A stretch of 64,000 nt of DNA from Acidobacteriaceae bacterium (GTDB lineage: Bacteria > Acidobacteriota > Terriglobia > Terriglobales > Acidobacteriaceae). The stretch is from positions 1,409 through 65,408 of the forward strand of contig DATAXW010000001.1 in the NCBI GenBank assembly GCA_036272895.1, given 5' to 3'. Within the stretch, counting starts at the first letter, position 1. Every line of letters starts with the position of its first letter. The notes beneath the pieces were generated by a model. The model was not told the origin of the DNA and made no database searches. It worked only from the letters and a program-made list of their open reading frames with translations. Of the stretch, positions 1 through 64,000 are shown piece by piece. Position numbers and translations under genes: made by a program.

Positions 1-626
1 CCCACGCAGAACTCGCGGTCGATGATCACCGCCGGCCCATCCAGCTCGCGCGACATGCACACCGGCACCCTCTCCGGCTCCCGCTCCCTGTCCACCCACT
101 CATACGGGATCCGGTTCACCGAAAGAAACGATCGAATGTCGCGGCAGTCCGTGTCATACTGCGAGCCCACCACCAGCACCCGCGACACCGGGATCTCCAT
201 CATCTTGTCCTGGATGTAGTTCAGCCGGTCGGTCATGGTCTTCAGAATCAATCCGCTGCACTCCGGCGAGCTGTCGATCATCTCCTTGAACTGCAGCTTG
301 TCCAGCCGCAGCAGCCGCGACGGCTCTTTCGCACGGCAGGAGACAAACGCGGTCGATCCCAGAATCAGCGGAACCTCTCCGAAGAACTCCCCCCGGCTGT
401 AGAGCTTCACCACCTGGTCCCGCCCGCTGATGTCCTTCAACACCTCCACCGCCCCCTCGATCATCACAAAAAACGAAGGCTGCTCTCCCTCACGAATCAA
501 CCACTCGCCCTTGTGCAGCCGCACATCCGCTGCCCTCTGCGCAATGCGCTGCAGCTCCGCCTCCGGCAGACACGACATCAAAGGAAACTCTTTTAGCTCA
601 TCAACGTGGAACAAGGTTCCCTCCAT
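1..626 (-). CDS. cNMP-binding-domain protein, probably the N-terminal part of a cNMP/thioredoxin-reductase-like FAD oxidoreductase (runs off the left edge)
   Basis: Not in the ORF track. Manual translation from ATG 626: MEGTLFHVDELKEFPLMSCLPEAELQRIA...WLIREGEQPSFFVMIEGAVEV...GEFFGEVPLILG (cNMP fold motifs), then RVLVVGSQYDTDCRDIRSFLSVNRIPYEWVD, a linker seen ahead of TrxR domains. Open to position 1. Confidence 0.75.
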   Translation of the reverse strand, partial: MEGTLFHVDELKEFPLMSCLPEAELQRIAQRAADVRLHKGEWLIREGEQPSFFVMIEGAVEVLKDISGRDQVVKLYSRGEFFGEVPLILGSTAFVSCRAKEPSRLLRLDKLQFKEMIDSSPECSGLILKTMTDRLNYIQDKMMEIPVSRVLVVGSQYDTDCRDIRSFLSVNRIPYEWVDREREPERVPVCMSRELDGPAVIIDREFCV

Positions 627-749
627 CCCTCGCAATCTGTGCAGCAGATCGCGCTCTCAACCCATGGCCCGATAGACTCTCCCTTCAGAATACTCCCGCT
701 TGAAGCCCTCAAGACTCACGTTGCACTTCGACTCCATCCATCAACCGCG

Positions 750-2702
750 CTACCGGAAGAGATGCAGAAAAACCTGATTCGTAATCAGCGCGCCCACGTA
801 CGCCACGCAGCTCATGTACGCAAACTGGATCGCCGGCCACTTCCATCCATTCGTCTCGCGACGCACCACCGCAATCGTCGATGTGCACTGCATCGCGAAC
901 GCGAAGAACACCACCAGCGCAATCGCTCCGCCCATCGTCATGTCGTGATGCAGCGCCGCCTGCAAACTCGCCGAGTGCGTCGCCGGATCGACGCCGTACA
1001 GCGTCCCCAGCGTTCCCACGATCACCTCGCGCGCCACAATCGAGCTCAGCAGTCCAATCCCAATCTTCCAGTCAAACCCCAGCGGATGAATCGCCGGCTC
1101 AATCAGATGTCCCAGCCGCCCAATCACACTCGTCGTCAGCGCAGAGAAGTTGCCACCATGCGCCGGCAGCACACTCAACACCCACACCACAAACGTGCAC
1201 GCCAGGATGATCGTCCCTGCCTTCTTCACAAACAGCATCCCGCGGTCATACAGCCGCAGCGCGAGCGACCGCGGCGTCGGCCACCGGTACTGCGGCAGCT
1301 CCAGCACAAACGGTGCCGGCGACGCCTTCATCACCCGCGAGTTCATCAGCCTTGCCGTCACCATCGCCGCCAGAAAGCCCAGCACATACAGCCCCAGCAT
1401 CACCGACGCGCGCAGCCCGATCAGGTGCCCGAGAATGCTCTTGTTCGGAATAAACGCCGCAATCACCAGCGTATAAATCGGCAGCCGCGCCGAGCAGGTC
1501 ATAAACGGCGCCACCATAATCGTCGCCAGCCGCTCGCGCTTGTTCTCAATCGTCCGCGTCGCCATAATCGCCGGCACCGCGCACGCATACGCCGAGAGCA
1601 GCGGAATAAACGCCTTCCCATTCAGCCCGATCGCGCGCATCACGCGGTCCGCAATCAGCGCCGCCCGCGCCAGGTATCCCGAGTCCTCCAGTATCCCGAT
1701 AAACAAAAACAGCAGCAAAATCTGCGGCAGGAACACCAGCACCGACTGCACGCCGTTCCACAATCCATCGCGCAGCAGCGCGCGCAGCCAGTTGTTCGGC
1801 AGCAGGCTCGCCACCGCTCCGCCCGCACGCGTCAACACATCGCCGAGCCCATCGCTCAGCGGCTGCCCCACGCTGAACACCACCTGAAACACCGCAATCA
1901 CCACCACCACAAAGATGATCGGCCCCCACACCCGATCCAGCAGCACCGCATCCAGCCTTCGCGTCCACAGCGGAGATGCCGGCGCCTCAAACCGGCTGCG
2001 CGAGCTCACCTGCGTCGCCCACCTCCTGCACGAAGCCGGGCTCTGCAGAATCGGCATCTGCGCCGATCCCGGCCGCGTCATCTCAAACTGCCCAAACTGA
2101 TCCAGAAAGCTCCGGATCAGCTCCATCCCCGTCCCGCGCGACGCGCTGATCAGCGCCACCGGATGTCCCAGCTCATGCGCCAGCGCCAGCGCATCAATCT
2201 TCCCGCCGCGATCCTCCAGCAGGTCCGCCATATTCAGCAGCACCAGCGTCGGCAAACCCAAACTCAAAATCGGAGCCGCCAGCATCAACTGCCGGTTCAT
2301 GTGCATGCAATCCAGCACCAGCAGCACCGCATCCGGCGCCGGCACGCCCGGCATATTGCCCTTCAGCACATCCACCGCAACCCGCGCGTCCTCCGAGTAC
2401 GTCGCCAGGCTATAGATCCCCGGCAGATCGATCAGCGTCAGGTCCGCCCGCCCAAAGCTCTTCATGCTTCCCGAGTGGTGCTCCACCGTCACGCCCGGGT
2501 AGTTGGCCACCTTCTGCCGCATCCCCGTCAGCCGGTTAAACAGCGTCGACTTCCCACAGTTCGGCGGCCCAATCAGCGCAATCGTCCGAATCCGTCCCTT
2601 ACGTGTCCCGCCCGGCCCGGCCGGCCCACCCGGCGCGCCCGCGACAGACTCTACCGGCGGCTCCAGCACCGCGGTAGACGACGGTCCGCAGCAGTCACTC
2701 AT
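750..2702 (-). CDS. feoB: Ferrous iron transporter B
   Basis: GTPase motifs GPPNCGKS, NYPGVTVE, DLPG and NMAD, followed by a multi-TM domain with PFMTCSARLP; 4-bp overlap with feoA. Confidence 0.97.
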   Translation of the reverse strand: MSDCCGPSSTAVLEPPVESVAGAPGGPAGPGGTRKGRIRTIALIGPPNCGKSTLFNRLTGMRQKVANYPGVTVEHHSGSMKSFGRADLTLIDLPGIYSLATYSEDARVAVDVLKGNMPGVPAPDAVLLVLDCMHMNRQLMLAAPILSLGLPTLVLLNMADLLEDRGGKIDALALAHELGHPVALISASRGTGMELIRSFLDQFGQFEMTRPGSAQMPILQSPASCRRWATQVSSRSRFEAPASPLWTRRLDAVLLDRVWGPIIFVVVVIAVFQVVFSVGQPLSDGLGDVLTRAGGAVASLLPNNWLRALLRDGLWNGVQSVLVFLPQILLLFLFIGILEDSGYLARAALIADRVMRAIGLNGKAFIPLLSAYACAVPAIMATRTIENKRERLATIMVAPFMTCSARLPIYTLVIAAFIPNKSILGHLIGLRASVMLGLYVLGFLAAMVTARLMNSRVMKASPAPFVLELPQYRWPTPRSLALRLYDRGMLFVKKAGTIILACTFVVWVLSVLPAHGGNFSALTTSVIGRLGHLIEPAIHPLGFDWKIGIGLLSSIVAREVIVGTLGTLYGVDPATHSASLQAALHHDMTMGGAIALVVFFAFAMQCTSTIAVVRRETNGWKWPAIQFAYMSCVAYVGALITNQVFLHLFR

Positions 2703-2947
2703 CGCCCGCTCTCAGCCTGTGCCCCGGCCAGCTCGACCGTAATGTGCCGCGCCGTCTCGCTGCGCAGCGCCACCTCTACGCCGTCAATCCGGTACACCGT
2801 CGGGTCCCCCGCCGGCGCCCGCCGCAACACCTCGACGCTCGCGCCCGGCAGAAACCCCAGGTGGGCCAGATGATCGCTCACCCGCTCCGGCAGCTCCACA
2901 GCCTCGAGCGTTCCGGACTGCCCCACTCGTAGATCGCTCAGTGCCAT
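2699..2947 (-). CDS. feoA: Ferrous iron transport protein A
   Basis: LAHLGFLPGASVEVLRRAPAGDP...VALR FeoA signature; directly upstream of feoB. Confidence 0.95.
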   Translation of the reverse strand: MALSDLRVGQSGTLEAVELPERVSDHLAHLGFLPGASVEVLRRAPAGDPTVYRIDGVEVALRSETARHITVELAGAQAESGR

Positions 2948-3039
2948 CTGTCTGCCTCACCTGCCGGATATACGACCAACCCTGTCGCCATTCGAGTATA
3001 TACCCCCGCGAGAGGTTGTTCCTCGCCCCCAATCGCCCT

Positions 3040-3165
3040 TGTCATCCTGAGCGTAGTGGGGCGCGCCGGGTGCTGGGTGCCCCACAGGGGCTTCAGCCCC
3101 CGGATTAGCAGCGGGCTTTAGCCCGCTGAATCTGAGCTCCCAAAAACAGGGGCTTTAGCCCCGGC
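3040..3165. repeat. Cluster of REP-like palindromes
   Basis: TGTCATCCTGAGCG at 3040; GGGGCTTCAGCCCC 3087-3100; CAGCGGGCTTTAGCCCGCTG 3109-3128; GGGGCTTTAGCCCC 3149-3162. The reverse complement matches units at 28829-28890. Confidence 0.8.
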
Positions 3166-3213
3166 TGGATTTAGTATGATGTCTGAACTTAACCCGCCGC
3201 AGGAGAACTCCCC

Positions 3214-5745
3214 TTGTCTGAGCTCACCCGAAGACATTTCCTCGCAGCAACCGCCGTCACCGCCGCCTCGCGTCTTCTCTCGCCCTCGCTCGCCCGCGCC
3301 CTCAGCACCCTCGCTCCCACAGACGCGCCGCTCCAGCCGCAGCGCCTCACCGACGGATGGGAGTTCTTCCGCGGCCCACTCGGCAGCCCATGGGAGGTCT
3401 GGCACAGCCAGGAGCTCGCCGTCTTCACTCCCGTCGCCATGCCCCACTGCTTCAACGCCTACGACGCCTGCGACCCCGACGTTTCCTACTACCGCGGTCA
3501 GGGTTGGTACCGCACCTGGATTCAACCCAGCAATCCCTTCCCCTCCGGCCGCACCCTGCTCCACTTCTGGGGCGCGGGCCAGGTCACCACCGTCTTCCTC
3601 GGCGAAACAAAAATCGGCGAACACAAAGGCGGCTACGACGAGTTCGTCTTCGACATAACAGACGCCATTACAGACGCCCTCGCCGCAACCAAGCCCGACA
3701 AACGCGGCACGCCCCTCGCCGTCCTCTGCGACAACTCCCGCCGCATGGACACCATGCCCTCCGACCTCTCGGACTTCTCGCTCTACGGCGGCCTCTACCG
3801 CCACGTCGAGCTCGTCTACGTCCCCGCCGTCGCCCTTGAAGCCGTACACATCACCGCGCAGGACACCAACACCTCGCAGCCCAAAGCCATCGTCTCCGCT
3901 CGCCTCTACGCTCCCGCCCACGCCAATGCATCCTGCACCGCCGCAATCTCCATCACCGATCCCAACAACAAAATCATCCACCAATCGCAGCACACTCTGA
4001 ACGTCTCGCAACAAGAAACCGAACTCAACACCGTCGATCTCCCCAACCCACTGCTCTGGTCGCCCGCGCACCCGCATCTCTACACCTGCACCGTCACGCT
4101 CTCGAGCGACGCCGGAACCTCCTCCACCACCGAACGCTTCGGCCTCCGCCACACCGAGTTCGTCGAGCACGGCCCCTTCAAGCTTAACGGCGAGCGCCTT
4201 CTCCTGCGCGGCACGCATCGCCACGAAGACCACGCCGGCTGCGCCGCCGCCGTTCCCGACGACGTCGTCCGCAAGGAGATGCAGCTCATCAAAGCGATGG
4301 GCGCCAACTTCATCCGCCTCGCGCACTACCAGCAGTCGCGCCTCGTTCTTGAGCTCTGCGATGAGCTCGGCCTCTGCGTCTGGGAAGAAGTTCCCTGGTG
4401 CCGCGGCGGCATTGGCGACGCCGCCTGGCAGCAGATGGGCCGCGACAAACTCACCGCCATGATCGACCAGCATCGCAACCACCCCAGCATCATCCTCTGG
4501 GGCCTCGGCAACGAAGACGACTGGCCCACCGAATACCCCTCCGTCAATCAAACCGCCATCCGCGCCTACATGACCGAGCTGCGCGACCTCGCCCACTCCC
4601 TCGACCCCACCCGCCTCACCAGCTTCCGCCGCTGCGACTTCGCGCGCGACATCCCCGACGTCTACTCGCCCTCCATCTGGGCCGGCTGGTACCGCGGCCT
4701 CTACACCGAGTACGAGTCCGAGCTCAAAAAACAATCCGCCCGCGTCCCGCGCTTCATCCACATCGAGTGGGGCGCCGACAGCCACGCCCGCCGCCACAGC
4801 GAAACCCCCGACAAAGTCGAATCCGAGATCGCCACCGGTACCGGCGCCGACGAGCGCGGCCTCGACTACCTTCCCACCGGCGGCATCCCCCGCGTCTCCG
4901 TCGATGGCGACTGGAGCGAAACCTACGCCTGCAACCTCTTCGACTGGCACCTCAAAGTGCAGGAAGCGCAGCCCTGGCTCACCGGCGCCGCGCAATGGAT
5001 CTTCAAAGACTTCACCACACCGCTCCGCGTAGAAAATCCCCTCCCGCGCATTAATCAAAAAGGCGTAGCGCAGCGCGACCTCACATTAAAGGAGTCCTAC
5101 TTCGTCTTCCAGTCCTTCTGGGCCGATGGTCCGGAGCATGCCCCCATGCTCCACATCTACGGCCACACCTGGCCCATCCGCTGGGGCAAGCCCGGCGAGC
5201 AAAAACTCCTCAAGGTCTACTCCAACTGCGATCAGGTCGAGCTCTTCCTCAACAACAAATCGCTCGGCTCAAAACGCCGCAACTCGCAGGACTTTCCCGC
5301 CGCCGGCCTGCGCTGGACCACCCCACTCCCCGCCGGCGATGTTCACCTCCGCGCCGTCGGCCACCGCAGCGGCCCAAAAGGAAGCAAAACCGTCACCGAC
5401 GAGATCAGCTTCCGCTACGAGACCCGTCCCTGGGGCAAACCCGCCCGCCTCCAGCTCACCGAGCTCTCCCGCAAAGACAATCTCATCACCCTCGAAGCCC
5501 TGCTCGTCGATGAAGCCGGCCTTCCCTGCCTCGACGCCCGCAACGTCGTCCGCTTCTCCATCGCCGGCGACGCCCATCTCCTCGACAACCTCGGCACCGT
5601 CGGCGGCTCCCGCGTCGTCCAGCTCGCCAACGGCCGCGCCTGGATCACCCTCCGCCTCCACAGCAACGCGACCGCCGGCGTCACCACCCAGGGCCTTCCG
5701 TCCGCCCTCCTCAACCTCGCTCCGACGGCCAAAATCCGCACCTGA
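3214..5745 (+). CDS. Tat-exported glycoside hydrolase family 2 (beta-galactosidase/beta-glucuronidase-like)
   Basis: Tat motif TRRHFL; GH2 motifs LRGTHRHED, MGANFIRLAHY, NHPSIILWGLGNE; TTG start after AGGAG. Confidence 0.92.
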   Translation: MSELTRRHFLAATAVTAASRLLSPSLARALSTLAPTDAPLQPQRLTDGWEFFRGPLGSPWEVWHSQELAVFTPVAMPHCFNAYDACDPDVSYYRGQGWYRTWIQPSNPFPSGRTLLHFWGAGQVTTVFLGETKIGEHKGGYDEFVFDITDAITDALAATKPDKRGTPLAVLCDNSRRMDTMPSDLSDFSLYGGLYRHVELVYVPAVALEAVHITAQDTNTSQPKAIVSARLYAPAHANASCTAAISITDPNNKIIHQSQHTLNVSQQETELNTVDLPNPLLWSPAHPHLYTCTVTLSSDAGTSSTTERFGLRHTEFVEHGPFKLNGERLLLRGTHRHEDHAGCAAAVPDDVVRKEMQLIKAMGANFIRLAHYQQSRLVLELCDELGLCVWEEVPWCRGGIGDAAWQQMGRDKLTAMIDQHRNHPSIILWGLGNEDDWPTEYPSVNQTAIRAYMTELRDLAHSLDPTRLTSFRRCDFARDIPDVYSPSIWAGWYRGLYTEYESELKKQSARVPRFIHIEWGADSHARRHSETPDKVESEIATGTGADERGLDYLPTGGIPRVSVDGDWSETYACNLFDWHLKVQEAQPWLTGAAQWIFKDFTTPLRVENPLPRINQKGVAQRDLTLKESYFVFQSFWADGPEHAPMLHIYGHTWPIRWGKPGEQKLLKVYSNCDQVELFLNNKSLGSKRRNSQDFPAAGLRWTTPLPAGDVHLRAVGHRSGPKGSKTVTDEISFRYETRPWGKPARLQLTELSRKDNLITLEALLVDEAGLPCLDARNVVRFSIAGDAHLLDNLGTVGGSRVVQLANGRAWITLRLHSNATAGVTTQGLPSALLNLAPTAKIRT

Positions 5746-5748
5746 GTC

Positions 5749-5936
5749 TTGACACGCCCGCTATAATAAAGACAGAGCAACACCTCAGCCCGGCCACCGC
5801 CGGGTTTTCGTCTTTAACTCACAGCTCAGAGCTCAGAGCTGACAACTGAAAGCACGAACCGGAGATAACCCACCCGAAGTCCGGACCTAACTCCAATCGT
5901 CCGAAGACTTTGCGCAAAATAGGCGGGGGAGGGGGT
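5749..5936 (+). repeat. Dispersed intergenic element, copy A (TTGACA-N7-TATAAT, hairpin, CTAA-N12-GAAGACTTTGCG core, G tail)
   Basis: Same ordered motifs as 25095-25238 (+) and 40293-40501 (-). The spacer contains five heptamers, TCACAGC/TCAGAGC/TCAGAGC/TGACAAC/TGAAAGC (5819-5853). Confidence 0.88.
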
Positions 5937-5943
5937 ACCCCGC

Positions 5944-8007
5944 TCATCGCGAAGTCTGCAACACCGCCACTCCATACTGCGGCAGGCTGACACTCGAAAC
6001 CGCCCCGCCGTTCAGCACATCCTCCATCGAGCTCGGCAGCTTCACCGTCTCCGCCTCCGCGTTATAGTTCGTCAAAATCAGCACGCGCTTTCCATCGCCC
6101 ACGCGCAGCGCCACATCCACGCCCTCGGGAATCTCCTGCAACACCGGCGCAACCCCGCTCTCCGAGAGCATCCAGCTCGCCGCGCGGTCCATCGTCGCCG
6201 CATCGAGCCATGCGCCGACATACGTAATGCTTCCGCTGCCGACCTTCCGCGTCACCACCGCCGGCTGATCGTCCAGCCATCCATTGCTCTTGCCGTAGCG
6301 CATCAGCACATCCGTCCCCGGCTCAAGCGACCCCATCTGCTCCGCCCAGATCGTGTCCTTGCCCGCACCCCACACGCCGCTCACCGGAACCGTCGTATCC
6401 AGCGCATAGAACTGCTCCACCTTCGCGCCCAGCAGGCTCACCAGCGGCCCCGGCTGCCGCTCGGTCCACAGGCTGTTGTCCTCATCCTTCATCCCCGCGC
6501 GCGGCCCCAGCACCAGGTGCCCCCCACCCCGCACATACGCCTCCAAATTCTTCGCCGCCTCCGGCGTCAGCACATTCAGCGACGGCGCCACCACCAACTT
6601 ATATCGGCTCAGCGGCGCAGTGTCCGCCACAATGTCCACCGACCGCGCCAGCTGATGCAGCGGCCGATAGAAGCTCAGCAGCGACTCCACCGGATCGTAT
6701 GCCTTGTTATGCCGCTGCCAGTCGATCGCCCACCGGCTCGGATAGTTGTTCAGGATCGCCACCTCCGACTGCACCGTCGTTCCCTCCAGCGTCGCCGCCG
6801 CTTTGTCGAAGTCCTCGCCAATCTGCTTCACCTCGCTGTACAGCGGAACCGGCTCCCCATCCGGCCCCACCAGCGTCCCGTGGTACTGCTCCTGCCCATT
6901 CAGCGCGCTGCGCCACTGCCAGTACTCCACCGCCTCCGATCCATGGCCGATCGCATTCCACGCCATCGCCCGCACCTCGCCCTTGTTCAGCGCATTATTG
7001 TCCGGCGACCAGTTCACAAACCCCGGCTGCGTCTCCATCACCCAGAAGTTCTTGCGCAGGAATCCGCGTGTCAAATCGTGCGTCGCTCCGTTCTTCACCG
7101 GATCGAGCTGCCCCGTGCCCACATAGTCGTCCCACGCCGCCAGATCCAGATCCTGCGCCACGGTGTACTGGTCATATGCGTCGAACCACCCCATCATGTT
7201 TGTCGTGATGAACTGCCGCGGATCGGCATGCGCGCGAATCACCTCAAGCTGGTTCTTCTGATAGCTCCGCCACGTATCCGAGACGAACTCCTTCCAGTTC
7301 AGTAGCAGCCCCGGATTTCCATACCGTTCCTCAATCGGAATCTGGCTCCAGTCCTGGTACGTCTCGCTCCAATACGCCGTCGTCCATCGCCGGTTCAGGT
7401 TGTCGAGCGTCTTGTACTTCGCCCGCAGCCAGTCCTGAAACTGCCTCTGCGTGCTCGGCCCATAGCTCTCGGCCGCAAACTCGTTGCCAATCTGCCAGCC
7501 AATCACATTGGGATCATGCCCAAACCGCTCCGCCAGCTTCTCCGCCATCAGCCGCGTCAGCTCGCGATACTTCGGATCGCTCCAGTCGAACTGCTGCCGG
7601 TTCCCATGCTCATCCCTGCGCCCATCCTCCTTAATACGCAGCGTCTCCGGATACTTCTGTGTCAGCCACGCCGGAGGCGCAGCCGATGGCGTCCCCATCA
7701 CCACCGCAATATGGTGCCGCTCTGCCGCCCGCACCGCGCGATACAGCCAGTCGAGCTCGAAGTCGCCCTCCTTCGGCTCCAGCGTGCTCCACGCAAACTC
7801 TCCCACGCGCACAAAGTGAACGTGCGCCGCCTCCATCAGCGATAGGTCCGCATCCCACCGCGACTCCGGCCACTGCTCCGGATACCACGCCGCCCCCAGC
7901 AGCAGCGCCGGCTTCCTCGGCGCCTGCGGCAGCGGAGCCTGCGCCTGAACCACCACCAGGGAACTCGAAAGAAGCAACACACCTGCGCACACGGAGCGAA
8001 ACGTCAT
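5944..8007 (-). CDS. Beta-galactosidase, glycoside hydrolase family 42, with a predicted signal peptide
   Basis: GAAWYPEQWP, VRVGEFAWS, WQIGNE, FWVMETQPG and EQYHG motifs; start placed at ATG 8007 (MTFRSVCAGVLLLSSSLVVVQA). Confidence 0.93.
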   Translation of the reverse strand: MTFRSVCAGVLLLSSSLVVVQAQAPLPQAPRKPALLLGAAWYPEQWPESRWDADLSLMEAAHVHFVRVGEFAWSTLEPKEGDFELDWLYRAVRAAERHHIAVVMGTPSAAPPAWLTQKYPETLRIKEDGRRDEHGNRQQFDWSDPKYRELTRLMAEKLAERFGHDPNVIGWQIGNEFAAESYGPSTQRQFQDWLRAKYKTLDNLNRRWTTAYWSETYQDWSQIPIEERYGNPGLLLNWKEFVSDTWRSYQKNQLEVIRAHADPRQFITTNMMGWFDAYDQYTVAQDLDLAAWDDYVGTGQLDPVKNGATHDLTRGFLRKNFWVMETQPGFVNWSPDNNALNKGEVRAMAWNAIGHGSEAVEYWQWRSALNGQEQYHGTLVGPDGEPVPLYSEVKQIGEDFDKAAATLEGTTVQSEVAILNNYPSRWAIDWQRHNKAYDPVESLLSFYRPLHQLARSVDIVADTAPLSRYKLVVAPSLNVLTPEAAKNLEAYVRGGGHLVLGPRAGMKDEDNSLWTERQPGPLVSLLGAKVEQFYALDTTVPVSGVWGAGKDTIWAEQMGSLEPGTDVLMRYGKSNGWLDDQPAVVTRKVGSGSITYVGAWLDAATMDRAASWMLSESGVAPVLQEIPEGVDVALRVGDGKRVLILTNYNAEAETVKLPSSMEDVLNGGAVSSVSLPQYGVAVLQTSR

Positions 8008-8105
8008 AGAAACCCTCGGACTCAACTTCCTGCTTAGCGAAATACCTGCAACCGTCGCACGCGCCACTATCTCATCCCCACGCACTGTCACAAACCGCCA
8101 CCAGC

Positions 8106-9746
8106 TTACAGTGTCCGGTTATCCACCTTCTCCAGCGCCATATCCGCCGCCGCCCTGCTGATCGCCACGCGGAAGTCCGTCACATCGTGCAGCGAAAACG
8201 CTGGTTGTCCCTTCGGCGCCGTCACTGCAATAAAGTCCGCCCGCTCCACGTCCGTCAGATAGAACGTTGGCCTGGGATCCGGCGTCACCGGCTGCACCTC
8301 TGTATGGCTTACCTCCAGCCGCTCCACATGCCGGAAGAAGAACCCCTGCGCCGGCATCGGCCCAAACATCGTCGGCTCCGGATACTTCGTCTCATCCTCC
8401 GGCGGATTAATATTCACGCTCTCCGCCGGCGCTCCGCCCACATGCTGCACAAAGATATCGGAAAACCGCACATCCTCAATCCTGTAGCCCGGAATCCCGC
8501 TCACAATCGAGCTGATCTTCGACGCCGTGTTGTAACTCACCACATTGTTGACCAGCACGCGCCGCAGGGTGCCGACCTTCGTCCCCGCAGGTCCGCGCAG
8601 CCGCGCTCCCAGCCGCAAAAACAGCGGACACGTCTTGATGTCCCGCATCGTAATATTCGAAATCGCAATGTCCTCCAGCAACGCTCCATCCACCGTCTCC
8701 AGCGCCAGCCCCTGGCATCCCTCAAACACACAGTTCGAAATCGCGATATTGCGAAAACCGCCATTCGACTCCGTCCCACACTTGATTCTTCCCGTATAAA
8801 ACGGATGAATGTCAGGATCGGTCACCTCGCCAAACTTTTTAAAGCTTCCGTCGAGAATCGTCCCCAGCTCATACGTCCCGGTCACATAACAGCTGCTGAT
8901 CGTCATGTTGTCCGTCGACCGCGCATATCCCAGCGCATAACTCGACTTCGGGACGATCCCGTCATCCCACGGCGAATTCACCACACAGTTCGTCACCCGC
9001 ACATTGCGGCAGCAATCAATGTCCATCCCGTCGCGGTCCGTATCGATCGTCAGATTGTCGATCGTTAGATTGTCCACGCCCGTCAGCAGCAACCCAAAGT
9101 GCCCCCCCTTCAAAATCGCAAAATCGCGCAGCACTACATTGCGGCAGTTCTTCAAGGCGATCGACTTGTTCCCCACCCCCGCCTGCTCCGCCACAAACCG
9201 ATAGCCCAACGTCACATGGCCGCGCCCATTCGAAAGCCCGCGCCCCCAGATCAACCCTGGCCCCACAATCGACACATTCTCCAGCCCCTCGCCCCAGATC
9301 AGCGAGTTATGCCAGTGATTGTGCCCATAGTCCTGATACGCATCCCACGCCGTCTTCGGCTCCGCGGCATCGTACGTTCCGCCGTTGTAGCCCGTCGTCT
9401 CTCCCGGCAGCGGAGAGTCCGCCGCAACAATCGTCGCTCCCGCCTCCAGCCGAAGCTGCACATGACTCTTCAACCGGATCGAAAATGACAGATAGTTTCC
9501 TGCCGGAAAGACCACCACACCGCCGCCCACCGCGGCAGCAGCCTCAATCGCACGGTTGATTGCCGGGCTGTCGACCATCTTCCCGTCACCCGTCGCTCCA
9601 TACATCCGCACATCGAACACAAGACTGTGCCCACCTGAGTTCTCGCGCGTTTGCGCGCCCAGCTCACCCGGAGCAAAGGCAGCCGCTGACGCAAGAGCAA
9701 TCCCCGACAACTTCAGCGCGGAGCGACGAGTAGGATCGAAATGCAT
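8106..9746 (-). CDS. Tat-exported GH28 polygalacturonase-like protein
   Basis: Tat motif TRRSAL; FDVRMYGATGDG; TDRDGMDID, WDD and RIKCGTES GH28-like motifs. Confidence 0.88.
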   Translation of the reverse strand: MHFDPTRRSALKLSGIALASAAAFAPGELGAQTRENSGGHSLVFDVRMYGATGDGKMVDSPAINRAIEAAAAVGGGVVVFPAGNYLSFSIRLKSHVQLRLEAGATIVAADSPLPGETTGYNGGTYDAAEPKTAWDAYQDYGHNHWHNSLIWGEGLENVSIVGPGLIWGRGLSNGRGHVTLGYRFVAEQAGVGNKSIALKNCRNVVLRDFAILKGGHFGLLLTGVDNLTIDNLTIDTDRDGMDIDCCRNVRVTNCVVNSPWDDGIVPKSSYALGYARSTDNMTISSCYVTGTYELGTILDGSFKKFGEVTDPDIHPFYTGRIKCGTESNGGFRNIAISNCVFEGCQGLALETVDGALLEDIAISNITMRDIKTCPLFLRLGARLRGPAGTKVGTLRRVLVNNVVSYNTASKISSIVSGIPGYRIEDVRFSDIFVQHVGGAPAESVNINPPEDETKYPEPTMFGPMPAQGFFFRHVERLEVSHTEVQPVTPDPRPTFYLTDVERADFIAVTAPKGQPAFSLHDVTDFRVAISRAAADMALEKVDNRTL

Positions 9747-9870
9747 TCTGGAAACCCTTTCTGTTATGAACTCAAGCGGAATCCAGCTTACATCCTCACG
9801 AATTCACGTGCATCTCCGCTCTTTCGGCTCGCAGTACGCGCGACGGGGACTTCCGCCCCCTCGCCATCGT

Positions 9871-12123
9871 CTACACCACGCTCGAGACCAGCAGGTCCTC
9901 GATGCGCACCGGCAGCTCGCGCACACGCACGCCCGTCGCGTGATACACCGCGGCCGTAATCGCCGGCGCCACACCCGCCAGGCCGATCTCCCCAATTCCC
10001 CGCGCGCCGTACTCTCCCATCATCGGGTCCGGAATCTCCAGAAAGTGCACATCGATCTGCGGCGCGTCCGCGCTCGTGGCCACAAGATAGTCCGCATAGT
10101 TGTCGTTCACCGGATGGCCGTTGCGCGGATCATAGATCGTATGCTCCAGCAGCGCCATGCCCACCCCCATCACCACCGCGCCCGCAATCTGGTTCGTCCC
10201 CGTCTTTAAATTGATGATGCGCCCACCGTCGATCACCGTCACCATGCGATTCACGCGCAGCCGCGCAATCTCCGGCTGCCACTCCACCTCCGCAAACTGT
10301 GCTCCAAATGAATGTGTCGAATAATCCCGTGCCTTCGTATCGGATCCCAACCCCCCGCTTCGCCCCACGCCGCTCGCATAGCCAACCTTCGCCTGCCGCA
10401 GAATCTCCGCAAACTCCACGCCGCTCTCCGGCGTCTGCTCCTTCACATGCACGCGTCCGTTCGTCATCGCAAGCTCCTCCGGCCTGCGCTGATAAAACGC
10501 GCTTCCCTTCGACCGCGCCGCAATTGTCAGCACCGATCGCACCGCCTCATTCGCAGCCGCCGCCACCGCCGGCATCACCGTCGCCGTCAGCGTCGAGCCG
10601 CCCGAGGTCGCCCCCGGAACCAGTGACGAGTCGCCCAATACGACCTCGATCTTGTCGATAGGTAATCCCGTCTTGTCGCTCGCCACCTGCGCCATCACCG
10701 TGTACGTGCCCGTCCCAATATCCTGCGCCGCCGAGCTCACTCGTGCCGTCCCATCGTCGCGAAGAATCACCGTCGCCTGGCACGATCCCCGCCACGCACC
10801 CCACGACGCCGCGGCCACGCCCCACCCCAGCACGGCGCCGCCTTGCCGCATCGAACCCACCTTCGGCGTTCGCTTTTGCCACCCAAACCGCTCCGCCCCC
10901 ACCTGCAAGCACTCCTTTAAGTGCCGCGACGAAAAAGGCTTCCCATTGCTCTCATCCGTCAGCGTGTCATTCTTCAGTCGCAGCTCCACCGGATCCATCT
11001 TCAGCTTGATCGCCAGCTCATCCATCGCCGACTCCAGCGCATACAACCCCGGCACCGCTCCCGGCCCGCGCATCGGCGCCGGCGTTCCCAGCGTCCTCCG
11101 CACCAGCGCCGAGCTCACCGTCAGGTTCGGCGTACTGTACAAAAACGGCGTCGCCTCTCCGCAGTTCTCCCGGTAATCATCCAGCAGCGAGGTGATGTTG
11201 CGATAGCGCTGCTCCAGCGAAACCAGCCTCCCGTCCGGCGTCGCTCCCAGCCGGATCTGCTGCTGCGTCCGCGGCCGGTGCCCCACATCGTAAAACATCA
11301 TCTTCCGCGAAAGCGTCAGCTTCACCGGCCGTCCCAGCTTCCGCGATGCCGCCGCCGCCAGCGCCGAATGCGGCCACGGAAACAGCTTGCCGCCAAACCC
11401 GGACCCGATAAACCGGGAGATGACCTCGACATTCTCTCTCGGCACGCCCAGCACCTGCGCCATCGTCTCCAGATGATTCACCACGCCCTGCGTGCACTCA
11501 TACAGCAGGAAGCGCTTGCCGTCCCACCGCGCCACCGTTCCGTGCATCTCCATCGGATTGTGCGTCTCCGCCGGCGTGCCGTACGTCTCATCCACCTGCA
11601 CCGGCGCTCCCGCGAACCCCTTGTCCGTATCGCCGCGCTTGCTCTCCACCTTCGACTTCACATTCGCGTCATCAAGCTTCGTCGCGACGTTCGGCTTCTC
11701 CTCGTCATACGTCACCCGCACCGCCGCCGCGCCGGCCTGCGCCTGCTCAAATGTCTTCGCCACCACCAGCGCGACGTACTGCCCCCAGTACGAGATCACA
11801 TCATCCTCAAACGGTGGCCTCTCTTCGCTGATCACCGAACTTCTCGGCGCAATCCGAAACAGCGGACCGATATTCCCCTGATGCAGCACCAGCAGCACGC
11901 CCGGCATCGCCTCTGCCCGGGACGCATCCAGCGATCGAATCTTGCCGTGCGCAATCGTGCTCGTCACCGGAACCGCATACACCAGACCCGGCAGGTTATA
12001 GTCCGTGGCATACATCGCCGTGCCCGTCGTCTTCCGCGGCCCATCCACGCGCGGCACCGCCGCTCCAATCACCGGCGAGAACTGCGCCTGTCCCGCATTC
12101 GGCTTCACATTCGCATCCTGCAT
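9871..12123 (-). CDS. paoC: Aldehyde oxidoreductase molybdopterin-binding subunit (xanthine dehydrogenase family)
   Basis: RVDGPRKTTGTAMY, HNPMEMH, GSGFGGK, MRGPG, QDIGTG, GARGIGEIG. A GTG at 12138 overlapping the paoB stop is an alternative start. Confidence 0.9.
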   Translation of the reverse strand: MQDANVKPNAGQAQFSPVIGAAVPRVDGPRKTTGTAMYATDYNLPGLVYAVPVTSTIAHGKIRSLDASRAEAMPGVLLVLHQGNIGPLFRIAPRSSVISEERPPFEDDVISYWGQYVALVVAKTFEQAQAGAAAVRVTYDEEKPNVATKLDDANVKSKVESKRGDTDKGFAGAPVQVDETYGTPAETHNPMEMHGTVARWDGKRFLLYECTQGVVNHLETMAQVLGVPRENVEVISRFIGSGFGGKLFPWPHSALAAAASRKLGRPVKLTLSRKMMFYDVGHRPRTQQQIRLGATPDGRLVSLEQRYRNITSLLDDYRENCGEATPFLYSTPNLTVSSALVRRTLGTPAPMRGPGAVPGLYALESAMDELAIKLKMDPVELRLKNDTLTDESNGKPFSSRHLKECLQVGAERFGWQKRTPKVGSMRQGGAVLGWGVAAASWGAWRGSCQATVILRDDGTARVSSAAQDIGTGTYTVMAQVASDKTGLPIDKIEVVLGDSSLVPGATSGGSTLTATVMPAVAAAANEAVRSVLTIAARSKGSAFYQRRPEELAMTNGRVHVKEQTPESGVEFAEILRQAKVGYASGVGRSGGLGSDTKARDYSTHSFGAQFAEVEWQPEIARLRVNRMVTVIDGGRIINLKTGTNQIAGAVVMGVGMALLEHTIYDPRNGHPVNDNYADYLVATSADAPQIDVHFLEIPDPMMGEYGARGIGEIGLAGVAPAITAAVYHATGVRVRELPVRIEDLLVSSVV

Positions 12124-12134
12124 CGCCTGCTCCC

Positions 12135-13133
12135 TCACGCACTCACTGTCGTCAACGCATGCACCAGGCAGCGCTTTGCCAACTCCACCTTGAAGCCGTT
12201 CTCCGACTGTGGCCGCGCATTTTTCAGCGCCGCCTCCGCCGCCCGCACAAAATGAATCCGGTCCGCCGGCTTGCCCTCCAGCTCCGCCTCCGCCTCGCGC
12301 GCGCGCCACGGGATCGTCCCCACCCCGCCCAGCGCTACCCTCGCATGCCGCACCGTCCCGCCACTCACGCCCAGCACCACCGCCGCAGAAGCCAGCGCAA
12401 ACTCATAGGCCGCGCGGTCTCGCAGCTTCAGATACAGCGACCTCGTCCCCTCCACCGGCGCAGGCAATCTCACACTCGTAATCAGATCTCCCGGCTCCAG
12501 CACCGTCTCAATATTCGGTGTCTCGCCCGGCAGCCGGTAAAACTCTCCAATCGCAACGCTGCGCTCGCCGCGCACTCCTTGAATGTGCACCATCGCCTCC
12601 AGCGCCATCAACGCCACGTTCTGGTCCGACGGGTTCGACGCAATGCAATGCTCGCTCGTCCCCAGAATCGCCATCATGCGGTTGTAGCCTCCAATCGCAT
12701 CGCACCCGCTTCCCGGCTCGCGCTTATTGCACCGGTGCGCCAGGTCGCGGAAGTACACACATCGCGTCCGTTGCAGCAGATTCCCAGCCGTCGTCGCCAT
12801 ATTGCGAATCTGCGGTGAGGCTCCCGAAAGAATCGCCTGCGACAGCACCGCATAGTCCCGCTGCACCACCGCATGGTTGGCCACATCGGAGTTGCGCGTC
12901 AGCGCTCCCAGCCGCAATCCGCCCTCCGGCAGCGCCTCAATCCTGTCCATCCGCAGCCCATTGATGTCCACCACCTGCCGCGGTCGTTCCACATCCAGCT
13001 TCATCAGGTCGACGAGGTTCGTCCCACCGGCCACAAACCTTACCGTCGCGCCCATCTGCGCTGTCGCACTCTTCGCCGCCGCCGCGGTAGCCTGCGCATC
13101 GTCCGTCGCACTTACGAAACTAAACTGCTCCAT
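12135..13133 (-). CDS. paoB: Aldehyde oxidoreductase FAD-binding subunit with 4Fe-4S insertion
   Basis: AGGTNLVDLMK, SGASPQIRNMATTAGNLLQRTRCVYFRD...CNKR..GSGC, YLKLRDRAAYEFAL. Confidence 0.92.
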   Translation of the reverse strand: MEQFSFVSATDDAQATAAAAKSATAQMGATVRFVAGGTNLVDLMKLDVERPRQVVDINGLRMDRIEALPEGGLRLGALTRNSDVANHAVVQRDYAVLSQAILSGASPQIRNMATTAGNLLQRTRCVYFRDLAHRCNKREPGSGCDAIGGYNRMMAILGTSEHCIASNPSDQNVALMALEAMVHIQGVRGERSVAIGEFYRLPGETPNIETVLEPGDLITSVRLPAPVEGTRSLYLKLRDRAAYEFALASAAVVLGVSGGTVRHARVALGGVGTIPWRAREAEAELEGKPADRIHFVRAAEAALKNARPQSENGFKVELAKRCLVHALTTVSA

Positions 13134-13150
13134 ACTCGCGTCTCCAGCTC

Positions 13151-13825
13151 TTACGCCTGCCGCCGAACCTGCTGCACCGCCGCCACAATATTCGGGTACG
13201 CTCCGCACCGGCAGATATTCCCGTACATTCCGTGCTTCACGTCCTCATCCGTCGGCCCGCACCCCTCCTTCAGCAACGCCGTCGCCGACATAATCTGCCC
13301 CGACGTGCAGTACCCGCACTGAAACGCATCCTGCTCCACAAAGGCCGCCTGCATCGGATGCATCTTCTCCGGCGTCCCCAGCCCTTCGATCGTCGTAATC
13401 TCATCCCGCTGATGCATCACCGCAAAGCTCATGCATGAAAGCACCCGCCGCCCGTTCACATGCACCGTGCATGCTCCGCACTGCCCGTGGTCGCATCCCT
13501 TCTTGGTCCCGGGTATAGTGAGGTTCTCGCGCAGGCAATCCAGCAGCGCCACTCGCGGCTCCACGCGCAGCCTCCGCTCCACCCCATTCACCCGCAACAC
13601 AATCGGCACCGTGGCTGACGCCGCCTCGCCTTCATCAGACTGCCCCACCGCCGGTGGCCCAGCCTCCACGACCGCGGCCAGCAGTGGCTGCGCCGTCGCC
13701 ACCACGCCCGCCGCCCCCATGCCCGAAAGAAACGACCGCCGGCTAACGCGCGACGCCCTCTTCTCCTCGGCCATCTCCTCGCTGCTTACTTCCCTCTTCT
13801 CATCTCGCCCGGAACCAGCCGCCAT
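13151..13825 (-). CDS. paoA: Aldehyde oxidoreductase 2Fe-2S subunit with Tat signal
   Basis: SRRSFL Tat motif; GTKKGCDHGQCGACTV, QCGYCTSGQ, CRCGAY; AGGAGG upstream of ATG 13825. Confidence 0.92.
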   Translation of the reverse strand: MAAGSGRDEKREVSSEEMAEEKRASRVSRRSFLSGMGAAGVVATAQPLLAAVVEAGPPAVGQSDEGEAASATVPIVLRVNGVERRLRVEPRVALLDCLRENLTIPGTKKGCDHGQCGACTVHVNGRRVLSCMSFAVMHQRDEITTIEGLGTPEKMHPMQAAFVEQDAFQCGYCTSGQIMSATALLKEGCGPTDEDVKHGMYGNICRCGAYPNIVAAVQQVRRQA

Positions 13826-14016
13826 CCATCTCCTCCTCGCCACAACTTCTGGAGACTCTGCGCTTATTCTGCTGTCAACAGGCAGCGAAAAGCAAAAAGG
13901 CCAATTACTTTATTCGCTATCCTGAAACGCAGCTGCCCTGGCGTAGTCAAACTCACTCGCATCTAAAGCGAAGAAACGAAAACGTCGAAGAAGCAAAAAA
14001 CGTGGAGCTCTCCTGA

Positions 14017-15291
14017 ATGCCACAGCTCGCGGCGCACGTTCTTCTCATCTGCATCGTCGCCGCCAGCATCCTCCTGATGCTCCTCCGTCCCCGCGGCATC
14101 GCGGAGGTCTACTGGGTCGGCGGCGGCGTCCTTCTGCTTCTCGCCCTTCGACTCATCCCGCTCCATCTCGCCGCCCACGCCGCGGCCAAAGGGACTGACG
14201 TCTATCTCTTCCTCGCCGGCATGATGCTGCTCTCCGAGCTCGCGCGCGAGACCGGCATCTTCGACTGGATCTCCTCCATCGCCGTCCGCCACGCTCGTTC
14301 CTCCGGCCGCCGCCTCTTCTTTCTGCTCTATCTCGCTGGCATCTGCGTCACCGTCTGCATGTCCAACGACGCCACAGCCGTTGTCCTCACGCCCGCCGTT
14401 CTCGCCTCCGTTCGCCGCGCCCGCATCGATCCGCTCCCCTTCCTCTTCGCCTGCGCCATGGTCGCCAACGCCGCCTCCTTCGTCCTTCCCATCTCCAACC
14501 CCGCCAACCTCGTCGTCTTCCACTCGTCACTTCCCCCGCTCCCTCAGTGGCTGATCGCCTTTCTCGTTCCATCCGTCCTCTCCATCGCCACTACCTTTGC
14601 CGTGCTCCGCTTCTACTTCCGTCGCCAGCTCCACGCATCGATCGCAACCGATCTCCAGCCCGCCGAACTCTCGTCCGACGGCAAGCTCGTTCTCATCGGC
14701 ATCGGCCTCGTCGTCGCCGTTCTTCTCATCGCCTCGGCCTTCGGCAAAGATCTCGGTCTCCCCACCCTCCTCGCGGCGCTCGCCATCACCGCTGTCTCCG
14801 TCCTCCACAGCCGAGTCAATCCGCTCAGGCTCGCTAAAGAGATCAGTTGGGCCACGCTCGCCCTCGTCGCCGCGCTCTTCATCATGGTCGACTCCGTCGA
14901 GAGCGCCGGCGCACTCTCGCTCACCCACTCCGCCTTTCTCTACGTCCAGCGCCTCGGCCCATCCTCAGGAGCCTTTCTCACTGCCTTTACCGTCGGCGTC
15001 GGCAACAACCTCATCAATAACCTGCCCATGGGCCTGCTCGCCGCCAATACCCTCTCCATCACCCACGCCCACGGCCTGCTCGCCAACACGGTCCTCATCG
15101 CCGTCGATCTCGGCCCCAACCTCGCCGTCAGCGGATCGCTCGCCACCATCCTCTGGCTGCTCGCGCTCCGCCGCGAAGGCCTCAACGTCCGTTTCCGGGA
15201 TTTCCTCAAGGTCGGGATCTTCGCCATGCCCGCTGCCCTGCTCCTCAGCATCGCCGGCCTTCTCAGCCTGCACTCTCTGCTGTCAAAATAA
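14017..15291 (+). CDS. ArsB/NhaD-family (ion transporter superfamily) membrane protein
   Basis: About 12 hydrophobic segments; SNDATAVVLTP, PISNPANL, INNLP, DLGPNLAVSGSLATILW motifs. No other ars genes nearby. Confidence 0.85.
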   Translation: MPQLAAHVLLICIVAASILLMLLRPRGIAEVYWVGGGVLLLLALRLIPLHLAAHAAAKGTDVYLFLAGMMLLSELARETGIFDWISSIAVRHARSSGRRLFFLLYLAGICVTVCMSNDATAVVLTPAVLASVRRARIDPLPFLFACAMVANAASFVLPISNPANLVVFHSSLPPLPQWLIAFLVPSVLSIATTFAVLRFYFRRQLHASIATDLQPAELSSDGKLVLIGIGLVVAVLLIASAFGKDLGLPTLLAALAITAVSVLHSRVNPLRLAKEISWATLALVAALFIMVDSVESAGALSLTHSAFLYVQRLGPSSGAFLTAFTVGVGNNLINNLPMGLLAANTLSITHAHGLLANTVLIAVDLGPNLAVSGSLATILWLLALRREGLNVRFRDFLKVGIFAMPAALLLSIAGLLSLHSLLSK

Positions 15292-15437
15292 GAAGATTCA
15301 GTGGGCCGCCGGACGCCGCCCGCCATCAGCCACTCTGGCTTCCGTCGCGCACAGCATTTTTGCATCGTGTGCCATGTCGGCGGAATCACATCCAGATACG
15401 TCTCTGCATGGGTTCAGAGTTAACAGGAGATATCTGC

Positions 15438-16688
15438 ATGGCGGGAACGAAGAGGCGGACGCACCGTCGATCTGCAACATCTTTCAGCATGGCCGCCGGT
15501 GCCGCCGCAATTTTGTTGCCTGTGCTTCTCTGCGGCTGCAGCAGCAAGCCCTCCGCTCCGCCGCGCGGCGCCATGGGTCCTCTGCCCGTCGGCGTTGTCA
15601 CTGTCCAGCAAGCCGACGTCCCCCTCACCGGCGAGTGGGTCGGCACCCTCGACGGCTACGTCAACGCGCAGATTCAGCCCCAGGTCAGCGGCTATCTCAT
15701 CCGTCAGGACTACCGCGAAGGTTCCGTCGTCAGCAAGGATCAGGTCCTCTTCGAGATCGATCCACGCCCCTTCGAGGCCGCGCTTCAGCAGGCTGAAGGA
15801 CAGCTCGGCCAGGCCCAGGGACAGGTCGGCCAGGCCCAGGCGCAGCTCGGCCTCGCTCAGATTAACGTGAACCGCGACACGCCTCTGGCCGCCGAGCACG
15901 CCATCGCGCAGAGCCAGCTCGACAACGACAAGCAGCAGGCCGCGCAGACCGGCGCCTCCGTTCGCGCCGCACAGGCCGCCGTCGCCACCGCGCAGGCCAA
16001 CATCGCCACCGCCAAGCTCAATCTCGGCTTCACCAAGGTCCGCTCGCTCATCTCCGGCATCGCCGGCCAGGCCACCATCCAGGTCGGCAACCTCGTCAGC
16101 CCGCAGTCCGTGCTCACCTCCGTCTCGCAGCTCGACCCCATCAAGGTCTACTTCTCCATCAGCGACGACGAGTATCTCGAGCTCACCCACCGCGCCGAAC
16201 AGGCCGGCGGCGACCTCCTCCACAACTCCGGCAACCTTGCCCTCAGCCTCACCCTCGCCGACGGCACTATCTTCCCCCACACCGGCCGCATCATCTTCGT
16301 CGACCGCCAGATGAACCAGCAGACCGGCGCCATCCGCATCGCCGCCGAGTTCCCCAACCCCGGCAACGTCCTTCGCCCCGGCCAGTTCGCCCGCGTCAAA
16401 GCGCAGACTCAGGTCCTCCACAACGCGCTGCTCGTCCCGCAGTCGGCCGTGCAGGAGCTCCAGGGCATCGAGCAGGTCTACGTCGTCGGCGCCGACAATC
16501 ACATCCACGTCGCCAACGTCACCCTCGGCCCGCAATACCAGAACGACTGGGTCATCACCAGCGGCCTCCAGCCCGGCCAGCAGATCGCGATCGACAATCT
16601 GCAGAAGCTTCGTGACGGCGCTCCCGTCAGTCCGCATCCCGCCCCCAATCCCTCTCCTTCCACAGCACCCACGGCGGCCGGGAGGTAA
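15438..16688 (+). CDS. RND efflux periplasmic adaptor (membrane fusion lipoprotein)
   Basis: Lipobox LLCGC; IQPQVSGYL, LFEIDPRPF, LRPGQFARV; AGGAGA upstream of ATG 15438. Confidence 0.93.
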   Translation: MAGTKRRTHRRSATSFSMAAGAAAILLPVLLCGCSSKPSAPPRGAMGPLPVGVVTVQQADVPLTGEWVGTLDGYVNAQIQPQVSGYLIRQDYREGSVVSKDQVLFEIDPRPFEAALQQAEGQLGQAQGQVGQAQAQLGLAQINVNRDTPLAAEHAIAQSQLDNDKQQAAQTGASVRAAQAAVATAQANIATAKLNLGFTKVRSLISGIAGQATIQVGNLVSPQSVLTSVSQLDPIKVYFSISDDEYLELTHRAEQAGGDLLHNSGNLALSLTLADGTIFPHTGRIIFVDRQMNQQTGAIRIAAEFPNPGNVLRPGQFARVKAQTQVLHNALLVPQSAVQELQGIEQVYVVGADNHIHVANVTLGPQYQNDWVITSGLQPGQQIAIDNLQKLRDGAPVSPHPAPNPSPSTAPTAAGR

Positions 16689-16691
16689 CGG

Positions 16692-19600
16692 ATGTCAGGA
16701 TTCTTCATCCGGCGCCCCATCGTCGCCATCGTCATCGCCATCCTGACCGTGATCCTCGGCATCGTCTCGATGCTGAGCCTGCCCATCTCGCAGTACCCGG
16801 ACATCATCCCGCCCGAGATCAACGTGCAGGCCACCTACCCCGGTGCCGACGCCAAAACCCTGCAGCAGTCCGTCGCCACGCCCCTCGAGCAGCAGATGAA
16901 CGGCGTCGACAACATGCTCTACATGTACTCGGTCAGCGCCAACAACGGCCAGGCCACGCTCTACGTCGACTTCGACGTCAAGACCAACCCCGATACCGAT
17001 CAGGTCCTCTCCCAGCTTCGCGTCTCCCAGGCGCAATCGCAGCTTCCTCCGCTGGTCAACACCGCCGGTGTCACCGTCCTTAAATCTCTTCACTCTCCGC
17101 TGCTGTTCGTCAGCCTCAACTCGCCCGGCGGAAAATACGACGCTCAATTCCTCACCAACTACGCCATCATCAACCTGCAGGATGAGATTACCCGCGTTCC
17201 CGGCGTCAGCCGCGTCCAGATCTTCGGCGGCCAATACGCCATGCGCATCTGGGTCCAGCCCGACAAGATGGCGCAGCTCGGCGTCACCGCCACCGATGTC
17301 ATCAACGCTTTGCAGGCGCAGAACAACGTCTATCCCGCCGGTCAGATCGGTGGCGAACCAGTTCCGCAGGGCCAGCAGTTCACCTACACCGTTCGCACGC
17401 AGGGCCGCCTCATCACGCCCGAGCAGTTCGGCAACATCATCCTGCGCTCCAACCCCGACGGCTCCGTCCTCCACCTCAGCGACGTCGCGCGCATCGAGCT
17501 CGGCACCCAGATCTACAACCTCACCGCCCGCTACAACGGCGCGCCCTCCGGTGTCATGGCCATCTATCAGCTGCCCGGATCCAACGCCGTCGAGGTCGCC
17601 CAGCGCGTTCGCCAGCGCATGAACGAGCTCGCCAAACAAATGCCCGCGGGCATGAGCTACAACATCCCCCTCGATACCACCAAGGCCGTCACCGCCGGCA
17701 TTCACGAGATCGTCGAGACCCTGCTCATCGCCCTCGCGCTCGTCATCCTCGTCGTCTACATCTTCCTGCAGGGATGGCGCGCCACCATCATCCCGCTGAT
17801 GGCCGTGCCCGTCTCGCTCATCGGCACCTTCATCATCTTTCCCGCGCTCGGCTTCACCATCAATACCCTCTCGCTCTTCGGTCTCGTGCTCGCCATCGGC
17901 CTCGTCGTCGATGACGCCATCATCGTCGTCGAAGCCGTCGAGCACCTCATCGACCAGGGCCTCAGCCCGCGCGACGCCACCATCACCGCCATGAAGCAGG
18001 TCGGCGGCCCCGTCGTCGCCGTCGCCGTCATCCTCGCGGCCGTCTTCATTCCCACCGCCGCCATTCCTGGCATTACCGGCCGCCTCTATCAGCAGTTCGC
18101 CATCACCATCGCGATCTCCGTCCTCATCTCCGCCTTCAACGCGCTCACGCTCAGCCCCGCGCTCGCCGCGCTTCTGCTCAAGCCGCGCGATCCCAACCGC
18201 CGCCGCGGCCCGCTCGCCCGCTTCTTCGCCTGGTTCAATAAATTCTTCAACCGCACCACCGACAGCTACGTCTCCACCTCCAGGGTCCTCATCCACAAGT
18301 CCGGCTTCGCGATGCTCGCGCTCGTCATCGTCGCTCTGCTCGACGTCTTCATGGGCTCGAAGCTGCCCACCGGCTTCATCCCTCAGGAAGATCAGGGCTA
18401 TATGTTCGTCGCCCTGCAGCTGCCCGACGCCTCCAGCCTGCAGCGCACCGACGACGCCGCGCAGCAGGTCACGCACGCGCTGCTCCAGACCCCCGGCATC
18501 CAGAGCGTCGTCGCCGTCAACGGCTTCAGCCTTCTCACCCTCACCCAGAGCACCAACACCGCCTTCTTCTTCGTCACCCTCAAGCCCTGGGATCAGCGCA
18601 GCTCGCATCAGGAGCAGCTCACCTCCATTCAGTCCAGCGTGCAGCGCAAGCTCGCCGGCGTCAGCCAGGGCATGGCCTTCAGCTTTCCGCCGCCCGCCAT
18701 TCCCGGCATCGGCACCTCCGGCGGCGTGACCATGGTCGTGCAGGATCGCTCCGGCAACGACGACCCAGCCTTCCTCACCCGCAACCTCTACGCCTATCTC
18801 GGCGCCATCTCCAAACGCAAAGAGATCGCGGCCGCTATCCCGTCCTATCTTCCCGCCGTCCCGCAGCTCTACGCCGACGTCGATCGTGAAAAAGCGCTGC
18901 AGCAGCAGGTCTCACTCGACGACATCTACACCACCATGCAGACCTTCATGGGCGGCTATCTGGTCAACTACTTCAACCGCTTCGGCCGCCAGTGGCAGAC
19001 CTACGTCGAAGCCGAAGGCACCTCGCGTACCAGCATCAAAAATATCGATGAGTTCTACGTGCGCAGCGCCAACGGCAGTCAGGTTCCGCTCGGCTCGCTG
19101 GTCCACGTCAAGCAGATCACCGGCCCCGAGTTCCTCCTGCGCTACAACGAGTTCCCCTCCGCGCAGCTCAACATCACCGGCGCTCCCGGCTACAGCTCGG
19201 GTCAGGTCCGCGCCGCGCTCGAACAGGTCTTCAGCCAGACCATGCCCTCCGGCATGGGCTACGCCTACTCCGGCATGAGCTTCCAGGAGCAGCAGGCCGA
19301 GCAGGGCATCCCGCCCTGGGTCGTCTTCGGCCTCTCCATCCTCATCACCTTCCTCATCCTCGCCGCGCTCTACGAGAGCTGGTCGCTTCCCTTCAGCGTT
19401 CTGCTCTCCACGCCCGTCGCCATCCTCGGCGCGTATCTCGCCATCTCCATGCGCTCGCTCGAAAACGACATCTTCGCCACCATCGGCCTCATCATGCTCA
19501 TCGGCCTCTCCGCGAAGAACGCCATCCTCATCGTCGAGTTCGCGGTCAACAACTACAAACAGGGCCAGAGCATCTCCGATGCCGCCCTCGCCGCCGCTCG

Positions 19601-19916
19601 TCTCCGCTTCCGTCCCATCATCATGACGGCCTTCGCCTTCATCTTCGGCTGCCTCCCGCTGTGGATCGCCTCCGGCTCCGGCGCGGTCTCGCGGCAGATC
19701 CTTGGCACCGTCGTCATCGGCGGCATGCTGCTCGCCACCGTCTTCGGCATCCTGCTCATCCCCGTCAGCTTCTCGGTCGTCGAGTACATCTCGCACCGCT
19801 ACCGTCACGGCGGCAAAGGCACCACGATGGACTCCAAACACGACCTCGACCCGCGCGAACTGGGAGCCGCCGCCGGCCCCGCGCCCGAAGCGCACAGCGA
19901 AGGAGGCCGGCACTAA
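16692..19916 (+). CDS. RND efflux inner-membrane transporter (HAE1, AcrB-like)
   Basis: FFIRRPIVA, LVLAIGLVVDDAIIVVE, KNAILIVEFA, RFRPIIMT; 1074 aa. Confidence 0.96.
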   Translation: MSGFFIRRPIVAIVIAILTVILGIVSMLSLPISQYPDIIPPEINVQATYPGADAKTLQQSVATPLEQQMNGVDNMLYMYSVSANNGQATLYVDFDVKTNPDTDQVLSQLRVSQAQSQLPPLVNTAGVTVLKSLHSPLLFVSLNSPGGKYDAQFLTNYAIINLQDEITRVPGVSRVQIFGGQYAMRIWVQPDKMAQLGVTATDVINALQAQNNVYPAGQIGGEPVPQGQQFTYTVRTQGRLITPEQFGNIILRSNPDGSVLHLSDVARIELGTQIYNLTARYNGAPSGVMAIYQLPGSNAVEVAQRVRQRMNELAKQMPAGMSYNIPLDTTKAVTAGIHEIVETLLIALALVILVVYIFLQGWRATIIPLMAVPVSLIGTFIIFPALGFTINTLSLFGLVLAIGLVVDDAIIVVEAVEHLIDQGLSPRDATITAMKQVGGPVVAVAVILAAVFIPTAAIPGITGRLYQQFAITIAISVLISAFNALTLSPALAALLLKPRDPNRRRGPLARFFAWFNKFFNRTTDSYVSTSRVLIHKSGFAMLALVIVALLDVFMGSKLPTGFIPQEDQGYMFVALQLPDASSLQRTDDAAQQVTHALLQTPGIQSVVAVNGFSLLTLTQSTNTAFFFVTLKPWDQRSSHQEQLTSIQSSVQRKLAGVSQGMAFSFPPPAIPGIGTSGGVTMVVQDRSGNDDPAFLTRNLYAYLGAISKRKEIAAAIPSYLPAVPQLYADVDREKALQQQVSLDDIYTTMQTFMGGYLVNYFNRFGRQWQTYVEAEGTSRTSIKNIDEFYVRSANGSQVPLGSLVHVKQITGPEFLLRYNEFPSAQLNITGAPGYSSGQVRAALEQVFSQTMPSGMGYAYSGMSFQEQQAEQGIPPWVVFGLSILITFLILAALYESWSLPFSVLLSTPVAILGAYLAISMRSLENDIFATIGLIMLIGLSAKNAILIVEFAVNNYKQGQSISDAALAAARLRFRPIIMTAFAFIFGCLPLWIASGSGAVSRQILGTVVIGGMLLATVFGILLIPVSFSVVEYISHRYRHGGKGTTMDSKHDLDPRELGAAAGPAPEAHSEGGRH

Positions 19917-21364
19917 TGCTCTCCCTTCCCTCCATGAATAATCTCTGTCATCTCGGCCGGAGGCGCCGAGCGCCGGAGCGGAGAGACCTCTGTATTTCGT
20001 CTCTTGCGGCAGTCGCCACTGTTTTCGCACTCCTCACCACCGGCTGCACCGTCGGCCCCAACTACAAACGCCCGCAGGTCCCCGCGCCGCCCGCCTTCCG
20101 CGGCGCCGACAACGCCTCCGTCTCCAGCACTCCGCAGTCCTCTATCGCCGATCAGCAGTGGTCCGCCATCTTCCACCAGCCCGAGCTCCAGCAGCTCATC
20201 CGCACCGCGCTCGCCAACAACTACGACCTCCGCATCGCCGCCCAGCACGTCCTCGAGCAGCAGGCCCAGGTCCGCATCACCCGCGCGCAGGAGTTCCCGC
20301 AACTCAACGCCTCTCTCGCTGGAAGCGGAACGAACCTTCCCTCCTCCTTTCAGACCACCCCACCGGTCGAGTTCGGCCTCTCCGGCTCCTGGACGCCCGA
20401 CTTCTGGGGCCTCTACCGCCGCCAGACCGAAGCCGCCCGCGCCCAACTCCTCGCACAGCAGTGGGCGCAGAAGGCCGTCCGCCTCACCCTCGTCCAGCAG
20501 GTCGCGACTACATACTTCCAGCTCCGCGCCCTCGACCGCGAGCTCGCCATCGCGCAGGACACCGTCAAAGCCCGCCAGGGCTCCGTCGATCTCACCCGCC
20601 GTCTCGAGCGCGGCGGCGCCGCTCCGCTCTCCGACCTTCGCCAGGCCGAACAACTTCTCTACACCGCGACCGCGCAGATCCCGCAGATCGAGCAACAGAT
20701 CCAGCAGAACGAGAACGCCATGCGTCTTCTCCTCGGCGAAACCCCCGGCACCGTCGCGCACACCGACCCCACCGCACTCAATCCTCCACCCACCGACCTC
20801 CCCACCGGCATCCCCTCCCAGCTTCTCGAGCGCCGCCCCGACATCCAGCAGGCCGAAGCCCAGCTCCGCGCCGCCAACGCCAACATCGGCGTCGCCCGCG
20901 CGCAGTTCTTCCCGAATCTCTCCTTCAGCGGCGAAGCCGGAGCCGGCGGTGAAAACTTCGCCAATCTCTTCAGTGCGGTTCTCGGCACCGGAACCATCAC
21001 CCAGCCGCTCTTTGAAGGCGGCAAGCTCCGCGGCCAGCTCCAGCTCTCCAAAGCGCAAAAAGACGAGATGGTTCTCAACTATCAGAAGACCATCCTCGGC
21101 GCCTTCCGCGACGTCTCCAACGCGCTCATCGCCGTCCAGAAGACCCGCGACACCCGCATCGAACAAGCCAAGCTCGTCGCCGCCGCGCAGGACGCCGCCC
21201 GCCTCGCCAACATCCGCTACAAGGGCGGAGCGACCAGCTACCTCGAAGTCCTCACCACCAACACCAACCTCTTCACCGCGCAGCTCGCGCTCGTCACCGC
21301 GCAACAAGACGAAGCCCTCGCCCTCGTCCAGCTCTACAGCGCCCTCGGCGGCGGCTGGCAATAA
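19916..21364 (+). CDS. RND efflux outer-membrane lipoprotein (NodT/OprM family)
   Basis: ATG overlaps the RND stop (TAATG); lipobox LTTGC-TVGPNYKRP; PSQLLERRPDI; C-terminal LYSALGGGWQ. Confidence 0.93.
   Translation: MLSLPSMNNLCHLGRRRRAPERRDLCISSLAAVATVFALLTTGCTVGPNYKRPQVPAPPAFRGADNASVSSTPQSSIADQQWSAIFHQPELQQLIRTALANNYDLRIAAQHVLEQQAQVRITRAQEFPQLNASLAGSGTNLPSSFQTTPPVEFGLSGSWTPDFWGLYRRQTEAARAQLLAQQWAQKAVRLTLVQQVATTYFQLRALDRELAIAQDTVKARQGSVDLTRRLERGGAAPLSDLRQAEQLLYTATAQIPQIEQQIQQNENAMRLLLGETPGTVAHTDPTALNPPPTDLPTGIPSQLLERRPDIQQAEAQLRAANANIGVARAQFFPNLSFSGEAGAGGENFANLFSAVLGTGTITQPLFEGGKLRGQLQLSKAQKDEMVLNYQKTILGAFRDVSNALIAVQKTRDTRIEQAKLVAAAQDAARLANIRYKGGATSYLEVLTTNTNLFTAQLALVTAQQDEALALVQLYSALGGGWQ
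19946..19997 (+). repeat. REP-like palindromic element inside the efflux lipoprotein coding sequence
   Basis: TGTCATCTCGGCCGGAGGCGCCGAGCGCCGGAGCGGAGAGACCTCTGTATTTC. Shares the TGTCATC start with 3040, and start and end with the reverse complement of 40716-40777; internal GGCG/CGCC and TCTC/GAGA stems. Confidence 0.7.
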
Positions 21365-21825
21365 ACACAACTCATCCGAACATGAATGTGGAATAGAGAG
21401 AGCTCAATTTAAATCCGCGACAATCTTTGCTTAAGCTGCTATCGAACGCGACCCCACACTTTATTCGACAAGTTGTCGCATGATACATTTCCAACATGGC
21501 GCTTCGTACACGGAATCTTTCTCGTCGACTTTGTTGATCGACAGGTTCGCGCCTTGGCGGAGCTGCCCGGCTCCTCCTCTGACTCCCCCTATCTATCGCG
21601 CCGTATAACGCGTCAGCGTTTACATCCATTGGATGACATGATCTCAAGATCGATTGAGCTGCATCACCGTCTTCCGCGTGTCGAGCCCCTTCGGGGATCC
21701 ACGCCCCTTGCTTGTTGTCGCCTCTAAAACATCTCCCTCTTCTCATGCTGTTCGACCGATAGCCGCTACTTCGCCGGCCTATCCCCTGCATGTGTACGCC
21801 CGAGCTGCGTACCGCGGAGATCCCC

Positions 21826-24800
21826 ATGTTTCGACGTCTCGTTATTCTTGCCGCACTTCTAGTCGCTGCTATCACTCTCTCCGCCCAGGTCGTGGGCGGA
21901 ACCATCGGCGGCATCGTGACCGATGCAACCGGTGCCTCCCTCCCAAACGCCCGCGTCATTCTCCACAATCAGGAAACAGGCAACGAGCGGCATCTCGTCA
22001 CCGATTCCACCGGCGCCTACGCCGCTCCGTCGATTCCCGTCGGAACCTACACTCTCACCGCAACCCACGACGGCTTCTCTCCGCAGCTTCGCACCGGGAT
22101 CACCGTCACCGTCGGGCAGGCCGTCGCGGTCGACCTCTCCCTTGCGCCCGGAGGAGTGACTCAGCAGGTCACCGTTACCGATGAACCCGCGGCCGTCAAT
22201 GCCACCACCCAGCAGACCTCCGGACTCGTCAACCAGCGGCAGGTCAAAGAGCTTCCCTTGAACGGCCGCTCCTTCGACCAGCTCATCACGCTCAATCCCG
22301 GCGTGCTCAACTACACGGCGCAGCGTTCGGGTTCGGTGGGCACGTCAAACTCCTCTGTCGGCAGCATGTTCGTCGTCTCGGGCCGTCGCCCGCAGGACAA
22401 TCTCTACCTTCTGAATGGCGTGGAATATACCGGAGCCTCGCTCATCAATGTCACGCCGGGCGGCGCCTCCGGGCAGCTCCTCGGTGTCGATGCCGTTCGT
22501 GAGTTCAACGTGCTCTCCGACACCTATGGCGCAAACTATGGGAAACGCCAGGGCGCTCAGATCTCCATTGTCACCGCCTCCGGCGCCAACACTCTGCATG
22601 GCTCCGTCTACGAGTTCCTGCGCAACTCCTTCTTCGACGCCCGCAACTACTTCGATCAGGCGCGCATCCCCAAATTCCAGCGAAACAACTTCGGCGCTTC
22701 GCTCGGAGGTCCGCTCCGCCGGGACAAGCTCTTCCTCTTCGCTAACTACGAGGGCTATCGGCAGAATCTGGGCATTACCGATGTGACTCTCGTGCCCGAC
22801 GCTGCCTCGCGCGCCTCTGCAGCCCCGAACGTGAAGCCGTTTCTCAATCTCTGGCCGGTGGCAAACGGGCCTGAGATTGGCAACGGGATCGCAGAAGCCT
22901 TTTCCTCGCCGGCGCAGCACATTCGCGAGGACTTCGGAACCACTCGCTTCGACGCCAATCTCACACCCAACGATCTTCTCTTCGCCGTCTACACCATCGA
23001 CGATTCGACAGCCCACACGCCCACCCAGGATCCACTCTCTCTGATCGACGAAAGCCTGAGAGAGCAGGTGCTCAGCGCCCAGGAGCAGCACGTCTTCTCA
23101 CCTCGTCTGCTCAATACCTTCCGTGTAGGTTTCTCGCGCGCGAGCTTCCTCTTCCTCGGCAGCGTGCCCACTGCGGTGCAGGCGGTGACACCGAGCTTCA
23201 TCTCCGGCCTGCCCACCGGCGCCGTCGTCATCGCCGGCTCGACTGCGTCCAACGGCAGCTCACAGATCACAGGAGCCGGAGCCAACGTCGGTTCCAATAA
23301 CGCCACGACGCGCAATCTCTATACAGTCGACGATCACATCTTTTACACCCTCGGAAAGCACCAGATCGAAGCCGGCATCTGGCTCCAGCGGCTGCAGTCG
23401 AACGACAACCTCGCTCAGAATCAGTACGGCCAGGCATCGTTCGCGTCGCTCGCAACCTTCCTCACCGGCACCATCAAAACCTTCACCGTTGTGCCCTCTC
23501 CTACCGAGCTCGCATGGCGCTCGCTCTTCGCCGCCGCCTACGTCGAAGACACCTGGAAACCGACGCCCGCCCTCGAGATCCGCGCCGGCCTTCGCTCCGA
23601 ATCGACGACCGGCTGGAATGAAGCTCAGGGCCGTGCCGCCGTCTACGGCTTTACACCGTCCGCCGTCAGCGGAGAACTGCCCGTCATCAACACCAACCCC
23701 ACCACGGGAAGCTCCGGTCTCACCGACAATCGCGCAAAGTTTCTTCCCGAGCCCCGCTTCGGCCTCGCATGGAACGTCCGTGAGGCAGGCAAGACTGCGG
23801 TGAAAGCTTCCTTCGGTCTCCATCACTCCCTGCTCGATAACCTCGACTATCGCTTCGATCAATCCGCTCCCTACAACACCACGCTGTCCTACGCCAACGT
23901 TCCCATCACCGACCCCACCCACGGCGCTGCGGGCCTGGTGTCCCCATCCAACGTGCAGCCCGACATCGCCACGCCAACCGTCCTCGCCTGGACCCTCAGC
24001 GTCGAGCAGCAGATCGCTCCCGCCACCTCTCTCACCATCGGCTACGTCGGATCGCACGGATATCATCAGATCCTCTCCGAAGATCTCAACCAGCCCAACT
24101 CCATTGTGTGCTCCGCTTCCCTCACCTGCCCCGCCGGCGTCCCAGACGGAACCATCTACTATCCATCCACCACCAAAGCCAACCCCGCCGTCGCCAACAC
24201 CACATCCTGGGTCTCCCAGGGCTACAGCAACTACAACGCGCTGGAGCTTGACCTTCGCCGCTCGCTCGCCAACGGTCTGCAACTGCGCGCCAACTACACC
24301 TTCGCCAAAAATCTCGACAACGGCTCTGCGTGGAACACCAGCGTATCGGCTAATACCCCCGCCTTCGTCTCCTATCCCGCAAATTCAGCGCTCGACTACG
24401 GCCGCGCCGCCACCGACGTCCGCCACATCGCTGCCATCAACGCGACCTACGATCTTCCGCTGGGTCGCCGGCAACGGTTCCTCAGCAACACCTCATCCGC
24501 TGTCAATCGCCTCATCTCCGGCTGGACCCTCGCGTCCATCGCCAATCTCGAAAGCGGATTTCCCTTCTCGCCACAGCTCGGCTACAACCCGACCGGCTCA
24601 GGAGACACCCGCAATCCCGTACGGCCCGACATTAACCCGAACTTCCACGGCCCGCTCTATTCCTCCGGCGGCACCGCGCAGCGCGTGGCGCGCTTCTTCG
24701 ATTCCGGCGCCTTCTCTGCTCCGGCCTACGGCACCCTCGGCAACGTCGGACGCGATACCTTGACTGGCCCCGGCTACACCGATTGGGACCTGTCCCTGCT

Positions 24801-25032
24801 TAAAACGACTCAATTCACGGAACGTGCTCGCCTTCAGTTCCGGGCTGAATTCTTCAATATCCTCAACCACACAAACCTCCAGACTCCTAACCCGGTCGTC
24901 TTCTCTTCAGGCCCTACCCAGGGGACGACTGCTAACCAGACAGCGGCTGTGGTTCAGAGTCCCACAGCAGGAGTGATCACGGCGGCTTCGACGAGCCGTC
25001 AGATTCAACTTGGGCTCAAGCTCCTGTTCTAG
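21826..25032 (+). CDS. TonB-dependent receptor (Oar-like, N-terminal carboxypeptidase-regulatory-like domain)
   Basis: Signal peptide; GTIGGIVTDATGA, LPLNGRSF, LHGSVYEFLRNS, LQFRAEFFNILNH; terminal RQIQLGLKLLF. Confidence 0.93.
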   Translation: MFRRLVILAALLVAAITLSAQVVGGTIGGIVTDATGASLPNARVILHNQETGNERHLVTDSTGAYAAPSIPVGTYTLTATHDGFSPQLRTGITVTVGQAVAVDLSLAPGGVTQQVTVTDEPAAVNATTQQTSGLVNQRQVKELPLNGRSFDQLITLNPGVLNYTAQRSGSVGTSNSSVGSMFVVSGRRPQDNLYLLNGVEYTGASLINVTPGGASGQLLGVDAVREFNVLSDTYGANYGKRQGAQISIVTASGANTLHGSVYEFLRNSFFDARNYFDQARIPKFQRNNFGASLGGPLRRDKLFLFANYEGYRQNLGITDVTLVPDAASRASAAPNVKPFLNLWPVANGPEIGNGIAEAFSSPAQHIREDFGTTRFDANLTPNDLLFAVYTIDDSTAHTPTQDPLSLIDESLREQVLSAQEQHVFSPRLLNTFRVGFSRASFLFLGSVPTAVQAVTPSFISGLPTGAVVIAGSTASNGSSQITGAGANVGSNNATTRNLYTVDDHIFYTLGKHQIEAGIWLQRLQSNDNLAQNQYGQASFASLATFLTGTIKTFTVVPSPTELAWRSLFAAAYVEDTWKPTPALEIRAGLRSESTTGWNEAQGRAAVYGFTPSAVSGELPVINTNPTTGSSGLTDNRAKFLPEPRFGLAWNVREAGKTAVKASFGLHHSLLDNLDYRFDQSAPYNTTLSYANVPITDPTHGAAGLVSPSNVQPDIATPTVLAWTLSVEQQIAPATSLTIGYVGSHGYHQILSEDLNQPNSIVCSASLTCPAGVPDGTIYYPSTTKANPAVANTTSWVSQGYSNYNALELDLRRSLANGLQLRANYTFAKNLDNGSAWNTSVSANTPAFVSYPANSALDYGRAATDVRHIAAINATYDLPLGRRQRFLSNTSSAVNRLISGWTLASIANLESGFPFSPQLGYNPTGSGDTRNPVRPDINPNFHGPLYSSGGTAQRVARFFDSGAFSAPAYGTLGNVGRDTLTGPGYTDWDLSLLKTTQFTERARLQFRAEFFNILNHTNLQTPNPVVFSSGPTQGTTANQTAAVVQSPTAGVITAASTSRQIQLGLKLLF

Positions 25033-25094
25033 GGCGTGTAGCCGGTGTTCCGGGAAGAGGCGGCGGCGGACGAAGAGCGCCACACCTCAGCCCC

Positions 25095-25238
25095 TTGACT
25101 CACCCTGTACAATTAAACAAAGAGACAAAGGCCCGGCGCGCGCCGGGCCTTTGCACTTACCAGCCCCTTCGCTGCGCCCGAAGTCCGGACCTAACTCTTT
25201 TCATCCGAAGACTTTGCGCAAAATAAGGGGGAGGGGGG
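25095..25238 (+). repeat. Dispersed intergenic element, copy B
   Basis: TTGACT-CACCCTG-TACAAT; hairpin CAAAGGCCCGGCG/CGCCGGGCCTTTG; CCCGAAGTCCGGACCTAA-N12-GAAGACTTTGCGCAAAAT; GGGGGAGGGGGG. Confidence 0.88.
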
Positions 25239-25313
25239 AGCATTCTCCTGAAGGCGTAGTGAAGACGGAAACCGCGTATCAGGAGAAATGCTCTAGACTA
25301 CCGCACAGGCCCA

Positions 25314-26354
25314 ATGGCAAAGCAGAAACCAAGCTCCGCCGCTCCGCCGCGCGTCAGCCTCAAGATGCTCGCCGAGCACCTCGACCTCTCCCCCGCCACC
25401 GTCTCCTTCGTCCTCAACAACGCCCCCAACCGGTCCATCCCCCAGGTCACCCGCGACCGCGTCAAAGCCGCCGCAAAAAAGTTCGGCTATCGCCCCAACC
25501 TCATCGCCCGTTCCCTCCGCGGAACCAATACCTGCACCATCGGCATCCTGCTCCCGGTCTTCGGCGAAGGCTACCACTCCCAGGTCCTCGAAGGCGCCGG
25601 CGACGTCTTCATGAAGGAGGGCTACTTCTTCTTCACCGCCCACCATCGCCACCGCAAGGACCTCGTCGCCGAATACCCGCAGCTGCTCTTCTCCCGCGGC
25701 GTCGAAGGCATCCTCGCCATCGACACCCACCTCGAAGAGGCCCCGCCTTCACCCACCGTCGCCATCGCCAGCCACACCGCACTCCCCGGCGTCACCAACA
25801 TCCTCCTCGACAGCCACCGCGCCGCCGAACTCACCCTCGGCCATCTCTACCGCCTCGGCCACCGCCACATCGCCTTCATGCAGGGCCAGGAGTTCAGCTC
25901 CGACTCCCACGCGCGCTGGAAGGCCACCCTGCAGGTCGCCCGCACCCTCGGCCTCCGTGTCGACCCCGACCTCACCATCCGCCTCAGCAAGGACATGCAG
26001 TCCCCCGAGCTCGGCTACCCCGGCGTCCAGCGGCTCCTCGCCCGCCGCCGCGACTTCACCGCCGTCGTATGCTTCAACGACATCTCCGCCATCGGCTGCA
26101 TCCGCGCCCTCCACGACGGCGGCCTGCGCGTCCCCGCCGACGTCTCCGTCGTCGGCTTCGACGACATCCTCTCCGCCAGCTACCATGTGCCCAGCCTCAC
26201 CACCATCCGCCAGCCCCTCCACACTCTCGGCGCTCTGGCCGCCACCACCCTCCTCAAGAAGATGGCCCACGACCCGCAGCCCGATAGCATCCACATCGAA
26301 CCCGAGCTGGTCATCCGCGAGTCCACCGGCCTCTCCCCCATGAAGTCACCCTGA
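25314..26354 (+). CDS. LacI-family transcriptional regulator
   Basis: SLKMLAEHLDLSPATVSFVLN HTH; YRPNLIARSL hinge; VSVVGFDD, PSLTTIRQP. Confidence 0.95.
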   Translation: MAKQKPSSAAPPRVSLKMLAEHLDLSPATVSFVLNNAPNRSIPQVTRDRVKAAAKKFGYRPNLIARSLRGTNTCTIGILLPVFGEGYHSQVLEGAGDVFMKEGYFFFTAHHRHRKDLVAEYPQLLFSRGVEGILAIDTHLEEAPPSPTVAIASHTALPGVTNILLDSHRAAELTLGHLYRLGHRHIAFMQGQEFSSDSHARWKATLQVARTLGLRVDPDLTIRLSKDMQSPELGYPGVQRLLARRRDFTAVVCFNDISAIGCIRALHDGGLRVPADVSVVGFDDILSASYHVPSLTTIRQPLHTLGALAATTLLKKMAHDPQPDSIHIEPELVIRESTGLSPMKSP

Positions 26355-26402
26355 CCGAACTCGCACCGACGCATCGCAGCCTCCTCGCTACAATGGGATC
26401 GC

Positions 26403-27188
26403 ATGCCGACGTCCCCTGAACCCTCTCCCAACATCCTCGACCAGTTCCGTCTGGACGGCCGCACTGCCCTCGTGACGGGCGCTGCCAGCGGCCTCGGCGC
26501 GGCCATCGCCCTCGCACTGGCACAGGCCGGTGCCCGAGTCGCGGTCCACGGCAACCGCCGCCCCGCGACCGAAACCGCCGCACGCATAGGCAGAGAGTCT
26601 GCCGCATTCCAGGCAGATCTCTCCACCCCCGCCGGCCCCGGTCAGCTCTTCCGCGACGTCAAAGAACATTTCGACCACGCCATCGACATCCTTGTTAACA
26701 ACGCGGGCACAATCCACCGAGATGCCGCCGAGGACTTCAAGCTCGACGACTGGCAACGGGTTCTGCAAGTCAACCTCACCAGCGTCTTCCAGCTCTCACA
26801 GCTCGTTGCGCGGGACATCTTGGCGCGAGGTTACGGCGGTAAGATCATCAACATTGCGTCGCTCCTCAGCTTTCAGGGTGGTATCCGTGTGCCGGCCTAC
26901 GCGGCTTCCAAGGGAGGCGTCGCGCAGTTGACCAAAGCGCTCGCGAACGAGTGGGCACCACACAAAATCCACGTCAATGCCATCGCTCCTGGATATTTTG
27001 CGACGTCGAATACCGAGGCGCTGCAGGCGGATGAGACTCGTAACCGGCAGATTCTGGAGAGGATACCGGTCGGACGGTGGGGTGAACCCCAGGATCTGGC
27101 GGGAGCGGCGGTTTTCCTCGCATCTGCTGCAAGTAATTATGTTACGGGCACTGTACTGGTCGTCGACGGCGGATGGATGGCGAGATAG
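26403..27188 (+). CDS. kduD: 2-dehydro-3-deoxy-D-gluconate 5-dehydrogenase (SDR)
   Basis: TGAASGLG, NNAG, KIINIASLLSFQGGIRVPAYAASK, ILERIPVGRWG, VDGGWMAR are typical of KduD. Confidence 0.9.
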   Translation: MPTSPEPSPNILDQFRLDGRTALVTGAASGLGAAIALALAQAGARVAVHGNRRPATETAARIGRESAAFQADLSTPAGPGQLFRDVKEHFDHAIDILVNNAGTIHRDAAEDFKLDDWQRVLQVNLTSVFQLSQLVARDILARGYGGKIINIASLLSFQGGIRVPAYAASKGGVAQLTKALANEWAPHKIHVNAIAPGYFATSNTEALQADETRNRQILERIPVGRWGEPQDLAGAAVFLASAASNYVTGTVLVVDGGWMAR

Positions 27189-27250
27189 ACCACGTTTCGC
27201 TGTGGTTTCCGGGTGGTTTTTTGTGGTTCCGTTGCGGTTCCGTGCACCAC
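27189..27250 (+). repeat. Helically phased GTGGTT-box array flanked by ACCAC
   Basis: GTGGTT at 27202, 27213 and 27223, GCGGTT at 27234 (spacing 11, 10, 11); inverted ACCAC at 27189 and 27246. Confidence 0.6.
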
Positions 27251-27305
27251 GTGCTAACACGATCGTGCGATTGGGTCGGCCCGTCGGAGCTCCCATACTT
27301 GGCAG

Positions 27306-27536
27306 ATGGCGCGGAGCGGAGATGGTCTCGAGGATATTATTCTGAGGCTTCCCGCGTCGTTGCGGAGCCGGGCCGAGGAGATGGCCGCGAGCGAGGAGCT
27401 GTCACTCAATCTGTTCGTGGCGACGGCGATCGCGGAGAGGCTGCAGCGTCTTCAGTTGAGCCATTGCCTGGGGATCTCCGACCAAGATGAGCTCCGTCAC
27501 CGCCGGGTGGGCGAAGGGCTTCCTCTGATTCACTAG
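27306..27536 (+). CDS. Small ribbon-helix-helix protein (HicB/Arc-like DNA-binding domain)
   Basis: IILRLPASLRSRAEEMAASEELSLNLFVATAIAERL matches the LRLP..L....A..E..SLN RHH pattern. Confidence 0.7.
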   Translation: MARSGDGLEDIILRLPASLRSRAEEMAASEELSLNLFVATAIAERLQRLQLSHCLGISDQDELRHRRVGEGLPLIH

Positions 27537-27680
27537 TGTTTTGATCGCCTGACGGGCGTATCGCCTCTCGACTTCCGCGCAGAAACAGGCTCGGATGGCA
27601 TGGCGACATGGTGTTGCGGGCGCTACAAAAGGCGTAGCTGCGAGGCCCCCAGATCCGAGAGAAACTTCTACGACTGCGAC

Positions 27681-27763
27681 TGTGCAATTCCTTGCACATT
27701 GCTCTTCGGTGGCTCAGGTAACCGCTTGATTTCAGGGATAGTCAGTTCGGCACGCAATGTGCA
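27681..27763 (+). promoter_or_regulatory. Sigma-54 promoter with IHF site and palindromic enhancer (UAS), upstream of a PEP-CTERM gene
   Basis: TGTGCAA-TTCC-TTGCACA palindrome 27681-27698; AATCAA-GCGG-TTA on the minus strand at 27719-27731 (exact WATCAA-N4-TTR); CGGCACGCAATGTGCA with GG(27749)-N10-GC(27761). Confidence 0.8.
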
Positions 27764-27910
27764 ACTAGGGACTGCGAGCACGCAGACGATTGGGGCCCGG
27801 CAGCACTGGTTCGCTGGCCACCGCTTCAAGGGGAGGGTCTTGCAGCTCAAGGCGGCAGCAAAATCAGGGCACCTCCGCGGAGGTGGAGGTTCAGGAGGAT
27901 TAAAGGGACT

Positions 27911-28537
27911 ATGAAGACAACATTCAAAATTCTTGCTCTCGGGGCTGCAATTGCAGCATCCGCAACTTTGGCGAAGGCGGATACCATCAACGGGACCTTC
28001 GCCATGTCGGGAAATGACACCTACACCAGCTCGAGCGTCAACTTCACGAATTCGGTGGTGGGCGCAGCCGGTGATACGGGGAAAACTGGGATTACGGGCA
28101 GCTTCGCCACCTATCTGAACGACGGCGATGCTGTGATCTTCACCAACCCGATCGACTACACCCAGGGCACAAACGTCGTAAACCCTGCGGCGCTGGCCTT
28201 CACCATCGACGACGGATCGAGTAACCCACTGTATACCTACGACGTGTCGGAGTATACCGCCACGTACGTCGACCTTGGCAGCGGGAACACCTACCTGATC
28301 ATCACAGGCCACGGCACGTTCAACGGAGAGGGCGCTGCCGCGGGGTTGGGATCGGCACCCGGCACCTTCTACTTCAGCACCCAGACCGTTGACTACTCGC
28401 CGGGCGGTACGACCTTCTCGGTCTCCGCTGGATCGCTTGGACCGGTTCCTGAGCCGAGCAGTCTGGCTCTGTTAGGGACCAGCCTTCTGGGCGCCGCGGC
28501 GATCGCTCGCCGCCGCTTTCTCGCCCGGTTGTCGTAA
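27911..28537 (+). CDS. PEP-CTERM sorting-domain surface protein (Ser/Thr/Gly-rich)
   Basis: Signal peptide MKTTFKILALGAAIAASATLAKA; C-terminal VPEPSSLALLGTSLLGAAAIARRRF. Confidence 0.95.
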   Translation: MKTTFKILALGAAIAASATLAKADTINGTFAMSGNDTYTSSSVNFTNSVVGAAGDTGKTGITGSFATYLNDGDAVIFTNPIDYTQGTNVVNPAALAFTIDDGSSNPLYTYDVSEYTATYVDLGSGNTYLIITGHGTFNGEGAAAGLGSAPGTFYFSTQTVDYSPGGTTFSVSAGSLGPVPEPSSLALLGTSLLGAAAIARRRFLARLS

Positions 28538-28560
28538 GTTCTCAACCTTAACAAGACTCA

Positions 28561-28590
28561 GGGAGCCCTCGCGGGCTCCCGTTCTTTTTG
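28561..28590 (+). terminator. Intrinsic terminator
   Basis: GGGAGCCC-TCGC-GGGCTCCC followed by GTTCTTTTT, just after the PEP-CTERM stop. Confidence 0.8.
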
Positions 28591-28623
28591 GCCGCAGATC
28601 TTCCGGCTTCAGGGGATCTGATT

Positions 28624-29100
28624 AGGGCTGAAGCCCCGTTTGTCGTTGCGGACCTCTTCAGCGGCCTGAGAGGTGCTGCTACTCCGGCCTGCCGTGGCCT
28701 GAACGCTCGGATCATCCGATCGGTTTTGGCGGGAAGGCAGTGATGATCCCATCGGGTTTGCCCGTTCCGGCGATCTTCCGTGCCAGAGGGGCGCCGCTGC
28801 TCCATGCGGAGGACAAATCGTGATCCCGCCGGGGCTGAAGCCCCTGCCCTCCGAGTTGCTTTCAGCGGCCTGAAGGCCGCTGTTAATCCCTATGTTTCGG
28901 TGGATGGAAGGCCGCTGCTAATCCCATGTTTCGGTAGCCTGAAGGCGGCTGCTCCTCCAGCGTCTCAGCGGCCCGACCGTCGCTGTTGCCCGGCGCCTTC
29001 CATGAGCGGAGGGCCGCGGACCGTCGCGCCATTTTCGATGGCCTGACGGCTGCGGCTTATTCACGCGATTCCGGTGGACGAAGGACCGCGCGGGGCGTAT
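28624..29100. repeat. REP doublets plus a degenerate ~35-bp tandem array
   Basis: GGGCTGAAGCCCC at 28625 and 28832; units resembling TTCAGCGGCCTGAAGGCCGCTGYTAATCCC start at 28861, 28896, 28930, 28964, 28998, 29034 and ~29070. Confidence 0.75.
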
Positions 29101-29132
29101 TCCGGCGTCTTCGCTCGGGCGACGATGCTCTG

Positions 29133-31427
29133 CTACAAGCTGCCGAGCGCTTTATTGGCATCGGCCCCGGACTGAGAGGAGGGAGCGAGGCTTACCGCCT
29201 TCTTCAGATGGAGGATGGCGTTGTCCTTCTGCCCCAGCTTCGAATAGATCATGCCCAGGTGATACTCGATCGACGCATCGTTGGAGTCTGTCTTTTCGGC
29301 GTCCTCGAGAACATCCCGCGCCGATCCGTAGATGCCCTTCTTGTAGTAGGCCCAGGCGAGGGTATCGGCTGTGTTGGGCGAGTGCGGCATGGCGCGGCGC
29401 GCCGTCTCGGCGAGCGAGAGCGCGACGTCCGTGTCCTGGCCGCTCTGCAGCATCAGGTAGGCGAGGTTGTTGGCCGCCACCGGCTGATCCGGCTGGATGG
29501 CGAGCGCCTTCTTGTAGGCATCGGTGGCAGCGCCGACGTTGCCCTGGGCCTCCGCGAGGGTGCCGACGATGACGTCTCCGCGAGGATCGTTGGGGTGAGC
29601 ACTGCTCCATCCCTTCCACTTGGCCATCGCCGGAGCCACGTTGCCCTGCGCCACCATCGCGCGGGTGTAGGCCATAATGGCGGCACCGTCGCCGGGATTG
29701 ATCTGCATGGCCTTCTGTGAGGAGTCCAGAGCGCCGGGAACATCCCTTTGCATGAGCTGCAGGGTGGCCAGCTGATCGTAGAGAAGGCTGTTGCGGGGAG
29801 AGCGGCCGATCTGCTGCTCGACAAGATTGATCGCCTTCTGCGGCTGATGCTGAAACAGGTCGTACTCGACGAGGAGTTGAAGCGCGGACAACGAATTGGG
29901 ATTGGCATCAAGAGCCTGCTGCAGGAGCGTAGCGCCCTCGGGGTAACGCTTCTGGTTGAAGCGCAGCTGGCCAAGCTCCACAAGAGCCGTGACGTTCTTC
30001 GGGTCTTTCTGCAGGGCGGTCTCGAAGTCGGCTCCGGCCTGATCCATCTGATTCTGGTGGGCCTCGGTCAGACCTCGCCAGACATATCCGTCCGCATCGT
30101 CAGGATGTTTGGCCAGCAGCTTCTGCGAGAGATCGGCGAGCGTTGGATAGTCTTTATTCTCCAGGGCGACGGTGGCCAGGGCCTTCTGGGCCTCGACGTT
30201 GTCGGGCGCGAGACGAAGCGAATCGCGGAGGTTCTGCTCGGCGCCGGCCAAGTCCCCCTTGGCCTTGTCGGTCTCGCCCAGCCAGAATTTCAATCCGGCG
30301 TTATCCGGCGAGTTCTTGACCGCCTTCGTCAGCAGCGTATAGGCATCATTCACCTTACCGGAGCGCAACAGCAACATTCCGCTGAGCGCCTGCACCTGAG
30401 GATTGTCGCCGTTGCTCTTGTCGAGCTGGTTGGCGATGTCCTGCACCTTGGCGAAGTTTCCCTGCGCCAGCAGGATACGGGCGTAGGCCATCTTGATGGG
30501 AAGACTCTTCGGGTACTTGTTGACGAGGCCGGCATAGACGGAGGATGCGCGGTCGACCTGTCCGGTCTGCATGTAATAGGTCAAGAGCAGATTTGCACCG
30601 GGCTCGGTGTCGTGCAGCTTGTCGGTGGCCTGCGCGAGGGCGGCCTCTGCCTGCTGCTTGTTGCCCTGCCGGTAGTAGATCCCGGAGAGCGTCACCCAGG
30701 CGCGGATGTTCTTGGGGTCGGCCTGCGTCGCTGCCTGGGCCTGCTGGATGGCTCCTGCGGTGTCACCCTTCTTGGCCAGCACGGCCGCAAGCAGGAGATG
30801 AGCGGAGGAATTCTTTGGATCGAGCTCTACGGCCTTCTTCAGCTGATCTTCGCCGGCCTCGGCGGTGGCTGGATTGGAGGCCTGAATGAGGCCGAGCTCG
30901 GCGTGAAAGCCGGCGCGATTGGGGTCCAGCGCCAGGGCCTGCTGAATGTCGGTGAGGGCGGTGTCGTGATCGCCGGCCGACATCGCCACTCCGGCGAGCA
31001 GGCCGTAGGCGTCGGCGTCCTTGGGGTTGATGGCGAGGATGGCCTTGGCCTGCTCCTGCGCCTTTTCCGGCTGGTGGCTGGCGAGAAAGATCTGGCCGAG
31101 ATCGAGCCGCGCCTCGACGTTGTTCGGATCGAGATCGACGGTATGGCGCAGTTCGGTATAACCGGCCAGCATCGATCCTGTCTTGAGATACGCCTTGGCC
31201 AGCTCGAAACGCGCAGCGGCATAGTGAGGATCAATCTTGACGGCGTTGGAGAACTGGATGATGGCTTCCTTCTCTTTGCCCTGCTGCGCGTACTTCTTGC
31301 CGCTGGCGAGATACTTCGCCTTGCGCACGTTCGGGTCGCGGGTGCATCCCTGCACCATCATTGCCAGGATGAGGACCGAAGCTACGGCGGAGAGACGGCT
31401 GATCTTTTTCGCGTTCCAGTTTGTCAT
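29133..31427 (-). CDS. TPR-repeat lipoprotein of the PEP-CTERM/exosortase system (PrsT-like)
   Basis: Lipobox MVQGC; many TPRs; C-terminal AANNLAYL...DTLAWAYY...YHLG; co-directional with epsI and exosortase. Confidence 0.88.
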   Translation of the reverse strand: MTNWNAKKISRLSAVASVLILAMMVQGCTRDPNVRKAKYLASGKKYAQQGKEKEAIIQFSNAVKIDPHYAAARFELAKAYLKTGSMLAGYTELRHTVDLDPNNVEARLDLGQIFLASHQPEKAQEQAKAILAINPKDADAYGLLAGVAMSAGDHDTALTDIQQALALDPNRAGFHAELGLIQASNPATAEAGEDQLKKAVELDPKNSSAHLLLAAVLAKKGDTAGAIQQAQAATQADPKNIRAWVTLSGIYYRQGNKQQAEAALAQATDKLHDTEPGANLLLTYYMQTGQVDRASSVYAGLVNKYPKSLPIKMAYARILLAQGNFAKVQDIANQLDKSNGDNPQVQALSGMLLLRSGKVNDAYTLLTKAVKNSPDNAGLKFWLGETDKAKGDLAGAEQNLRDSLRLAPDNVEAQKALATVALENKDYPTLADLSQKLLAKHPDDADGYVWRGLTEAHQNQMDQAGADFETALQKDPKNVTALVELGQLRFNQKRYPEGATLLQQALDANPNSLSALQLLVEYDLFQHQPQKAINLVEQQIGRSPRNSLLYDQLATLQLMQRDVPGALDSSQKAMQINPGDGAAIMAYTRAMVAQGNVAPAMAKWKGWSSAHPNDPRGDVIVGTLAEAQGNVGAATDAYKKALAIQPDQPVAANNLAYLMLQSGQDTDVALSLAETARRAMPHSPNTADTLAWAYYKKGIYGSARDVLEDAEKTDSNDASIEYHLGMIYSKLGQKDNAILHLKKAVSLAPSSQSGADANKALGSL

Positions 31428-31551
31428 TACAGTTCCTTCCCGGGTTACGTGCGGCGCCGGCTCTCCCGGCAGACCGTTCTGTGTTCGCGTACCCGCATTG
31501 CACCTTTCCATGGGAATCCAATCTCTCCTGAGAGAGAGCGGCAATCAGTCG

Positions 31552-32208
31552 CTAGTTGGGGATAAACCTGGGCAGAAGCGGCGTCATCTTCGCGGTGAAA
31601 TGAATCGCGCGCTGCTGTGCCTGAGCGATGGTCTCCGTGGGCAGCACCGGCGTGACGACGCGAATGAGAGCGCCATCGGTGCGGTTGGAGCGGAGAGCAT
31701 CGAGCATCATGTAGGCCTTGGCCACATAGTCGTTGGCCACGCTGCGGCCGTGAGCGAGGTACCAATAGAGCACAACCTGCCTGCCGTCGGCGTTGCCGAT
31801 CAGATACTCGCCGACCTGCATGACCTTTCCGTCCTCGCCGGTGACGTGGATGACCTGCGAGGAGAGGAAGGACCAGCCGGAGCCGGGCAGGCAGTTCTGC
31901 GGCGAGTGAATGGACTGGCCGGTGCGCTGCGTCGGGAAGTACCCGATGAAGAGAGAGACGGGCACGGTGGCCGCGGCGGCGGCGGGACCTGTCCGCGTGT
32001 AGACGCGATTGAGAAAGCGGCCGTCGCCGAGAACGTCGAGGGTCGCCTGATCGAGCGGGATGTCCTGGCCTGTCCAGGAGCCGATCGTCTCGGGCATCAG
32101 GGTGAGCGGAGGCGTCGGGGGCACGCGGTCGACGTCACCGCGCAGATGCAGGGTGACGAAACAGCCGAAGAGCAGGAGAACGACTACCCAAAAGCGTAAG
32201 GACTTCAT
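31552..32208 (-). CDS. epsI: EpsI-family exosortase-associated protein
   Basis: SLFIGYF, IHSPQNCLPGSGW, VVLYWY, RTDGALIRV motifs. Confidence 0.92.
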   Translation of the reverse strand: MKSLRFWVVVLLLFGCFVTLHLRGDVDRVPPTPPLTLMPETIGSWTGQDIPLDQATLDVLGDGRFLNRVYTRTGPAAAAATVPVSLFIGYFPTQRTGQSIHSPQNCLPGSGWSFLSSQVIHVTGEDGKVMQVGEYLIGNADGRQVVLYWYLAHGRSVANDYVAKAYMMLDALRSNRTDGALIRVVTPVLPTETIAQAQQRAIHFTAKMTPLLPRFIPN

Positions 32209-33137
32209 GCGGATCTCCTGGCATGCCGCTGCTTGCTGAGCCGCTGCTGCATCTGCATGGCGGAGTGGAGAAAGTAGAGACAGATGAGACAGACCACGAA
32301 GATCAGCCAGCCGGAGAACTCATGAAAGAAGCCGAGCGCCTTGTTGGGATCCCAATACTGGACGGCGAGGCCGGTGCCGACGATCCGAACGCCGTTGGCG
32401 AAGACCGCGATGGGAATGCTGGCCAGCGCGAGGATGAGGCGACGCTTGGGGCTGGGCTCGAGGAAGTATCCGTAGAAGATGGCCGCGGTGAGAAGACTCA
32501 TCAGGGAACGAATGCCGCTGCAGGCCTCGGCTACTTCAAGCTGCATTGAAGGAAGCTGAATGATGTTGCCGTCGCGGAGTACGGGAACGCCGAAGAGCGG
32601 CAGCGCGGCGCTGGCGAACTTCGAGGCCAGGATCTGCAGAGGGAAGGTGATCTGGTTGTAGATCACGGCCGGCAAAGGAACGGCCAAGAGGAGAACGAGC
32701 AGCGGAAAGCGGAGCTCGCGGAGAAAGGCTCGGCCGGCAAGGGTCCAGATGAGGCCGCCGAACAGCATGATCAGGGAGAGACGAGAGAGGAAGAGTTCGG
32801 CGCCATAGACCCCGAGAAATAGAGTGAAGATGGAGGCGACCACCAACAGGACGCCGGCCCAGCTCGGCTTAACGGGGATCTGACGCAGCGCATCACGCTT
32901 CTTCCAGATCAGGAATGCGGAAAACAGAGGCACGAGAAAGCCGTGCGAGAAGTCTGGATTGCTGTACCAGTCGTAGACGAGCTTTGCGACGACTCCGTAG
33001 TAGATAGCTACGATCAGGGCAGCAAGAAGAATCAGGGGAAGCCAGCGCTTCCACGCGGAACGTAGCGGGGGCATCGCGCGTGGCCCTCGTTCGGGCGCAG
33101 CGGGAGCGGGATGTACAGCTGGTTGGGTGACCAACAT
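32205..33137 (-). CDS. xrt: Exosortase (EpsH family)
   Basis: SHGFLVP; catalytic triad context VAEACSGIRS, ANGVRI, FFHEFSGW; 8 TM segments. ATG 33137 chosen because it lies downstream of the sigma-54 site. Confidence 0.95.
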   Translation of the reverse strand: MLVTQPAVHPAPAAPERGPRAMPPLRSAWKRWLPLILLAALIVAIYYGVVAKLVYDWYSNPDFSHGFLVPLFSAFLIWKKRDALRQIPVKPSWAGVLLVVASIFTLFLGVYGAELFLSRLSLIMLFGGLIWTLAGRAFLRELRFPLLVLLLAVPLPAVIYNQITFPLQILASKFASAALPLFGVPVLRDGNIIQLPSMQLEVAEACSGIRSLMSLLTAAIFYGYFLEPSPKRRLILALASIPIAVFANGVRIVGTGLAVQYWDPNKALGFFHEFSGWLIFVVCLICLYFLHSAMQMQQRLSKQRHARRSA

Positions 33138-33163
33138 GCTTTTGAGGTCCTCAAGGAAGTGCA

Positions 33164-33180
33164 AGCAATTTTAATGCCGC
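33164..33180 (-). promoter_or_regulatory. Sigma-54 promoter for the exosortase-epsI-TPR operon
   Basis: Minus strand CGGCATTAAAATTGCT = GG-N10-GC, about 28 bp upstream of ATG 33137. Confidence 0.75.
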
Positions 33181-33229
33181 ACAGAACCGTGTACTTCCCT
33201 TAGGCTACTTCACGTCACGCAAAAACAAA

Positions 33230-33270
33230 TGAGAATCTTCTTGCACAAGAGTGGCAAAGTTTTTCCCACT
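33230..33270. promoter_or_regulatory. Putative shared enhancer (UAS) between divergent sigma-54 promoters
   Basis: TGAGAATCTTCTTGCACA resembles the 27681 palindrome; the adjacent ACAAGAGTGGCAAAGTTTTTCC nearly recurs at 42854-42874. Confidence 0.6.
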
Positions 33271-33416
33271 TTTGGGTCTTTGCGCTCGCGTAATAATAGA
33301 ACCTTCATGGGGGCTATGGGCCGGACTGGACGCAGGAAGCTCTGGACACTAGGCCAGACCGCATGTTCCGAACCGTGCCGCAATTGTCGGAGCTTCAGGA
33401 GCTCTTTTGCTGCCGT

Positions 33417-33433
33417 TTGGCAATCGTTGTGCT
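33417..33433 (+). promoter_or_regulatory. Sigma-54 promoter for the polysaccharide export operon
   Basis: TTGGCAATCGTTGTGCT = GG(33419)-N10-GC(33431), followed by GAGGA and GTG 33460. Confidence 0.7.
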
Positions 33434-33459
33434 TACAGCCTTGGTTGAGGAAGTGTTTT

Positions 33460-34146
33460 GTGACGGTATCCTATCCGAAGAGTGCGGCAGTACGATGCAG
33501 TTTGGCCCGATCCCTGGCCATAGGGTTCATTCTCGCCATGGGTTTTGGAGGGGTCGCCTCCTATGGACAGGCGGCGAAGCCTATCCTCACGCCGGCCCCG
33601 GCACCCCCGTCTTCCGCCCCAGCTCCACCCCAAGCCCCGGTGAATACAAATCAGACGGTGGATACCTCTACCTATGTAATTGGCCCGGAAGATGTTCTGC
33701 AGGTCACGGTATGGAAGGAGCCGACCTTATCGGGGAGCTTCCCGGTACGGCCCGATGGGATGATCTCGATGGTGCTCCTGGGCGATGTAAAGGCGGCCGG
33801 ACTGACACCTATGCAGCTGAGCGCGAACCTGACCACACAGCTCAAGAAGTATGTTCAGGATCCGCTTGTAACTGTACTGGTACAGGCGGTTAACAGCCAG
33901 AGGGTTTACATCGTAGGCGAGGTCGGCCACGTCGGACCGGTTCCGCTTACGCCGGGCATGAGCCCACTTCAGGCGATTGCAGAGGCGGGCGGTCTGACTC
34001 CTTACGCCAAGCAGAAGCACATCTACATTCTGCGTGGCCCGCAGGGTAAGCAGCAGAAGATCTTCTACAACTACAAGAAAGCAATGCGCGGGGAAGGAAA
34101 GCAGGACATCGCGCTGCTTCCCGGGGATACGGTCGTGGTTCCATGA
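33460..34146 (+). CDS. Polysaccharide export protein, short periplasmic OPX (Wza-like)
   Basis: YVIGPEDVLQVTVW, VRPDGMIS, VYIVGEV, LLPGDTVVVP; no lipobox and no C-terminal membrane helix; GTG start with RBS. Confidence 0.9.
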   Translation: MTVSYPKSAAVRCSLARSLAIGFILAMGFGGVASYGQAAKPILTPAPAPPSSAPAPPQAPVNTNQTVDTSTYVIGPEDVLQVTVWKEPTLSGSFPVRPDGMISMVLLGDVKAAGLTPMQLSANLTTQLKKYVQDPLVTVLVQAVNSQRVYIVGEVGHVGPVPLTPGMSPLQAIAEAGGLTPYAKQKHIYILRGPQGKQQKIFYNYKKAMRGEGKQDIALLPGDTVVVP

Positions 34147-35447
34147 GGAAGCTCGCAAAAGAGGCTCTGGCTCTTGCTCTGATCTGGCCGACGGCCGGCT
34201 TTATGGCTGCGGCACAGACGTCGACCTCTGCCCAGGTGTCCAACACGATGCCGACAGCGAACTTTGGGTTCAACCTCCCGACCAGCCTGGGGACGCTCAG
34301 CTATTCTTTGACCGCCTCTGAGTTCGTCAGGACGGGCTATGAGTCCCGGGGTGTTTATGCGAGCACCTCAGGAGGCGGCAATCTGGCCTATCTCTCGAAG
34401 AGCGAGAGGAGCCCGTTCAGCCTGGTGTATTCGGGCGGCTTCATTCATTCCGACATTCCTGGTCAGGGAGAGAATGAGACCTATCAGGACCTCTCCTTTT
34501 CGCAGGTGATGCGGACCAAGGCCTGGGTCTACGTGATCTCGGACGCATTCAGCTATCTGCCGGAGTCTCCGACGACGGGACTGTCCGGCATCGCCGGGGT
34601 GGGCGACGTTGGAATCCCTCCGGTACAGACGGGCATTGGACCGCCTCAGGACATTCTGAGCGACTATGGGCGGCGAATCTCCAACGGCCTGGACGGGAGC
34701 GCGACGTGGCAGGTTGGAAGCAGCACCGAGCTTGAGGGTTCAGCCCGCTGGGGAATCTTTCGATTCCCGGGCTCTTCGAACTCCGGGTTGGATACAAACC
34801 AGTATTCCGCCACGTTTGGACCGACGTATCGCATCAATGCCCTGAGCTCGATTGGCGCGGATGCATACTATTCGCGGGAGAACTACCCCGGTTACGCGGG
34901 CGCGGTCATCGAATCCGACGGCGTTACCGTGACGTACAACCGCAACTGGTCACGTCTCATAAGCACGAGCGTCGGTCTGGGGCCGGAGAAGACCCACGGC
35001 GAGGGGTTCGGCACATTTCCTTCGCGGCTGAACCTGAGCGCAAGCGGGAGTGTGAACTATGCCGGACGGCAGTTCGGCGCCTATCTCAACTACAGCCGGG
35101 GTACCAATGGAGGCGGCGGGGTTTTGGCCGGAGCCTTCTCGGACCGGGTGACCATCGGCGCCACACGTCCGGTGGGCCGGGACTGGTCGGTGGGAGTCGA
35201 CGGTTCCTATGCGAGGAGCGTCGCTCTGTTCACGATCGGCAATCTTCAAACCCGCGCGCAGAGTATCTATGGCGGGATGCAGATGTCCCGGCGGCTCACC
35301 GAGTCCCTGTCCTGTTACGTCAGCGATACGGTCATCGATCAGTCTCTTTACGACCCCCTGGGGGCAGTCAATGCGTTCTCCGGGGTCAGTGACACAGTCG
35401 GGTTCGGCATCACCTTTTCACCGCCCCCTCTTCATCGCCCTCGGTAG
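34143..35447 (+). CDS. Outer-membrane beta-barrel protein associated with EPS export
   Basis: Signal peptide; alternating Tyr/Gly/Ser-rich strands ending VGFGITF; ATGA overlap with the OPX gene; lies between OPX and co-polymerase. Confidence 0.7.
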   Translation: MRKLAKEALALALIWPTAGFMAAAQTSTSAQVSNTMPTANFGFNLPTSLGTLSYSLTASEFVRTGYESRGVYASTSGGGNLAYLSKSERSPFSLVYSGGFIHSDIPGQGENETYQDLSFSQVMRTKAWVYVISDAFSYLPESPTTGLSGIAGVGDVGIPPVQTGIGPPQDILSDYGRRISNGLDGSATWQVGSSTELEGSARWGIFRFPGSSNSGLDTNQYSATFGPTYRINALSSIGADAYYSRENYPGYAGAVIESDGVTVTYNRNWSRLISTSVGLGPEKTHGEGFGTFPSRLNLSASGSVNYAGRQFGAYLNYSRGTNGGGGVLAGAFSDRVTIGATRPVGRDWSVGVDGSYARSVALFTIGNLQTRAQSIYGGMQMSRRLTESLSCYVSDTVIDQSLYDPLGAVNAFSGVSDTVGFGITFSPPPLHRPR

Positions 35448-35456
35448 GTATTGCTT

Positions 35457-36989
35457 ATGCTCAGTCATCGAACATTTACGCTGGAAGACTATCTCACCAT
35501 CCTGAAACGGCGCTGGTGGATGATCATGATTCCCTTGGTCATTCTGCCGCTCGTCGCGCTTGCGGTCAGCTATCGGATGACGCCGGTTTATACATCGCAG
35601 ACACTGGTGCTGATCGAACAGCAGAAGGTGCCGGACACCTATGTGAAGCCGGTAGTGGCCGAGGACATCGATAGCCGCCTCGCCTCCATGCAGGAACAGA
35701 TCCTGAGCCGTTCGCGGCTGCAGCCGATCATTGAGCGGTTCAACCTTGGCGACCCCAAATCGTCTATGGACGATCGTATCGACGCCACGCGGAAGGCGAT
35801 TACGATCAAGACCATTCATTCCGAGATCGCCGGCGCCGGCGGTCTGCCCGGCTTCTTTATCTCCTTTGAGGCGCGCGATCCGCACACGGCCCAGGCGGTG
35901 TGCCGCGAGATCACGTCGCTGTTCCTGACGGAGAACCTGCGGGCACGGGAGCAATCCGCGGAAGGCACGACGGAGTTTCTCAAGGAACAGCTGAACGACG
36001 CCAAGAGCAGCCTGGATGCCCAGGACGCGAAGCTGGCCGCCTTCCAGCGCCAGAATATCGGCGCGCTTCCGGACGATCAGGCCGGCAACATGAACATGCT
36101 CACCACGCTCAGCACGCAGCTGGATGCGGCCACGCAGTCCCTCGGCCGGTTGGAGCAGGAGAGATCGTATCGGGAGGCGCTGCTTTCACAGGTCGGAGGC
36201 GAGCTTGTGGATACCTCGACGCCGGGCCATCCCGCGCAGCATGCAGCGGCGCAGGCAACGCCGGATCAGGCCAAGGAACTGCAGCAGCTGCAGACGCAAG
36301 AGACAGAGCTCAACGCACACTACACTCCGGACTACCCTGACGTCATCGCGGTGAAGCGAGAGATTCAGGACCTGAAGAGTGAGATTGCGAAGAATTCGAC
36401 GACGACAGTCGGGCCGACGGGGACTCCTGTTCGCACCGTGCCTCCAGCCGTCCAGCAGCTTCGGCTGCAGATCGGCGCGCTGGACGATTCTCTCCAGCAG
36501 AAGCGGCGGGAGCAGGGCGGCATTCAGCACCAGATCGCGATTTATCAGGGCCGTATACAGGCCAGTCCGCTGGTGGCGGCCCAGTACAAAGAGCTGACGC
36601 GTGACTATCAAACGGCACAGCAGTTCTATGACAGCCTTCTGGCTAAGATGAACCAGTCGCAGATGGCCACCGATCTCGAACGACAGCAGGAGGGAGAGCA
36701 GTTCCGAGTCATGGATGACGCAAATCTTCCGGATGACCCCACCTTCCCGAAGCCTGGGGTCTTTGCCGCCGGCGGTCTGGCAGCGGGGCTGGTGATTGGG
36801 ATCCTGCTAGTGGCTTTCTTTGAGTATCGCGACAAGTCGCTGCGGACCGAACGCGATGTGTGGGCGTTCACGAAGCTGCCGACGCTGGGCATCATTGCTC
36901 TCAACACAACGCTGGAACCGCCGCATCGCAAGTGGTATCAGCGCCGGCCTAAGGCGGCAGACGAGCCGCTTGTGAATGTGGGTGGCTAA
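35457..36989 (+). CDS. Polysaccharide co-polymerase / chain-length determinant (Wzc N-terminal part, GumC-like)
   Basis: Two TM segments flanking a coiled coil; YTPDYPDV, ELTRDY, GEQFRVMDDANLP. Confidence 0.92.
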   Translation: MLSHRTFTLEDYLTILKRRWWMIMIPLVILPLVALAVSYRMTPVYTSQTLVLIEQQKVPDTYVKPVVAEDIDSRLASMQEQILSRSRLQPIIERFNLGDPKSSMDDRIDATRKAITIKTIHSEIAGAGGLPGFFISFEARDPHTAQAVCREITSLFLTENLRAREQSAEGTTEFLKEQLNDAKSSLDAQDAKLAAFQRQNIGALPDDQAGNMNMLTTLSTQLDAATQSLGRLEQERSYREALLSQVGGELVDTSTPGHPAQHAAAQATPDQAKELQQLQTQETELNAHYTPDYPDVIAVKREIQDLKSEIAKNSTTTVGPTGTPVRTVPPAVQQLRLQIGALDDSLQQKRREQGGIQHQIAIYQGRIQASPLVAAQYKELTRDYQTAQQFYDSLLAKMNQSQMATDLERQQEGEQFRVMDDANLPDDPTFPKPGVFAAGGLAAGLVIGILLVAFFEYRDKSLRTERDVWAFTKLPTLGIIALNTTLEPPHRKWYQRRPKAADEPLVNVGG

Positions 36990-36991
36990 CC

Positions 36992-37918
36992 ATGTATAGA
37001 AAGTTCTTCGGTCTCCAGAGCAGTCCGTTCGGCACCAGTCCGGATCCCCGGTTTCTGTACATGATGCCGCACACCCGCGAGGTGCTCGCAGGGCTGGAGT
37101 ATGGAATCTTCGCCCGCAAGGGCTTCACCGTGCTCACGGGCGAGGTGGGTACAGGCAAGACCACGATCCTTAGGCGAGCGCTGGGTTCGCTCAGCCAGGA
37201 GCGCGTCTACACGTCGTTCGTATTCAATCCACTGCTGGAGCCGCTCGATTTTCTGGAGTTTGTGCTCTCCGATTTCGGCCTGACGCCGGCGTCGCGCACA
37301 AAGTCCGGCATGCTGCTGCAGCTGAATCGCTGGCTGATCGAGCGCTTCCGCATGAATGAGACCTGCGTGGTTGTGGTCGACGAGGCGCAGAACCTGTCGT
37401 GGGAGCTGCTGGAGGAGATTCGGCTTCTGACGAACCTGGAGTCGTCGTCGGAGAAGCTGCTTCAGATCGTGCTCTCCGGTCAGCCGGAGCTTGAGGAGAA
37501 GCTGCGGCACCCGAGCGTTCGCCAGCTTCGTCAGCGCATCTTTCTGTGGTGCAGGACGCAGCCGCTGAATATCGACCAGACGGGTGAGTATATCGTCGAG
37601 CGGCTGCGGATCGCCGGCGCATCGCGCCCGCTGTTTACTCCGGAGGCTGCACGGCTGATCCATCAGCATAGCCGTGGGATTCCGCGGCTGATCAACCTGA
37701 TCTGCGAGCACGCTTTGATTCTTGGTTACGTCGAACAGGCGCAGGAGGTCTCTGCTGCAATGATCGATTCGGTTGCCGCGGATCTGGAGCTGGAGATGCA
37801 ATCGTTCCTGATTCCCCCGAGTGAACAGATTCAGGAAGCACGGGCCCGCATGTCCCCTGGCGAGGCCGCAAGCCCCATCCGAGTCTTTGGTGGAACGGCA
37901 GAAAGGCAAGTCCGATGA
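36992..37918 (+). CDS. ExeA-like AAA ATPase associated with PEP-CTERM/EPS loci
   Basis: MYRKFFGL..PF..SPDPRFLY; TGEVGTGKT; VVDEAQNL; SGQPEL; GIPRLINLIC. Confidence 0.9.
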   Translation: MYRKFFGLQSSPFGTSPDPRFLYMMPHTREVLAGLEYGIFARKGFTVLTGEVGTGKTTILRRALGSLSQERVYTSFVFNPLLEPLDFLEFVLSDFGLTPASRTKSGMLLQLNRWLIERFRMNETCVVVVDEAQNLSWELLEEIRLLTNLESSSEKLLQIVLSGQPELEEKLRHPSVRQLRQRIFLWCRTQPLNIDQTGEYIVERLRIAGASRPLFTPEAARLIHQHSRGIPRLINLICEHALILGYVEQAQEVSAAMIDSVAADLELEMQSFLIPPSEQIQEARARMSPGEAASPIRVFGGTAERQVR

Positions 37919-38877
37919 GTCGCATCTACGAAGCACTACAACGAGCCGAGGCTGAGCGGCAACTGGAGCGCGGAGAGAACGCTGAGGAGACACAGCCGCG
38001 CATCGCAGAGAATGTGCATGCCGCTGTCTCGGGCCGCTTCGCGGCTCCTCCTGCTCCCGTTTCCGCGATTGCAGCGGCCACTTCCACTGCCCTGGCTGAA
38101 CCGCCGGCGCAGGAGCAGCGTGCACTGCAGACAGCGTTCCCGCGTGAGATCGAGGAGCGGCCATGGCAGCTCTCGATCGATCGGCTGCCAGCGCTTGAAC
38201 ACCGTGGACCGGCGGTGGAGCAGTTCCGCAGCCTGCGCTCCCGGGTGCAGGAGTTTCGCGCGATGAACCGGCTCAAGTCTCTGCTGGTAAGCAGCGGCAT
38301 ACCGCAGGAGGGCAAGAGCTTCATTGCCGCAAATCTCGCAGTGAGCCTGGCGCTGCACAAGAACAACAAGGTGCTGCTTGTGGACGGCGATATGCGGCGG
38401 TCGTCTCTGCAGGAGTACTTCGGCTTCGAGGCGACGGCGGGTCTGGCGGACTATCTTGCAGGCACGGCTGAGCTGGCGGCTGTGATGCAGCGGCCTGACG
38501 CCTCGAGCAGACCGAGCCAGGCAATCGCTCCCATACTGAACAACCTGGTGATGATCCCGGCAGGAAATGGCGGAGACAAGGCGGCCGATCTGGCCGGCAG
38601 CCCCCGGTTCGAGGAGCTGCTGCAGCGTGCGGCGCCGCACTTCGACTGGATCATCGTCGATTCGTCGCCGGTTCTTCCGGTCTCGGATGCTGTGAGTATG
38701 GGGCGCGCGTGCGATGCTGTGCTGCTGGTTGCCCGTTCGAACTTCACCAGCTTCCCGGTCGCCCAGCGCGCGAAGCACGAGCTGAAGGCCTCAAACATCA
38801 TCGGGTTTGTGCTGAATGCAGTGAAGAATCCACCGGCTCTTAATAACTACTACACATACGAGAGCAACACTGCTTAA
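37915..38877 (+). CDS. BY-kinase (CpsD/CapB-type tyrosine-protein kinase)
   Basis: MSRIYEAL; EQFRSLRS; Walker A PQEGKS; VDGDMR; IIVDSSP; C-terminal YYTY cluster. Confidence 0.92.
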   Translation: MSRIYEALQRAEAERQLERGENAEETQPRIAENVHAAVSGRFAAPPAPVSAIAAATSTALAEPPAQEQRALQTAFPREIEERPWQLSIDRLPALEHRGPAVEQFRSLRSRVQEFRAMNRLKSLLVSSGIPQEGKSFIAANLAVSLALHKNNKVLLVDGDMRRSSLQEYFGFEATAGLADYLAGTAELAAVMQRPDASSRPSQAIAPILNNLVMIPAGNGGDKAADLAGSPRFEELLQRAAPHFDWIIVDSSPVLPVSDAVSMGRACDAVLLVARSNFTSFPVAQRAKHELKASNIIGFVLNAVKNPPALNNYYTYESNTA

Positions 38878-38895
38878 ATTAGATCACGGGCTTCC

Positions 38896-40272
38896 ATGAT
38901 CAGATTTTTCAATGTCTACTATCCAACGCGGACGATCATCCTCATTCTCTGCGAGGCGCTGATCGTTTACGGGTCGTTTGTGCTTGCCTCTGTGCTTCTG
39001 CTGGGGCCGTCGACGATGGATGTGCTGGCCGACCGGCATGGGGTGGTAAAGATCGGCGCCCTGACCGTCCTGACAATCCTCTGCGCGTACTACTTCGACC
39101 TGTATGAGCCGCAGCAACTGTCGGCGCCGTGGGAGATCTACTTCCGGCTGCTGCTGGTGATCGGCTGCCTGTCACTGCTGCTGTCGCTGGTGGTGTTCGT
39201 GTTTCCGCAGGTGGACATCGCGCGGTATGTGTTCCTGCTGGGGCTGGGGCTGGTGGTGATTCTGCTTACCGTGTGGCGGCACGCGTTTGAGTGGATCAGC
39301 GGAAAATCGATGTTTCGGGAGCGGGTGTTCGTCCTGGGCACGGGGGTGATCGCGGCGAACCTGGTGGAGTCGATCCGGAACCGCAAGGAGGCGGGGATGG
39401 AGGTGATTGGGTCGGACAGTCCCCTGCTGCACCCGATCGCCGGCCATGGAGCCTCGGCGGCGACGATCGATCAGGTGGCGTTGATGAAGCCGCCGGTGGA
39501 CCGCGTGGTGATCGCGCTCGAGGAGCGCAGGGGCGAGCTTCCGGTGGATGCGCTGCTGGCGATGCGGATGCGCGGCGTGGAGATCGAAGAGGTGGGCAGC
39601 CTGCTGGAGCGGCTTACGGGCAAGATGCAGCTTGAAGGGCTGCGGCCGAGCAATCTGCTGTTCTGCGAGGGCTTCAACATGAAGCGATCGCTGCAGGTGA
39701 CGCAGCGTGTGGCATCGACCATTGCGGCGCTTACGATCCTGCTGCTGTTTCTTCCCTTCTTTCCGTTCGTGGTGCTGGCGGTGAAGCTCTCGTCCAAGGG
39801 GCCGGTGTTTTTTTCGCAGACCCGGGTGGGGTTGGAGGGGCATGTGTTCAACGTGCACAAGTTCCGCACCATGTTTACCGATGCCGAGGCCAAAGGCGCG
39901 CGGTGGGCGACCAAGGACGACCCTCGGGTGACGCGGGTGGGTGCGTTTTTGCGCAAGACCCGGATCGACGAGGTGCCGCAGCTATGGAACGTGCTGCTGG
40001 GCGAGATGAGCTTCGTAGGCCCAAGGCCGGAGCGGCCGGAGTTCATCTCCTGGCTGGCGGAGGAGATTCCGTTTTACAACCTGCGGCACATGGTGCGGCC
40101 GGGGCTGACGGGATGGGCCCAGGTGCGCTATGGCTACGGTGCGACGCTGGCCGAGAGCCGCGAGAAGCTCTCCTTCGACCTCTATTACCTGAAGCACAAG
40201 TCCCTGGGACTGGACCTGCTGATCATGTTTGAGACGATCAAGACGATCGTCCGGCGGCGCGGAGCGCAGTAG
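38896..40272 (+). CDS. Priming sugar transferase (undecaprenyl-phosphate glycosylphosphotransferase), PEP-CTERM-associated type
   Basis: N-terminal TMs; KFRTM, DDPRVTRVG.FLRKTRIDEVPQL, GEMSFVGPRPERP, RPGLTGWAQV. Confidence 0.95.
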   Translation: MIRFFNVYYPTRTIILILCEALIVYGSFVLASVLLLGPSTMDVLADRHGVVKIGALTVLTILCAYYFDLYEPQQLSAPWEIYFRLLLVIGCLSLLLSLVVFVFPQVDIARYVFLLGLGLVVILLTVWRHAFEWISGKSMFRERVFVLGTGVIAANLVESIRNRKEAGMEVIGSDSPLLHPIAGHGASAATIDQVALMKPPVDRVVIALEERRGELPVDALLAMRMRGVEIEEVGSLLERLTGKMQLEGLRPSNLLFCEGFNMKRSLQVTQRVASTIAALTILLLFLPFFPFVVLAVKLSSKGPVFFSQTRVGLEGHVFNVHKFRTMFTDAEAKGARWATKDDPRVTRVGAFLRKTRIDEVPQLWNVLLGEMSFVGPRPERPEFISWLAEEIPFYNLRHMVRPGLTGWAQVRYGYGATLAESREKLSFDLYYLKHKSLGLDLLIMFETIKTIVRRRGAQ

Positions 40273-40292
40273 GCCTCGCGGTTTGCTGGCTT

Positions 40293-40501
40293 ACCTCCCC
40301 CACCCGGCACTTTTTGCGCAAAGTCTTCAAACCGCAAGACTTAGGTTCGGACTTGGGGTGAAAACTGAGTGAAACGTCCGGAAATTTGCGCCGGTTGGCC
40401 GCAAAGTCTTCAGGCATCGGCGGTTAGAACACTCAAAGAGCGGAAATAGAAAGGCCCGGGTATGGGCCGGGCTGATGCTTCTATTGTACTGCGGCTGTCA
40501 A
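40293..40501 (-). repeat. Dispersed intergenic element, copy C (reverse orientation, duplicated core box)
   Basis: Minus strand: TTGACA-GCCGCAG-TACAAT; GCCCGG/CCGGGC hairpin plus CTTTC; CTAA-N12-GAAGACTTTGCG twice (40400-40427 and 40315-40344); G tail GGGTGGGGGAGG. Confidence 0.85.
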
Positions 40502-40575
40502 GAGCGAGAAAGCCGACAGGTCACGGGGGAGGGATGCGTTTTATCAGGGCGGGTGCAGAAAGGCCAAGCATACCT

Positions 40576-40777
40576 CGGGCTGAAGCCCGTTGCTTAACTG
40601 ATCGATGTGCGGCACGTCTGAAGACGTGCCCTTCCGATTCGTGGGAGGGTTGCAGCCTACCGAGGTTTGGGTGAGGCGATGATGTGGCACACAGCAGAGC
40701 AGTGATGCTCCAAGCGAAATGCGGGGATCCTTCGCCCCTCGACTCCGCTTCGCGTCGCTCAGGGCTCAGGACGACAG
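40576..40777. repeat. REP-like palindromes of two families
   Basis: CGGGCTGAAGCCCG and GGCACGTCTGAAGACGTGCC (40576-40630); GAAATGCGGGGATCCTTCG...GCTCAGGACGACA (40716-40776), whose reverse complement starts TGTCGTCCTGAGC like 3040. Confidence 0.7.
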
Positions 40778-40799
40778 GCTCTTCGTCCGACAGGGTAGC

Positions 40800-41462
40800 T
40801 TAGGCCCTCTGTACCGCGGCGGCCCGTTTGCGCTTCCAGTAGAGGCCGTAGAGGGAGAGCAGGGCGGTACCCATCAGGGCCCAGGTGGAGGGCTCGGGGG
40901 TGTTGGTCGGGGGTGGGGGAGTTACGGAGCAGTCGGGCGGTTTGGGGCAGCCCGGCGGCGAGTCGCAGGCGGGCTTTACCGGGCAGCCGGGACCGACCTC
41001 ATGGGGCGGAAGCGTGTAGAGGCCGGGGTACTCGGGCGCGTAGATGGGCGGCGTGACGAAGTTCTGCGTCGGCTGCTCGGGGAAGATCTGCGGCGGCGGC
41101 GTGTAGGTCGCGATGTTGGTCGCCGGAATCGACGGCGGAGCGGTGAGCTCGAGAGGAAGCTCGAGCGGGTTCAGCTCCAGCGGAGGAAGGAGCTCGGAGG
41201 GCGCCTTCTGTTCGAGCGGAACCTCGCAGGCGAACTCGAGCTTCTTCCAGGTCTCTTTGGGTGTGGGTTTGGGATGCCAGTTGGGGTGCGCCTTGTTCCA
41301 CTCCTGCCATTTGGCCAGGGTTGCAGCGCTCACCTTATGGTGGCGTACGCGCTGCTGGATGAAGCGGACGCACTGCGTGGTGGCATGGACGCCAACTACC
41401 CCCAGGCTTACTGCCACCAGGGTCATGAGAATGACCAGCGGCACACGGAGGATAGGTTTCAT
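40800..41462 (-). CDS. Proline/cysteine-rich PEP-CTERM protein
   Basis: N-terminal hydrophobic signal; Pro-rich body; TPEPSTWALMGTALLSLYGLYWKRKR sorting signal. Confidence 0.88.
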   Translation of the reverse strand: MKPILRVPLVILMTLVAVSLGVVGVHATTQCVRFIQQRVRHHKVSAATLAKWQEWNKAHPNWHPKPTPKETWKKLEFACEVPLEQKAPSELLPPLELNPLELPLELTAPPSIPATNIATYTPPPQIFPEQPTQNFVTPPIYAPEYPGLYTLPPHEVGPGCPVKPACDSPPGCPKPPDCSVTPPPPTNTPEPSTWALMGTALLSLYGLYWKRKRAAAVQRA

Positions 41463-41567
41463 GATGGCCCTTTCGTGATGCATCCCGGCGAAACAGCTTC
41501 AAAAAGTGGACCCAGGAGCTTTGATTCGGGTTGAGGGTTGGACAGCTAAAGGATATCCGGAGGCCAG

Positions 41568-42644
41568 TTACAGCTGGCGGCCGGGTCCCAGGTTGGAGGG
41601 GCTGGGCGGGTTAGGCGCGAGCTCCTCGGTAATGGCGGCGGACGGCTCCGGCGCGAGGCTGGAGGCATCCACTTCGTTGAGTTTGTAGAGCAGCGAGCGG
41701 TAGCTCATCTGCAGCCATTTGGCGGTCTTCTGGCGGTTCCATCCGTTGGTGCGGAGGACCTTGAGGATGATCTGGCGCTCGAGATCGAGCGTGGCCTTCT
41801 TGGTGATGCGCTTGAGCGAGATGGGCTGGCTGATGTCGATCTCGGCCGCGAGGCGATTCCCGCTGGCCAGTTGAGGCATGATCTCGGCCGCGAGCAGGTC
41901 CTCATCGCCGATGAGCACGTAGCTGCGCACGAGGTTGGCGAGCTGGCGGACGTTGCCGGGCCAGGTGTAGCGCTCCATCAGATGGAGGGTGGAGCGGGAG
42001 ATCGACCGCGGCGAGAGCCGGAAGGTGCGCGCGTTGAGGTCCATGAAGTAGTTGACCAGCGGCTCGATCTCCTCACGGCGGTGGCGCAGCGCGGGGAGAT
42101 TGATGGTGACGCCGTTGATGCGGTAGAGCAGGTCGAGCCGGAAGCTGCCCTCATCGACCTGGGCGCGGAGGTCGCGGTTGGCGCAGGAGACCAGCCGGGT
42201 TTCGATGGTGCGGGTCACGTGACCGCCGACGCGGACGAAGCTGCCGTCCTGGAGGACCTGAAGGAGCTTGGACTGGGCGGCGAGGTCGAGGCTGCCGACT
42301 TCGTCCAGGAAGAGGGTGCCGAGATGGGCCTCCTCGACGCGGCCGCGCTTGGTGGCGTGGGCGCCGGTGAAGGCGCCTTTCTCGTAACCGAAGAGCTCGG
42401 TCTCGATGAGGCTCTCGGGGATGGCGGGGCAGCTGACCTTGACCAGCGGGCCCCGGGTGCGGCGGGAGAAGAGATGCAGGTAGCGGGCGCAGACCTCTTT
42501 GCCGGTGCCGCTTTCGCCCTGCAGGAGCACAGGAACGTCGGTTTCGGCGATGCTCTCGAGCTTCTGCCGGATCGCCCGCATGGCCGGCGTCGACCCGAAG
42601 GCGAGTTCGAGGGGCGGCAGATCGAGAAATTCGGCGGAGTCCAT
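41568..42644 (-). CDS. Sigma-54 enhancer-binding protein lacking an N-terminal sensory domain
   Basis: GESGTGKE at about residue 43, ELFGYEKGAFTGA, LFLDEV, WPGNVRQL, C-terminal Fis-type HTH. Confidence 0.92.
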   Translation of the reverse strand: MDSAEFLDLPPLELAFGSTPAMRAIRQKLESIAETDVPVLLQGESGTGKEVCARYLHLFSRRTRGPLVKVSCPAIPESLIETELFGYEKGAFTGAHATKRGRVEEAHLGTLFLDEVGSLDLAAQSKLLQVLQDGSFVRVGGHVTRTIETRLVSCANRDLRAQVDEGSFRLDLLYRINGVTINLPALRHRREEIEPLVNYFMDLNARTFRLSPRSISRSTLHLMERYTWPGNVRQLANLVRSYVLIGDEDLLAAEIMPQLASGNRLAAEIDISQPISLKRITKKATLDLERQIILKVLRTNGWNRQKTAKWLQMSYRSLLYKLNEVDASSLAPEPSAAITEELAPNPPSPSNLGPGRQL

Positions 42645-42838
42645 GGCGAAGTCCAGTCTGAAGCTGATATCCGGGCCGATACAGAAGGCGTCGGAGTCCT
42701 CGCTTGCACGTTCTTCTCCAATCCACCCAGCCTTTGTGGATTAAGGGCAATACTCGTCGAACGACAGAGCTTTTGGGGTGTTTTGCTGTTAACCCTTCGT
42801 TCAACGATGGATTAAGTGCGCAGGATACGGCAAAAGTG

Positions 42839-42875
42839 TGACTTTTTTTGCCTACAAGAGTGCAAAGTTCTTCCT
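42839..42875. promoter_or_regulatory. Putative binding site between the two divergent activator genes
   Basis: TGACTTTTTTTGCCTACA-AGAGTGCAAAGTTCTTCC aligns with TGAGAATCTTCTTGCACA-AGAGTGGCAAAGTTTTTCC at 33230. Confidence 0.55.
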
Positions 42876-43025
42876 TTCCTCAGCATCTACGACTACACTG
42901 GAGCCGTCTCAAAGGGCCTCGCAGACGAAATGCGATCCCCCTCCTTTGGGTGCTGTGAACGACCCGTGCCCGCGGGATGTGCGGGCAGGGCTGCGGTTCG
43001 GCAGCCTGAATCGCTGGAGTAACCC

Positions 43026-44450
43026 ATGTCTGCCTCCTTTGCCCCAGACGTCTATGAGCGCAGCGACGTCATGCCGGAAGAGTCGCCGCGGCTGTACGTG
43101 CTGGATTCGAATCCGGATGTGCTGGATTACCTGCGGCGGACGCTGGACGCCGAGTACGCGCTCAGCCTGTTCATGGAGGAAGAGCCGCTGCTGGAGCAGC
43201 TGAATAATGCGCCTCCGCCGGCGCTGATCCTGCTGGAGTGGGAGAGCATGGAGAAGTCGCTGGCGGTGCTGTCGCATATCCGGTCAACGCTGCCGGACGT
43301 GCCGATTGTGATGCTCTCGTGCACGGCCGAGGTGAAGGACCTGGAGGTGGTGACGCGGGTGGGGGCACGGGGCATTGTGCTGAAGCCATTCCTGGACGGC
43401 AACCTGGAGGCCGCGATCGAGGAGCAGCTGGCCGCGGCGCAGCGGACGATCCCGGCCGAGCCGCAGGAGATTCCGCTGGATGAGACGCACTCGTTTGTGC
43501 GCTCCAGCAAGCGGATGTGCGAGCTGCAGGCGCAGGCGGTGCTGGTGGCGCGGTCGGATATTCCGGTGCTGATCCTGGGCGAGAGCGGGACGGGCAAGGA
43601 GATCCTGGCGCTGTACACGCACAAGATGTCCAACCGCGCGCACCGGATGTTCCTGAAGGTGAACTGCGCGGCGATGCCGGCGGACCTGCTGGAGAGCGAG
43701 CTGTTCGGCTATGAACAGGGCGCGTTTACGGGCGCGGTGAAGACCAAGCCGGGCAAGTTCGAGATCTGCACCGGAGGAACGATCTTTCTGGACGAGATTG
43801 GGGAGATGCCGGGTGTGCTGCAGGCGAAGCTGCTGCAGGTGTTGCAGGACGGCACATTCTCGCGGCTGGGCAGCCGGTCGATGATGCGCGTGGATGTGCG
43901 CGTAATCGCGGCGACCAACATCAACATGAAGGCCGCGATTGCGGCCAAGAGTTTCCGCGAAGACCTTTACTACCGGCTGAACGGATTTTCGCTGTCGATT
44001 CCTCCGCTGTGCGAGCGGCGAGAAGAGATTCCGCTGCTGGCGAACTACTTTATGCGCAAGGTGGCGAAGCGCTATGACCGCAAGCCACTGCCACTGTCGG
44101 CGGGGCTGCTGGAGGCGTTCAGCCGTTATGCGTGGCCGGGAAACCTGCGCGAGATGGAGAACGTCATCAACCGCTATCTGATCCTGGGCGACGAGCGGCC
44201 GATTCTGGCCGAGATGAGCCCGTATGCGGCCTTCCGCAGTGAGTCGAACGGCAATCTGGAGATGGTGGATGGAGCCGGCCTGAAGCAGATCGTGCGCAGC
44301 CTCAAGGGTGAGGCGGAGGCGAGTGCGATTGCGCAGATGCTGGAAAGCAAGGGGTGGAACCGGAAGGCCGCGGCGAGCGAGCTGCAGATCAGCTACAAGG
44401 CCCTGCTGTACAAGATCAAGCAGTATGAACTTGCACCCAAGCGGGCTTGA
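43026..44450 (+). CDS. Sigma-54 enhancer-binding protein with an atypical (pseudo) receiver domain
   Basis: Receiver-like YVLDSN...LILLEW...PIVMLS...KPF with Glu at the expected phospho-Asp position; GESGTGKE, GAFTGA, FLDEIG, WPGNLRE, HTH. Confidence 0.93.
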   Translation: MSASFAPDVYERSDVMPEESPRLYVLDSNPDVLDYLRRTLDAEYALSLFMEEEPLLEQLNNAPPPALILLEWESMEKSLAVLSHIRSTLPDVPIVMLSCTAEVKDLEVVTRVGARGIVLKPFLDGNLEAAIEEQLAAAQRTIPAEPQEIPLDETHSFVRSSKRMCELQAQAVLVARSDIPVLILGESGTGKEILALYTHKMSNRAHRMFLKVNCAAMPADLLESELFGYEQGAFTGAVKTKPGKFEICTGGTIFLDEIGEMPGVLQAKLLQVLQDGTFSRLGSRSMMRVDVRVIAATNINMKAAIAAKSFREDLYYRLNGFSLSIPPLCERREEIPLLANYFMRKVAKRYDRKPLPLSAGLLEAFSRYAWPGNLREMENVINRYLILGDERPILAEMSPYAAFRSESNGNLEMVDGAGLKQIVRSLKGEAEASAIAQMLESKGWNRKAAASELQISYKALLYKIKQYELAPKRA

Positions 44451-44465
44451 CGGGACCGGGGACCC

Positions 44466-44999
44466 ATGCACGATCCAGAGTCGTATTACAGAGTCGTTGT
44501 CCAACGCAGCGATGGAGCCCTGAAGGGCTACGCCGAGAAGGCGCAGTGGACCACGTCGGCGGGGAGCTTTTCAGCCGAGGACCAGGGTCGCGAGAGCATT
44601 CGGGTTACGCGGCTGGACTCGGGCGTGGTGGAAGACGTGTCGCTGGACAATGTGAAGGCCGTGTTTTTCGTCCGCGACTTTGTGGGCGAGGAGAACCGGC
44701 GCGATCTCCGCTTTCACGATCATCTGCCGGCGACGGAGTGCCTGTGGGTGCGGGTGCGGTTCGATGACGGCGAGACGATCGAGGGGCTGATCAATAACAC
44801 CCAGGATTTCGTGCTGGGCGCGGGATTTCTGATGGCGCCCGCGGATACGTTTGGGAACAACCTGCTGATCTACGTGCTGAAGAGCAAGGTGATGGGGTTC
44901 GAGGTGCTGGGGCTGCGGCCGAAGACGAAGAGCCTTTCGCTGCTGGATGGGCCGAAGAACGGGAACGGGAACGGGCGGGGAAACGGGAAGGCTACGTAG
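44466..44999 (+). CDS. Conserved hypothetical protein (DUF6982-like, assigned from memory of motifs)
   Basis: VKAVFFVRDF.G, VRVRFDDGETIEG, GFLMAPAD..GNN motifs; 15 bp after the activator stop. Confidence 0.7.
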   Translation: MHDPESYYRVVVQRSDGALKGYAEKAQWTTSAGSFSAEDQGRESIRVTRLDSGVVEDVSLDNVKAVFFVRDFVGEENRRDLRFHDHLPATECLWVRVRFDDGETIEGLINNTQDFVLGAGFLMAPADTFGNNLLIYVLKSKVMGFEVLGLRPKTKSLSLLDGPKNGNGNGRGNGKAT

Positions 45000-45071
45000 C
45001 GCTGAGCGCCGCAACGCGACGGTGGCGGGGGCGCGACGGAGCACTGAGAACTGCGGAGTAGGAACCTCAGC

Positions 45072-46034
45072 TTAGGCGTTAACGGGCTGTCGTTTGCTCT
45101 GCTCGACGTACCAGGCGACGGTCTTTTCGAGGCCCTCGCGGAAGTCGACCCTGGGAGCGTAGCCGAGCTCGGCCTGGGCACGTTCGATGCTGGCGAGGGA
45201 GTGTTTGACGTCGCCGGCGCGGACCGGCCCGTAGAGCGGGGGGCGCTTGAAACCGAGGGCGTCGGCGATGCCGGAGTAGACCTCGTTGAGGGTGCGGCTC
45301 TTCCCTGTCCCTATGTTGAAGACGCGGCCGGTGGCGATCTGGCTGGACGCCTGGCAGGCGAGGAGATTGGCGCTGACGGCGTTGTCAACGAAGGTGAAGT
45401 CGCGGCTGGTGAGGCCGTCGCCGTAGATGGTGGGGGTTTCGCCGGCCATCATCTTGAAGATGAACTGAGCGATGACGCCGGAGTAGGGCGAGTCGGCCGC
45501 CTGACGGGGGCCGAAGATGTTGAAGTAGCGGAGGCAGACGCCTTCCAGCCCGTAGGCGCGATGGAAGGACTGGATGTAGTACTCGCAGGTGAGCTTCTGG
45601 ACGGCGTAGGGCGAGAGCGGCATGGGAAGCATGCCTTCGTGCTTGGGCTGCGTCGGCTGGTCGCCGTAGGCAGAGGACGAGGCGGCGTAGACGATGCGGC
45701 GAACGCCGGCGTCGCGCGCGGCGAGCAGGAGGTTGAGCGTGCCGTTGATGTTGGATTCGTGCGAGGTGAGCGGGTCTTTGACCGAACGCGGGACAGAGGC
45801 CAGCGCACCCTGATGCAGAACGAACTCCACACCGCGGCAGACGTCGCGCAGGGCGCTCTGATCACGGAGATCGATCTGCTGGAAGTCGATGGAGTCGCGG
45901 ATGTCGGCGAGGTTGTCGAGGTCGCCGGTGGAGAGATTGTCGATGCCGCGGACGTCCTGGCCCTGCTCGACGAGCGTATGCGCGAGCGTGGAGCCGATGA
46001 AGCCTGCGATGCCGGTGATGAGAAACTGTGCCAT
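45072..46034 (-). CDS. NAD-dependent nucleotide-sugar epimerase (WbpP/TviC-like)
   Basis: TGIAGFIGS, ALASVPRSV, ASSSAYG, YAVQK, LRYFNIFGPRQ; GAGGAG before ATG 46034. Confidence 0.92.
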   Translation of the reverse strand: MAQFLITGIAGFIGSTLAHTLVEQGQDVRGIDNLSTGDLDNLADIRDSIDFQQIDLRDQSALRDVCRGVEFVLHQGALASVPRSVKDPLTSHESNINGTLNLLLAARDAGVRRIVYAASSSAYGDQPTQPKHEGMLPMPLSPYAVQKLTCEYYIQSFHRAYGLEGVCLRYFNIFGPRQAADSPYSGVIAQFIFKMMAGETPTIYGDGLTSRDFTFVDNAVSANLLACQASSQIATGRVFNIGTGKSRTLNEVYSGIADALGFKRPPLYGPVRAGDVKHSLASIERAQAELGYAPRVDFREGLEKTVAWYVEQSKRQPVNA

Positions 46035-46247
46035 TCCACTCCTCGGTCGACCGATGGAATAAAAGCCCCGAGAGTGCGCGCGGTTCCCTGCCCGGCGCAG
46101 ATCGTTGGGCCTATGCTCGATCATCCGCCGCCCCGCACGGGGTATCAATGATGCTTTTGGGGGAAAACTCCCGGGAGCATCTGGTGGTGCGAGGCAGGTG
46201 TTGACAGTCTAAACTTAGAACGCAGCAGATGAAATGATTGAGGGACT

Positions 46248-47615
46248 ATGCCGAATAAGAACGACGCTCCCAGCGCCGATGCAGTCAGCCTTCGCCTTGA
46301 ACGCCTGAAGACACACACAGCGAGCATCGGAGTCATCGGACTCGGATATGTGGGCCTGCCGTTGTCGCTTCTGTTTGCCGAGGCGGGTTTTGTGGTCACG
46401 GGGTTCGACATCGACCAGAAGAAGGTGGCCGATCTGGAGGCGGGGCGGTCGTATATCTTCCGCATCCCGGAGACGGAGATACAGGACGCGCGGGTGAAGG
46501 GCTTTCGCGCGACCAGCGACTTCTCGCGGCTCACCGAACAGGACGCGATCATCCTGTGCGTGCCAACGCCGCTGACCGGGCATCGCGAGCCGGATCTGAG
46601 CTTTATTGAGAACACCGCGCGCGCTGTCGCTCCGTGGCTGCGCGAGGGCCAGCTGGTAGTGCTGGAGAGCACGACGTATCCGGGGACAACCGAAGATCTG
46701 ATGATCCCGATCCTGGAGAAGGAGAACAAGGCCGGGCTGAAGGTGAAGGGACCGGAGACGAAGGACGGCGACCGCGTCTTTTATGTGGCGTTTTCTCCGG
46801 AGCGCGAGGACCCGGGCAACACGTCCGTCGCGCGCCGCGATATTCCGAAGGTGGTGGGCGGACACGAGGAGACGGCAACCGAACTGGCGGCGACGTTGTA
46901 TGAGGGCATCTTTACGCGGGCGGTGCGGGTGTCGTCGACGCGCGCGGCGGAGATGACGAAGCTGCTGGAGAACATCTACCGCTGCGTGAACATTGCGCTG
47001 GTGAATGAGCTGAAGGTGCTGGCGCTGCGGATGGGGATGGACATCTGGGAGGTGATCGACGCGGCTTCGACGAAGCCGTTTGGATTTCATCCGTTCTATC
47101 CGGGACCGGGGCTGGGCGGGCACTGCATTCCGATCGATCCGTTTTATCTGAGCTGGAAGGCGAAGGAGTACGACTTCAACACGCGCTTTATCGAGCTGGC
47201 GGGCGAGGTGAACGAGGCGATGCCCGAGTTTGTGGTGCAGAGCGTGGCGAAGGCGCTGAACCAGCAGCGCAAGCCGCTGAATGGATCAAAGGTCCTGATG
47301 CTGGGCATGGCGTACAAGAAGGACATCGACGATCTGCGCGAGTCGCCATCGCTGACGATTATCGAGCTGCTGCGCAAGGAGGGAGCGACGGTGGATTACA
47401 ACGATCCGTACTTCCCTACCGTGGGCCAGGGACGCCATTACAAGCTGAATATGACGTGCACGCCGCTCGATAAGCTGGAGCAGTACGATTGCGTGCTGAT
47501 TGTGACCGATCACTCCGACTATGACTACAAGGACATTGTGAAGCGGTCGCAGCTGGTAGTGGATTCGCGGAATGCGACCAAGGGAATTGTGTCGCCGAAG
47601 GTCTTTCGCTGCTAA
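46248..47615 (+). CDS. Nucleotide-sugar 6-dehydrogenase (UDP-GlcNAc dehydrogenase, WbpA/TviB-like)
   Basis: GLGYVGLP, CVPTP, LESTTYPGTT, FSPEREDPG, GLGGHCIPIDP, AYKKDIDDLRESP. Confidence 0.93.
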   Translation: MPNKNDAPSADAVSLRLERLKTHTASIGVIGLGYVGLPLSLLFAEAGFVVTGFDIDQKKVADLEAGRSYIFRIPETEIQDARVKGFRATSDFSRLTEQDAIILCVPTPLTGHREPDLSFIENTARAVAPWLREGQLVVLESTTYPGTTEDLMIPILEKENKAGLKVKGPETKDGDRVFYVAFSPEREDPGNTSVARRDIPKVVGGHEETATELAATLYEGIFTRAVRVSSTRAAEMTKLLENIYRCVNIALVNELKVLALRMGMDIWEVIDAASTKPFGFHPFYPGPGLGGHCIPIDPFYLSWKAKEYDFNTRFIELAGEVNEAMPEFVVQSVAKALNQQRKPLNGSKVLMLGMAYKKDIDDLRESPSLTIIELLRKEGATVDYNDPYFPTVGQGRHYKLNMTCTPLDKLEQYDCVLIVTDHSDYDYKDIVKRSQLVVDSRNATKGIVSPKVFRC

Positions 47616-47657
47616 GGGCGCGGCGGTTGACGGCTTGGATCTGCGCTCGGGGCGTGC

Positions 47658-48866
47658 TCAGGGCGTTGCGAGCAGGTTTTGATAGACGGCGACGAGCTGC
47701 TTCATCATCGCTTCGGTGGTGAAGCGGTCAGCGACGCGCTGGCGGCCGGCGCGGCCCATGGTCTTTGCGAGGTCGGGGGCGCTGAGGATCTCACGCAGGG
47801 CAGAGGCGAGAGCATCGACGTTCTCCGGCGGAACGATTCTTCCGGTGGCGCCATCGAGCACGGCTTCGGCATTTCCTCCGACACGGGTGGCAACGACGGG
47901 CAGCGCCGCGGCCATGGCTTCGACGATGGCGTTGGAGAAGCCTTCACTGCGCGAGGGCAGGACGAAGAGATCGGCGGTGCGAAGAAATGAGGGGAGATCG
48001 GTGACGTTGCCGGCGAAGGTGAAGCGGTCTTCGAGATGCAGTTGGCTGACGAGCGCCTGGAGCTCCGCGTAGAAGTCGGGCTCGAGCACCTGGCCGGCGA
48101 TGCTGAAGTGGGCGGTGGGAAACTCGGGTGCGAGGATGGCGGCGGCGCGGAGGAAGACGTCGTGTCCTTTCACGCGCCGGATGTTGCCGACGGTGACGAT
48201 GGAGGGGCCGCGCGAGGAGCGCTCGGCGTGTATGCCCAGCCAGGAGGAGAGGTCGAGGCCGTTGTAGAGCGTCTCGACGCGGTCGGGGGCGATGCGATCG
48301 ACATCGATGGTGTAGCGTCGCACCTCCTCGGAGACGGCAAAGACGCGGTTGGGGAGATTACGCAGCAGGCGGTAGGCGAGATGGTGCTTGGGTCCGCGGA
48401 GGATGCCCATGTCGCGGCGGCTCCAGATGAGCTTGGTGTGGCCGAGGAGTTTTGCGATGGGGCCGATGAACAGATCGGAGCTTTCGAAGAAGGTCTGGAC
48501 GAGATGAACGTCTTCGCGGCGCAGGAAGCGGCGGAGCTCGATGGCGGCGCGGAGGGCCTCCGGCCCGAAGGTGCGATGGAGTGGAAGAAGATAGATGGGG
48601 CAGGGGACGGGCTCGGCCAGCGCGGCACTCTCGGGATCCGCGGCGAGAGTGAGGATGGAGACACGATAGCCATAGGCCGGGAGGAGATGCGCGAGGCGCA
48701 GGACGACGCGCTCGCCGCCGCCGAGGGTGCGGGGGAGCTGATCGACGGCGAGGAGGATGTGCGGACGCGATGGGCTGGGCGGAGGTGCGTCCGTGGGGCC
48801 GGCGCGCAGAAGCTCAACACGCGGAGGGGAGCGACGCGCGCCAGCGGCGGAGTTGCCCTGGTTCAC
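47658..48866 (-). CDS. Glycosyltransferase family 4
   Basis: GGGER, VGNIRRVKG, FVLPSRSEGFSNAIVEAMAA. Confidence 0.92.
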   Translation of the reverse strand: MNQGNSAAGARRSPPRVELLRAGPTDAPPPSPSRPHILLAVDQLPRTLGGGERVVLRLAHLLPAYGYRVSILTLAADPESAALAEPVPCPIYLLPLHRTFGPEALRAAIELRRFLRREDVHLVQTFFESSDLFIGPIAKLLGHTKLIWSRRDMGILRGPKHHLAYRLLRNLPNRVFAVSEEVRRYTIDVDRIAPDRVETLYNGLDLSSWLGIHAERSSRGPSIVTVGNIRRVKGHDVFLRAAAILAPEFPTAHFSIAGQVLEPDFYAELQALVSQLHLEDRFTFAGNVTDLPSFLRTADLFVLPSRSEGFSNAIVEAMAAALPVVATRVGGNAEAVLDGATGRIVPPENVDALASALREILSAPDLAKTMGRAGRQRVADRFTTEAMMKQLVAVYQNLLATP

Positions 48867-50207
48867 CTACCGGTACTCCATGACGGCGAGCGGGAGCGGC
48901 TCCTCGACGGGCTGTGCCGCAAGCGCGGGCTCGGCAAGCGCGAGCTGCTGGGCGCGAGCAACGGCGGCCATCAGCACCCAGAGCAGGCCGTTGATCTCCA
49001 GATAGGTCCAACGATCGCCGAAGCAGTTGGCGACGACGCAGGAACACATGGCGAGAAAGCAGCCGAGGCCGAGAGCGGTGTAGAGCGGATCGTTTCCGCT
49101 CCGGTAGAGACGGAAGGAGCTGGAGAACATCTGGAAGAGCATGACCAGAGCGATGACGCCCCCGACGATTCCGGTTTCCACCAGGACTTTGACGTACCAG
49201 TTGTGCGTGTCCTTGAGATCGCCGACGTGATCGCCGAACTCGAAGGTCGCAAAGCCGTTGCCCAGGAGCGGACTTCGATAGAAGGACTTCTTGGCGTTCT
49301 CCCAGAGCAGGACGCGGTCCTCGGCGGATTGATCGAGCTGGCCGTTCGCGTTCTTGGTCATCTCGACCCGTTCGGTGACGGCGACCGGAACGATCGTCTT
49401 CCAGGTCAAAAGGAAGAGCGGCAGAAGCAGCAGGAGTTTGCGGTCTTTGAGAATCGCCAGGACAGCAATGCTGAAGAGGAGGGCAAGATAGGAGGCCCGG
49501 GAGAAGGTGTACATGGTGGCAAAGATGGTGGCTGCAACCAGGGCATAACAGAGCAGCTTGACCTTCTTGCGCTTCATGATCTTTCCAAAGCCCCAGAAGA
49601 ACATTCCGAACTGGGCGAGAAATGCCGCGAGTTGATTGGAGCCATAGACTAATGGGCCGGCATCGCGCTTGCTCTCGTCAAAGGAGGTCCAGCTTCTGGA
49701 AAGGGTGTCGAGGATGGATGCCCGGTCGACGAGCGCGAGCGAAACACCGACCAGAAGGACGATGCGCCGGATCGTCTTTCGGTCCTCAATGACCAGTCCG
49801 GCTGCGACGAAGAACAGCGGCAGCATCAGGTAGTCTTTCCAGGTGACGAAGTTCGGATCGTTGAGCCACAGCGGCAGAGGGGCCGTGCCCATGGCAGAGC
49901 CGAGCCACAGGGAGAAGTAGAGATAGACCGCGAAGATGAGCCAGATGAGATAGAGCTTTGACTTGGGCAGACGTTTGCCGTGCAGCAGAGCGCCGATAAT
50001 GATGGCGATCACCAGCAGCGTGAGCACGTTGGCGGCCAAGGGATAGCCGGCGAGGACGAACTTGTCCCGCATGGAACGATAGGGGATGAAGGGCATGGCG
50101 TAGTACAGGCCCTGGAGGGGCTTTCCCATTAGCGAGGCGATGATCATCACCCAGAAGCCAAGGTAGGCAATCAGCGGGATGTAGTGTCCTAACCCTGTTC
50201 CGAGCAC
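48867..50207 (-). CDS. O-antigen ligase / Wzy-like polymerase
   Basis: About 11 TMs; TFSRASY, SAEDRVLLW, PLLGNG, DTHNWYVKVLVETGIVG. Confidence 0.88.
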   Translation of the reverse strand: MLGTGLGHYIPLIAYLGFWVMIIASLMGKPLQGLYYAMPFIPYRSMRDKFVLAGYPLAANVLTLLVIAIIIGALLHGKRLPKSKLYLIWLIFAVYLYFSLWLGSAMGTAPLPLWLNDPNFVTWKDYLMLPLFFVAAGLVIEDRKTIRRIVLLVGVSLALVDRASILDTLSRSWTSFDESKRDAGPLVYGSNQLAAFLAQFGMFFWGFGKIMKRKKVKLLCYALVAATIFATMYTFSRASYLALLFSIAVLAILKDRKLLLLLPLFLLTWKTIVPVAVTERVEMTKNANGQLDQSAEDRVLLWENAKKSFYRSPLLGNGFATFEFGDHVGDLKDTHNWYVKVLVETGIVGGVIALVMLFQMFSSSFRLYRSGNDPLYTALGLGCFLAMCSCVVANCFGDRWTYLEINGLLWVLMAAVARAQQLALAEPALAAQPVEEPLPLAVMEYR

Positions 50208-50237
50208 GTGACCTCCGGCGAATCCGAGCCAATTGGG

Positions 50238-51347
50238 CTAGACCCAGACCTTCTTCCGGCCGGCAGCGAAGTTATAGAAGGCGAGCGCAGCGGCCATGTT
50301 GAGCATGGCAAAGGTCTCCGCGACCGCGATGGCGCGAAAACGCCGCGCCGACGGGCTTAGCGATCCCAACGCCGCCAGCCCATAGAATACCAGTTGCGCG
50401 GCGAAGATCGCCTTGTAGAAGAGACCTGCAGCAAGCGCGGAACTGATGAGTAAAAGGATCAAGAGAAACGGGACAACCAGCCGCAGAAGCTTGTGGCTGA
50501 CGAAGCGAAAGAGCAGCGGATTCCTGGGTGTCAGCAGCCAGGGAGCGAGCTGCAGGAGCTGGTAGTTGCCGGTGAGGGTGCGGACTTTGCGAGCGAACTC
50601 TTTGCCGGGCCGGTGAAAGATCGTGTCGCGAGCGATGGCGGTGGGCTGAAAGACGACTCGGCTGCCGGCGCGCGCGACGTTCATGGGCAGGAGCACGTCG
50701 TCGAGGAGAGTTCCTTCGGGAAGCGGGACGTAGAGCTCGCGGCGAAGGGCACAGATGGCCCCGGTGACGCCGACGACAGAGCCGGTGAGGGATTCGAGCC
50801 GGCGGACGACCTTTTCGATCTTCCAGTAGAGCCCGAGGGCGTCGCCGGCGGGGCGGCCTTGGGCGTCTTCGAGGAGCAGCTCTCCGCTGACGGCGCCGAC
50901 GCGCGGATCGGCAAAGCAGGAGCAGAGCTCGTGGAGAACGTTGCGGTCGACGGCCTGGCGGGTGTCAAAGAAGACGAGAACCTCGCCGTGCGCGGCCTGG
51001 ACAGCGGCGTTGAGCGCGATGGCCTTCCCTTTTGCCTCAGGCAGAAGGATGGGAACGATGTAGGGAGCGTTGGCGAGCAGGATCTCGGCAGTGCGGTCGG
51101 TCGAGCCATCGGAGGCGACGATGATCTCGAGCCTGTTCGCGGGATAGTCGAGGCGGCGGAGGGTCTCGAGCTTTGGGGGAAGATTTGCCTCTTCGTTATG
51201 CGCGGCCATGATGATGGAGACGGAGGGCGTCATGGGGGATACGAGGACCGGGCGGGAGCGCAGCGAGGCGAGCAGGCGAAGCCAGAGGGCATAGCCGGCG
51301 TAGGTGTAGAGAATGAGCAGCAGCGACGCCCAGAAGAGTTCCTTCAC
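50238..51347 (-). CDS. Glycosyltransferase family 2 (membrane-anchored)
   Basis: SIIMAAHNEE, SDGSTD, FFDT, LLDD; GTG 51347 with GAGGAG RBS. Confidence 0.9.
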   Translation of the reverse strand: MKELFWASLLLILYTYAGYALWLRLLASLRSRPVLVSPMTPSVSIIMAAHNEEANLPPKLETLRRLDYPANRLEIIVASDGSTDRTAEILLANAPYIVPILLPEAKGKAIALNAAVQAAHGEVLVFFDTRQAVDRNVLHELCSCFADPRVGAVSGELLLEDAQGRPAGDALGLYWKIEKVVRRLESLTGSVVGVTGAICALRRELYVPLPEGTLLDDVLLPMNVARAGSRVVFQPTAIARDTIFHRPGKEFARKVRTLTGNYQLLQLAPWLLTPRNPLLFRFVSHKLLRLVVPFLLILLLISSALAAGLFYKAIFAAQLVFYGLAALGSLSPSARRFRAIAVAETFAMLNMAAALAFYNFAAGRKKVWV

Positions 51348-51613
51348 AGCGCTCCTCGAAGACGGGTCATGAGAGGCCCGGACGGATGCATGATCCCCCA
51401 AAAGAAGTATGGGCGTTCGGAGGCGCGGCGGGAATGCTCCAGTGGTGTCATGGAGGCAGAATAAAGCCACATAATGCCCGCCGGGTGTCGCAATTCCCTT
51501 GTGGAGTCAGAGCCGATAAGGTGGAGGGGTAAATAGCAGAAACCGGGAATGTTGGTCTGGTCAGCGGTTGATATCATAACCACCACGACACCCTGCAGGT
51601 TTCAAAGAGAGAG

Positions 51614-52207
51614 ATGGGCAAGTTTTCGGAAGATCTGGCGCGGTACCGGCAGAAAGGATACCGGGGGAAAGAGCTGTGGCTGGAACCAACCGTTTGGTCG
51701 ATTGGAAGTTATCGGCTGGGCAATTGGCTGCACATGAGACGACCGACGGCGATTGTCCGGATCCCGCTGAAGGTTATTTCGTTTTTCCTCCTGAAGTTCT
51801 GCCTGGTGTTCATGGAGATGGATATCGACGCGCAGGCGACGATCGGGGGCGGTCTGTACATCGGGCACATCGGCGGAGTCCATATTAACCAGGGGGCGGT
51901 GCTCGGCAGGAACTGCGATTTGGCGCACCGGATCACCATTGGCGCCTCGGCGATGGGCCGGAGCGGTATTCCGGTGTTGGGCGACGAGGTGTATATCGGC
52001 ACGGGCGCGGTGCTGCTGGGGAAGATCAGGGTCGGCGATGGGGCGAAGATCGCAGCCAATACGCTGGTGATGACGAATGTGCCCGCGGGAGCGACGGTGA
52101 TGGGCGTGCCGGGAAGGATTGTGATGCGTCCGCAAGTGAAGACGGCGGAGCCCGCGACGACAGCGCAGCCGGCGGCGGAGACAGTGGAGACGATGGATGT
52201 TGAGTGA
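51614..52207 (+). CDS. Serine O-acetyltransferase-like hexapeptide-repeat acyltransferase
   Basis: IGGGLYIGH, PVLGDEVYIGTGAVLLG.IRVGD.AKIAAN, VPAGATVMGVPGR. Confidence 0.88.
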   Translation: MGKFSEDLARYRQKGYRGKELWLEPTVWSIGSYRLGNWLHMRRPTAIVRIPLKVISFFLLKFCLVFMEMDIDAQATIGGGLYIGHIGGVHINQGAVLGRNCDLAHRITIGASAMGRSGIPVLGDEVYIGTGAVLLGKIRVGDGAKIAANTLVMTNVPAGATVMGVPGRIVMRPQVKTAEPATTAQPAAETVETMDVE

Positions 52208-54149
52208 GGCAGAAAGGCAGGAGCTGCGGGGGCGCATCAAAGCTGCGGCGGCGGAGCAGCAGCCCGCGGTGCTTCTTGCGGAGATGAAGCAGCTGATCCG
52301 CGGGTCTGCGAAGGCGGCTCCGGATGCGATGTTCTGCGCCTCGGCGCTGGAGAAGATTTCGGATACTCTTGTTGCGCAGAAGAACGTGCGCCGGGTGAAG
52401 ACATTTATTGTGCGCTCGGTGACGCTCGAGCCGTTGTTGCCGTTTCTGAGGGTCGAAGCGGCGCTGACGGGGCTGTTGCTCGACGTGGAGATGGGCGGAT
52501 ACGGCTCTTACGTTGACGACATGCTGAACGCGCAGGGAGCCCTGACGCGCTTCGCCCCTGAGCTGGTGTTGGTGGTGCTTGAACTGGAAGACGTAGCGGG
52601 AGCGCTGCCGGAGCTGTGCGCGAATGGCGGCGGCGAGGCTGTTGAGCAGGAGATTGAGGCGGCGGCGGAGCGGATGGGACAGATGCTGCGCGGCTTGCGT
52701 GCGCGAAGCTCGGCGCGGATGGTGGTGCAGGGGTTTGTCGTGCCGGACTCGAGCTCGCTGGGAGATGTGGGCGATGCCAATGTGCGCGACAGCCTTCCCC
52801 GCGCAGTGGAACGGCTGAATGAGCGGGTGGCCGCATTGTGCCGATCGATTGCCGACTGTGTGTTCTTCGATGTGGACCGACTGGCGGCGCGATATGGACG
52901 CAGGCAATGGCGGGATGTGCGGATGTTTCTTTCGTCGCGTCTGAGTATTGCAGCGGATGCGTTTAGCGTCTATGCGCGTGGGATGGCGCGGTCGTCCTCG
53001 GCGCTGTTTCGCGCGCCGCGCAAGGTGTTGTGCACGGATCTCGATAACACGCTGTGGGGCGGCGTGCTGGGCGAGGAAGGGCCGGAGGGTATCGCAACCG
53101 GAGGTGCGTTTCCGGGCAACTGCTATCTGGAGTATCAGCGGTATCTGAAGCAGTTGGCTTCGCGTGGAATTTTGCTGGCTGCCGTTTCAAAGAACAACGA
53201 GTCAGACGTCATAGAGGCATTTGAGATGCGCGCAGCCGATCTGGCTCTGAGCCTCAGCGACTTTGTCGCGAAGAAGATCAGTTGGAGAGACAAGGCGGAG
53301 TCTTTGCGAGAGCTGGCTGCGGAGCTGTCGCTGGGCCTCGATTCGTTTGTCTTTGTCGATGACAACCCCGTGGAGTGCGAGGCGATCCGGCGTGCACTGC
53401 CCGAGGTTGCGGTGATTGGCGCGCCGCTGGATGAGCCGTGGCGGCTGCTGGAGATGCTGGCGGAGGAGCCGTTCTTCGACGCGGTGGTGGTGACTGAGGA
53501 CGATGTGAACCGCACGCAGGAGTATCGCGCACAGGCGCAGAGAGCCGAGCTCGCGACCAGTGCGGCGACTCGCGAGGAGTTTCTGGCGTCGCTGGGCATT
53601 GTCTGCACCTTCCTTCCGGTGGCCGAGGCTCCGTTGGCGCGTGCGGTTCAGTTGCTGGCCAAGACGAACCAGTTCAACCTGACCACGCGGCGACAGTCCG
53701 CGGCGGAGGTGGAGAGGTTTGCCTCCGCGGATGGCGGCCAGGCAATTGCCGTGCGGGTGCGGGACCGATTTGGAGACGCGGGCGTGGTTGGACTGGCGCT
53801 CGCGGAGACGAAGGGCGACACGTGTTTCATCGATTCCCTGCTGCTGTCCTGCCGCGTGATCGGCCGGGGTATCGAGAGTGCGTTGCTCGCAGAGATTATG
53901 CAGCGCGCGCGAAGAATGGGATCGCGGCGAGTGGTGGGCGAATATGCGCCTACACGCAAGAACGGATTGTGCGCCAACTTTTTTGCGGAGCACGGCTTCG
54001 TTCGCTCGGGTGCCGAGAACTCGTCGAAGGACGAGCCGGTATGCTATGAGTTCGATCTGCGCGCAGGAGCTGTGGAGAGTCCTGCGTGGTTAACTTTGGA
54101 AGGAACGGAAGAGTATGAGTTTGCAGAAGGTACCCACGTCACTTCGTGA
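52197..54149 (+). CDS. fkbH: FkbH-like HAD-IIIC glyceryl transferase/phosphatase
   Basis: DLDNTLWGG (HAD motif I), SKNN, FVDDNPVE, KTNQFNLTT, DRFGDAG, LLSCRVIGRGIE. Confidence 0.92.
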   Translation: MLSEAERQELRGRIKAAAAEQQPAVLLAEMKQLIRGSAKAAPDAMFCASALEKISDTLVAQKNVRRVKTFIVRSVTLEPLLPFLRVEAALTGLLLDVEMGGYGSYVDDMLNAQGALTRFAPELVLVVLELEDVAGALPELCANGGGEAVEQEIEAAAERMGQMLRGLRARSSARMVVQGFVVPDSSSLGDVGDANVRDSLPRAVERLNERVAALCRSIADCVFFDVDRLAARYGRRQWRDVRMFLSSRLSIAADAFSVYARGMARSSSALFRAPRKVLCTDLDNTLWGGVLGEEGPEGIATGGAFPGNCYLEYQRYLKQLASRGILLAAVSKNNESDVIEAFEMRAADLALSLSDFVAKKISWRDKAESLRELAAELSLGLDSFVFVDDNPVECEAIRRALPEVAVIGAPLDEPWRLLEMLAEEPFFDAVVVTEDDVNRTQEYRAQAQRAELATSAATREEFLASLGIVCTFLPVAEAPLARAVQLLAKTNQFNLTTRRQSAAEVERFASADGGQAIAVRVRDRFGDAGVVGLALAETKGDTCFIDSLLLSCRVIGRGIESALLAEIMQRARRMGSRRVVGEYAPTRKNGLCANFFAEHGFVRSGAENSSKDEPVCYEFDLRAGAVESPAWLTLEGTEEYEFAEGTHVTS

Positions 54150-54363
54150 CATTCTGGCCGACACGCTGGAGATCTCGCCGGAGGAGGTGACGCCGGAGCT
54201 GAATACCGAGGCGGTAGAGGCGTGGGATTCGTTCCGGCACCTTCAATTGATGCTGGCAGTCGAGGGCGAATACGGCGTGCAGTTCGATCCGCGGCAGATT
54301 CCCGAGCTGACGAGCGTTCGAAAGATTCAGGACGCGCTGGAGTCCAAGGGAGTGTCGCTGTGA
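54115..54363 (+). CDS. Acyl carrier protein
   Basis: 82 aa, acidic; WDSFRHL phosphopantetheine motif; follows FkbH. Confidence 0.88.
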   Translation: MSLQKVPTSLRDILADTLEISPEEVTPELNTEAVEAWDSFRHLQLMLAVEGEYGVQFDPRQIPELTSVRKIQDALESKGVSL

Positions 54364-54833
54364 CCGATGGTGTTCATAGGAATGGCGTTGATCCGGGCGA
54401 GGAGTTCGGGTTCAAGCTGAAGCATGTGGGCGTGGCGGTCCCAGAGCTGGATGCGGCGGCGGAGATGCTGGAGACGCTGCTTGGCTACAAGGTAGTCGCC
54501 GGCCCGTTCGATGATCCGATCCAGAAGGTGACGGTGAACTTTCTGAAGCAGAGCGGAGAGGACGCGGCGGAGATCGAACTGATCGCACCGCTGACAGAGG
54601 ATGCGCCGATTCGATCGATCTTGGCCAAGGGCTCGGGTGCGGCGTATCACCTGTGCTTTGAGACGACGGATCTGGACGGCGCGCTGAAGCATGCGAAGAG
54701 CAAGGGATGCATGATGGTGAGTCCGCCCGCGCCTGCGGTGGCCTTTGGAGGGCGCAGGATTGCATGGTTCTATACGCCGACGCGCCAACTGTTCGAGCTT
54801 GTCGAAGCCGCCCAGGCCAAGGGTTCGGAGTAG
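54360..54833 (+). CDS. VOC-family (glyoxalase / methylmalonyl-CoA epimerase-like) protein
   Basis: KHVGVAV, IELIAP, YHLCFE, FELVE give the H/E/H/E metal-ligand pattern; GTGA overlap with the ACP stop. Confidence 0.85.
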   Translation: MTDGVHRNGVDPGEEFGFKLKHVGVAVPELDAAAEMLETLLGYKVVAGPFDDPIQKVTVNFLKQSGEDAAEIELIAPLTEDAPIRSILAKGSGAAYHLCFETTDLDGALKHAKSKGCMMVSPPAPAVAFGGRRIAWFYTPTRQLFELVEAAQAKGSE

Positions 54834-54876
54834 CTGTTGATGCGGAGCGATGCGGCCGCAAGAACGATCGACTGAA

Positions 54877-55641
54877 ATGAAGCGTCTCTACTTTCTCTAT
54901 CACGAGCTTCGACAAGTCCCGAGTCCTTACTCGTATGTGGTCTCGTGTGGGCGGTTTGAGCAGCATTGCGAGCTTTTTGCGCGACTGCGGGCAGCGGAGA
55001 GCGATACTCTGCGGCCGGAGATCACGTTTGATGACGGGCACCGGTCGAACTACGAGTTTGCGCTGCCGGTGCTTGAGCGTCATGGGTTGACCGCGCACTT
55101 CTTCGTGACCGTCGGCTGGATGGGGCAGCGGGCGGGATACATGGGGTGGGATGAGCTGCGCGCGTTGCATGCGAGCGGGCAAACGATTGGCGCGCACGGA
55201 TGGACGCACACGCTGCTGACCCACTGTGCGCTGAGCGATCTGGATCGCGAACTTTCGGGTGCGCGACGAAAGCTGGAGGATGAGCTGGGCGCGGCGGTGA
55301 CGTCGATGTCGCTGCCCGGAGGGCGAAGCAATCGGCTGGTGCTGGATGCATGCTGGAAGGCGGGCTACACGGAGGTGTTTACGTCGCTGCCGATGGCGCA
55401 GCCGGAGGCGGTCTCTGGGGAGACATCGATCGGGCGGTTGAACGTGCGGGGCACGATGAGCGCAGCGTGGCTGGAGCAGGTGCTTCGCCCGGAGAGTGGG
55501 CTGCTGGTGAAGATGGAGCGGCGCGAGCGGGTGAAGACTGCGGCGAAGACGATTCTCGGCGATGCGCTGTACGCACGACTCTGGTCGGTGGGGAATCGGG
55601 AGGAGCCGGACAGTGGCACCCATGGGGCGCCGAGCGAATGA
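54877..55641 (+). CDS. Polysaccharide deacetylase (CE4/NodB-like)
   Basis: LYHE, ITFDDG, GAHGWTH, SLPGG; ATG 54850 is an alternative start. Confidence 0.88.
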   Translation: MKRLYFLYHELRQVPSPYSYVVSCGRFEQHCELFARLRAAESDTLRPEITFDDGHRSNYEFALPVLERHGLTAHFFVTVGWMGQRAGYMGWDELRALHASGQTIGAHGWTHTLLTHCALSDLDRELSGARRKLEDELGAAVTSMSLPGGRSNRLVLDACWKAGYTEVFTSLPMAQPEAVSGETSIGRLNVRGTMSAAWLEQVLRPESGLLVKMERRERVKTAAKTILGDALYARLWSVGNREEPDSGTHGAPSE

Positions 55642-56768
55642 CGGTACTTCACCTCATCAGCAGCGGCGGCATGTATGGGGCGGAGGCGGTCATCCTGAAC
55701 CTTTGCAGCGCGCTGAACGAAGGGCGGGAACACAGAGGCGTGGTGGGCGTGTTCGCCAACTCCGTGCAGCCGCATCTTGAACTGCATGAGGCGGCGCGAA
55801 AGGCCGGCGTCGAGTCGCATGTGCTTCCCTGCCGCGGGCAGATCGATCGCCATGTGCCGGCGGCGATTCGCGAGCTGGTGAGGCAGACCGGCGCGGATGT
55901 TGTCCATGCGCATGGATACAAGGCCGACGCGTATACCTGCGTTGCGTTGCGCGGAGGGTCCGTTCCCCTCATCTCCACCTGTCACAACTGGCTGGATGAC
56001 GATCGCGCGGTGCGGTTGTATGGAAGGCTCGACCGCTGGGTGCTGCGGAGATTTGACGGAGTGGTTGCTGTGTCGGATGAGGTGCGAAAGAGGCTGGTGG
56101 GCGCGGGCGTGCGCGGCGAGCGGATCCGGCTGATAGGCAATGGAATTCCGCTGCGCCGGTTTGCTGACGCGCAACAGAGCCGAGCACAGCGGTACGCGCA
56201 GGATTCGACGCTGAAGATCGGATTGGTCGGACGGCTCTCGCGGGAAAAGGGGATCGACGTCTTCCTGCGAGCGGCTGCGAAGGTGATTCGCAAGAGACCG
56301 GAGATGGAGTTTGTTGTCGCAGGAGATGGGCCGGAGCGGAGTTCGCTCGAGAGGCTTGCGAAGGAACTCGGGATCGCGGAAAAGGTGTTCCTGTTGGGAC
56401 GAATGGATGATATGCCGCGCTTCTACGCCTCGGTGGACGTGCTGGCAGTAGCTTCGCGAAAAGAAGGATTGCCGATTGCGGTTCTCGAGGGGATGGCGAG
56501 CGGGCTGCCGGTGATCGCAACCGCGGTGGGCGATGTGCCCAAGGTGATTCGCGACGGTGAGACCGGCCTGTTGGTGAGGAGTGACGATCCTGATGGAATG
56601 GCTGCAGCGATGGAAGGAATGATTGAGGATCCGAATCTGCGGAGATCGCTTGGCGCCTCTGCGCAGAGATTGGTTGCCGCGGAGTACTCCTCCGGGCATA
56701 TGGCTGCGCAGTATCTGGACCTGTATCGAGATGTGCTGGCGGCGAGGAGCGAAGCACGAACCGTGTAA
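55638..56768 (+). CDS. Glycosyltransferase family 4
   Basis: YGAE, HAHGYKAD, VGRLSREKG, SRKEGLPIAVLEGMAS; ATGA overlap with the deacetylase. Confidence 0.92.
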   Translation: MTVLHLISSGGMYGAEAVILNLCSALNEGREHRGVVGVFANSVQPHLELHEAARKAGVESHVLPCRGQIDRHVPAAIRELVRQTGADVVHAHGYKADAYTCVALRGGSVPLISTCHNWLDDDRAVRLYGRLDRWVLRRFDGVVAVSDEVRKRLVGAGVRGERIRLIGNGIPLRRFADAQQSRAQRYAQDSTLKIGLVGRLSREKGIDVFLRAAAKVIRKRPEMEFVVAGDGPERSSLERLAKELGIAEKVFLLGRMDDMPRFYASVDVLAVASRKEGLPIAVLEGMASGLPVIATAVGDVPKVIRDGETGLLVRSDDPDGMAAAMEGMIEDPNLRRSLGASAQRLVAAEYSSGHMAAQYLDLYRDVLAARSEARTV

Positions 56769-56780
56769 CGGCGGAAGCGA

Positions 56781-57992
56781 ATGCGAGCCAAAGAACAGAG
56801 AGCGGCGGAACGCCAGAAGCGGCCCATCAAGGTCTTCATGATGGACCTGTGGGCGACCGTGCCGTATTACACAGCGTATCTTTCGCGGGCGCTGATGGCG
56901 GAGGGAGCTCGGGTGCAGATAGGATCGATCACCTACTACCTCGATCGGGAATGTTTTTCCAGCCGTGGACTGAAGAATGACCCGGGCCTGCTGGATGCCG
57001 TGGGGAGGTTTTCGCTTCCGAAGAGGCTGCGACAAGGTTTGAAGCTGGCCGAGGGGGCGTTCAATCTTGCTGCGCTGAGTCTACGACTTGCGATTCGTCC
57101 ACCAGACATTGTGCACGTACAGTATCTGCCGATGCTGCGATCGCCGGCGCCGCTTGATTGGTGGTTCGTCTGTCTCATGCAGCGGCGTGGTGTGAAGATT
57201 GTGCTCACAGTCCATGATCTGCTTCCGCACGATACGGCGGAGCGGTACAGGAGTGTTTTTGCGAAGTTGTATCCCAGGATGAACGCGCTCATCTGTCACT
57301 CCGATCACGTGAAGTCGCGACTAGAGCATGAGTTCGGCATCGCCGAGGAGAGGATCAGCGTGATCCCTCACGGTCCGTTCTTTTTTGATCTGCAGCCGGA
57401 CGTTGCGGAAGCTGCGCTGCTTCCAGCTTTGCAGGCCGGCCAGAAGATCGTTCTGTGGCAGGGCATCATCTTTCCCTACAAGGGAATCGACCTGCTTCTG
57501 GACGCGTGGCAGACGGTCGAGGCGGAGGTGAGCGACGCGACGCTTGTGGTGATGGGAACGGGCGCTCCTCGACTGCTGGAGGAGATTCGCGCGCGTGTGC
57601 AGGAGCGCGCACTGCGCCGGGTGACGCTGGACTTTCAGTTTGCCTCCACGCAGAAGCTGGTCGCCATGTATCGCGCGGCCGATGTGGTGGTGTACCCGTA
57701 TCGGGCGATTACTACGAGCGGAGCGCTGGCGACCGGCATGGCTCTTGGGAAGGCGATTGTTGCAAGCGATCTGCCTGCCTTCCGCGAGCTGCTTGAAGAT
57801 GGGCGGGATGCGCTGCTGGTTTCTCCGGGCGATCGTGATCAGCTTGCCACTGCGCTGATCAGCGTGCTGCGCGATTCTGAGCTGCGGGAGCAGCTCGCCG
57901 CGGCGGTGCGCGTGCGAGATTTTGGCGCGCGGTCGTGGACGGCGATCGCGGGTGAGACGATGCGGGTCTATGAGCGCCTGGTGAGCCGCTAG
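56781..57992 (+). CDS. Glycosyltransferase family 4
   Basis: LTVHDLLPH, GIIFPYKG, ADVVVYPY...SGAL. Confidence 0.88.
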   Translation: MRAKEQRAAERQKRPIKVFMMDLWATVPYYTAYLSRALMAEGARVQIGSITYYLDRECFSSRGLKNDPGLLDAVGRFSLPKRLRQGLKLAEGAFNLAALSLRLAIRPPDIVHVQYLPMLRSPAPLDWWFVCLMQRRGVKIVLTVHDLLPHDTAERYRSVFAKLYPRMNALICHSDHVKSRLEHEFGIAEERISVIPHGPFFFDLQPDVAEAALLPALQAGQKIVLWQGIIFPYKGIDLLLDAWQTVEAEVSDATLVVMGTGAPRLLEEIRARVQERALRRVTLDFQFASTQKLVAMYRAADVVVYPYRAITTSGALATGMALGKAIVASDLPAFRELLEDGRDALLVSPGDRDQLATALISVLRDSELREQLAAAVRVRDFGARSWTAIAGETMRVYERLVSR

Positions 57993-58004
57993 GCGTTGAA
58001 GCGG

Positions 58005-58985
58005 TTATGCGGTAAGGTCTTTGACGATGCTTCGCCATCCGTTGAAGTAACGGACGTAGCCGGGAGCACGGCGCAGGACCTGGATCGACCGGCGAATGCG
58101 GCCGGGCGGCAGCTCCGTACGCTCGCGCAAGAGAGTCATCCTGCCGCGCAGATAGGCGAGATGGGGCTCCATCTGCGGCGTGTTCTCTTTCTCCAGTCTG
58201 GCGTAGAGCTCGGTCAGTTGCGGCTCGCAGTCTTCCCAGAACTCCTTCGGCGAACGCTTCCACTGCCTCATGCGCTCGGACGTTGCAGCAGCCGAGGCGC
58301 CGTGATCCTGGTTCGCATGAATCCTGTAGTAGAAGAGAGGCTCCGGCGTGAAGAGGAGCTTTGCGTAGGAGGCGGCCACGGTACCAACCCAGGCGTCGAA
58401 CCACCAGTGCGGAGGTACAGGCACTATTTTTTCGACCAAGCGGCTGCTAAACATGAGAGACGATCCATAGATCTTATTCATGGCCAACGGAACCGCGAGA
58501 GCCTGCCCTTGCTTAAGTCGCTTCCGATCCCTGGCGGTCAGACCGATGGCCTGCGAAAGACGCATTCCTTTGGGAAGGCCGTCGGCGGTGATCAGTTCGG
58601 CATCGGAGAAGGCGCAGCCGAGCTGCGGGTCTTGCTCAAACATCCGGGCAAGCACGTCAACCTTGTGCGGCATCCACACGTCATCCTGATCGCAGCACGC
58701 GATGAGATCGCCGCTGCAACGCTGAATCGTACGCTCAAAGTTCCGGGTAATCCCTCTTGAAGAGCCACCGACGTTCACATCATTCACATGGACGACAACG
58801 CGAAGGGGCGCTGTCTTTGCAAAGGTCTCGACGATCCGGAGGGTGGCATCCGTAGAGCGATCGTCACAGATCACGATCTCTGACGGCAATCGTGTTTGAT
58901 TGGCAATGCTCTCCAGCTGCTCCTTCAGATACCTCTCGCCGTTGTAGGTGCACATGGCGACAGAGACATGTTTATGCTCCGGCAT
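58005..58985 (-). CDS. Glycosyltransferase family 2
   Basis: SVAMCTYNGE, CDDRSTD, CDQDDVW, YYRIH. Confidence 0.9.
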   Translation of the reverse strand: MPEHKHVSVAMCTYNGERYLKEQLESIANQTRLPSEIVICDDRSTDATLRIVETFAKTAPLRVVVHVNDVNVGGSSRGITRNFERTIQRCSGDLIACCDQDDVWMPHKVDVLARMFEQDPQLGCAFSDAELITADGLPKGMRLSQAIGLTARDRKRLKQGQALAVPLAMNKIYGSSLMFSSRLVEKIVPVPPHWWFDAWVGTVAASYAKLLFTPEPLFYYRIHANQDHGASAAATSERMRQWKRSPKEFWEDCEPQLTELYARLEKENTPQMEPHLAYLRGRMTLLRERTELPPGRIRRSIQVLRRAPGYVRYFNGWRSIVKDLTA

Positions 58986-59167
58986 CGTCCCCTCTGAATC
59001 CTGAGTGTCCGCTCAGTAGAGCAGCTGCACGAACAGAGGTCAATACCATCATCGTGAGGCAGAGAGGGGCGGACCATCGCGACAGGTAGAGTAGCTGACT
59101 TTCGCGATTGCGATCCTATCGGCGTGCGGAGTGAGAGCCGTTTTCTCTGTGTGGGACAATGATCTGA

Positions 59168-60067
59168 ATGGCGACCGTCGACGTTATTATTCCGTCCTAC
59201 AACGGAGCGAAATACCTTCCCTTTGCTCTTGATAGCGTACTCGCGCAGAGTTTTGACGATTGGCGGATTCTGGTTGTCGATGATGGAAGCACGGATCATA
59301 CTCCGGAGGTGATCGCTCCCTATCTCGATCGTCTGGGTGCGAAGATCCGTTACATCAAGCAGGAGAATCAGGGAATATCCGCGGCGCGTAATACGGCGAT
59401 CAAGGCAGCGACCGCCGAGTTTCTTGCGTTCCTCGATGCAGACGACGTGTGGCTCCCGTGCCGCCTTTCCGATTCTCTTGAGTTACTGCGTCGCAGACCT
59501 GAGATTGGCCTTACTTACGGCGGAATTACTTTGATTGACGCCGCAGGGCAGCCTGGACAGACATTTACCGGTTCAAAGAAGAATATGGCAACACGGATTG
59601 GCCCCCAGATCTATTGCCGAGACATCCATATACCGTGTGTAACCGTTACTGTCCGCAGACAATGTATTACGGAGGCAGGAGCATTCGATGAGTCGATGCG
59701 CGTCACGGAGGACCGCGATCTCTGGTTTCGAATTGTGCAGCGCTATGACGCTGGTTTTATTCCCAAGGCACTGGCCTACTACAGGGTTTCTCCGGACTCG
59801 ATGACGACCGATCCCGAGCGAATGCTTGAGGCCCAGTTGCGGTTTATTCACAGGTATTACGGATCGCAGGGTTGCGGCCTCGGCCGGCGGCAGCTTGCCT
59901 TATCGCGGGCCTACGTGGAGTGCGCGCAGACCTACGCTAAGAAAAGACGGCCATGGAAGGCTCTGGGGAACTCGTTGAAGGCGGTAGCCTTGCTTCCGTT
60001 CAGCAAGGAAAATTTAAGAGCTGCCGGATCTATTCTTTTTCGAACGGCTACTCGAGGGCGCCGATAG
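59168..60067 (+). CDS. Glycosyltransferase family 2
   Basis: VIIPSYN, VDDGSTD, FLDADD, TEDRDLW; the 3' end overlaps the convergent gene by 20 bp. Confidence 0.9.
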   Translation: MATVDVIIPSYNGAKYLPFALDSVLAQSFDDWRILVVDDGSTDHTPEVIAPYLDRLGAKIRYIKQENQGISAARNTAIKAATAEFLAFLDADDVWLPCRLSDSLELLRRRPEIGLTYGGITLIDAAGQPGQTFTGSKKNMATRIGPQIYCRDIHIPCVTVTVRRQCITEAGAFDESMRVTEDRDLWFRIVQRYDAGFIPKALAYYRVSPDSMTTDPERMLEAQLRFIHRYYGSQGCGLGRRQLALSRAYVECAQTYAKKRRPWKALGNSLKAVALLPFSKENLRAAGSILFRTATRGRR

Positions 60068-61769
60068 TGGGTGGGTTCCCTCTCGGCTTGCCGGCGAAGT
60101 CGATGGTGACGCCGGCGATGGGAGTGCCCGCGCCGCGAACACGGCTTCCCGCCTTCGGACTCATGTTCCCGTAGCCGTAGGCATGGTAGGTCTCATCAAC
60201 CAGCCCGGGATCACCGCAGATCGCCCGGCGCTCTCCCCGATGGGGGCAAGCGCGATCACCGCCTCGTTCAAAGGTCACATTGTTCGACCAGCTGGCGCCG
60301 GGGCTCGTCAGAAAGGACACCGCGTCGCTTGTGGAGTAGACGGCCGAGGGATACTCGCCGCCGGGATTCTTGAAGCCGACAAAGATGTTGTTGTCGTAAT
60401 CGAGCATGTTGCCGCTCCCGTGATCGCCGGTTGCGTACTCGATCTCGAGACCAATGGAGCCGCTGGAGTACACGGTATTAAATTGATACGTCGCGGGATC
60501 GCCTGGGGTTGTCTCCAATACGACGGCAACATTGCCTGCGCGGCAGGGGTCTCTCAGTACGGAGCCGAAGCCCGCGGGCGTTCCTGGAATGGTCTGCCTG
60601 CGCATCGCCTCGCAGTTCCCTACGATCACGTTGTTGATGACCGTAGCCTTCGATCCGCCTACTTTAATTTGATTTCCTTCATTGCCGAAGGCGAGCGTGC
60701 GCGTCACGGTCATGCTGGAGCCGGGACCCTTGATGTGCAGGGCATCCAGACCGTCCTGCGTGTTGTAACTGACGACGCCCTGGTCGAAGTGGACCTGCCA
60801 GCCGGGCGCGGGGCTTGGAACGGTCGCCGTTCCAAAGCCGTCGCCATAGCCGCCCGAGGAGTCGTCGCGGCAGTCTTCATACGGCAGCGGATCTTTGATC
60901 GGATACTCTTCGGCGCAGCCGTTCCAGCTGATATCGAAGTTCTGGACGAGCAGCGAGCCCGTGCCCGTTGTCCTGTCGCCGCGGTCGGCGTTCCATCCGG
61001 AGGAGCCGTTGCCCACCAGCACGATGTTCTTCATGACGGTGCCGTCGCCGGTAGGGCCGAAGAAGCCCTGCACCGCGAGTCCATGGGCCCGAATATTGTT
61101 CAGCGTCAGGTGAGTGGTTTTGTTGGAAAACCTGATGCCATCCGCGGCGAAATCGGCGACGACCACTCCGTGCACCTCACAGGGAACAGCAGCGCTTTCG
61201 TTGCGGGTGCAGGGGGTGAAATCAGTCAGGTCGAGACATTCCACGTCGACGTAGGAGGTGCCGCTGAGGTCGATGATATTGGAGACTCCCCAACCGCCAC
61301 GCAGCTGAGTACGGGCCGATTGGGCCGAGCAGTTCTGCCAGTTCTCACCAAGGATACGGGTGGGATGGCCGGCTGTCCCGCTGGGAGGCGCGGGCATGCC
61401 AGAGCCAAATTGATTGCCCCAGATGCCGCCGACCCAGTTTCTGGTTTTGGAGTCATTGATGCCGATACGATAGCTGACGCCGGTCGCAATGGAGCCGCGG
61501 AGGATGACCGTATCGCCCCCGGAGATCACCCATCCCCAGGCCGGAAACTTCGTGCCGGTCGCATAGCTGCCGTCCATGTAGAGAGAGCGGACGTCGTTGA
61601 AGGCGCAGCGATGGCCAGTGCGGTTCGCATGGGCGGCATCGGTCTTTCCATCGCACTGGCTGCGCGTGCCTCCATCGGGCCGGACATACCAGGTGGTGGC
61701 GAAGAGTGGAAGGCAAACGAGTTGGAGAAGGATCGCTGGAAGGAGTCTTCGGTAGATGCGGCTATTCAT
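60048..61769 (-). CDS. Secreted protein, probable right-handed beta-helix fold, function unknown
   Basis: Signal peptide ending LFA-TTWYVRPDGG; GGDTVILRG; Asn/Gly-rich repeats; C-terminal GKPRGNPPTIGALE. Confidence 0.7.
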   Translation of the reverse strand: MNSRIYRRLLPAILLQLVCLPLFATTWYVRPDGGTRSQCDGKTDAAHANRTGHRCAFNDVRSLYMDGSYATGTKFPAWGWVISGGDTVILRGSIATGVSYRIGINDSKTRNWVGGIWGNQFGSGMPAPPSGTAGHPTRILGENWQNCSAQSARTQLRGGWGVSNIIDLSGTSYVDVECLDLTDFTPCTRNESAAVPCEVHGVVVADFAADGIRFSNKTTHLTLNNIRAHGLAVQGFFGPTGDGTVMKNIVLVGNGSSGWNADRGDRTTGTGSLLVQNFDISWNGCAEEYPIKDPLPYEDCRDDSSGGYGDGFGTATVPSPAPGWQVHFDQGVVSYNTQDGLDALHIKGPGSSMTVTRTLAFGNEGNQIKVGGSKATVINNVIVGNCEAMRRQTIPGTPAGFGSVLRDPCRAGNVAVVLETTPGDPATYQFNTVYSSGSIGLEIEYATGDHGSGNMLDYDNNIFVGFKNPGGEYPSAVYSTSDAVSFLTSPGASWSNNVTFERGGDRACPHRGERRAICGDPGLVDETYHAYGYGNMSPKAGSRVRGAGTPIAGVTIDFAGKPRGNPPTIGALE

Positions 61770-61778
61770 AGGCTCCGG

Positions 61779-64000
61779 CTATTCATAGGCTCCGATGGAA
61801 GGAGGATTTCCTCTCGGGCTGCCAGTATAGTCGGTTGTCACTTCCGGAACGGCAACACCTGCTCCCTGTACGGCGTTTCCGGTCGAGGCGGGCGTCATAT
61901 CCCCATAGCCGAAGGCATGATATGTCTCGTCGATCAGGCCCGGATCCCCGCAGATCGCATCCGTTTCTCCGGCGCGCGGGCAGGGCAGCCCGGCCTTTTC
62001 CCCGAAGGTTACATTATTGGTCCAGCTTGCTCCGGGGTTGGTGAGGAAAGTCGTAAAGCCGGTAGTGCTGTAGATCGGCGACGGATTCTCGTGGGTGGTC
62101 GGATTGTTGAAGCCGACGAAGATGTTGTCGTTATAGAGCAGCGTGTTTCCGTTGCCCTGATCGGCGGTCGCATACTCTACTTCGAGACCGATCGAGCCCT
62201 TGGAATAGAGTGTATTGAACTGGAAGACCGCCGGATCGCCTGGCGTGGTCTCAACCACAACGGCGACATTTCCGGCCCGGCAGGGATCTGCGAGCAACGA
62301 GCCGAAACCAGCCGGAGTGCCCGGAATAGCCTCCGTCCTCATGGCCTCGCAGTTGCCCACGATCAGACTGTTCTGGATGGTCGCGGTCGCTCCCCCGACT
62401 TTGATCTGCTGGCCCTGATTGCCGTACGCCAGGGTGCGGGTAACGGTCATGGTGGAACCGGCGCCTCTGATGTGCAGGGCATCCAGGCCGTCCTGGGTGT
62501 TGTAGCTGACCACGCCCTGATCGAAATGAACCTGCCATCCGCCGGGCCCGCTGTTTACGGTCGCGGTTCCGAAGCCGTCTCCATAGCCTCCGGAGGAGTC
62601 GTCCTGACAGTCGTCGTAGGGCAGCGGATCGACCATCGGATACTCTTCCGTGCATCCGTTCCAACTGATATTGAAGTTCTGGACCAGCAGGGACCCGATG
62701 CCCGTCGTATCCGGCGACGTTGCCGGGTCCGCATTCCAGCCGGCGCTCGCGTTTCCGATCAGGTCGATGTTCTTCATTACCGTGCCATCGCCCGTCGGGC
62801 CCCAAAAGCCCTCCACCGCAAGACCGTGCGCGCGGATGTTATTCAAGGTCAGATGCGTGGTGGTGTTGGAGAACTCAATGCCCGTCTGCGCGAAGTCAGC
62901 AACGACCTGCCCGCCGACCTCACATGGAACCCGTGCCAACTCGTTCCGGTTGCAATTCGTGAAATCAGTGATATCCAGGCATTCGACATCCACATACGAC
63001 GTTCCGCTCAGATTGAGGACGTTGAACGTTCCCCAGCCGCCGTGCAGCTGGGTTCTCGCTGACTGGGCCGAGCAGTTCTGCCAGTTTTCGCCGAGGATGC
63101 GGGTGGGCTGGCTCGCCGTTCCGCTGGGAGGCACAGGAATGCCGGAGCCGAATGGATTTCCCCAAATGCCGCCCACCCAGCTGCCTCCGCCGTTGATGCC
63201 GATGCGGTAGCTGACCCCCGTGCCGATGGAGCCGCGGAAGATGACGGTGTCGCCGCCTGCGATGACCCAGCCCCAGGCCGGGAAGTGCGTTCCGTCCGCA
63301 TACGTCCCGTCCATGTAAAGGAAGCGGACATCATTGAAGGCGCAGTGCTGATTCACGCCGCTGCCCGGATAGGGAGCATCGCCCTTGCCATCGCACTGAC
63401 CGGTGGGGACATTGGTGGTGTAGCGGGTTCCGCCATCCGGGCGGACATACCATGTTGTGCCGGGAGTTGGAGGCGGCGGCGGCGCAGCGGTGACGTTGAT
63501 CGAAGCCGTCCAGGAAGCGATCTGCACCGGTGAGCCACTATCCGTCACCGTCACGGTGAAGCTCGAGTTGCCGGTGCCCGTCGGCATACCGGAGATAATG
63601 CCCGCGCGGGACAACGCCAGCCCCGCAGGCAAGGCTCCGGAGCTGAGGGACCATACATACCCCGGCGTGCCGCCGCTCGCAGCCAGTGTGGCGGAGTATG
63701 CTGTCCCGTCTTCTCCGGCAGCGAGCGAGGTTGTGGTGATGGCCAGTCTCGTCGCAGTAACTGTGATGGAGAGGCTGGCGGTCTGCGTCTGTGCGGGAGA
63801 TCCGCTGTCTGCGACCTGCACGGTAAAGTTTGCTGTGCCGCTCGAGGTTGGCGTACCCGAGATCACGCCGGCGGACGACAGCGCCAGGCCGGCGGGCAGG
63901 CTGCCGGAGGAGATCGACCAGGTATAGGCGGGCGTTCCTCCGCTCGCGCCCAGCGTGGCGCTGTAACTGGCGCCCACCTGAGCCCCGGGGAGCGTCGTCG
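61779..64000 (-). CDS. Paralogous beta-helix-like protein with N-terminal putative Ig (He_PIG-type) repeats; 5' end outside the window
   Basis: Two Ig-like repeats (TTLPGAQVGASYSATLGASGGTPAYTWS...LPAGLALS..GVISGTPT), a PPPPP linker, then a domain sharing long identical stretches with 60048-61769; frame open to 64000. Confidence 0.8.
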   Translation of the reverse strand, partial: TTLPGAQVGASYSATLGASGGTPAYTWSISSGSLPAGLALSSAGVISGTPTSSGTANFTVQVADSGSPAQTQTASLSITVTATRLAITTTSLAAGEDGTAYSATLAASGGTPGYVWSLSSGALPAGLALSRAGIISGMPTGTGNSSFTVTVTDSGSPVQIASWTASINVTAAPPPPPTPGTTWYVRPDGGTRYTTNVPTGQCDGKGDAPYPGSGVNQHCAFNDVRFLYMDGTYADGTHFPAWGWVIAGGDTVIFRGSIGTGVSYRIGINGGGSWVGGIWGNPFGSGIPVPPSGTASQPTRILGENWQNCSAQSARTQLHGGWGTFNVLNLSGTSYVDVECLDITDFTNCNRNELARVPCEVGGQVVADFAQTGIEFSNTTTHLTLNNIRAHGLAVEGFWGPTGDGTVMKNIDLIGNASAGWNADPATSPDTTGIGSLLVQNFNISWNGCTEEYPMVDPLPYDDCQDDSSGGYGDGFGTATVNSGPGGWQVHFDQGVVSYNTQDGLDALHIRGAGSTMTVTRTLAYGNQGQQIKVGGATATIQNSLIVGNCEAMRTEAIPGTPAGFGSLLADPCRAGNVAVVVETTPGDPAVFQFNTLYSKGSIGLEVEYATADQGNGNTLLYNDNIFVGFNNPTTHENPSPIYSTTGFTTFLTNPGASWTNNVTFGEKAGLPCPRAGETDAICGDPGLIDETYHAFGYGDMTPASTGNAVQGAGVAVPEVTTDYTGSPRGNPPSIGAYE

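Follow-up and report, generated by a model that had tools for sequence, protein, structure and literature searches.

What kind of sequence recurs, with its parts always in the same order, at three intergenic places in 64,000 nucleotides of the genome of an Acidobacteriaceae bacterium (this whole stretch is called the window here)? The original prediction described a three-copy element, but a genome scan showed the three copies to be members of a modular intergenic repeat family of soil Acidobacteriaceae, apparently undescribed, with about 60 members per genome.

Anatomy and distribution of the element

The three copies were found where they had been predicted, with the same order of parts, as follows.

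Copy A
5748-5767 (+): head, with the left-border base C at 5748, TTGACA at 5749-5754, N7, and TATAAT at 5762-5767
5787-5816 (+): terminator-like hairpin GCCCGGC/GCCGGGT (stem-loop 5787-5806), then a T-rich tract
5876-5919 (+): terminal unit, with GAAGTCCGGAC at 5876-5886, CTAA at 5887-5890, N12, and GAAGACTTTGCGCAAAA at 5903-5919
5925-5939 (+): right border, with the G-run GGGGGAGGGGG at 5925-5935 and TACC at 5936-5939

Copy B
25094-25113 (+): head, C followed by TTGACT (25095-25100), N7, and TACAAT (25108-25113)
25127-25152 (+; terminator score on the reverse strand): hairpin AAAGGCCCGGCGCGCGCCGGGCCTTT (stem-loop 25130-25149)
25180-25223 (+): terminal unit GAAGTCCGGAC-CTAA-N12-GAAGACTTTGCGCAAAA (CTAA 25191-25194, core 25207-25223)
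25227-25238 (+): right border, G-run

Copy C
40483-40502 (-): head, C followed by TTGACA (40501-40496), N7, and TACAAT (40488-40483)
40444-40472 (-): terminator-like hairpin GCCCGGC..CCCGGGC (stem-loop 40472-40454) with CTTTCTATTT
40400-40427 (-): first unit CTAA-N12-GAAGACTTTGCG (CTAA 40427-40424, GAAGAC 40411-40406)
40312-40354 (-): terminal unit AAGTCCGAAC-CTAA-N12-GAAGACTTTGCGCAAAA (CTAA 40344-40341, core 40328-40312)
40294-40305 (-): right border, G-run GGGTGGGGGAGG (40305-40294)

As had been claimed, each copy has one end near a stop codon: copy A lies 4 nt 3' of one gene, with a convergent gene about 5 nt beyond its other end, copy B begins 63 nt past a stop codon, and copy C ends about 21 nt short of the stop codon of a convergent gene. 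The second CTAA-N12 box assigned to copy C is also present, with its core preceding the terminal one by 83 nt, and the terminal core of this copy does contain a clean inverted repeat, AAGTCTT-N8-AAGACTT, which is not itself conserved among copies. Searches of the window against Rfam, including the Acido-1 and Acido-Lenti-1 models suggested earlier, gave no family that reached its gathering threshold, and a permissive scan of copies A and C returned only noise (E of 3 or more).

The source genome (G000; 3.46 Mb) carries about 58 to 64 elements, roughly 1 per 55 kb, which together occupy 0.4% of its DNA. With spacers of 2 to 25 allowed between TTGAC[AT] and TAYAAT, the pair matched 43 times, in every case at a spacer of 7, and a reversed-pattern control had no match; the box pair at this spacing is far above chance expectation. 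CTAA-N12-GAAGAC matched 65 times, 64 of them intergenic, and the N7 and N12 spacers both proved invariant. An element consists of five parts: a head, a hairpin, one to three units, a terminal unit, and a GGGGGAGGGGG tail. Heads of the main type read C-TTGACAC-N6-TAYAAT-AGAA, and those of a second type begin with the inverted box TGTCAAG. The unit is a T-rich stretch plus SAAGACTTTGC, present as a direct repeat one to three times per element. What had been taken for a spacer of unrelated sequence and length turned out to hold zero to two further degenerate units at fixed distances.

The linkage of head and core that had been expected holds for G000, where heads are essentially always tied to a tail 130 to 260 nt away, but not elsewhere. 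In genome G015, this head is combined with another kind of terminal unit; in G053, G049, and G052, the tail is present with only CTTGACAA at the left end, and these elements lack TAYAAT and often the hairpin but retain both ends; and other genera have the N7 box by itself. Head and core are therefore separable modules. Copy numbers among congeners range from 0 to about 60.

Constraint on blocks and spacings

The distances between units take few values: 41 nt (18 cases), 42 nt (3 cases), 53 nt (16 cases), 82 to 83 nt (6 cases), and 94 nt (3 cases), with two spacings of 29 nt outside this pattern. Seventeen three-unit copies could be aligned without gaps over 170 nt. Identity in the 54 variable columns of this alignment was 27.5%, compared with 25.5% expected by chance, and indels were almost absent among copies despite these random columns. 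At two orthologous sites, in comparisons with species having just 70 to 83% identity in the flanks, the blocks were retained and the remainder had diverged. The pattern indicates that blocks and spacings are under selection, and it bears out the earlier argument from fixed spacers with free sequence for selection rather than recent copying. The near-integral helical spacing is based on three to four independent values, with a probability of roughly 3 to 6% by chance.

No covarying helices were detected in the variable columns of the unit array on either strand (alifold energy, −1.5 kcal/mol); compensatory changes, between copies and between species, were confined to the head hairpin. The unit array thus does not have the helices with compensatory changes that mark a structured RNA, an absence with which a linear array of RNA-protein motifs would be compatible. 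A CRISPR-like array was rejected, as there are at most three degenerate units, spaced 41 or 53 nt apart, at about 60 dispersed loci. A site for integration host factor (IHF) combines the consensus WATCAANNNNTTR with a tract rich in A/T upstream of it. This consensus has 38 matches genome-wide, 9 of which lie inside elements, that is, in 0.4% of the DNA; the full consensus is present in 5 of 17 middle units, and TCAANNNNTTG in 12 of the 17.

The head as a candidate promoter with its own terminator

The statement that a 7-nt spacer does not make a normal promoter stands for a sigma-70 −35/−10 pair: a canonical promoter (16- to 18-bp spacer) was rejected, with the spacer being 7 in 43 of 43 heads and no strict pair at 16 to 18, and a promoter scan of the three window copies found nothing. 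In other genera, however, the box is found in a promoter position ahead of genes. In a survey of the family covering 128 genera and 300 genomes, the box was matched in 36 genomes, with 0 to 2 copies in each genome surveyed (the reversed-box control gave 5 matches in total). Ten single-copy boxes fetched from other genera, to which the figures on promoter position apply, lie outside mosaic elements, 34 to 80 nt upstream of a Shine-Dalgarno (SD) sequence and ATG, and all ten fall 20 to 100 nt upstream of a start codon on the strand of the gene; most copies in G000 are placed otherwise, with 37 of 64 facing a convergent gene at its 3' end. Degeneration of the second hexamer to TAnnnT is also in line with a promoter. 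Three genera have an identical N6 ahead of an orthologous peptidase, five genomes have the box ahead of a small secreted peptide, and in a Cys-rich protein family a head or an element tail precedes all seven paralogues examined. Because of its position upstream of start codons, the N7 box in other genera behaves like a real, noncanonical promoter with predicted activity, and of the candidates named earlier this is the best-supported one for the head.

A hairpin is present in 38 of 43 heads (mean ΔG, −16.4 kcal/mol), and its median distance behind the box is 19 nt. The sequence upstream of it is 44% A, and in 36 of the 38 cases at least 5 of the next 10 nt are T. These features are those of an intrinsic (Rho-independent) terminator, and the hairpin is predicted to act as one; in terminator scans, the element strand scored for copies A and C, and the opposite strand for copy B.

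The elements could be multicopy genes for tiny RNAs, in which TAYAAT and a factor bound to TTGACAC would start an RNA of 40 to 50 nt, whose 5' end, variable and rich in purines, would precede the terminator hairpin, with the units and tail being separate or accessory. Along with the promoter position in other genera and the strong hairpin and T tract so close behind the box, two observations agree with this reading: the TAnnnT degeneration of the second hexamer and the variation of the 5' segment between copies. We nevertheless consider it unlikely, given the tight coupling of head and tail in G000, the retention of the ends in G053, G049, and G052 where TAYAAT and often the hairpin are missing, and the lack of an Rfam match. 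Moreover, transcription of nearly all copies would run against the G-rich strand, for which expressed RNA genes offer no known precedent.

Mobility and the search for a transposase

Of 19 places in G000 orthologous to the flanks of elements in other species, only 2 to 3 have an element nearby, and the comparison with empty sites that had been called for yielded one site that carries an element in G015 but not in G000. Because its positions are mostly species specific, the element has probably been mobile over evolutionary time. The two flanks of a copy resembled each other no more than shuffled pairs did (P = 0.24), giving no sign of a target-site duplication (TSD), and no terminal inverted repeats (TIRs) were found, the ends C-TTGACAC and G-run-TACC having only a weak C-run/G-run likeness. 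With neither TIR nor TSD, a cut-and-paste miniature element (MITE) of the DDE type was rejected.

No linked transposase was found, and the genes for IS200-like Y1, RAYT, and IS91 Y2 do not track the element-rich genomes. In the complete genome G068, 25 tails occur although neither Y1 is present; G049, G050, G013, G052, and G053 lack the IS200-like Y1; and RAYT, present in 58 of 101 genomes of the genus and 11 of 15 element-rich ones, is missing from G068, G067, G074, and G049. Searches for TnpB in the genome and for an autonomous copy of the element were negative. An IS91 or rolling-circle element was rejected, as a search of G000, G015, and G053 for its Y2 HUH transposase (PF04986) found none. 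Two features speak against an IS200/IS605-derived PATE: the hairpin of the head (GCCCGGC..GCCGGGC) is unrelated to the inverted repeat of the tail (AAGTCTT..AAGACTT), and TnpB is missing and the distribution of Y1 does not match. The strand orientation is that expected of a PATE (54:1 and 37:1), but this is true of all repeats in the genome. The tetranucleotide CTTG/CAAG is present at the left border of the element.

A purely selfish, nonautonomous single-stranded DNA transposon (PATE/REP-like, derived from a HUH Y1 or Y2 system) with no host function would use CTTGAC/TCAAG and G-run/TACC as cleavage or target motifs, and its orientation would reflect insertion at the fork. The asymmetric ends without TIR or TSD, the short terminal motif conserved in either orientation (CTTGACA or TGTCAAG), the hairpins close to both ends, the species-specific positions, and the Y1 genes in the genome are all consistent with such an origin, as is the extreme orientation bias, since IS200/IS605 elements are strongly biased relative to replication (PMC5027513, PMC3971601). 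Yet the saturated variable positions, the scarcity of indels, and the blocks kept at orthologous sites argue that each copy is under selection in place. Together with the unrelated end hairpins, the lack of a Y1 or Y2 gene that tracks the elements (G068 has none), and the lack of an autonomous copy, this makes a purely selfish transposon improbable.

Relation to neighboring genes and to strand skew

Downstream of 10 of 58 tails, an ORF of 80 or more amino acids starts within 15 nt, which is SD distance, and between divergent genes, as at C5:50672, the element fills the entire gap. Putative mobile promoters, in which the same promoter-bearing sequence stands before unrelated genes, are a known concept ("promoter reuse in prokaryotes"; PMC3575422), and the element resembles them in that one promoter-like sequence recurs before genes that have no relation to each other and at other places in the genome. 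It differs in that its box has a 7-bp spacer, is followed directly by a predicted terminator, and is one module of a larger element, with most copies facing no gene. It might be a portable 5' regulatory cassette that delivers a promoter, a leader with regulator sites, and a very strong SD sequence jointly to the downstream gene, as the constant association with the Cys-rich family would also suggest. Such a cassette is very unlikely: a strong predicted terminator separates promoter from SD sequence, the downstream genes are functionally unrelated, and 37 of 64 copies point at a convergent 3' end.

Relative to local GC skew, 54:1 tails and 37:1 heads in G000 lie on the C-rich strand, and the bias in G015 is 17 of 20. 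The unrelated families REP1 (27:1) and TGTCATCCTGA (131:0) have the same bias, which is therefore not specific to the element and is uninformative about it, and orientation lends no argument to the chromosome-architecture site proposed earlier. A polar site for replication or segregation, signaling fork direction or loading and unloading a chromosome-organizing protein, would fit the near-absolute co-orientation with strand skew, the density, and the phased, rigid, binding-site-like units but is hardly probable given the equal bias of unrelated repeats, a skew that is extreme but a mosaic with many flips rather than two replichores, with dnaA of G015 not at a switch point, and the range of 0 to about 60 copies among congeners.

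Discussion

Among known systems, the BIME/REP elements of enterobacteria (including the IHF-binding RIP/RIB type and REPINs) come close, being strictly intergenic, interspersed mosaics in which short conserved motifs are variously combined, often at convergent gene ends, with hairpins and an IHF-like site. The element differs from them in having a promoter-like box in its head, asymmetric ends, no association with RAYT, and, in place of a REP palindrome, direct repeats at a fixed spacing of 41 or 53 nt; a REP/BIME with an imperfect palindrome of 20 to 40 nt as its module was rejected for this reason. The true REPs of the genome have other sequences (GGGGCTTYAGCCCCTGAGG and the RAYT-flanking GGCGCGGCTTTAGCCGCGCC) and cluster with the elements, lying within 90 nt of 7 of 43 heads.

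BOX elements of Streptococcus pneumoniae (boxA-boxB(n)-boxC) are likewise noncoding, lie between genes, and combine a head, a variable number of middle modules of about 45 nt, and a tail. BOX elements fold into long stable RNA or DNA secondary structures, whereas the array studied here has no conserved pairing, and the two are unrelated in sequence. To our knowledge, neither a G-run tail nor a promoter-like box has been described for BOX. Correia elements (CREE) of Neisseria are comparable as small noncoding repeats; they introduce promoters, terminators, and an IHF site between genes and thereby alter the expression of their neighbors. Their 26-bp terminal inverted repeats and TA duplication are both missing here. 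With IS200/IS605 elements and PATEs, the element shares asymmetric ends without TIR or TSD, subterminal hairpins, and short conserved end or target motifs; it differs in its unrelated left and right hairpins, the absence of linked TnpA or TnpB, copies under selection in place, and a motif strand, as written, that is the C-rich one.

Our preferred reading, held tentatively and at somewhat less than even confidence, is that of an old, slowly mobile, nonautonomous BIME/BOX-like mosaic element of the Acidobacteriaceae that serves as DNA-level intergenic "punctuation," combining a self-terminated promoter with a phased protein-binding array. Its head would represent a noncanonical promoter class, with a TTGACAC box and a −10-like TAYAAT 7 bp apart, and the hairpin, with an A-rich tract before it and a T tract after it, would terminate both the head's own transcript and read-through from neighboring genes. 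The one to three units of the body (TAAG, a T-rich stretch, and SAAGACTTTGC) are about 4, 5, 8, or 9 helical turns apart and would therefore lie on one face of the DNA; they match the IHF consensus in part and are putative sites for a DNA-bending or element-specific protein. The GGGGGAGGGGG tail may act as an SD sequence wherever a gene happens to come next. New copies would be inserted in a single orientation with respect to the strand asymmetry of the chromosome, possibly via single-stranded DNA at the fork, a route resembling that of REP and IS200-type elements. BIME, REP, and REPIN elements are tolerated or used by their hosts and persist very long (PMC8049555). The copies described here, whatever benefit they may bring to the host, would likewise be retained for very long times under selection on their blocks and spacing.

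The element is a genome-wide family

Copies A (5749-5936, + strand), B (25095-25238, + strand), and C (40293-40501, − strand) of the element were found where the original prediction placed them, with the order of parts that it gave for all three. Copy A spans the entire 198-nt interval that separates a pair of convergent genes, copy B is intergenic between a gene for a protein of 1080 amino acids and one for a LacI-type regulator, and copy C, likewise intergenic, ends ∼21 nt from the stop codon of a convergent gene. The observation is confirmed and has been enlarged: what was described as a three-copy element is a family spread over the whole genome that contains the window (termed G000 herein; assembly of 3.46 Mb in 32 contigs, including the window). 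A pattern scan of this genome returned 65 matches to CTAA-N12-GAAGAC, at 64 loci, and 43 matches to the strict box pair TTGAC[AT]-N7-TA[CT]AAT. The invariance claimed for the 7-nt spacer was borne out genome wide, as all 43 strict pairs have a spacer of 7 and the remaining spacers from 2 to 25, including the canonical 16 to 18, gave zero. When looser boxes were allowed, 53 pairs were found at spacer 7, along with a small canonical bump (11 at spacer 17 and 7 at spacer 18).

Loci that appeared to consist of a head only carry variant tails (GAAGTTTTTGCGC, GAATACTTTGCGC, and CAAGAATTTGCGC), showing that a head in G000 essentially always has a tail and a G-run downstream. Loci that appeared to consist of a tail only carry variant heads. 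Some of these keep the N7 box with a second hexamer that decays as TAnnnT (TAAAAT, TAAACT, TACACT, or TATCCT), and in another form, the type-2 head, an inverted box (C followed by TGTCAAGCCC) stands at the start and TAnAAT-AGAG follows ∼70 to 100 nt downstream, with the palindrome GGAATTAATTCC or GGAATTCC immediately 5′ of TAnAAT. Counted by tail plus G-run, G000 has 58 elements, 42 with the type-1 head and at least 6 with the type-2 head, falling into length classes of ∼134 to 158, 187 to 217, and 214 to 260 nt.

The 64 loci lie between convergent genes (23 loci), tandem genes (same orientation, 16; opposite orientation, 14), and divergent genes (11). A long ORF starts within 15 nt downstream of 10 of the 58 tails, suggesting that a GGAGG inside the G-run may act as a Shine-Dalgarno sequence; the genes behind these tails encode products with no relation to each other (an amidohydrolase, an EamA transporter, RibBA, and a TPR protein).

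Fixed blocks, fixed spacings, and free filler

On the left, the element is bordered by an invariant C before TTGACAC, and on the right, by the G-run and a subsequent TACC(cc). Neither terminal inverted repeats at the element ends nor target duplications in the flanks (P = 0.24) were found. A hairpin is present in 38 of the 43 heads, starting at a median of 19 nt past the second hexamer with a mean ΔG of −16.4 kcal/mol, and its stem shows compensatory changes across copies and species. The 10 nt after the hairpin contain at least 5 T in 36 of the 38 copies and the sequence before it is A-rich (44% A), so that it is predicted to terminate transcription intrinsically along the element strand and, in part, along the opposite strand.

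In the array that follows, the unit cores ([CG]AAGAyTTTGC) are spaced by 41 (18 times), 42 (3 times), 53 (16 times), 82 to 83 (6 times), and 94 (3 times) nt, the only other spacing being 29 nt (twice); the main spacings amount to about 4, 5, 8, and 9 B-DNA turns. An alignment of 17 three-unit elements extends over 170 nt without any gap. About two-thirds of the columns are conserved, and the 54 variable columns show a pairwise identity of 27.5%, compared to 25.5% expected from composition. A filler that is saturated with substitutions and nearly free of indels implies selection on both the blocks and their spacing in each copy, as the original prediction had reasoned from fixed spacings and free spacer sequence. 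All column pairs of the array were also scanned for helices backed by variable columns; none was found on either strand, indicating that the unit array is no structured RNA. The core of the unit is similar to the IHF consensus, which we take as a lead and not as a result: 9 of the 38 matches to WATCAANNNNTTR in G000 fall inside elements, which make up 0.4% of the DNA, and the full consensus is found in 5 of the 17 middle units only.

Interspersed repeats of this lineage lie on the C-rich strand

The GC skew of G000 is extreme (up to ±0.3 in windows of 20 to 60 kb) and forms a mosaic that changes sign many times per Mb, one of these changes being at ∼26.7 to 27 kb of the window (region 20000-34000). 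The orientation of genes does not follow it, with 1,019 on the G-rich strand and 1,002 on the C-rich strand. At positions with an absolute skew of 0.1 or more, the C-rich strand is favored by heads at a ratio of 37:1 and by tails at 54:1 (P of about 1e-10 to 1e-15). In the complete genome G015, where sampling every 200 kb gave a similarly mosaic skew and dnaA (2.14 Mb) lies away from a switch point, 17 of 20 loci have the same orientation. Two further families of G000 are biased in this way, REP1, a REP-like family (GGGGCTTYAGCCCCTGAGG; ∼29 strict copies, 27:1), and the separate TGTCATCCTGA repeat (138 copies, 131:0). Since these families are unrelated to the element, its orientation bias is a property of the interspersed repeats of this lineage and not specific to the element. 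Examples of such separate repeats had been noted in the window near 3040 and at 19946-19997.

The orientation bias is compatible with strand-specific insertion, a known behavior of transposable elements, those of the HUH type among them (PMC5027513, PMC3971601), and does not prove this mechanism for the element.

The elements are gained and lost, and some may persist for very long

Of 19 element flanks from four other genomes (G015, G053, G049, and G068) that could be located in G000, only 2 or 3 have an element nearby. In one case, an element of G015 sits in the gap between convergent genes, and the corresponding gap in G000 measures 98 nt and contains no element; the junctions of this filled/empty pair are too diverged to define borders. 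Clean empty sites for copies A, B, and C were sought in relatives and not found, synteny being broken or the relatives too distant. Two sites are shared with species in which the flanks are no more than 70 to 83% identical: that of copy A with genome G057 and a metagenome contig (L169), and C3:216284 of G000 with genome G049. At both, the blocks are conserved, and the sequence of the filler and even its length are altered. Together, the few shared flanks, the filled/empty site, and the conserved shared sites show gain and loss over evolutionary time, with very long persistence under selection being possible. In one pair (G000 C31:89639-89869 and G015 C1:270704, locus L311), the elements lie upstream of the same gene in opposite orientations to it, each obeying the local skew of its own genome, which fits independent insertion as well as a rearrangement at the element.

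Known RNA families and transposases do not account for the element

The original prediction could name no family for the element, and an Rfam scan remained blank at gathering as well as permissive thresholds. We found no account of such a repeat in Acidobacteria in the literature. Readings as a sigma-54 promoter, a reverse-strand promoter, a small ORF ending at CTAA, or a CRISPR-like array were dropped on inspection of the sequence. TnpB is absent from G000. The Y1 genes of G000 are two:

C6:54982-55458 (L021:1450-1929), solitary IS200-like Y1 gene (PF01797, 89 bits)
C2:73251-73766 (L022:1387-1905), minus strand, RAYT gene (NF047646, 102.7 bits)

The IS200-like gene lies 640 nt from one element, yet across the genus it does not co-occur with elements. 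It has gltX-like and glyoxalase-like neighbors and a TGTCATCCTGA repeat just 5′, and hairpin ends are not visible. The RAYT gene is flanked by its own, different inverted REPs (a 34-nt inverted repeat, GGGTTTGAAAGGGCGCGGCTTTAGCCGCGCCACT, in a textbook RAYT-REP layout unrelated to the element), and its distribution across the genus is unlinked to that of the elements. In G068, a complete genome, 25 tails are present and neither kind of Y1 gene is. An IS91-type Y2 transposase is missing from three element-rich genomes, and its occurrence in the genus does not match that of the elements. Autonomous copies, with head and tail 0.4 to 6 kb apart around a gene, were not found besides two unrelated cases.

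Heads and tails are combined differently in different genomes

The tail pattern is present in 43 of 101 genomes of the genus, with 10 to 40 copies in about 17 of them, and among the genomes searched, amplification of the strict head is confined to G000 (38 copies) and G015 (48 copies). None of the conclusions depends on the unpublished genome G047. In G015, the G000-type head is joined to a different terminal unit, CTAA-N12-GCGGATCWTAGCCCCAAAAC-GGGGGAGGG; in G053, G049, and G052, the G000-type tail is paired with CTTGACAA, a minimal left end lacking TAYAAT. Further variants occur in other genera. Over all forms, the left end keeps a CTTGACA box, in either orientation, and the right end keeps CTAA, 12 nt, a conserved 17-mer, an A-rich sequence, and the G-run.

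The N7 box resembles a promoter in other genera

A scan of 300 genomes (128 genera of the family) found the strict box 0 to 2 times per genome, with a match in 36 genomes; a reversed control pattern gave 5 matches in total. Of 14 of these boxes that were inspected, 4 are within mosaic elements of G053 and G068. The 10 outside mosaic elements are all on the strand of a following gene, 34 to 80 nt 5′ of its Shine-Dalgarno sequence and start codon. TTGACAC-GTAAGC-TACAAT precedes an orthologous secreted peptidase gene in three genera, and the box precedes a gene for a secreted peptide of ∼50 amino acids (MKRAFRVLILMVGL...) in five genomes:

L284, L285, L287, L289, and L290, secreted peptide gene with TTGACAC-N6-TATAAT ∼50 to 65 nt upstream

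Judged by these positions, the box has the appearance of a genuine promoter in other genera.

Heads and tails also precede genes for a conserved Cys-rich protein family (CRHIxxDGRRCGSP...FCYFHH), with 7 of 7 paralogues examined in four genomes preceded by a head or an element tail. The family has ∼980 homologues in soil metagenomes, all annotated as hypothetical, shows a helical hairpin after the motif, and matches no Pfam family; the AlphaFold model (pLDDT of 63) was too poor for a structure search. In G053 and G068, a basic ORF of 65 amino acids lies between the head and the Cys-rich gene. The members in G000, for three of four of which the 5′ side is cut by contig ends, are:

C28:8787-9518 (L162:788-1522), Cys-rich gene
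C1:1-357, paralogue fragment
C23:43283-43450, paralogue fragment
C29:1-171, paralogue fragment

A proposed mosaic element with a putative promoter as its head

Readings of the family as tiny-RNA genes, as a purely selfish single-stranded DNA transposon, as a portable regulatory cassette, or as a polar chromosome site each explain part of the evidence and may hold instead. The interpretation with the best support is that of a new mosaic element akin to BIME, BOX, and Correia elements, in which the head is a predicted noncanonical, self-terminated promoter and the body consists of phased units resembling protein-binding sites.

A single sigma-70 molecule is unable to contact hexamers 7 bp apart, so that TTGACAC would need another reader if the box is active. 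Our tentative and, on balance, doubtful proposal is that TTGACAC-N6-TAYAAT is a genuine new promoter class of Terriglobia, in which the housekeeping sigma factor would bind the −10-like hexamer and a separate factor, possibly the Cys-rich protein, would bind TTGACAC, which is one helical turn too close for a −35 box. In some lineages, this promoter would have been captured and amplified ∼50-fold as the head of the mosaic element, whose phased units would assemble a nucleoprotein complex.

The Acidobacteriaceae rank among the most abundant bacteria of soils, and to our knowledge, hardly anything has been learned about their transcription signals and noncoding DNA. With ∼60 natural replicates per genome, invariant spacings of 7, 12, 41, and 53 nt, and random filler, the strict architecture allows direct tests of the hypotheses on protein binding, promoter activity, and termination. 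Should the N7 box work as a promoter, its geometry would lie outside current models of RNA polymerase. The family also exposes a lineage-wide rule, by which all interspersed repeats are placed on the C-rich strand of a mosaic skew of unusual strength, which is relevant to the spread of repeats and to chromosome rearrangement in this lineage.
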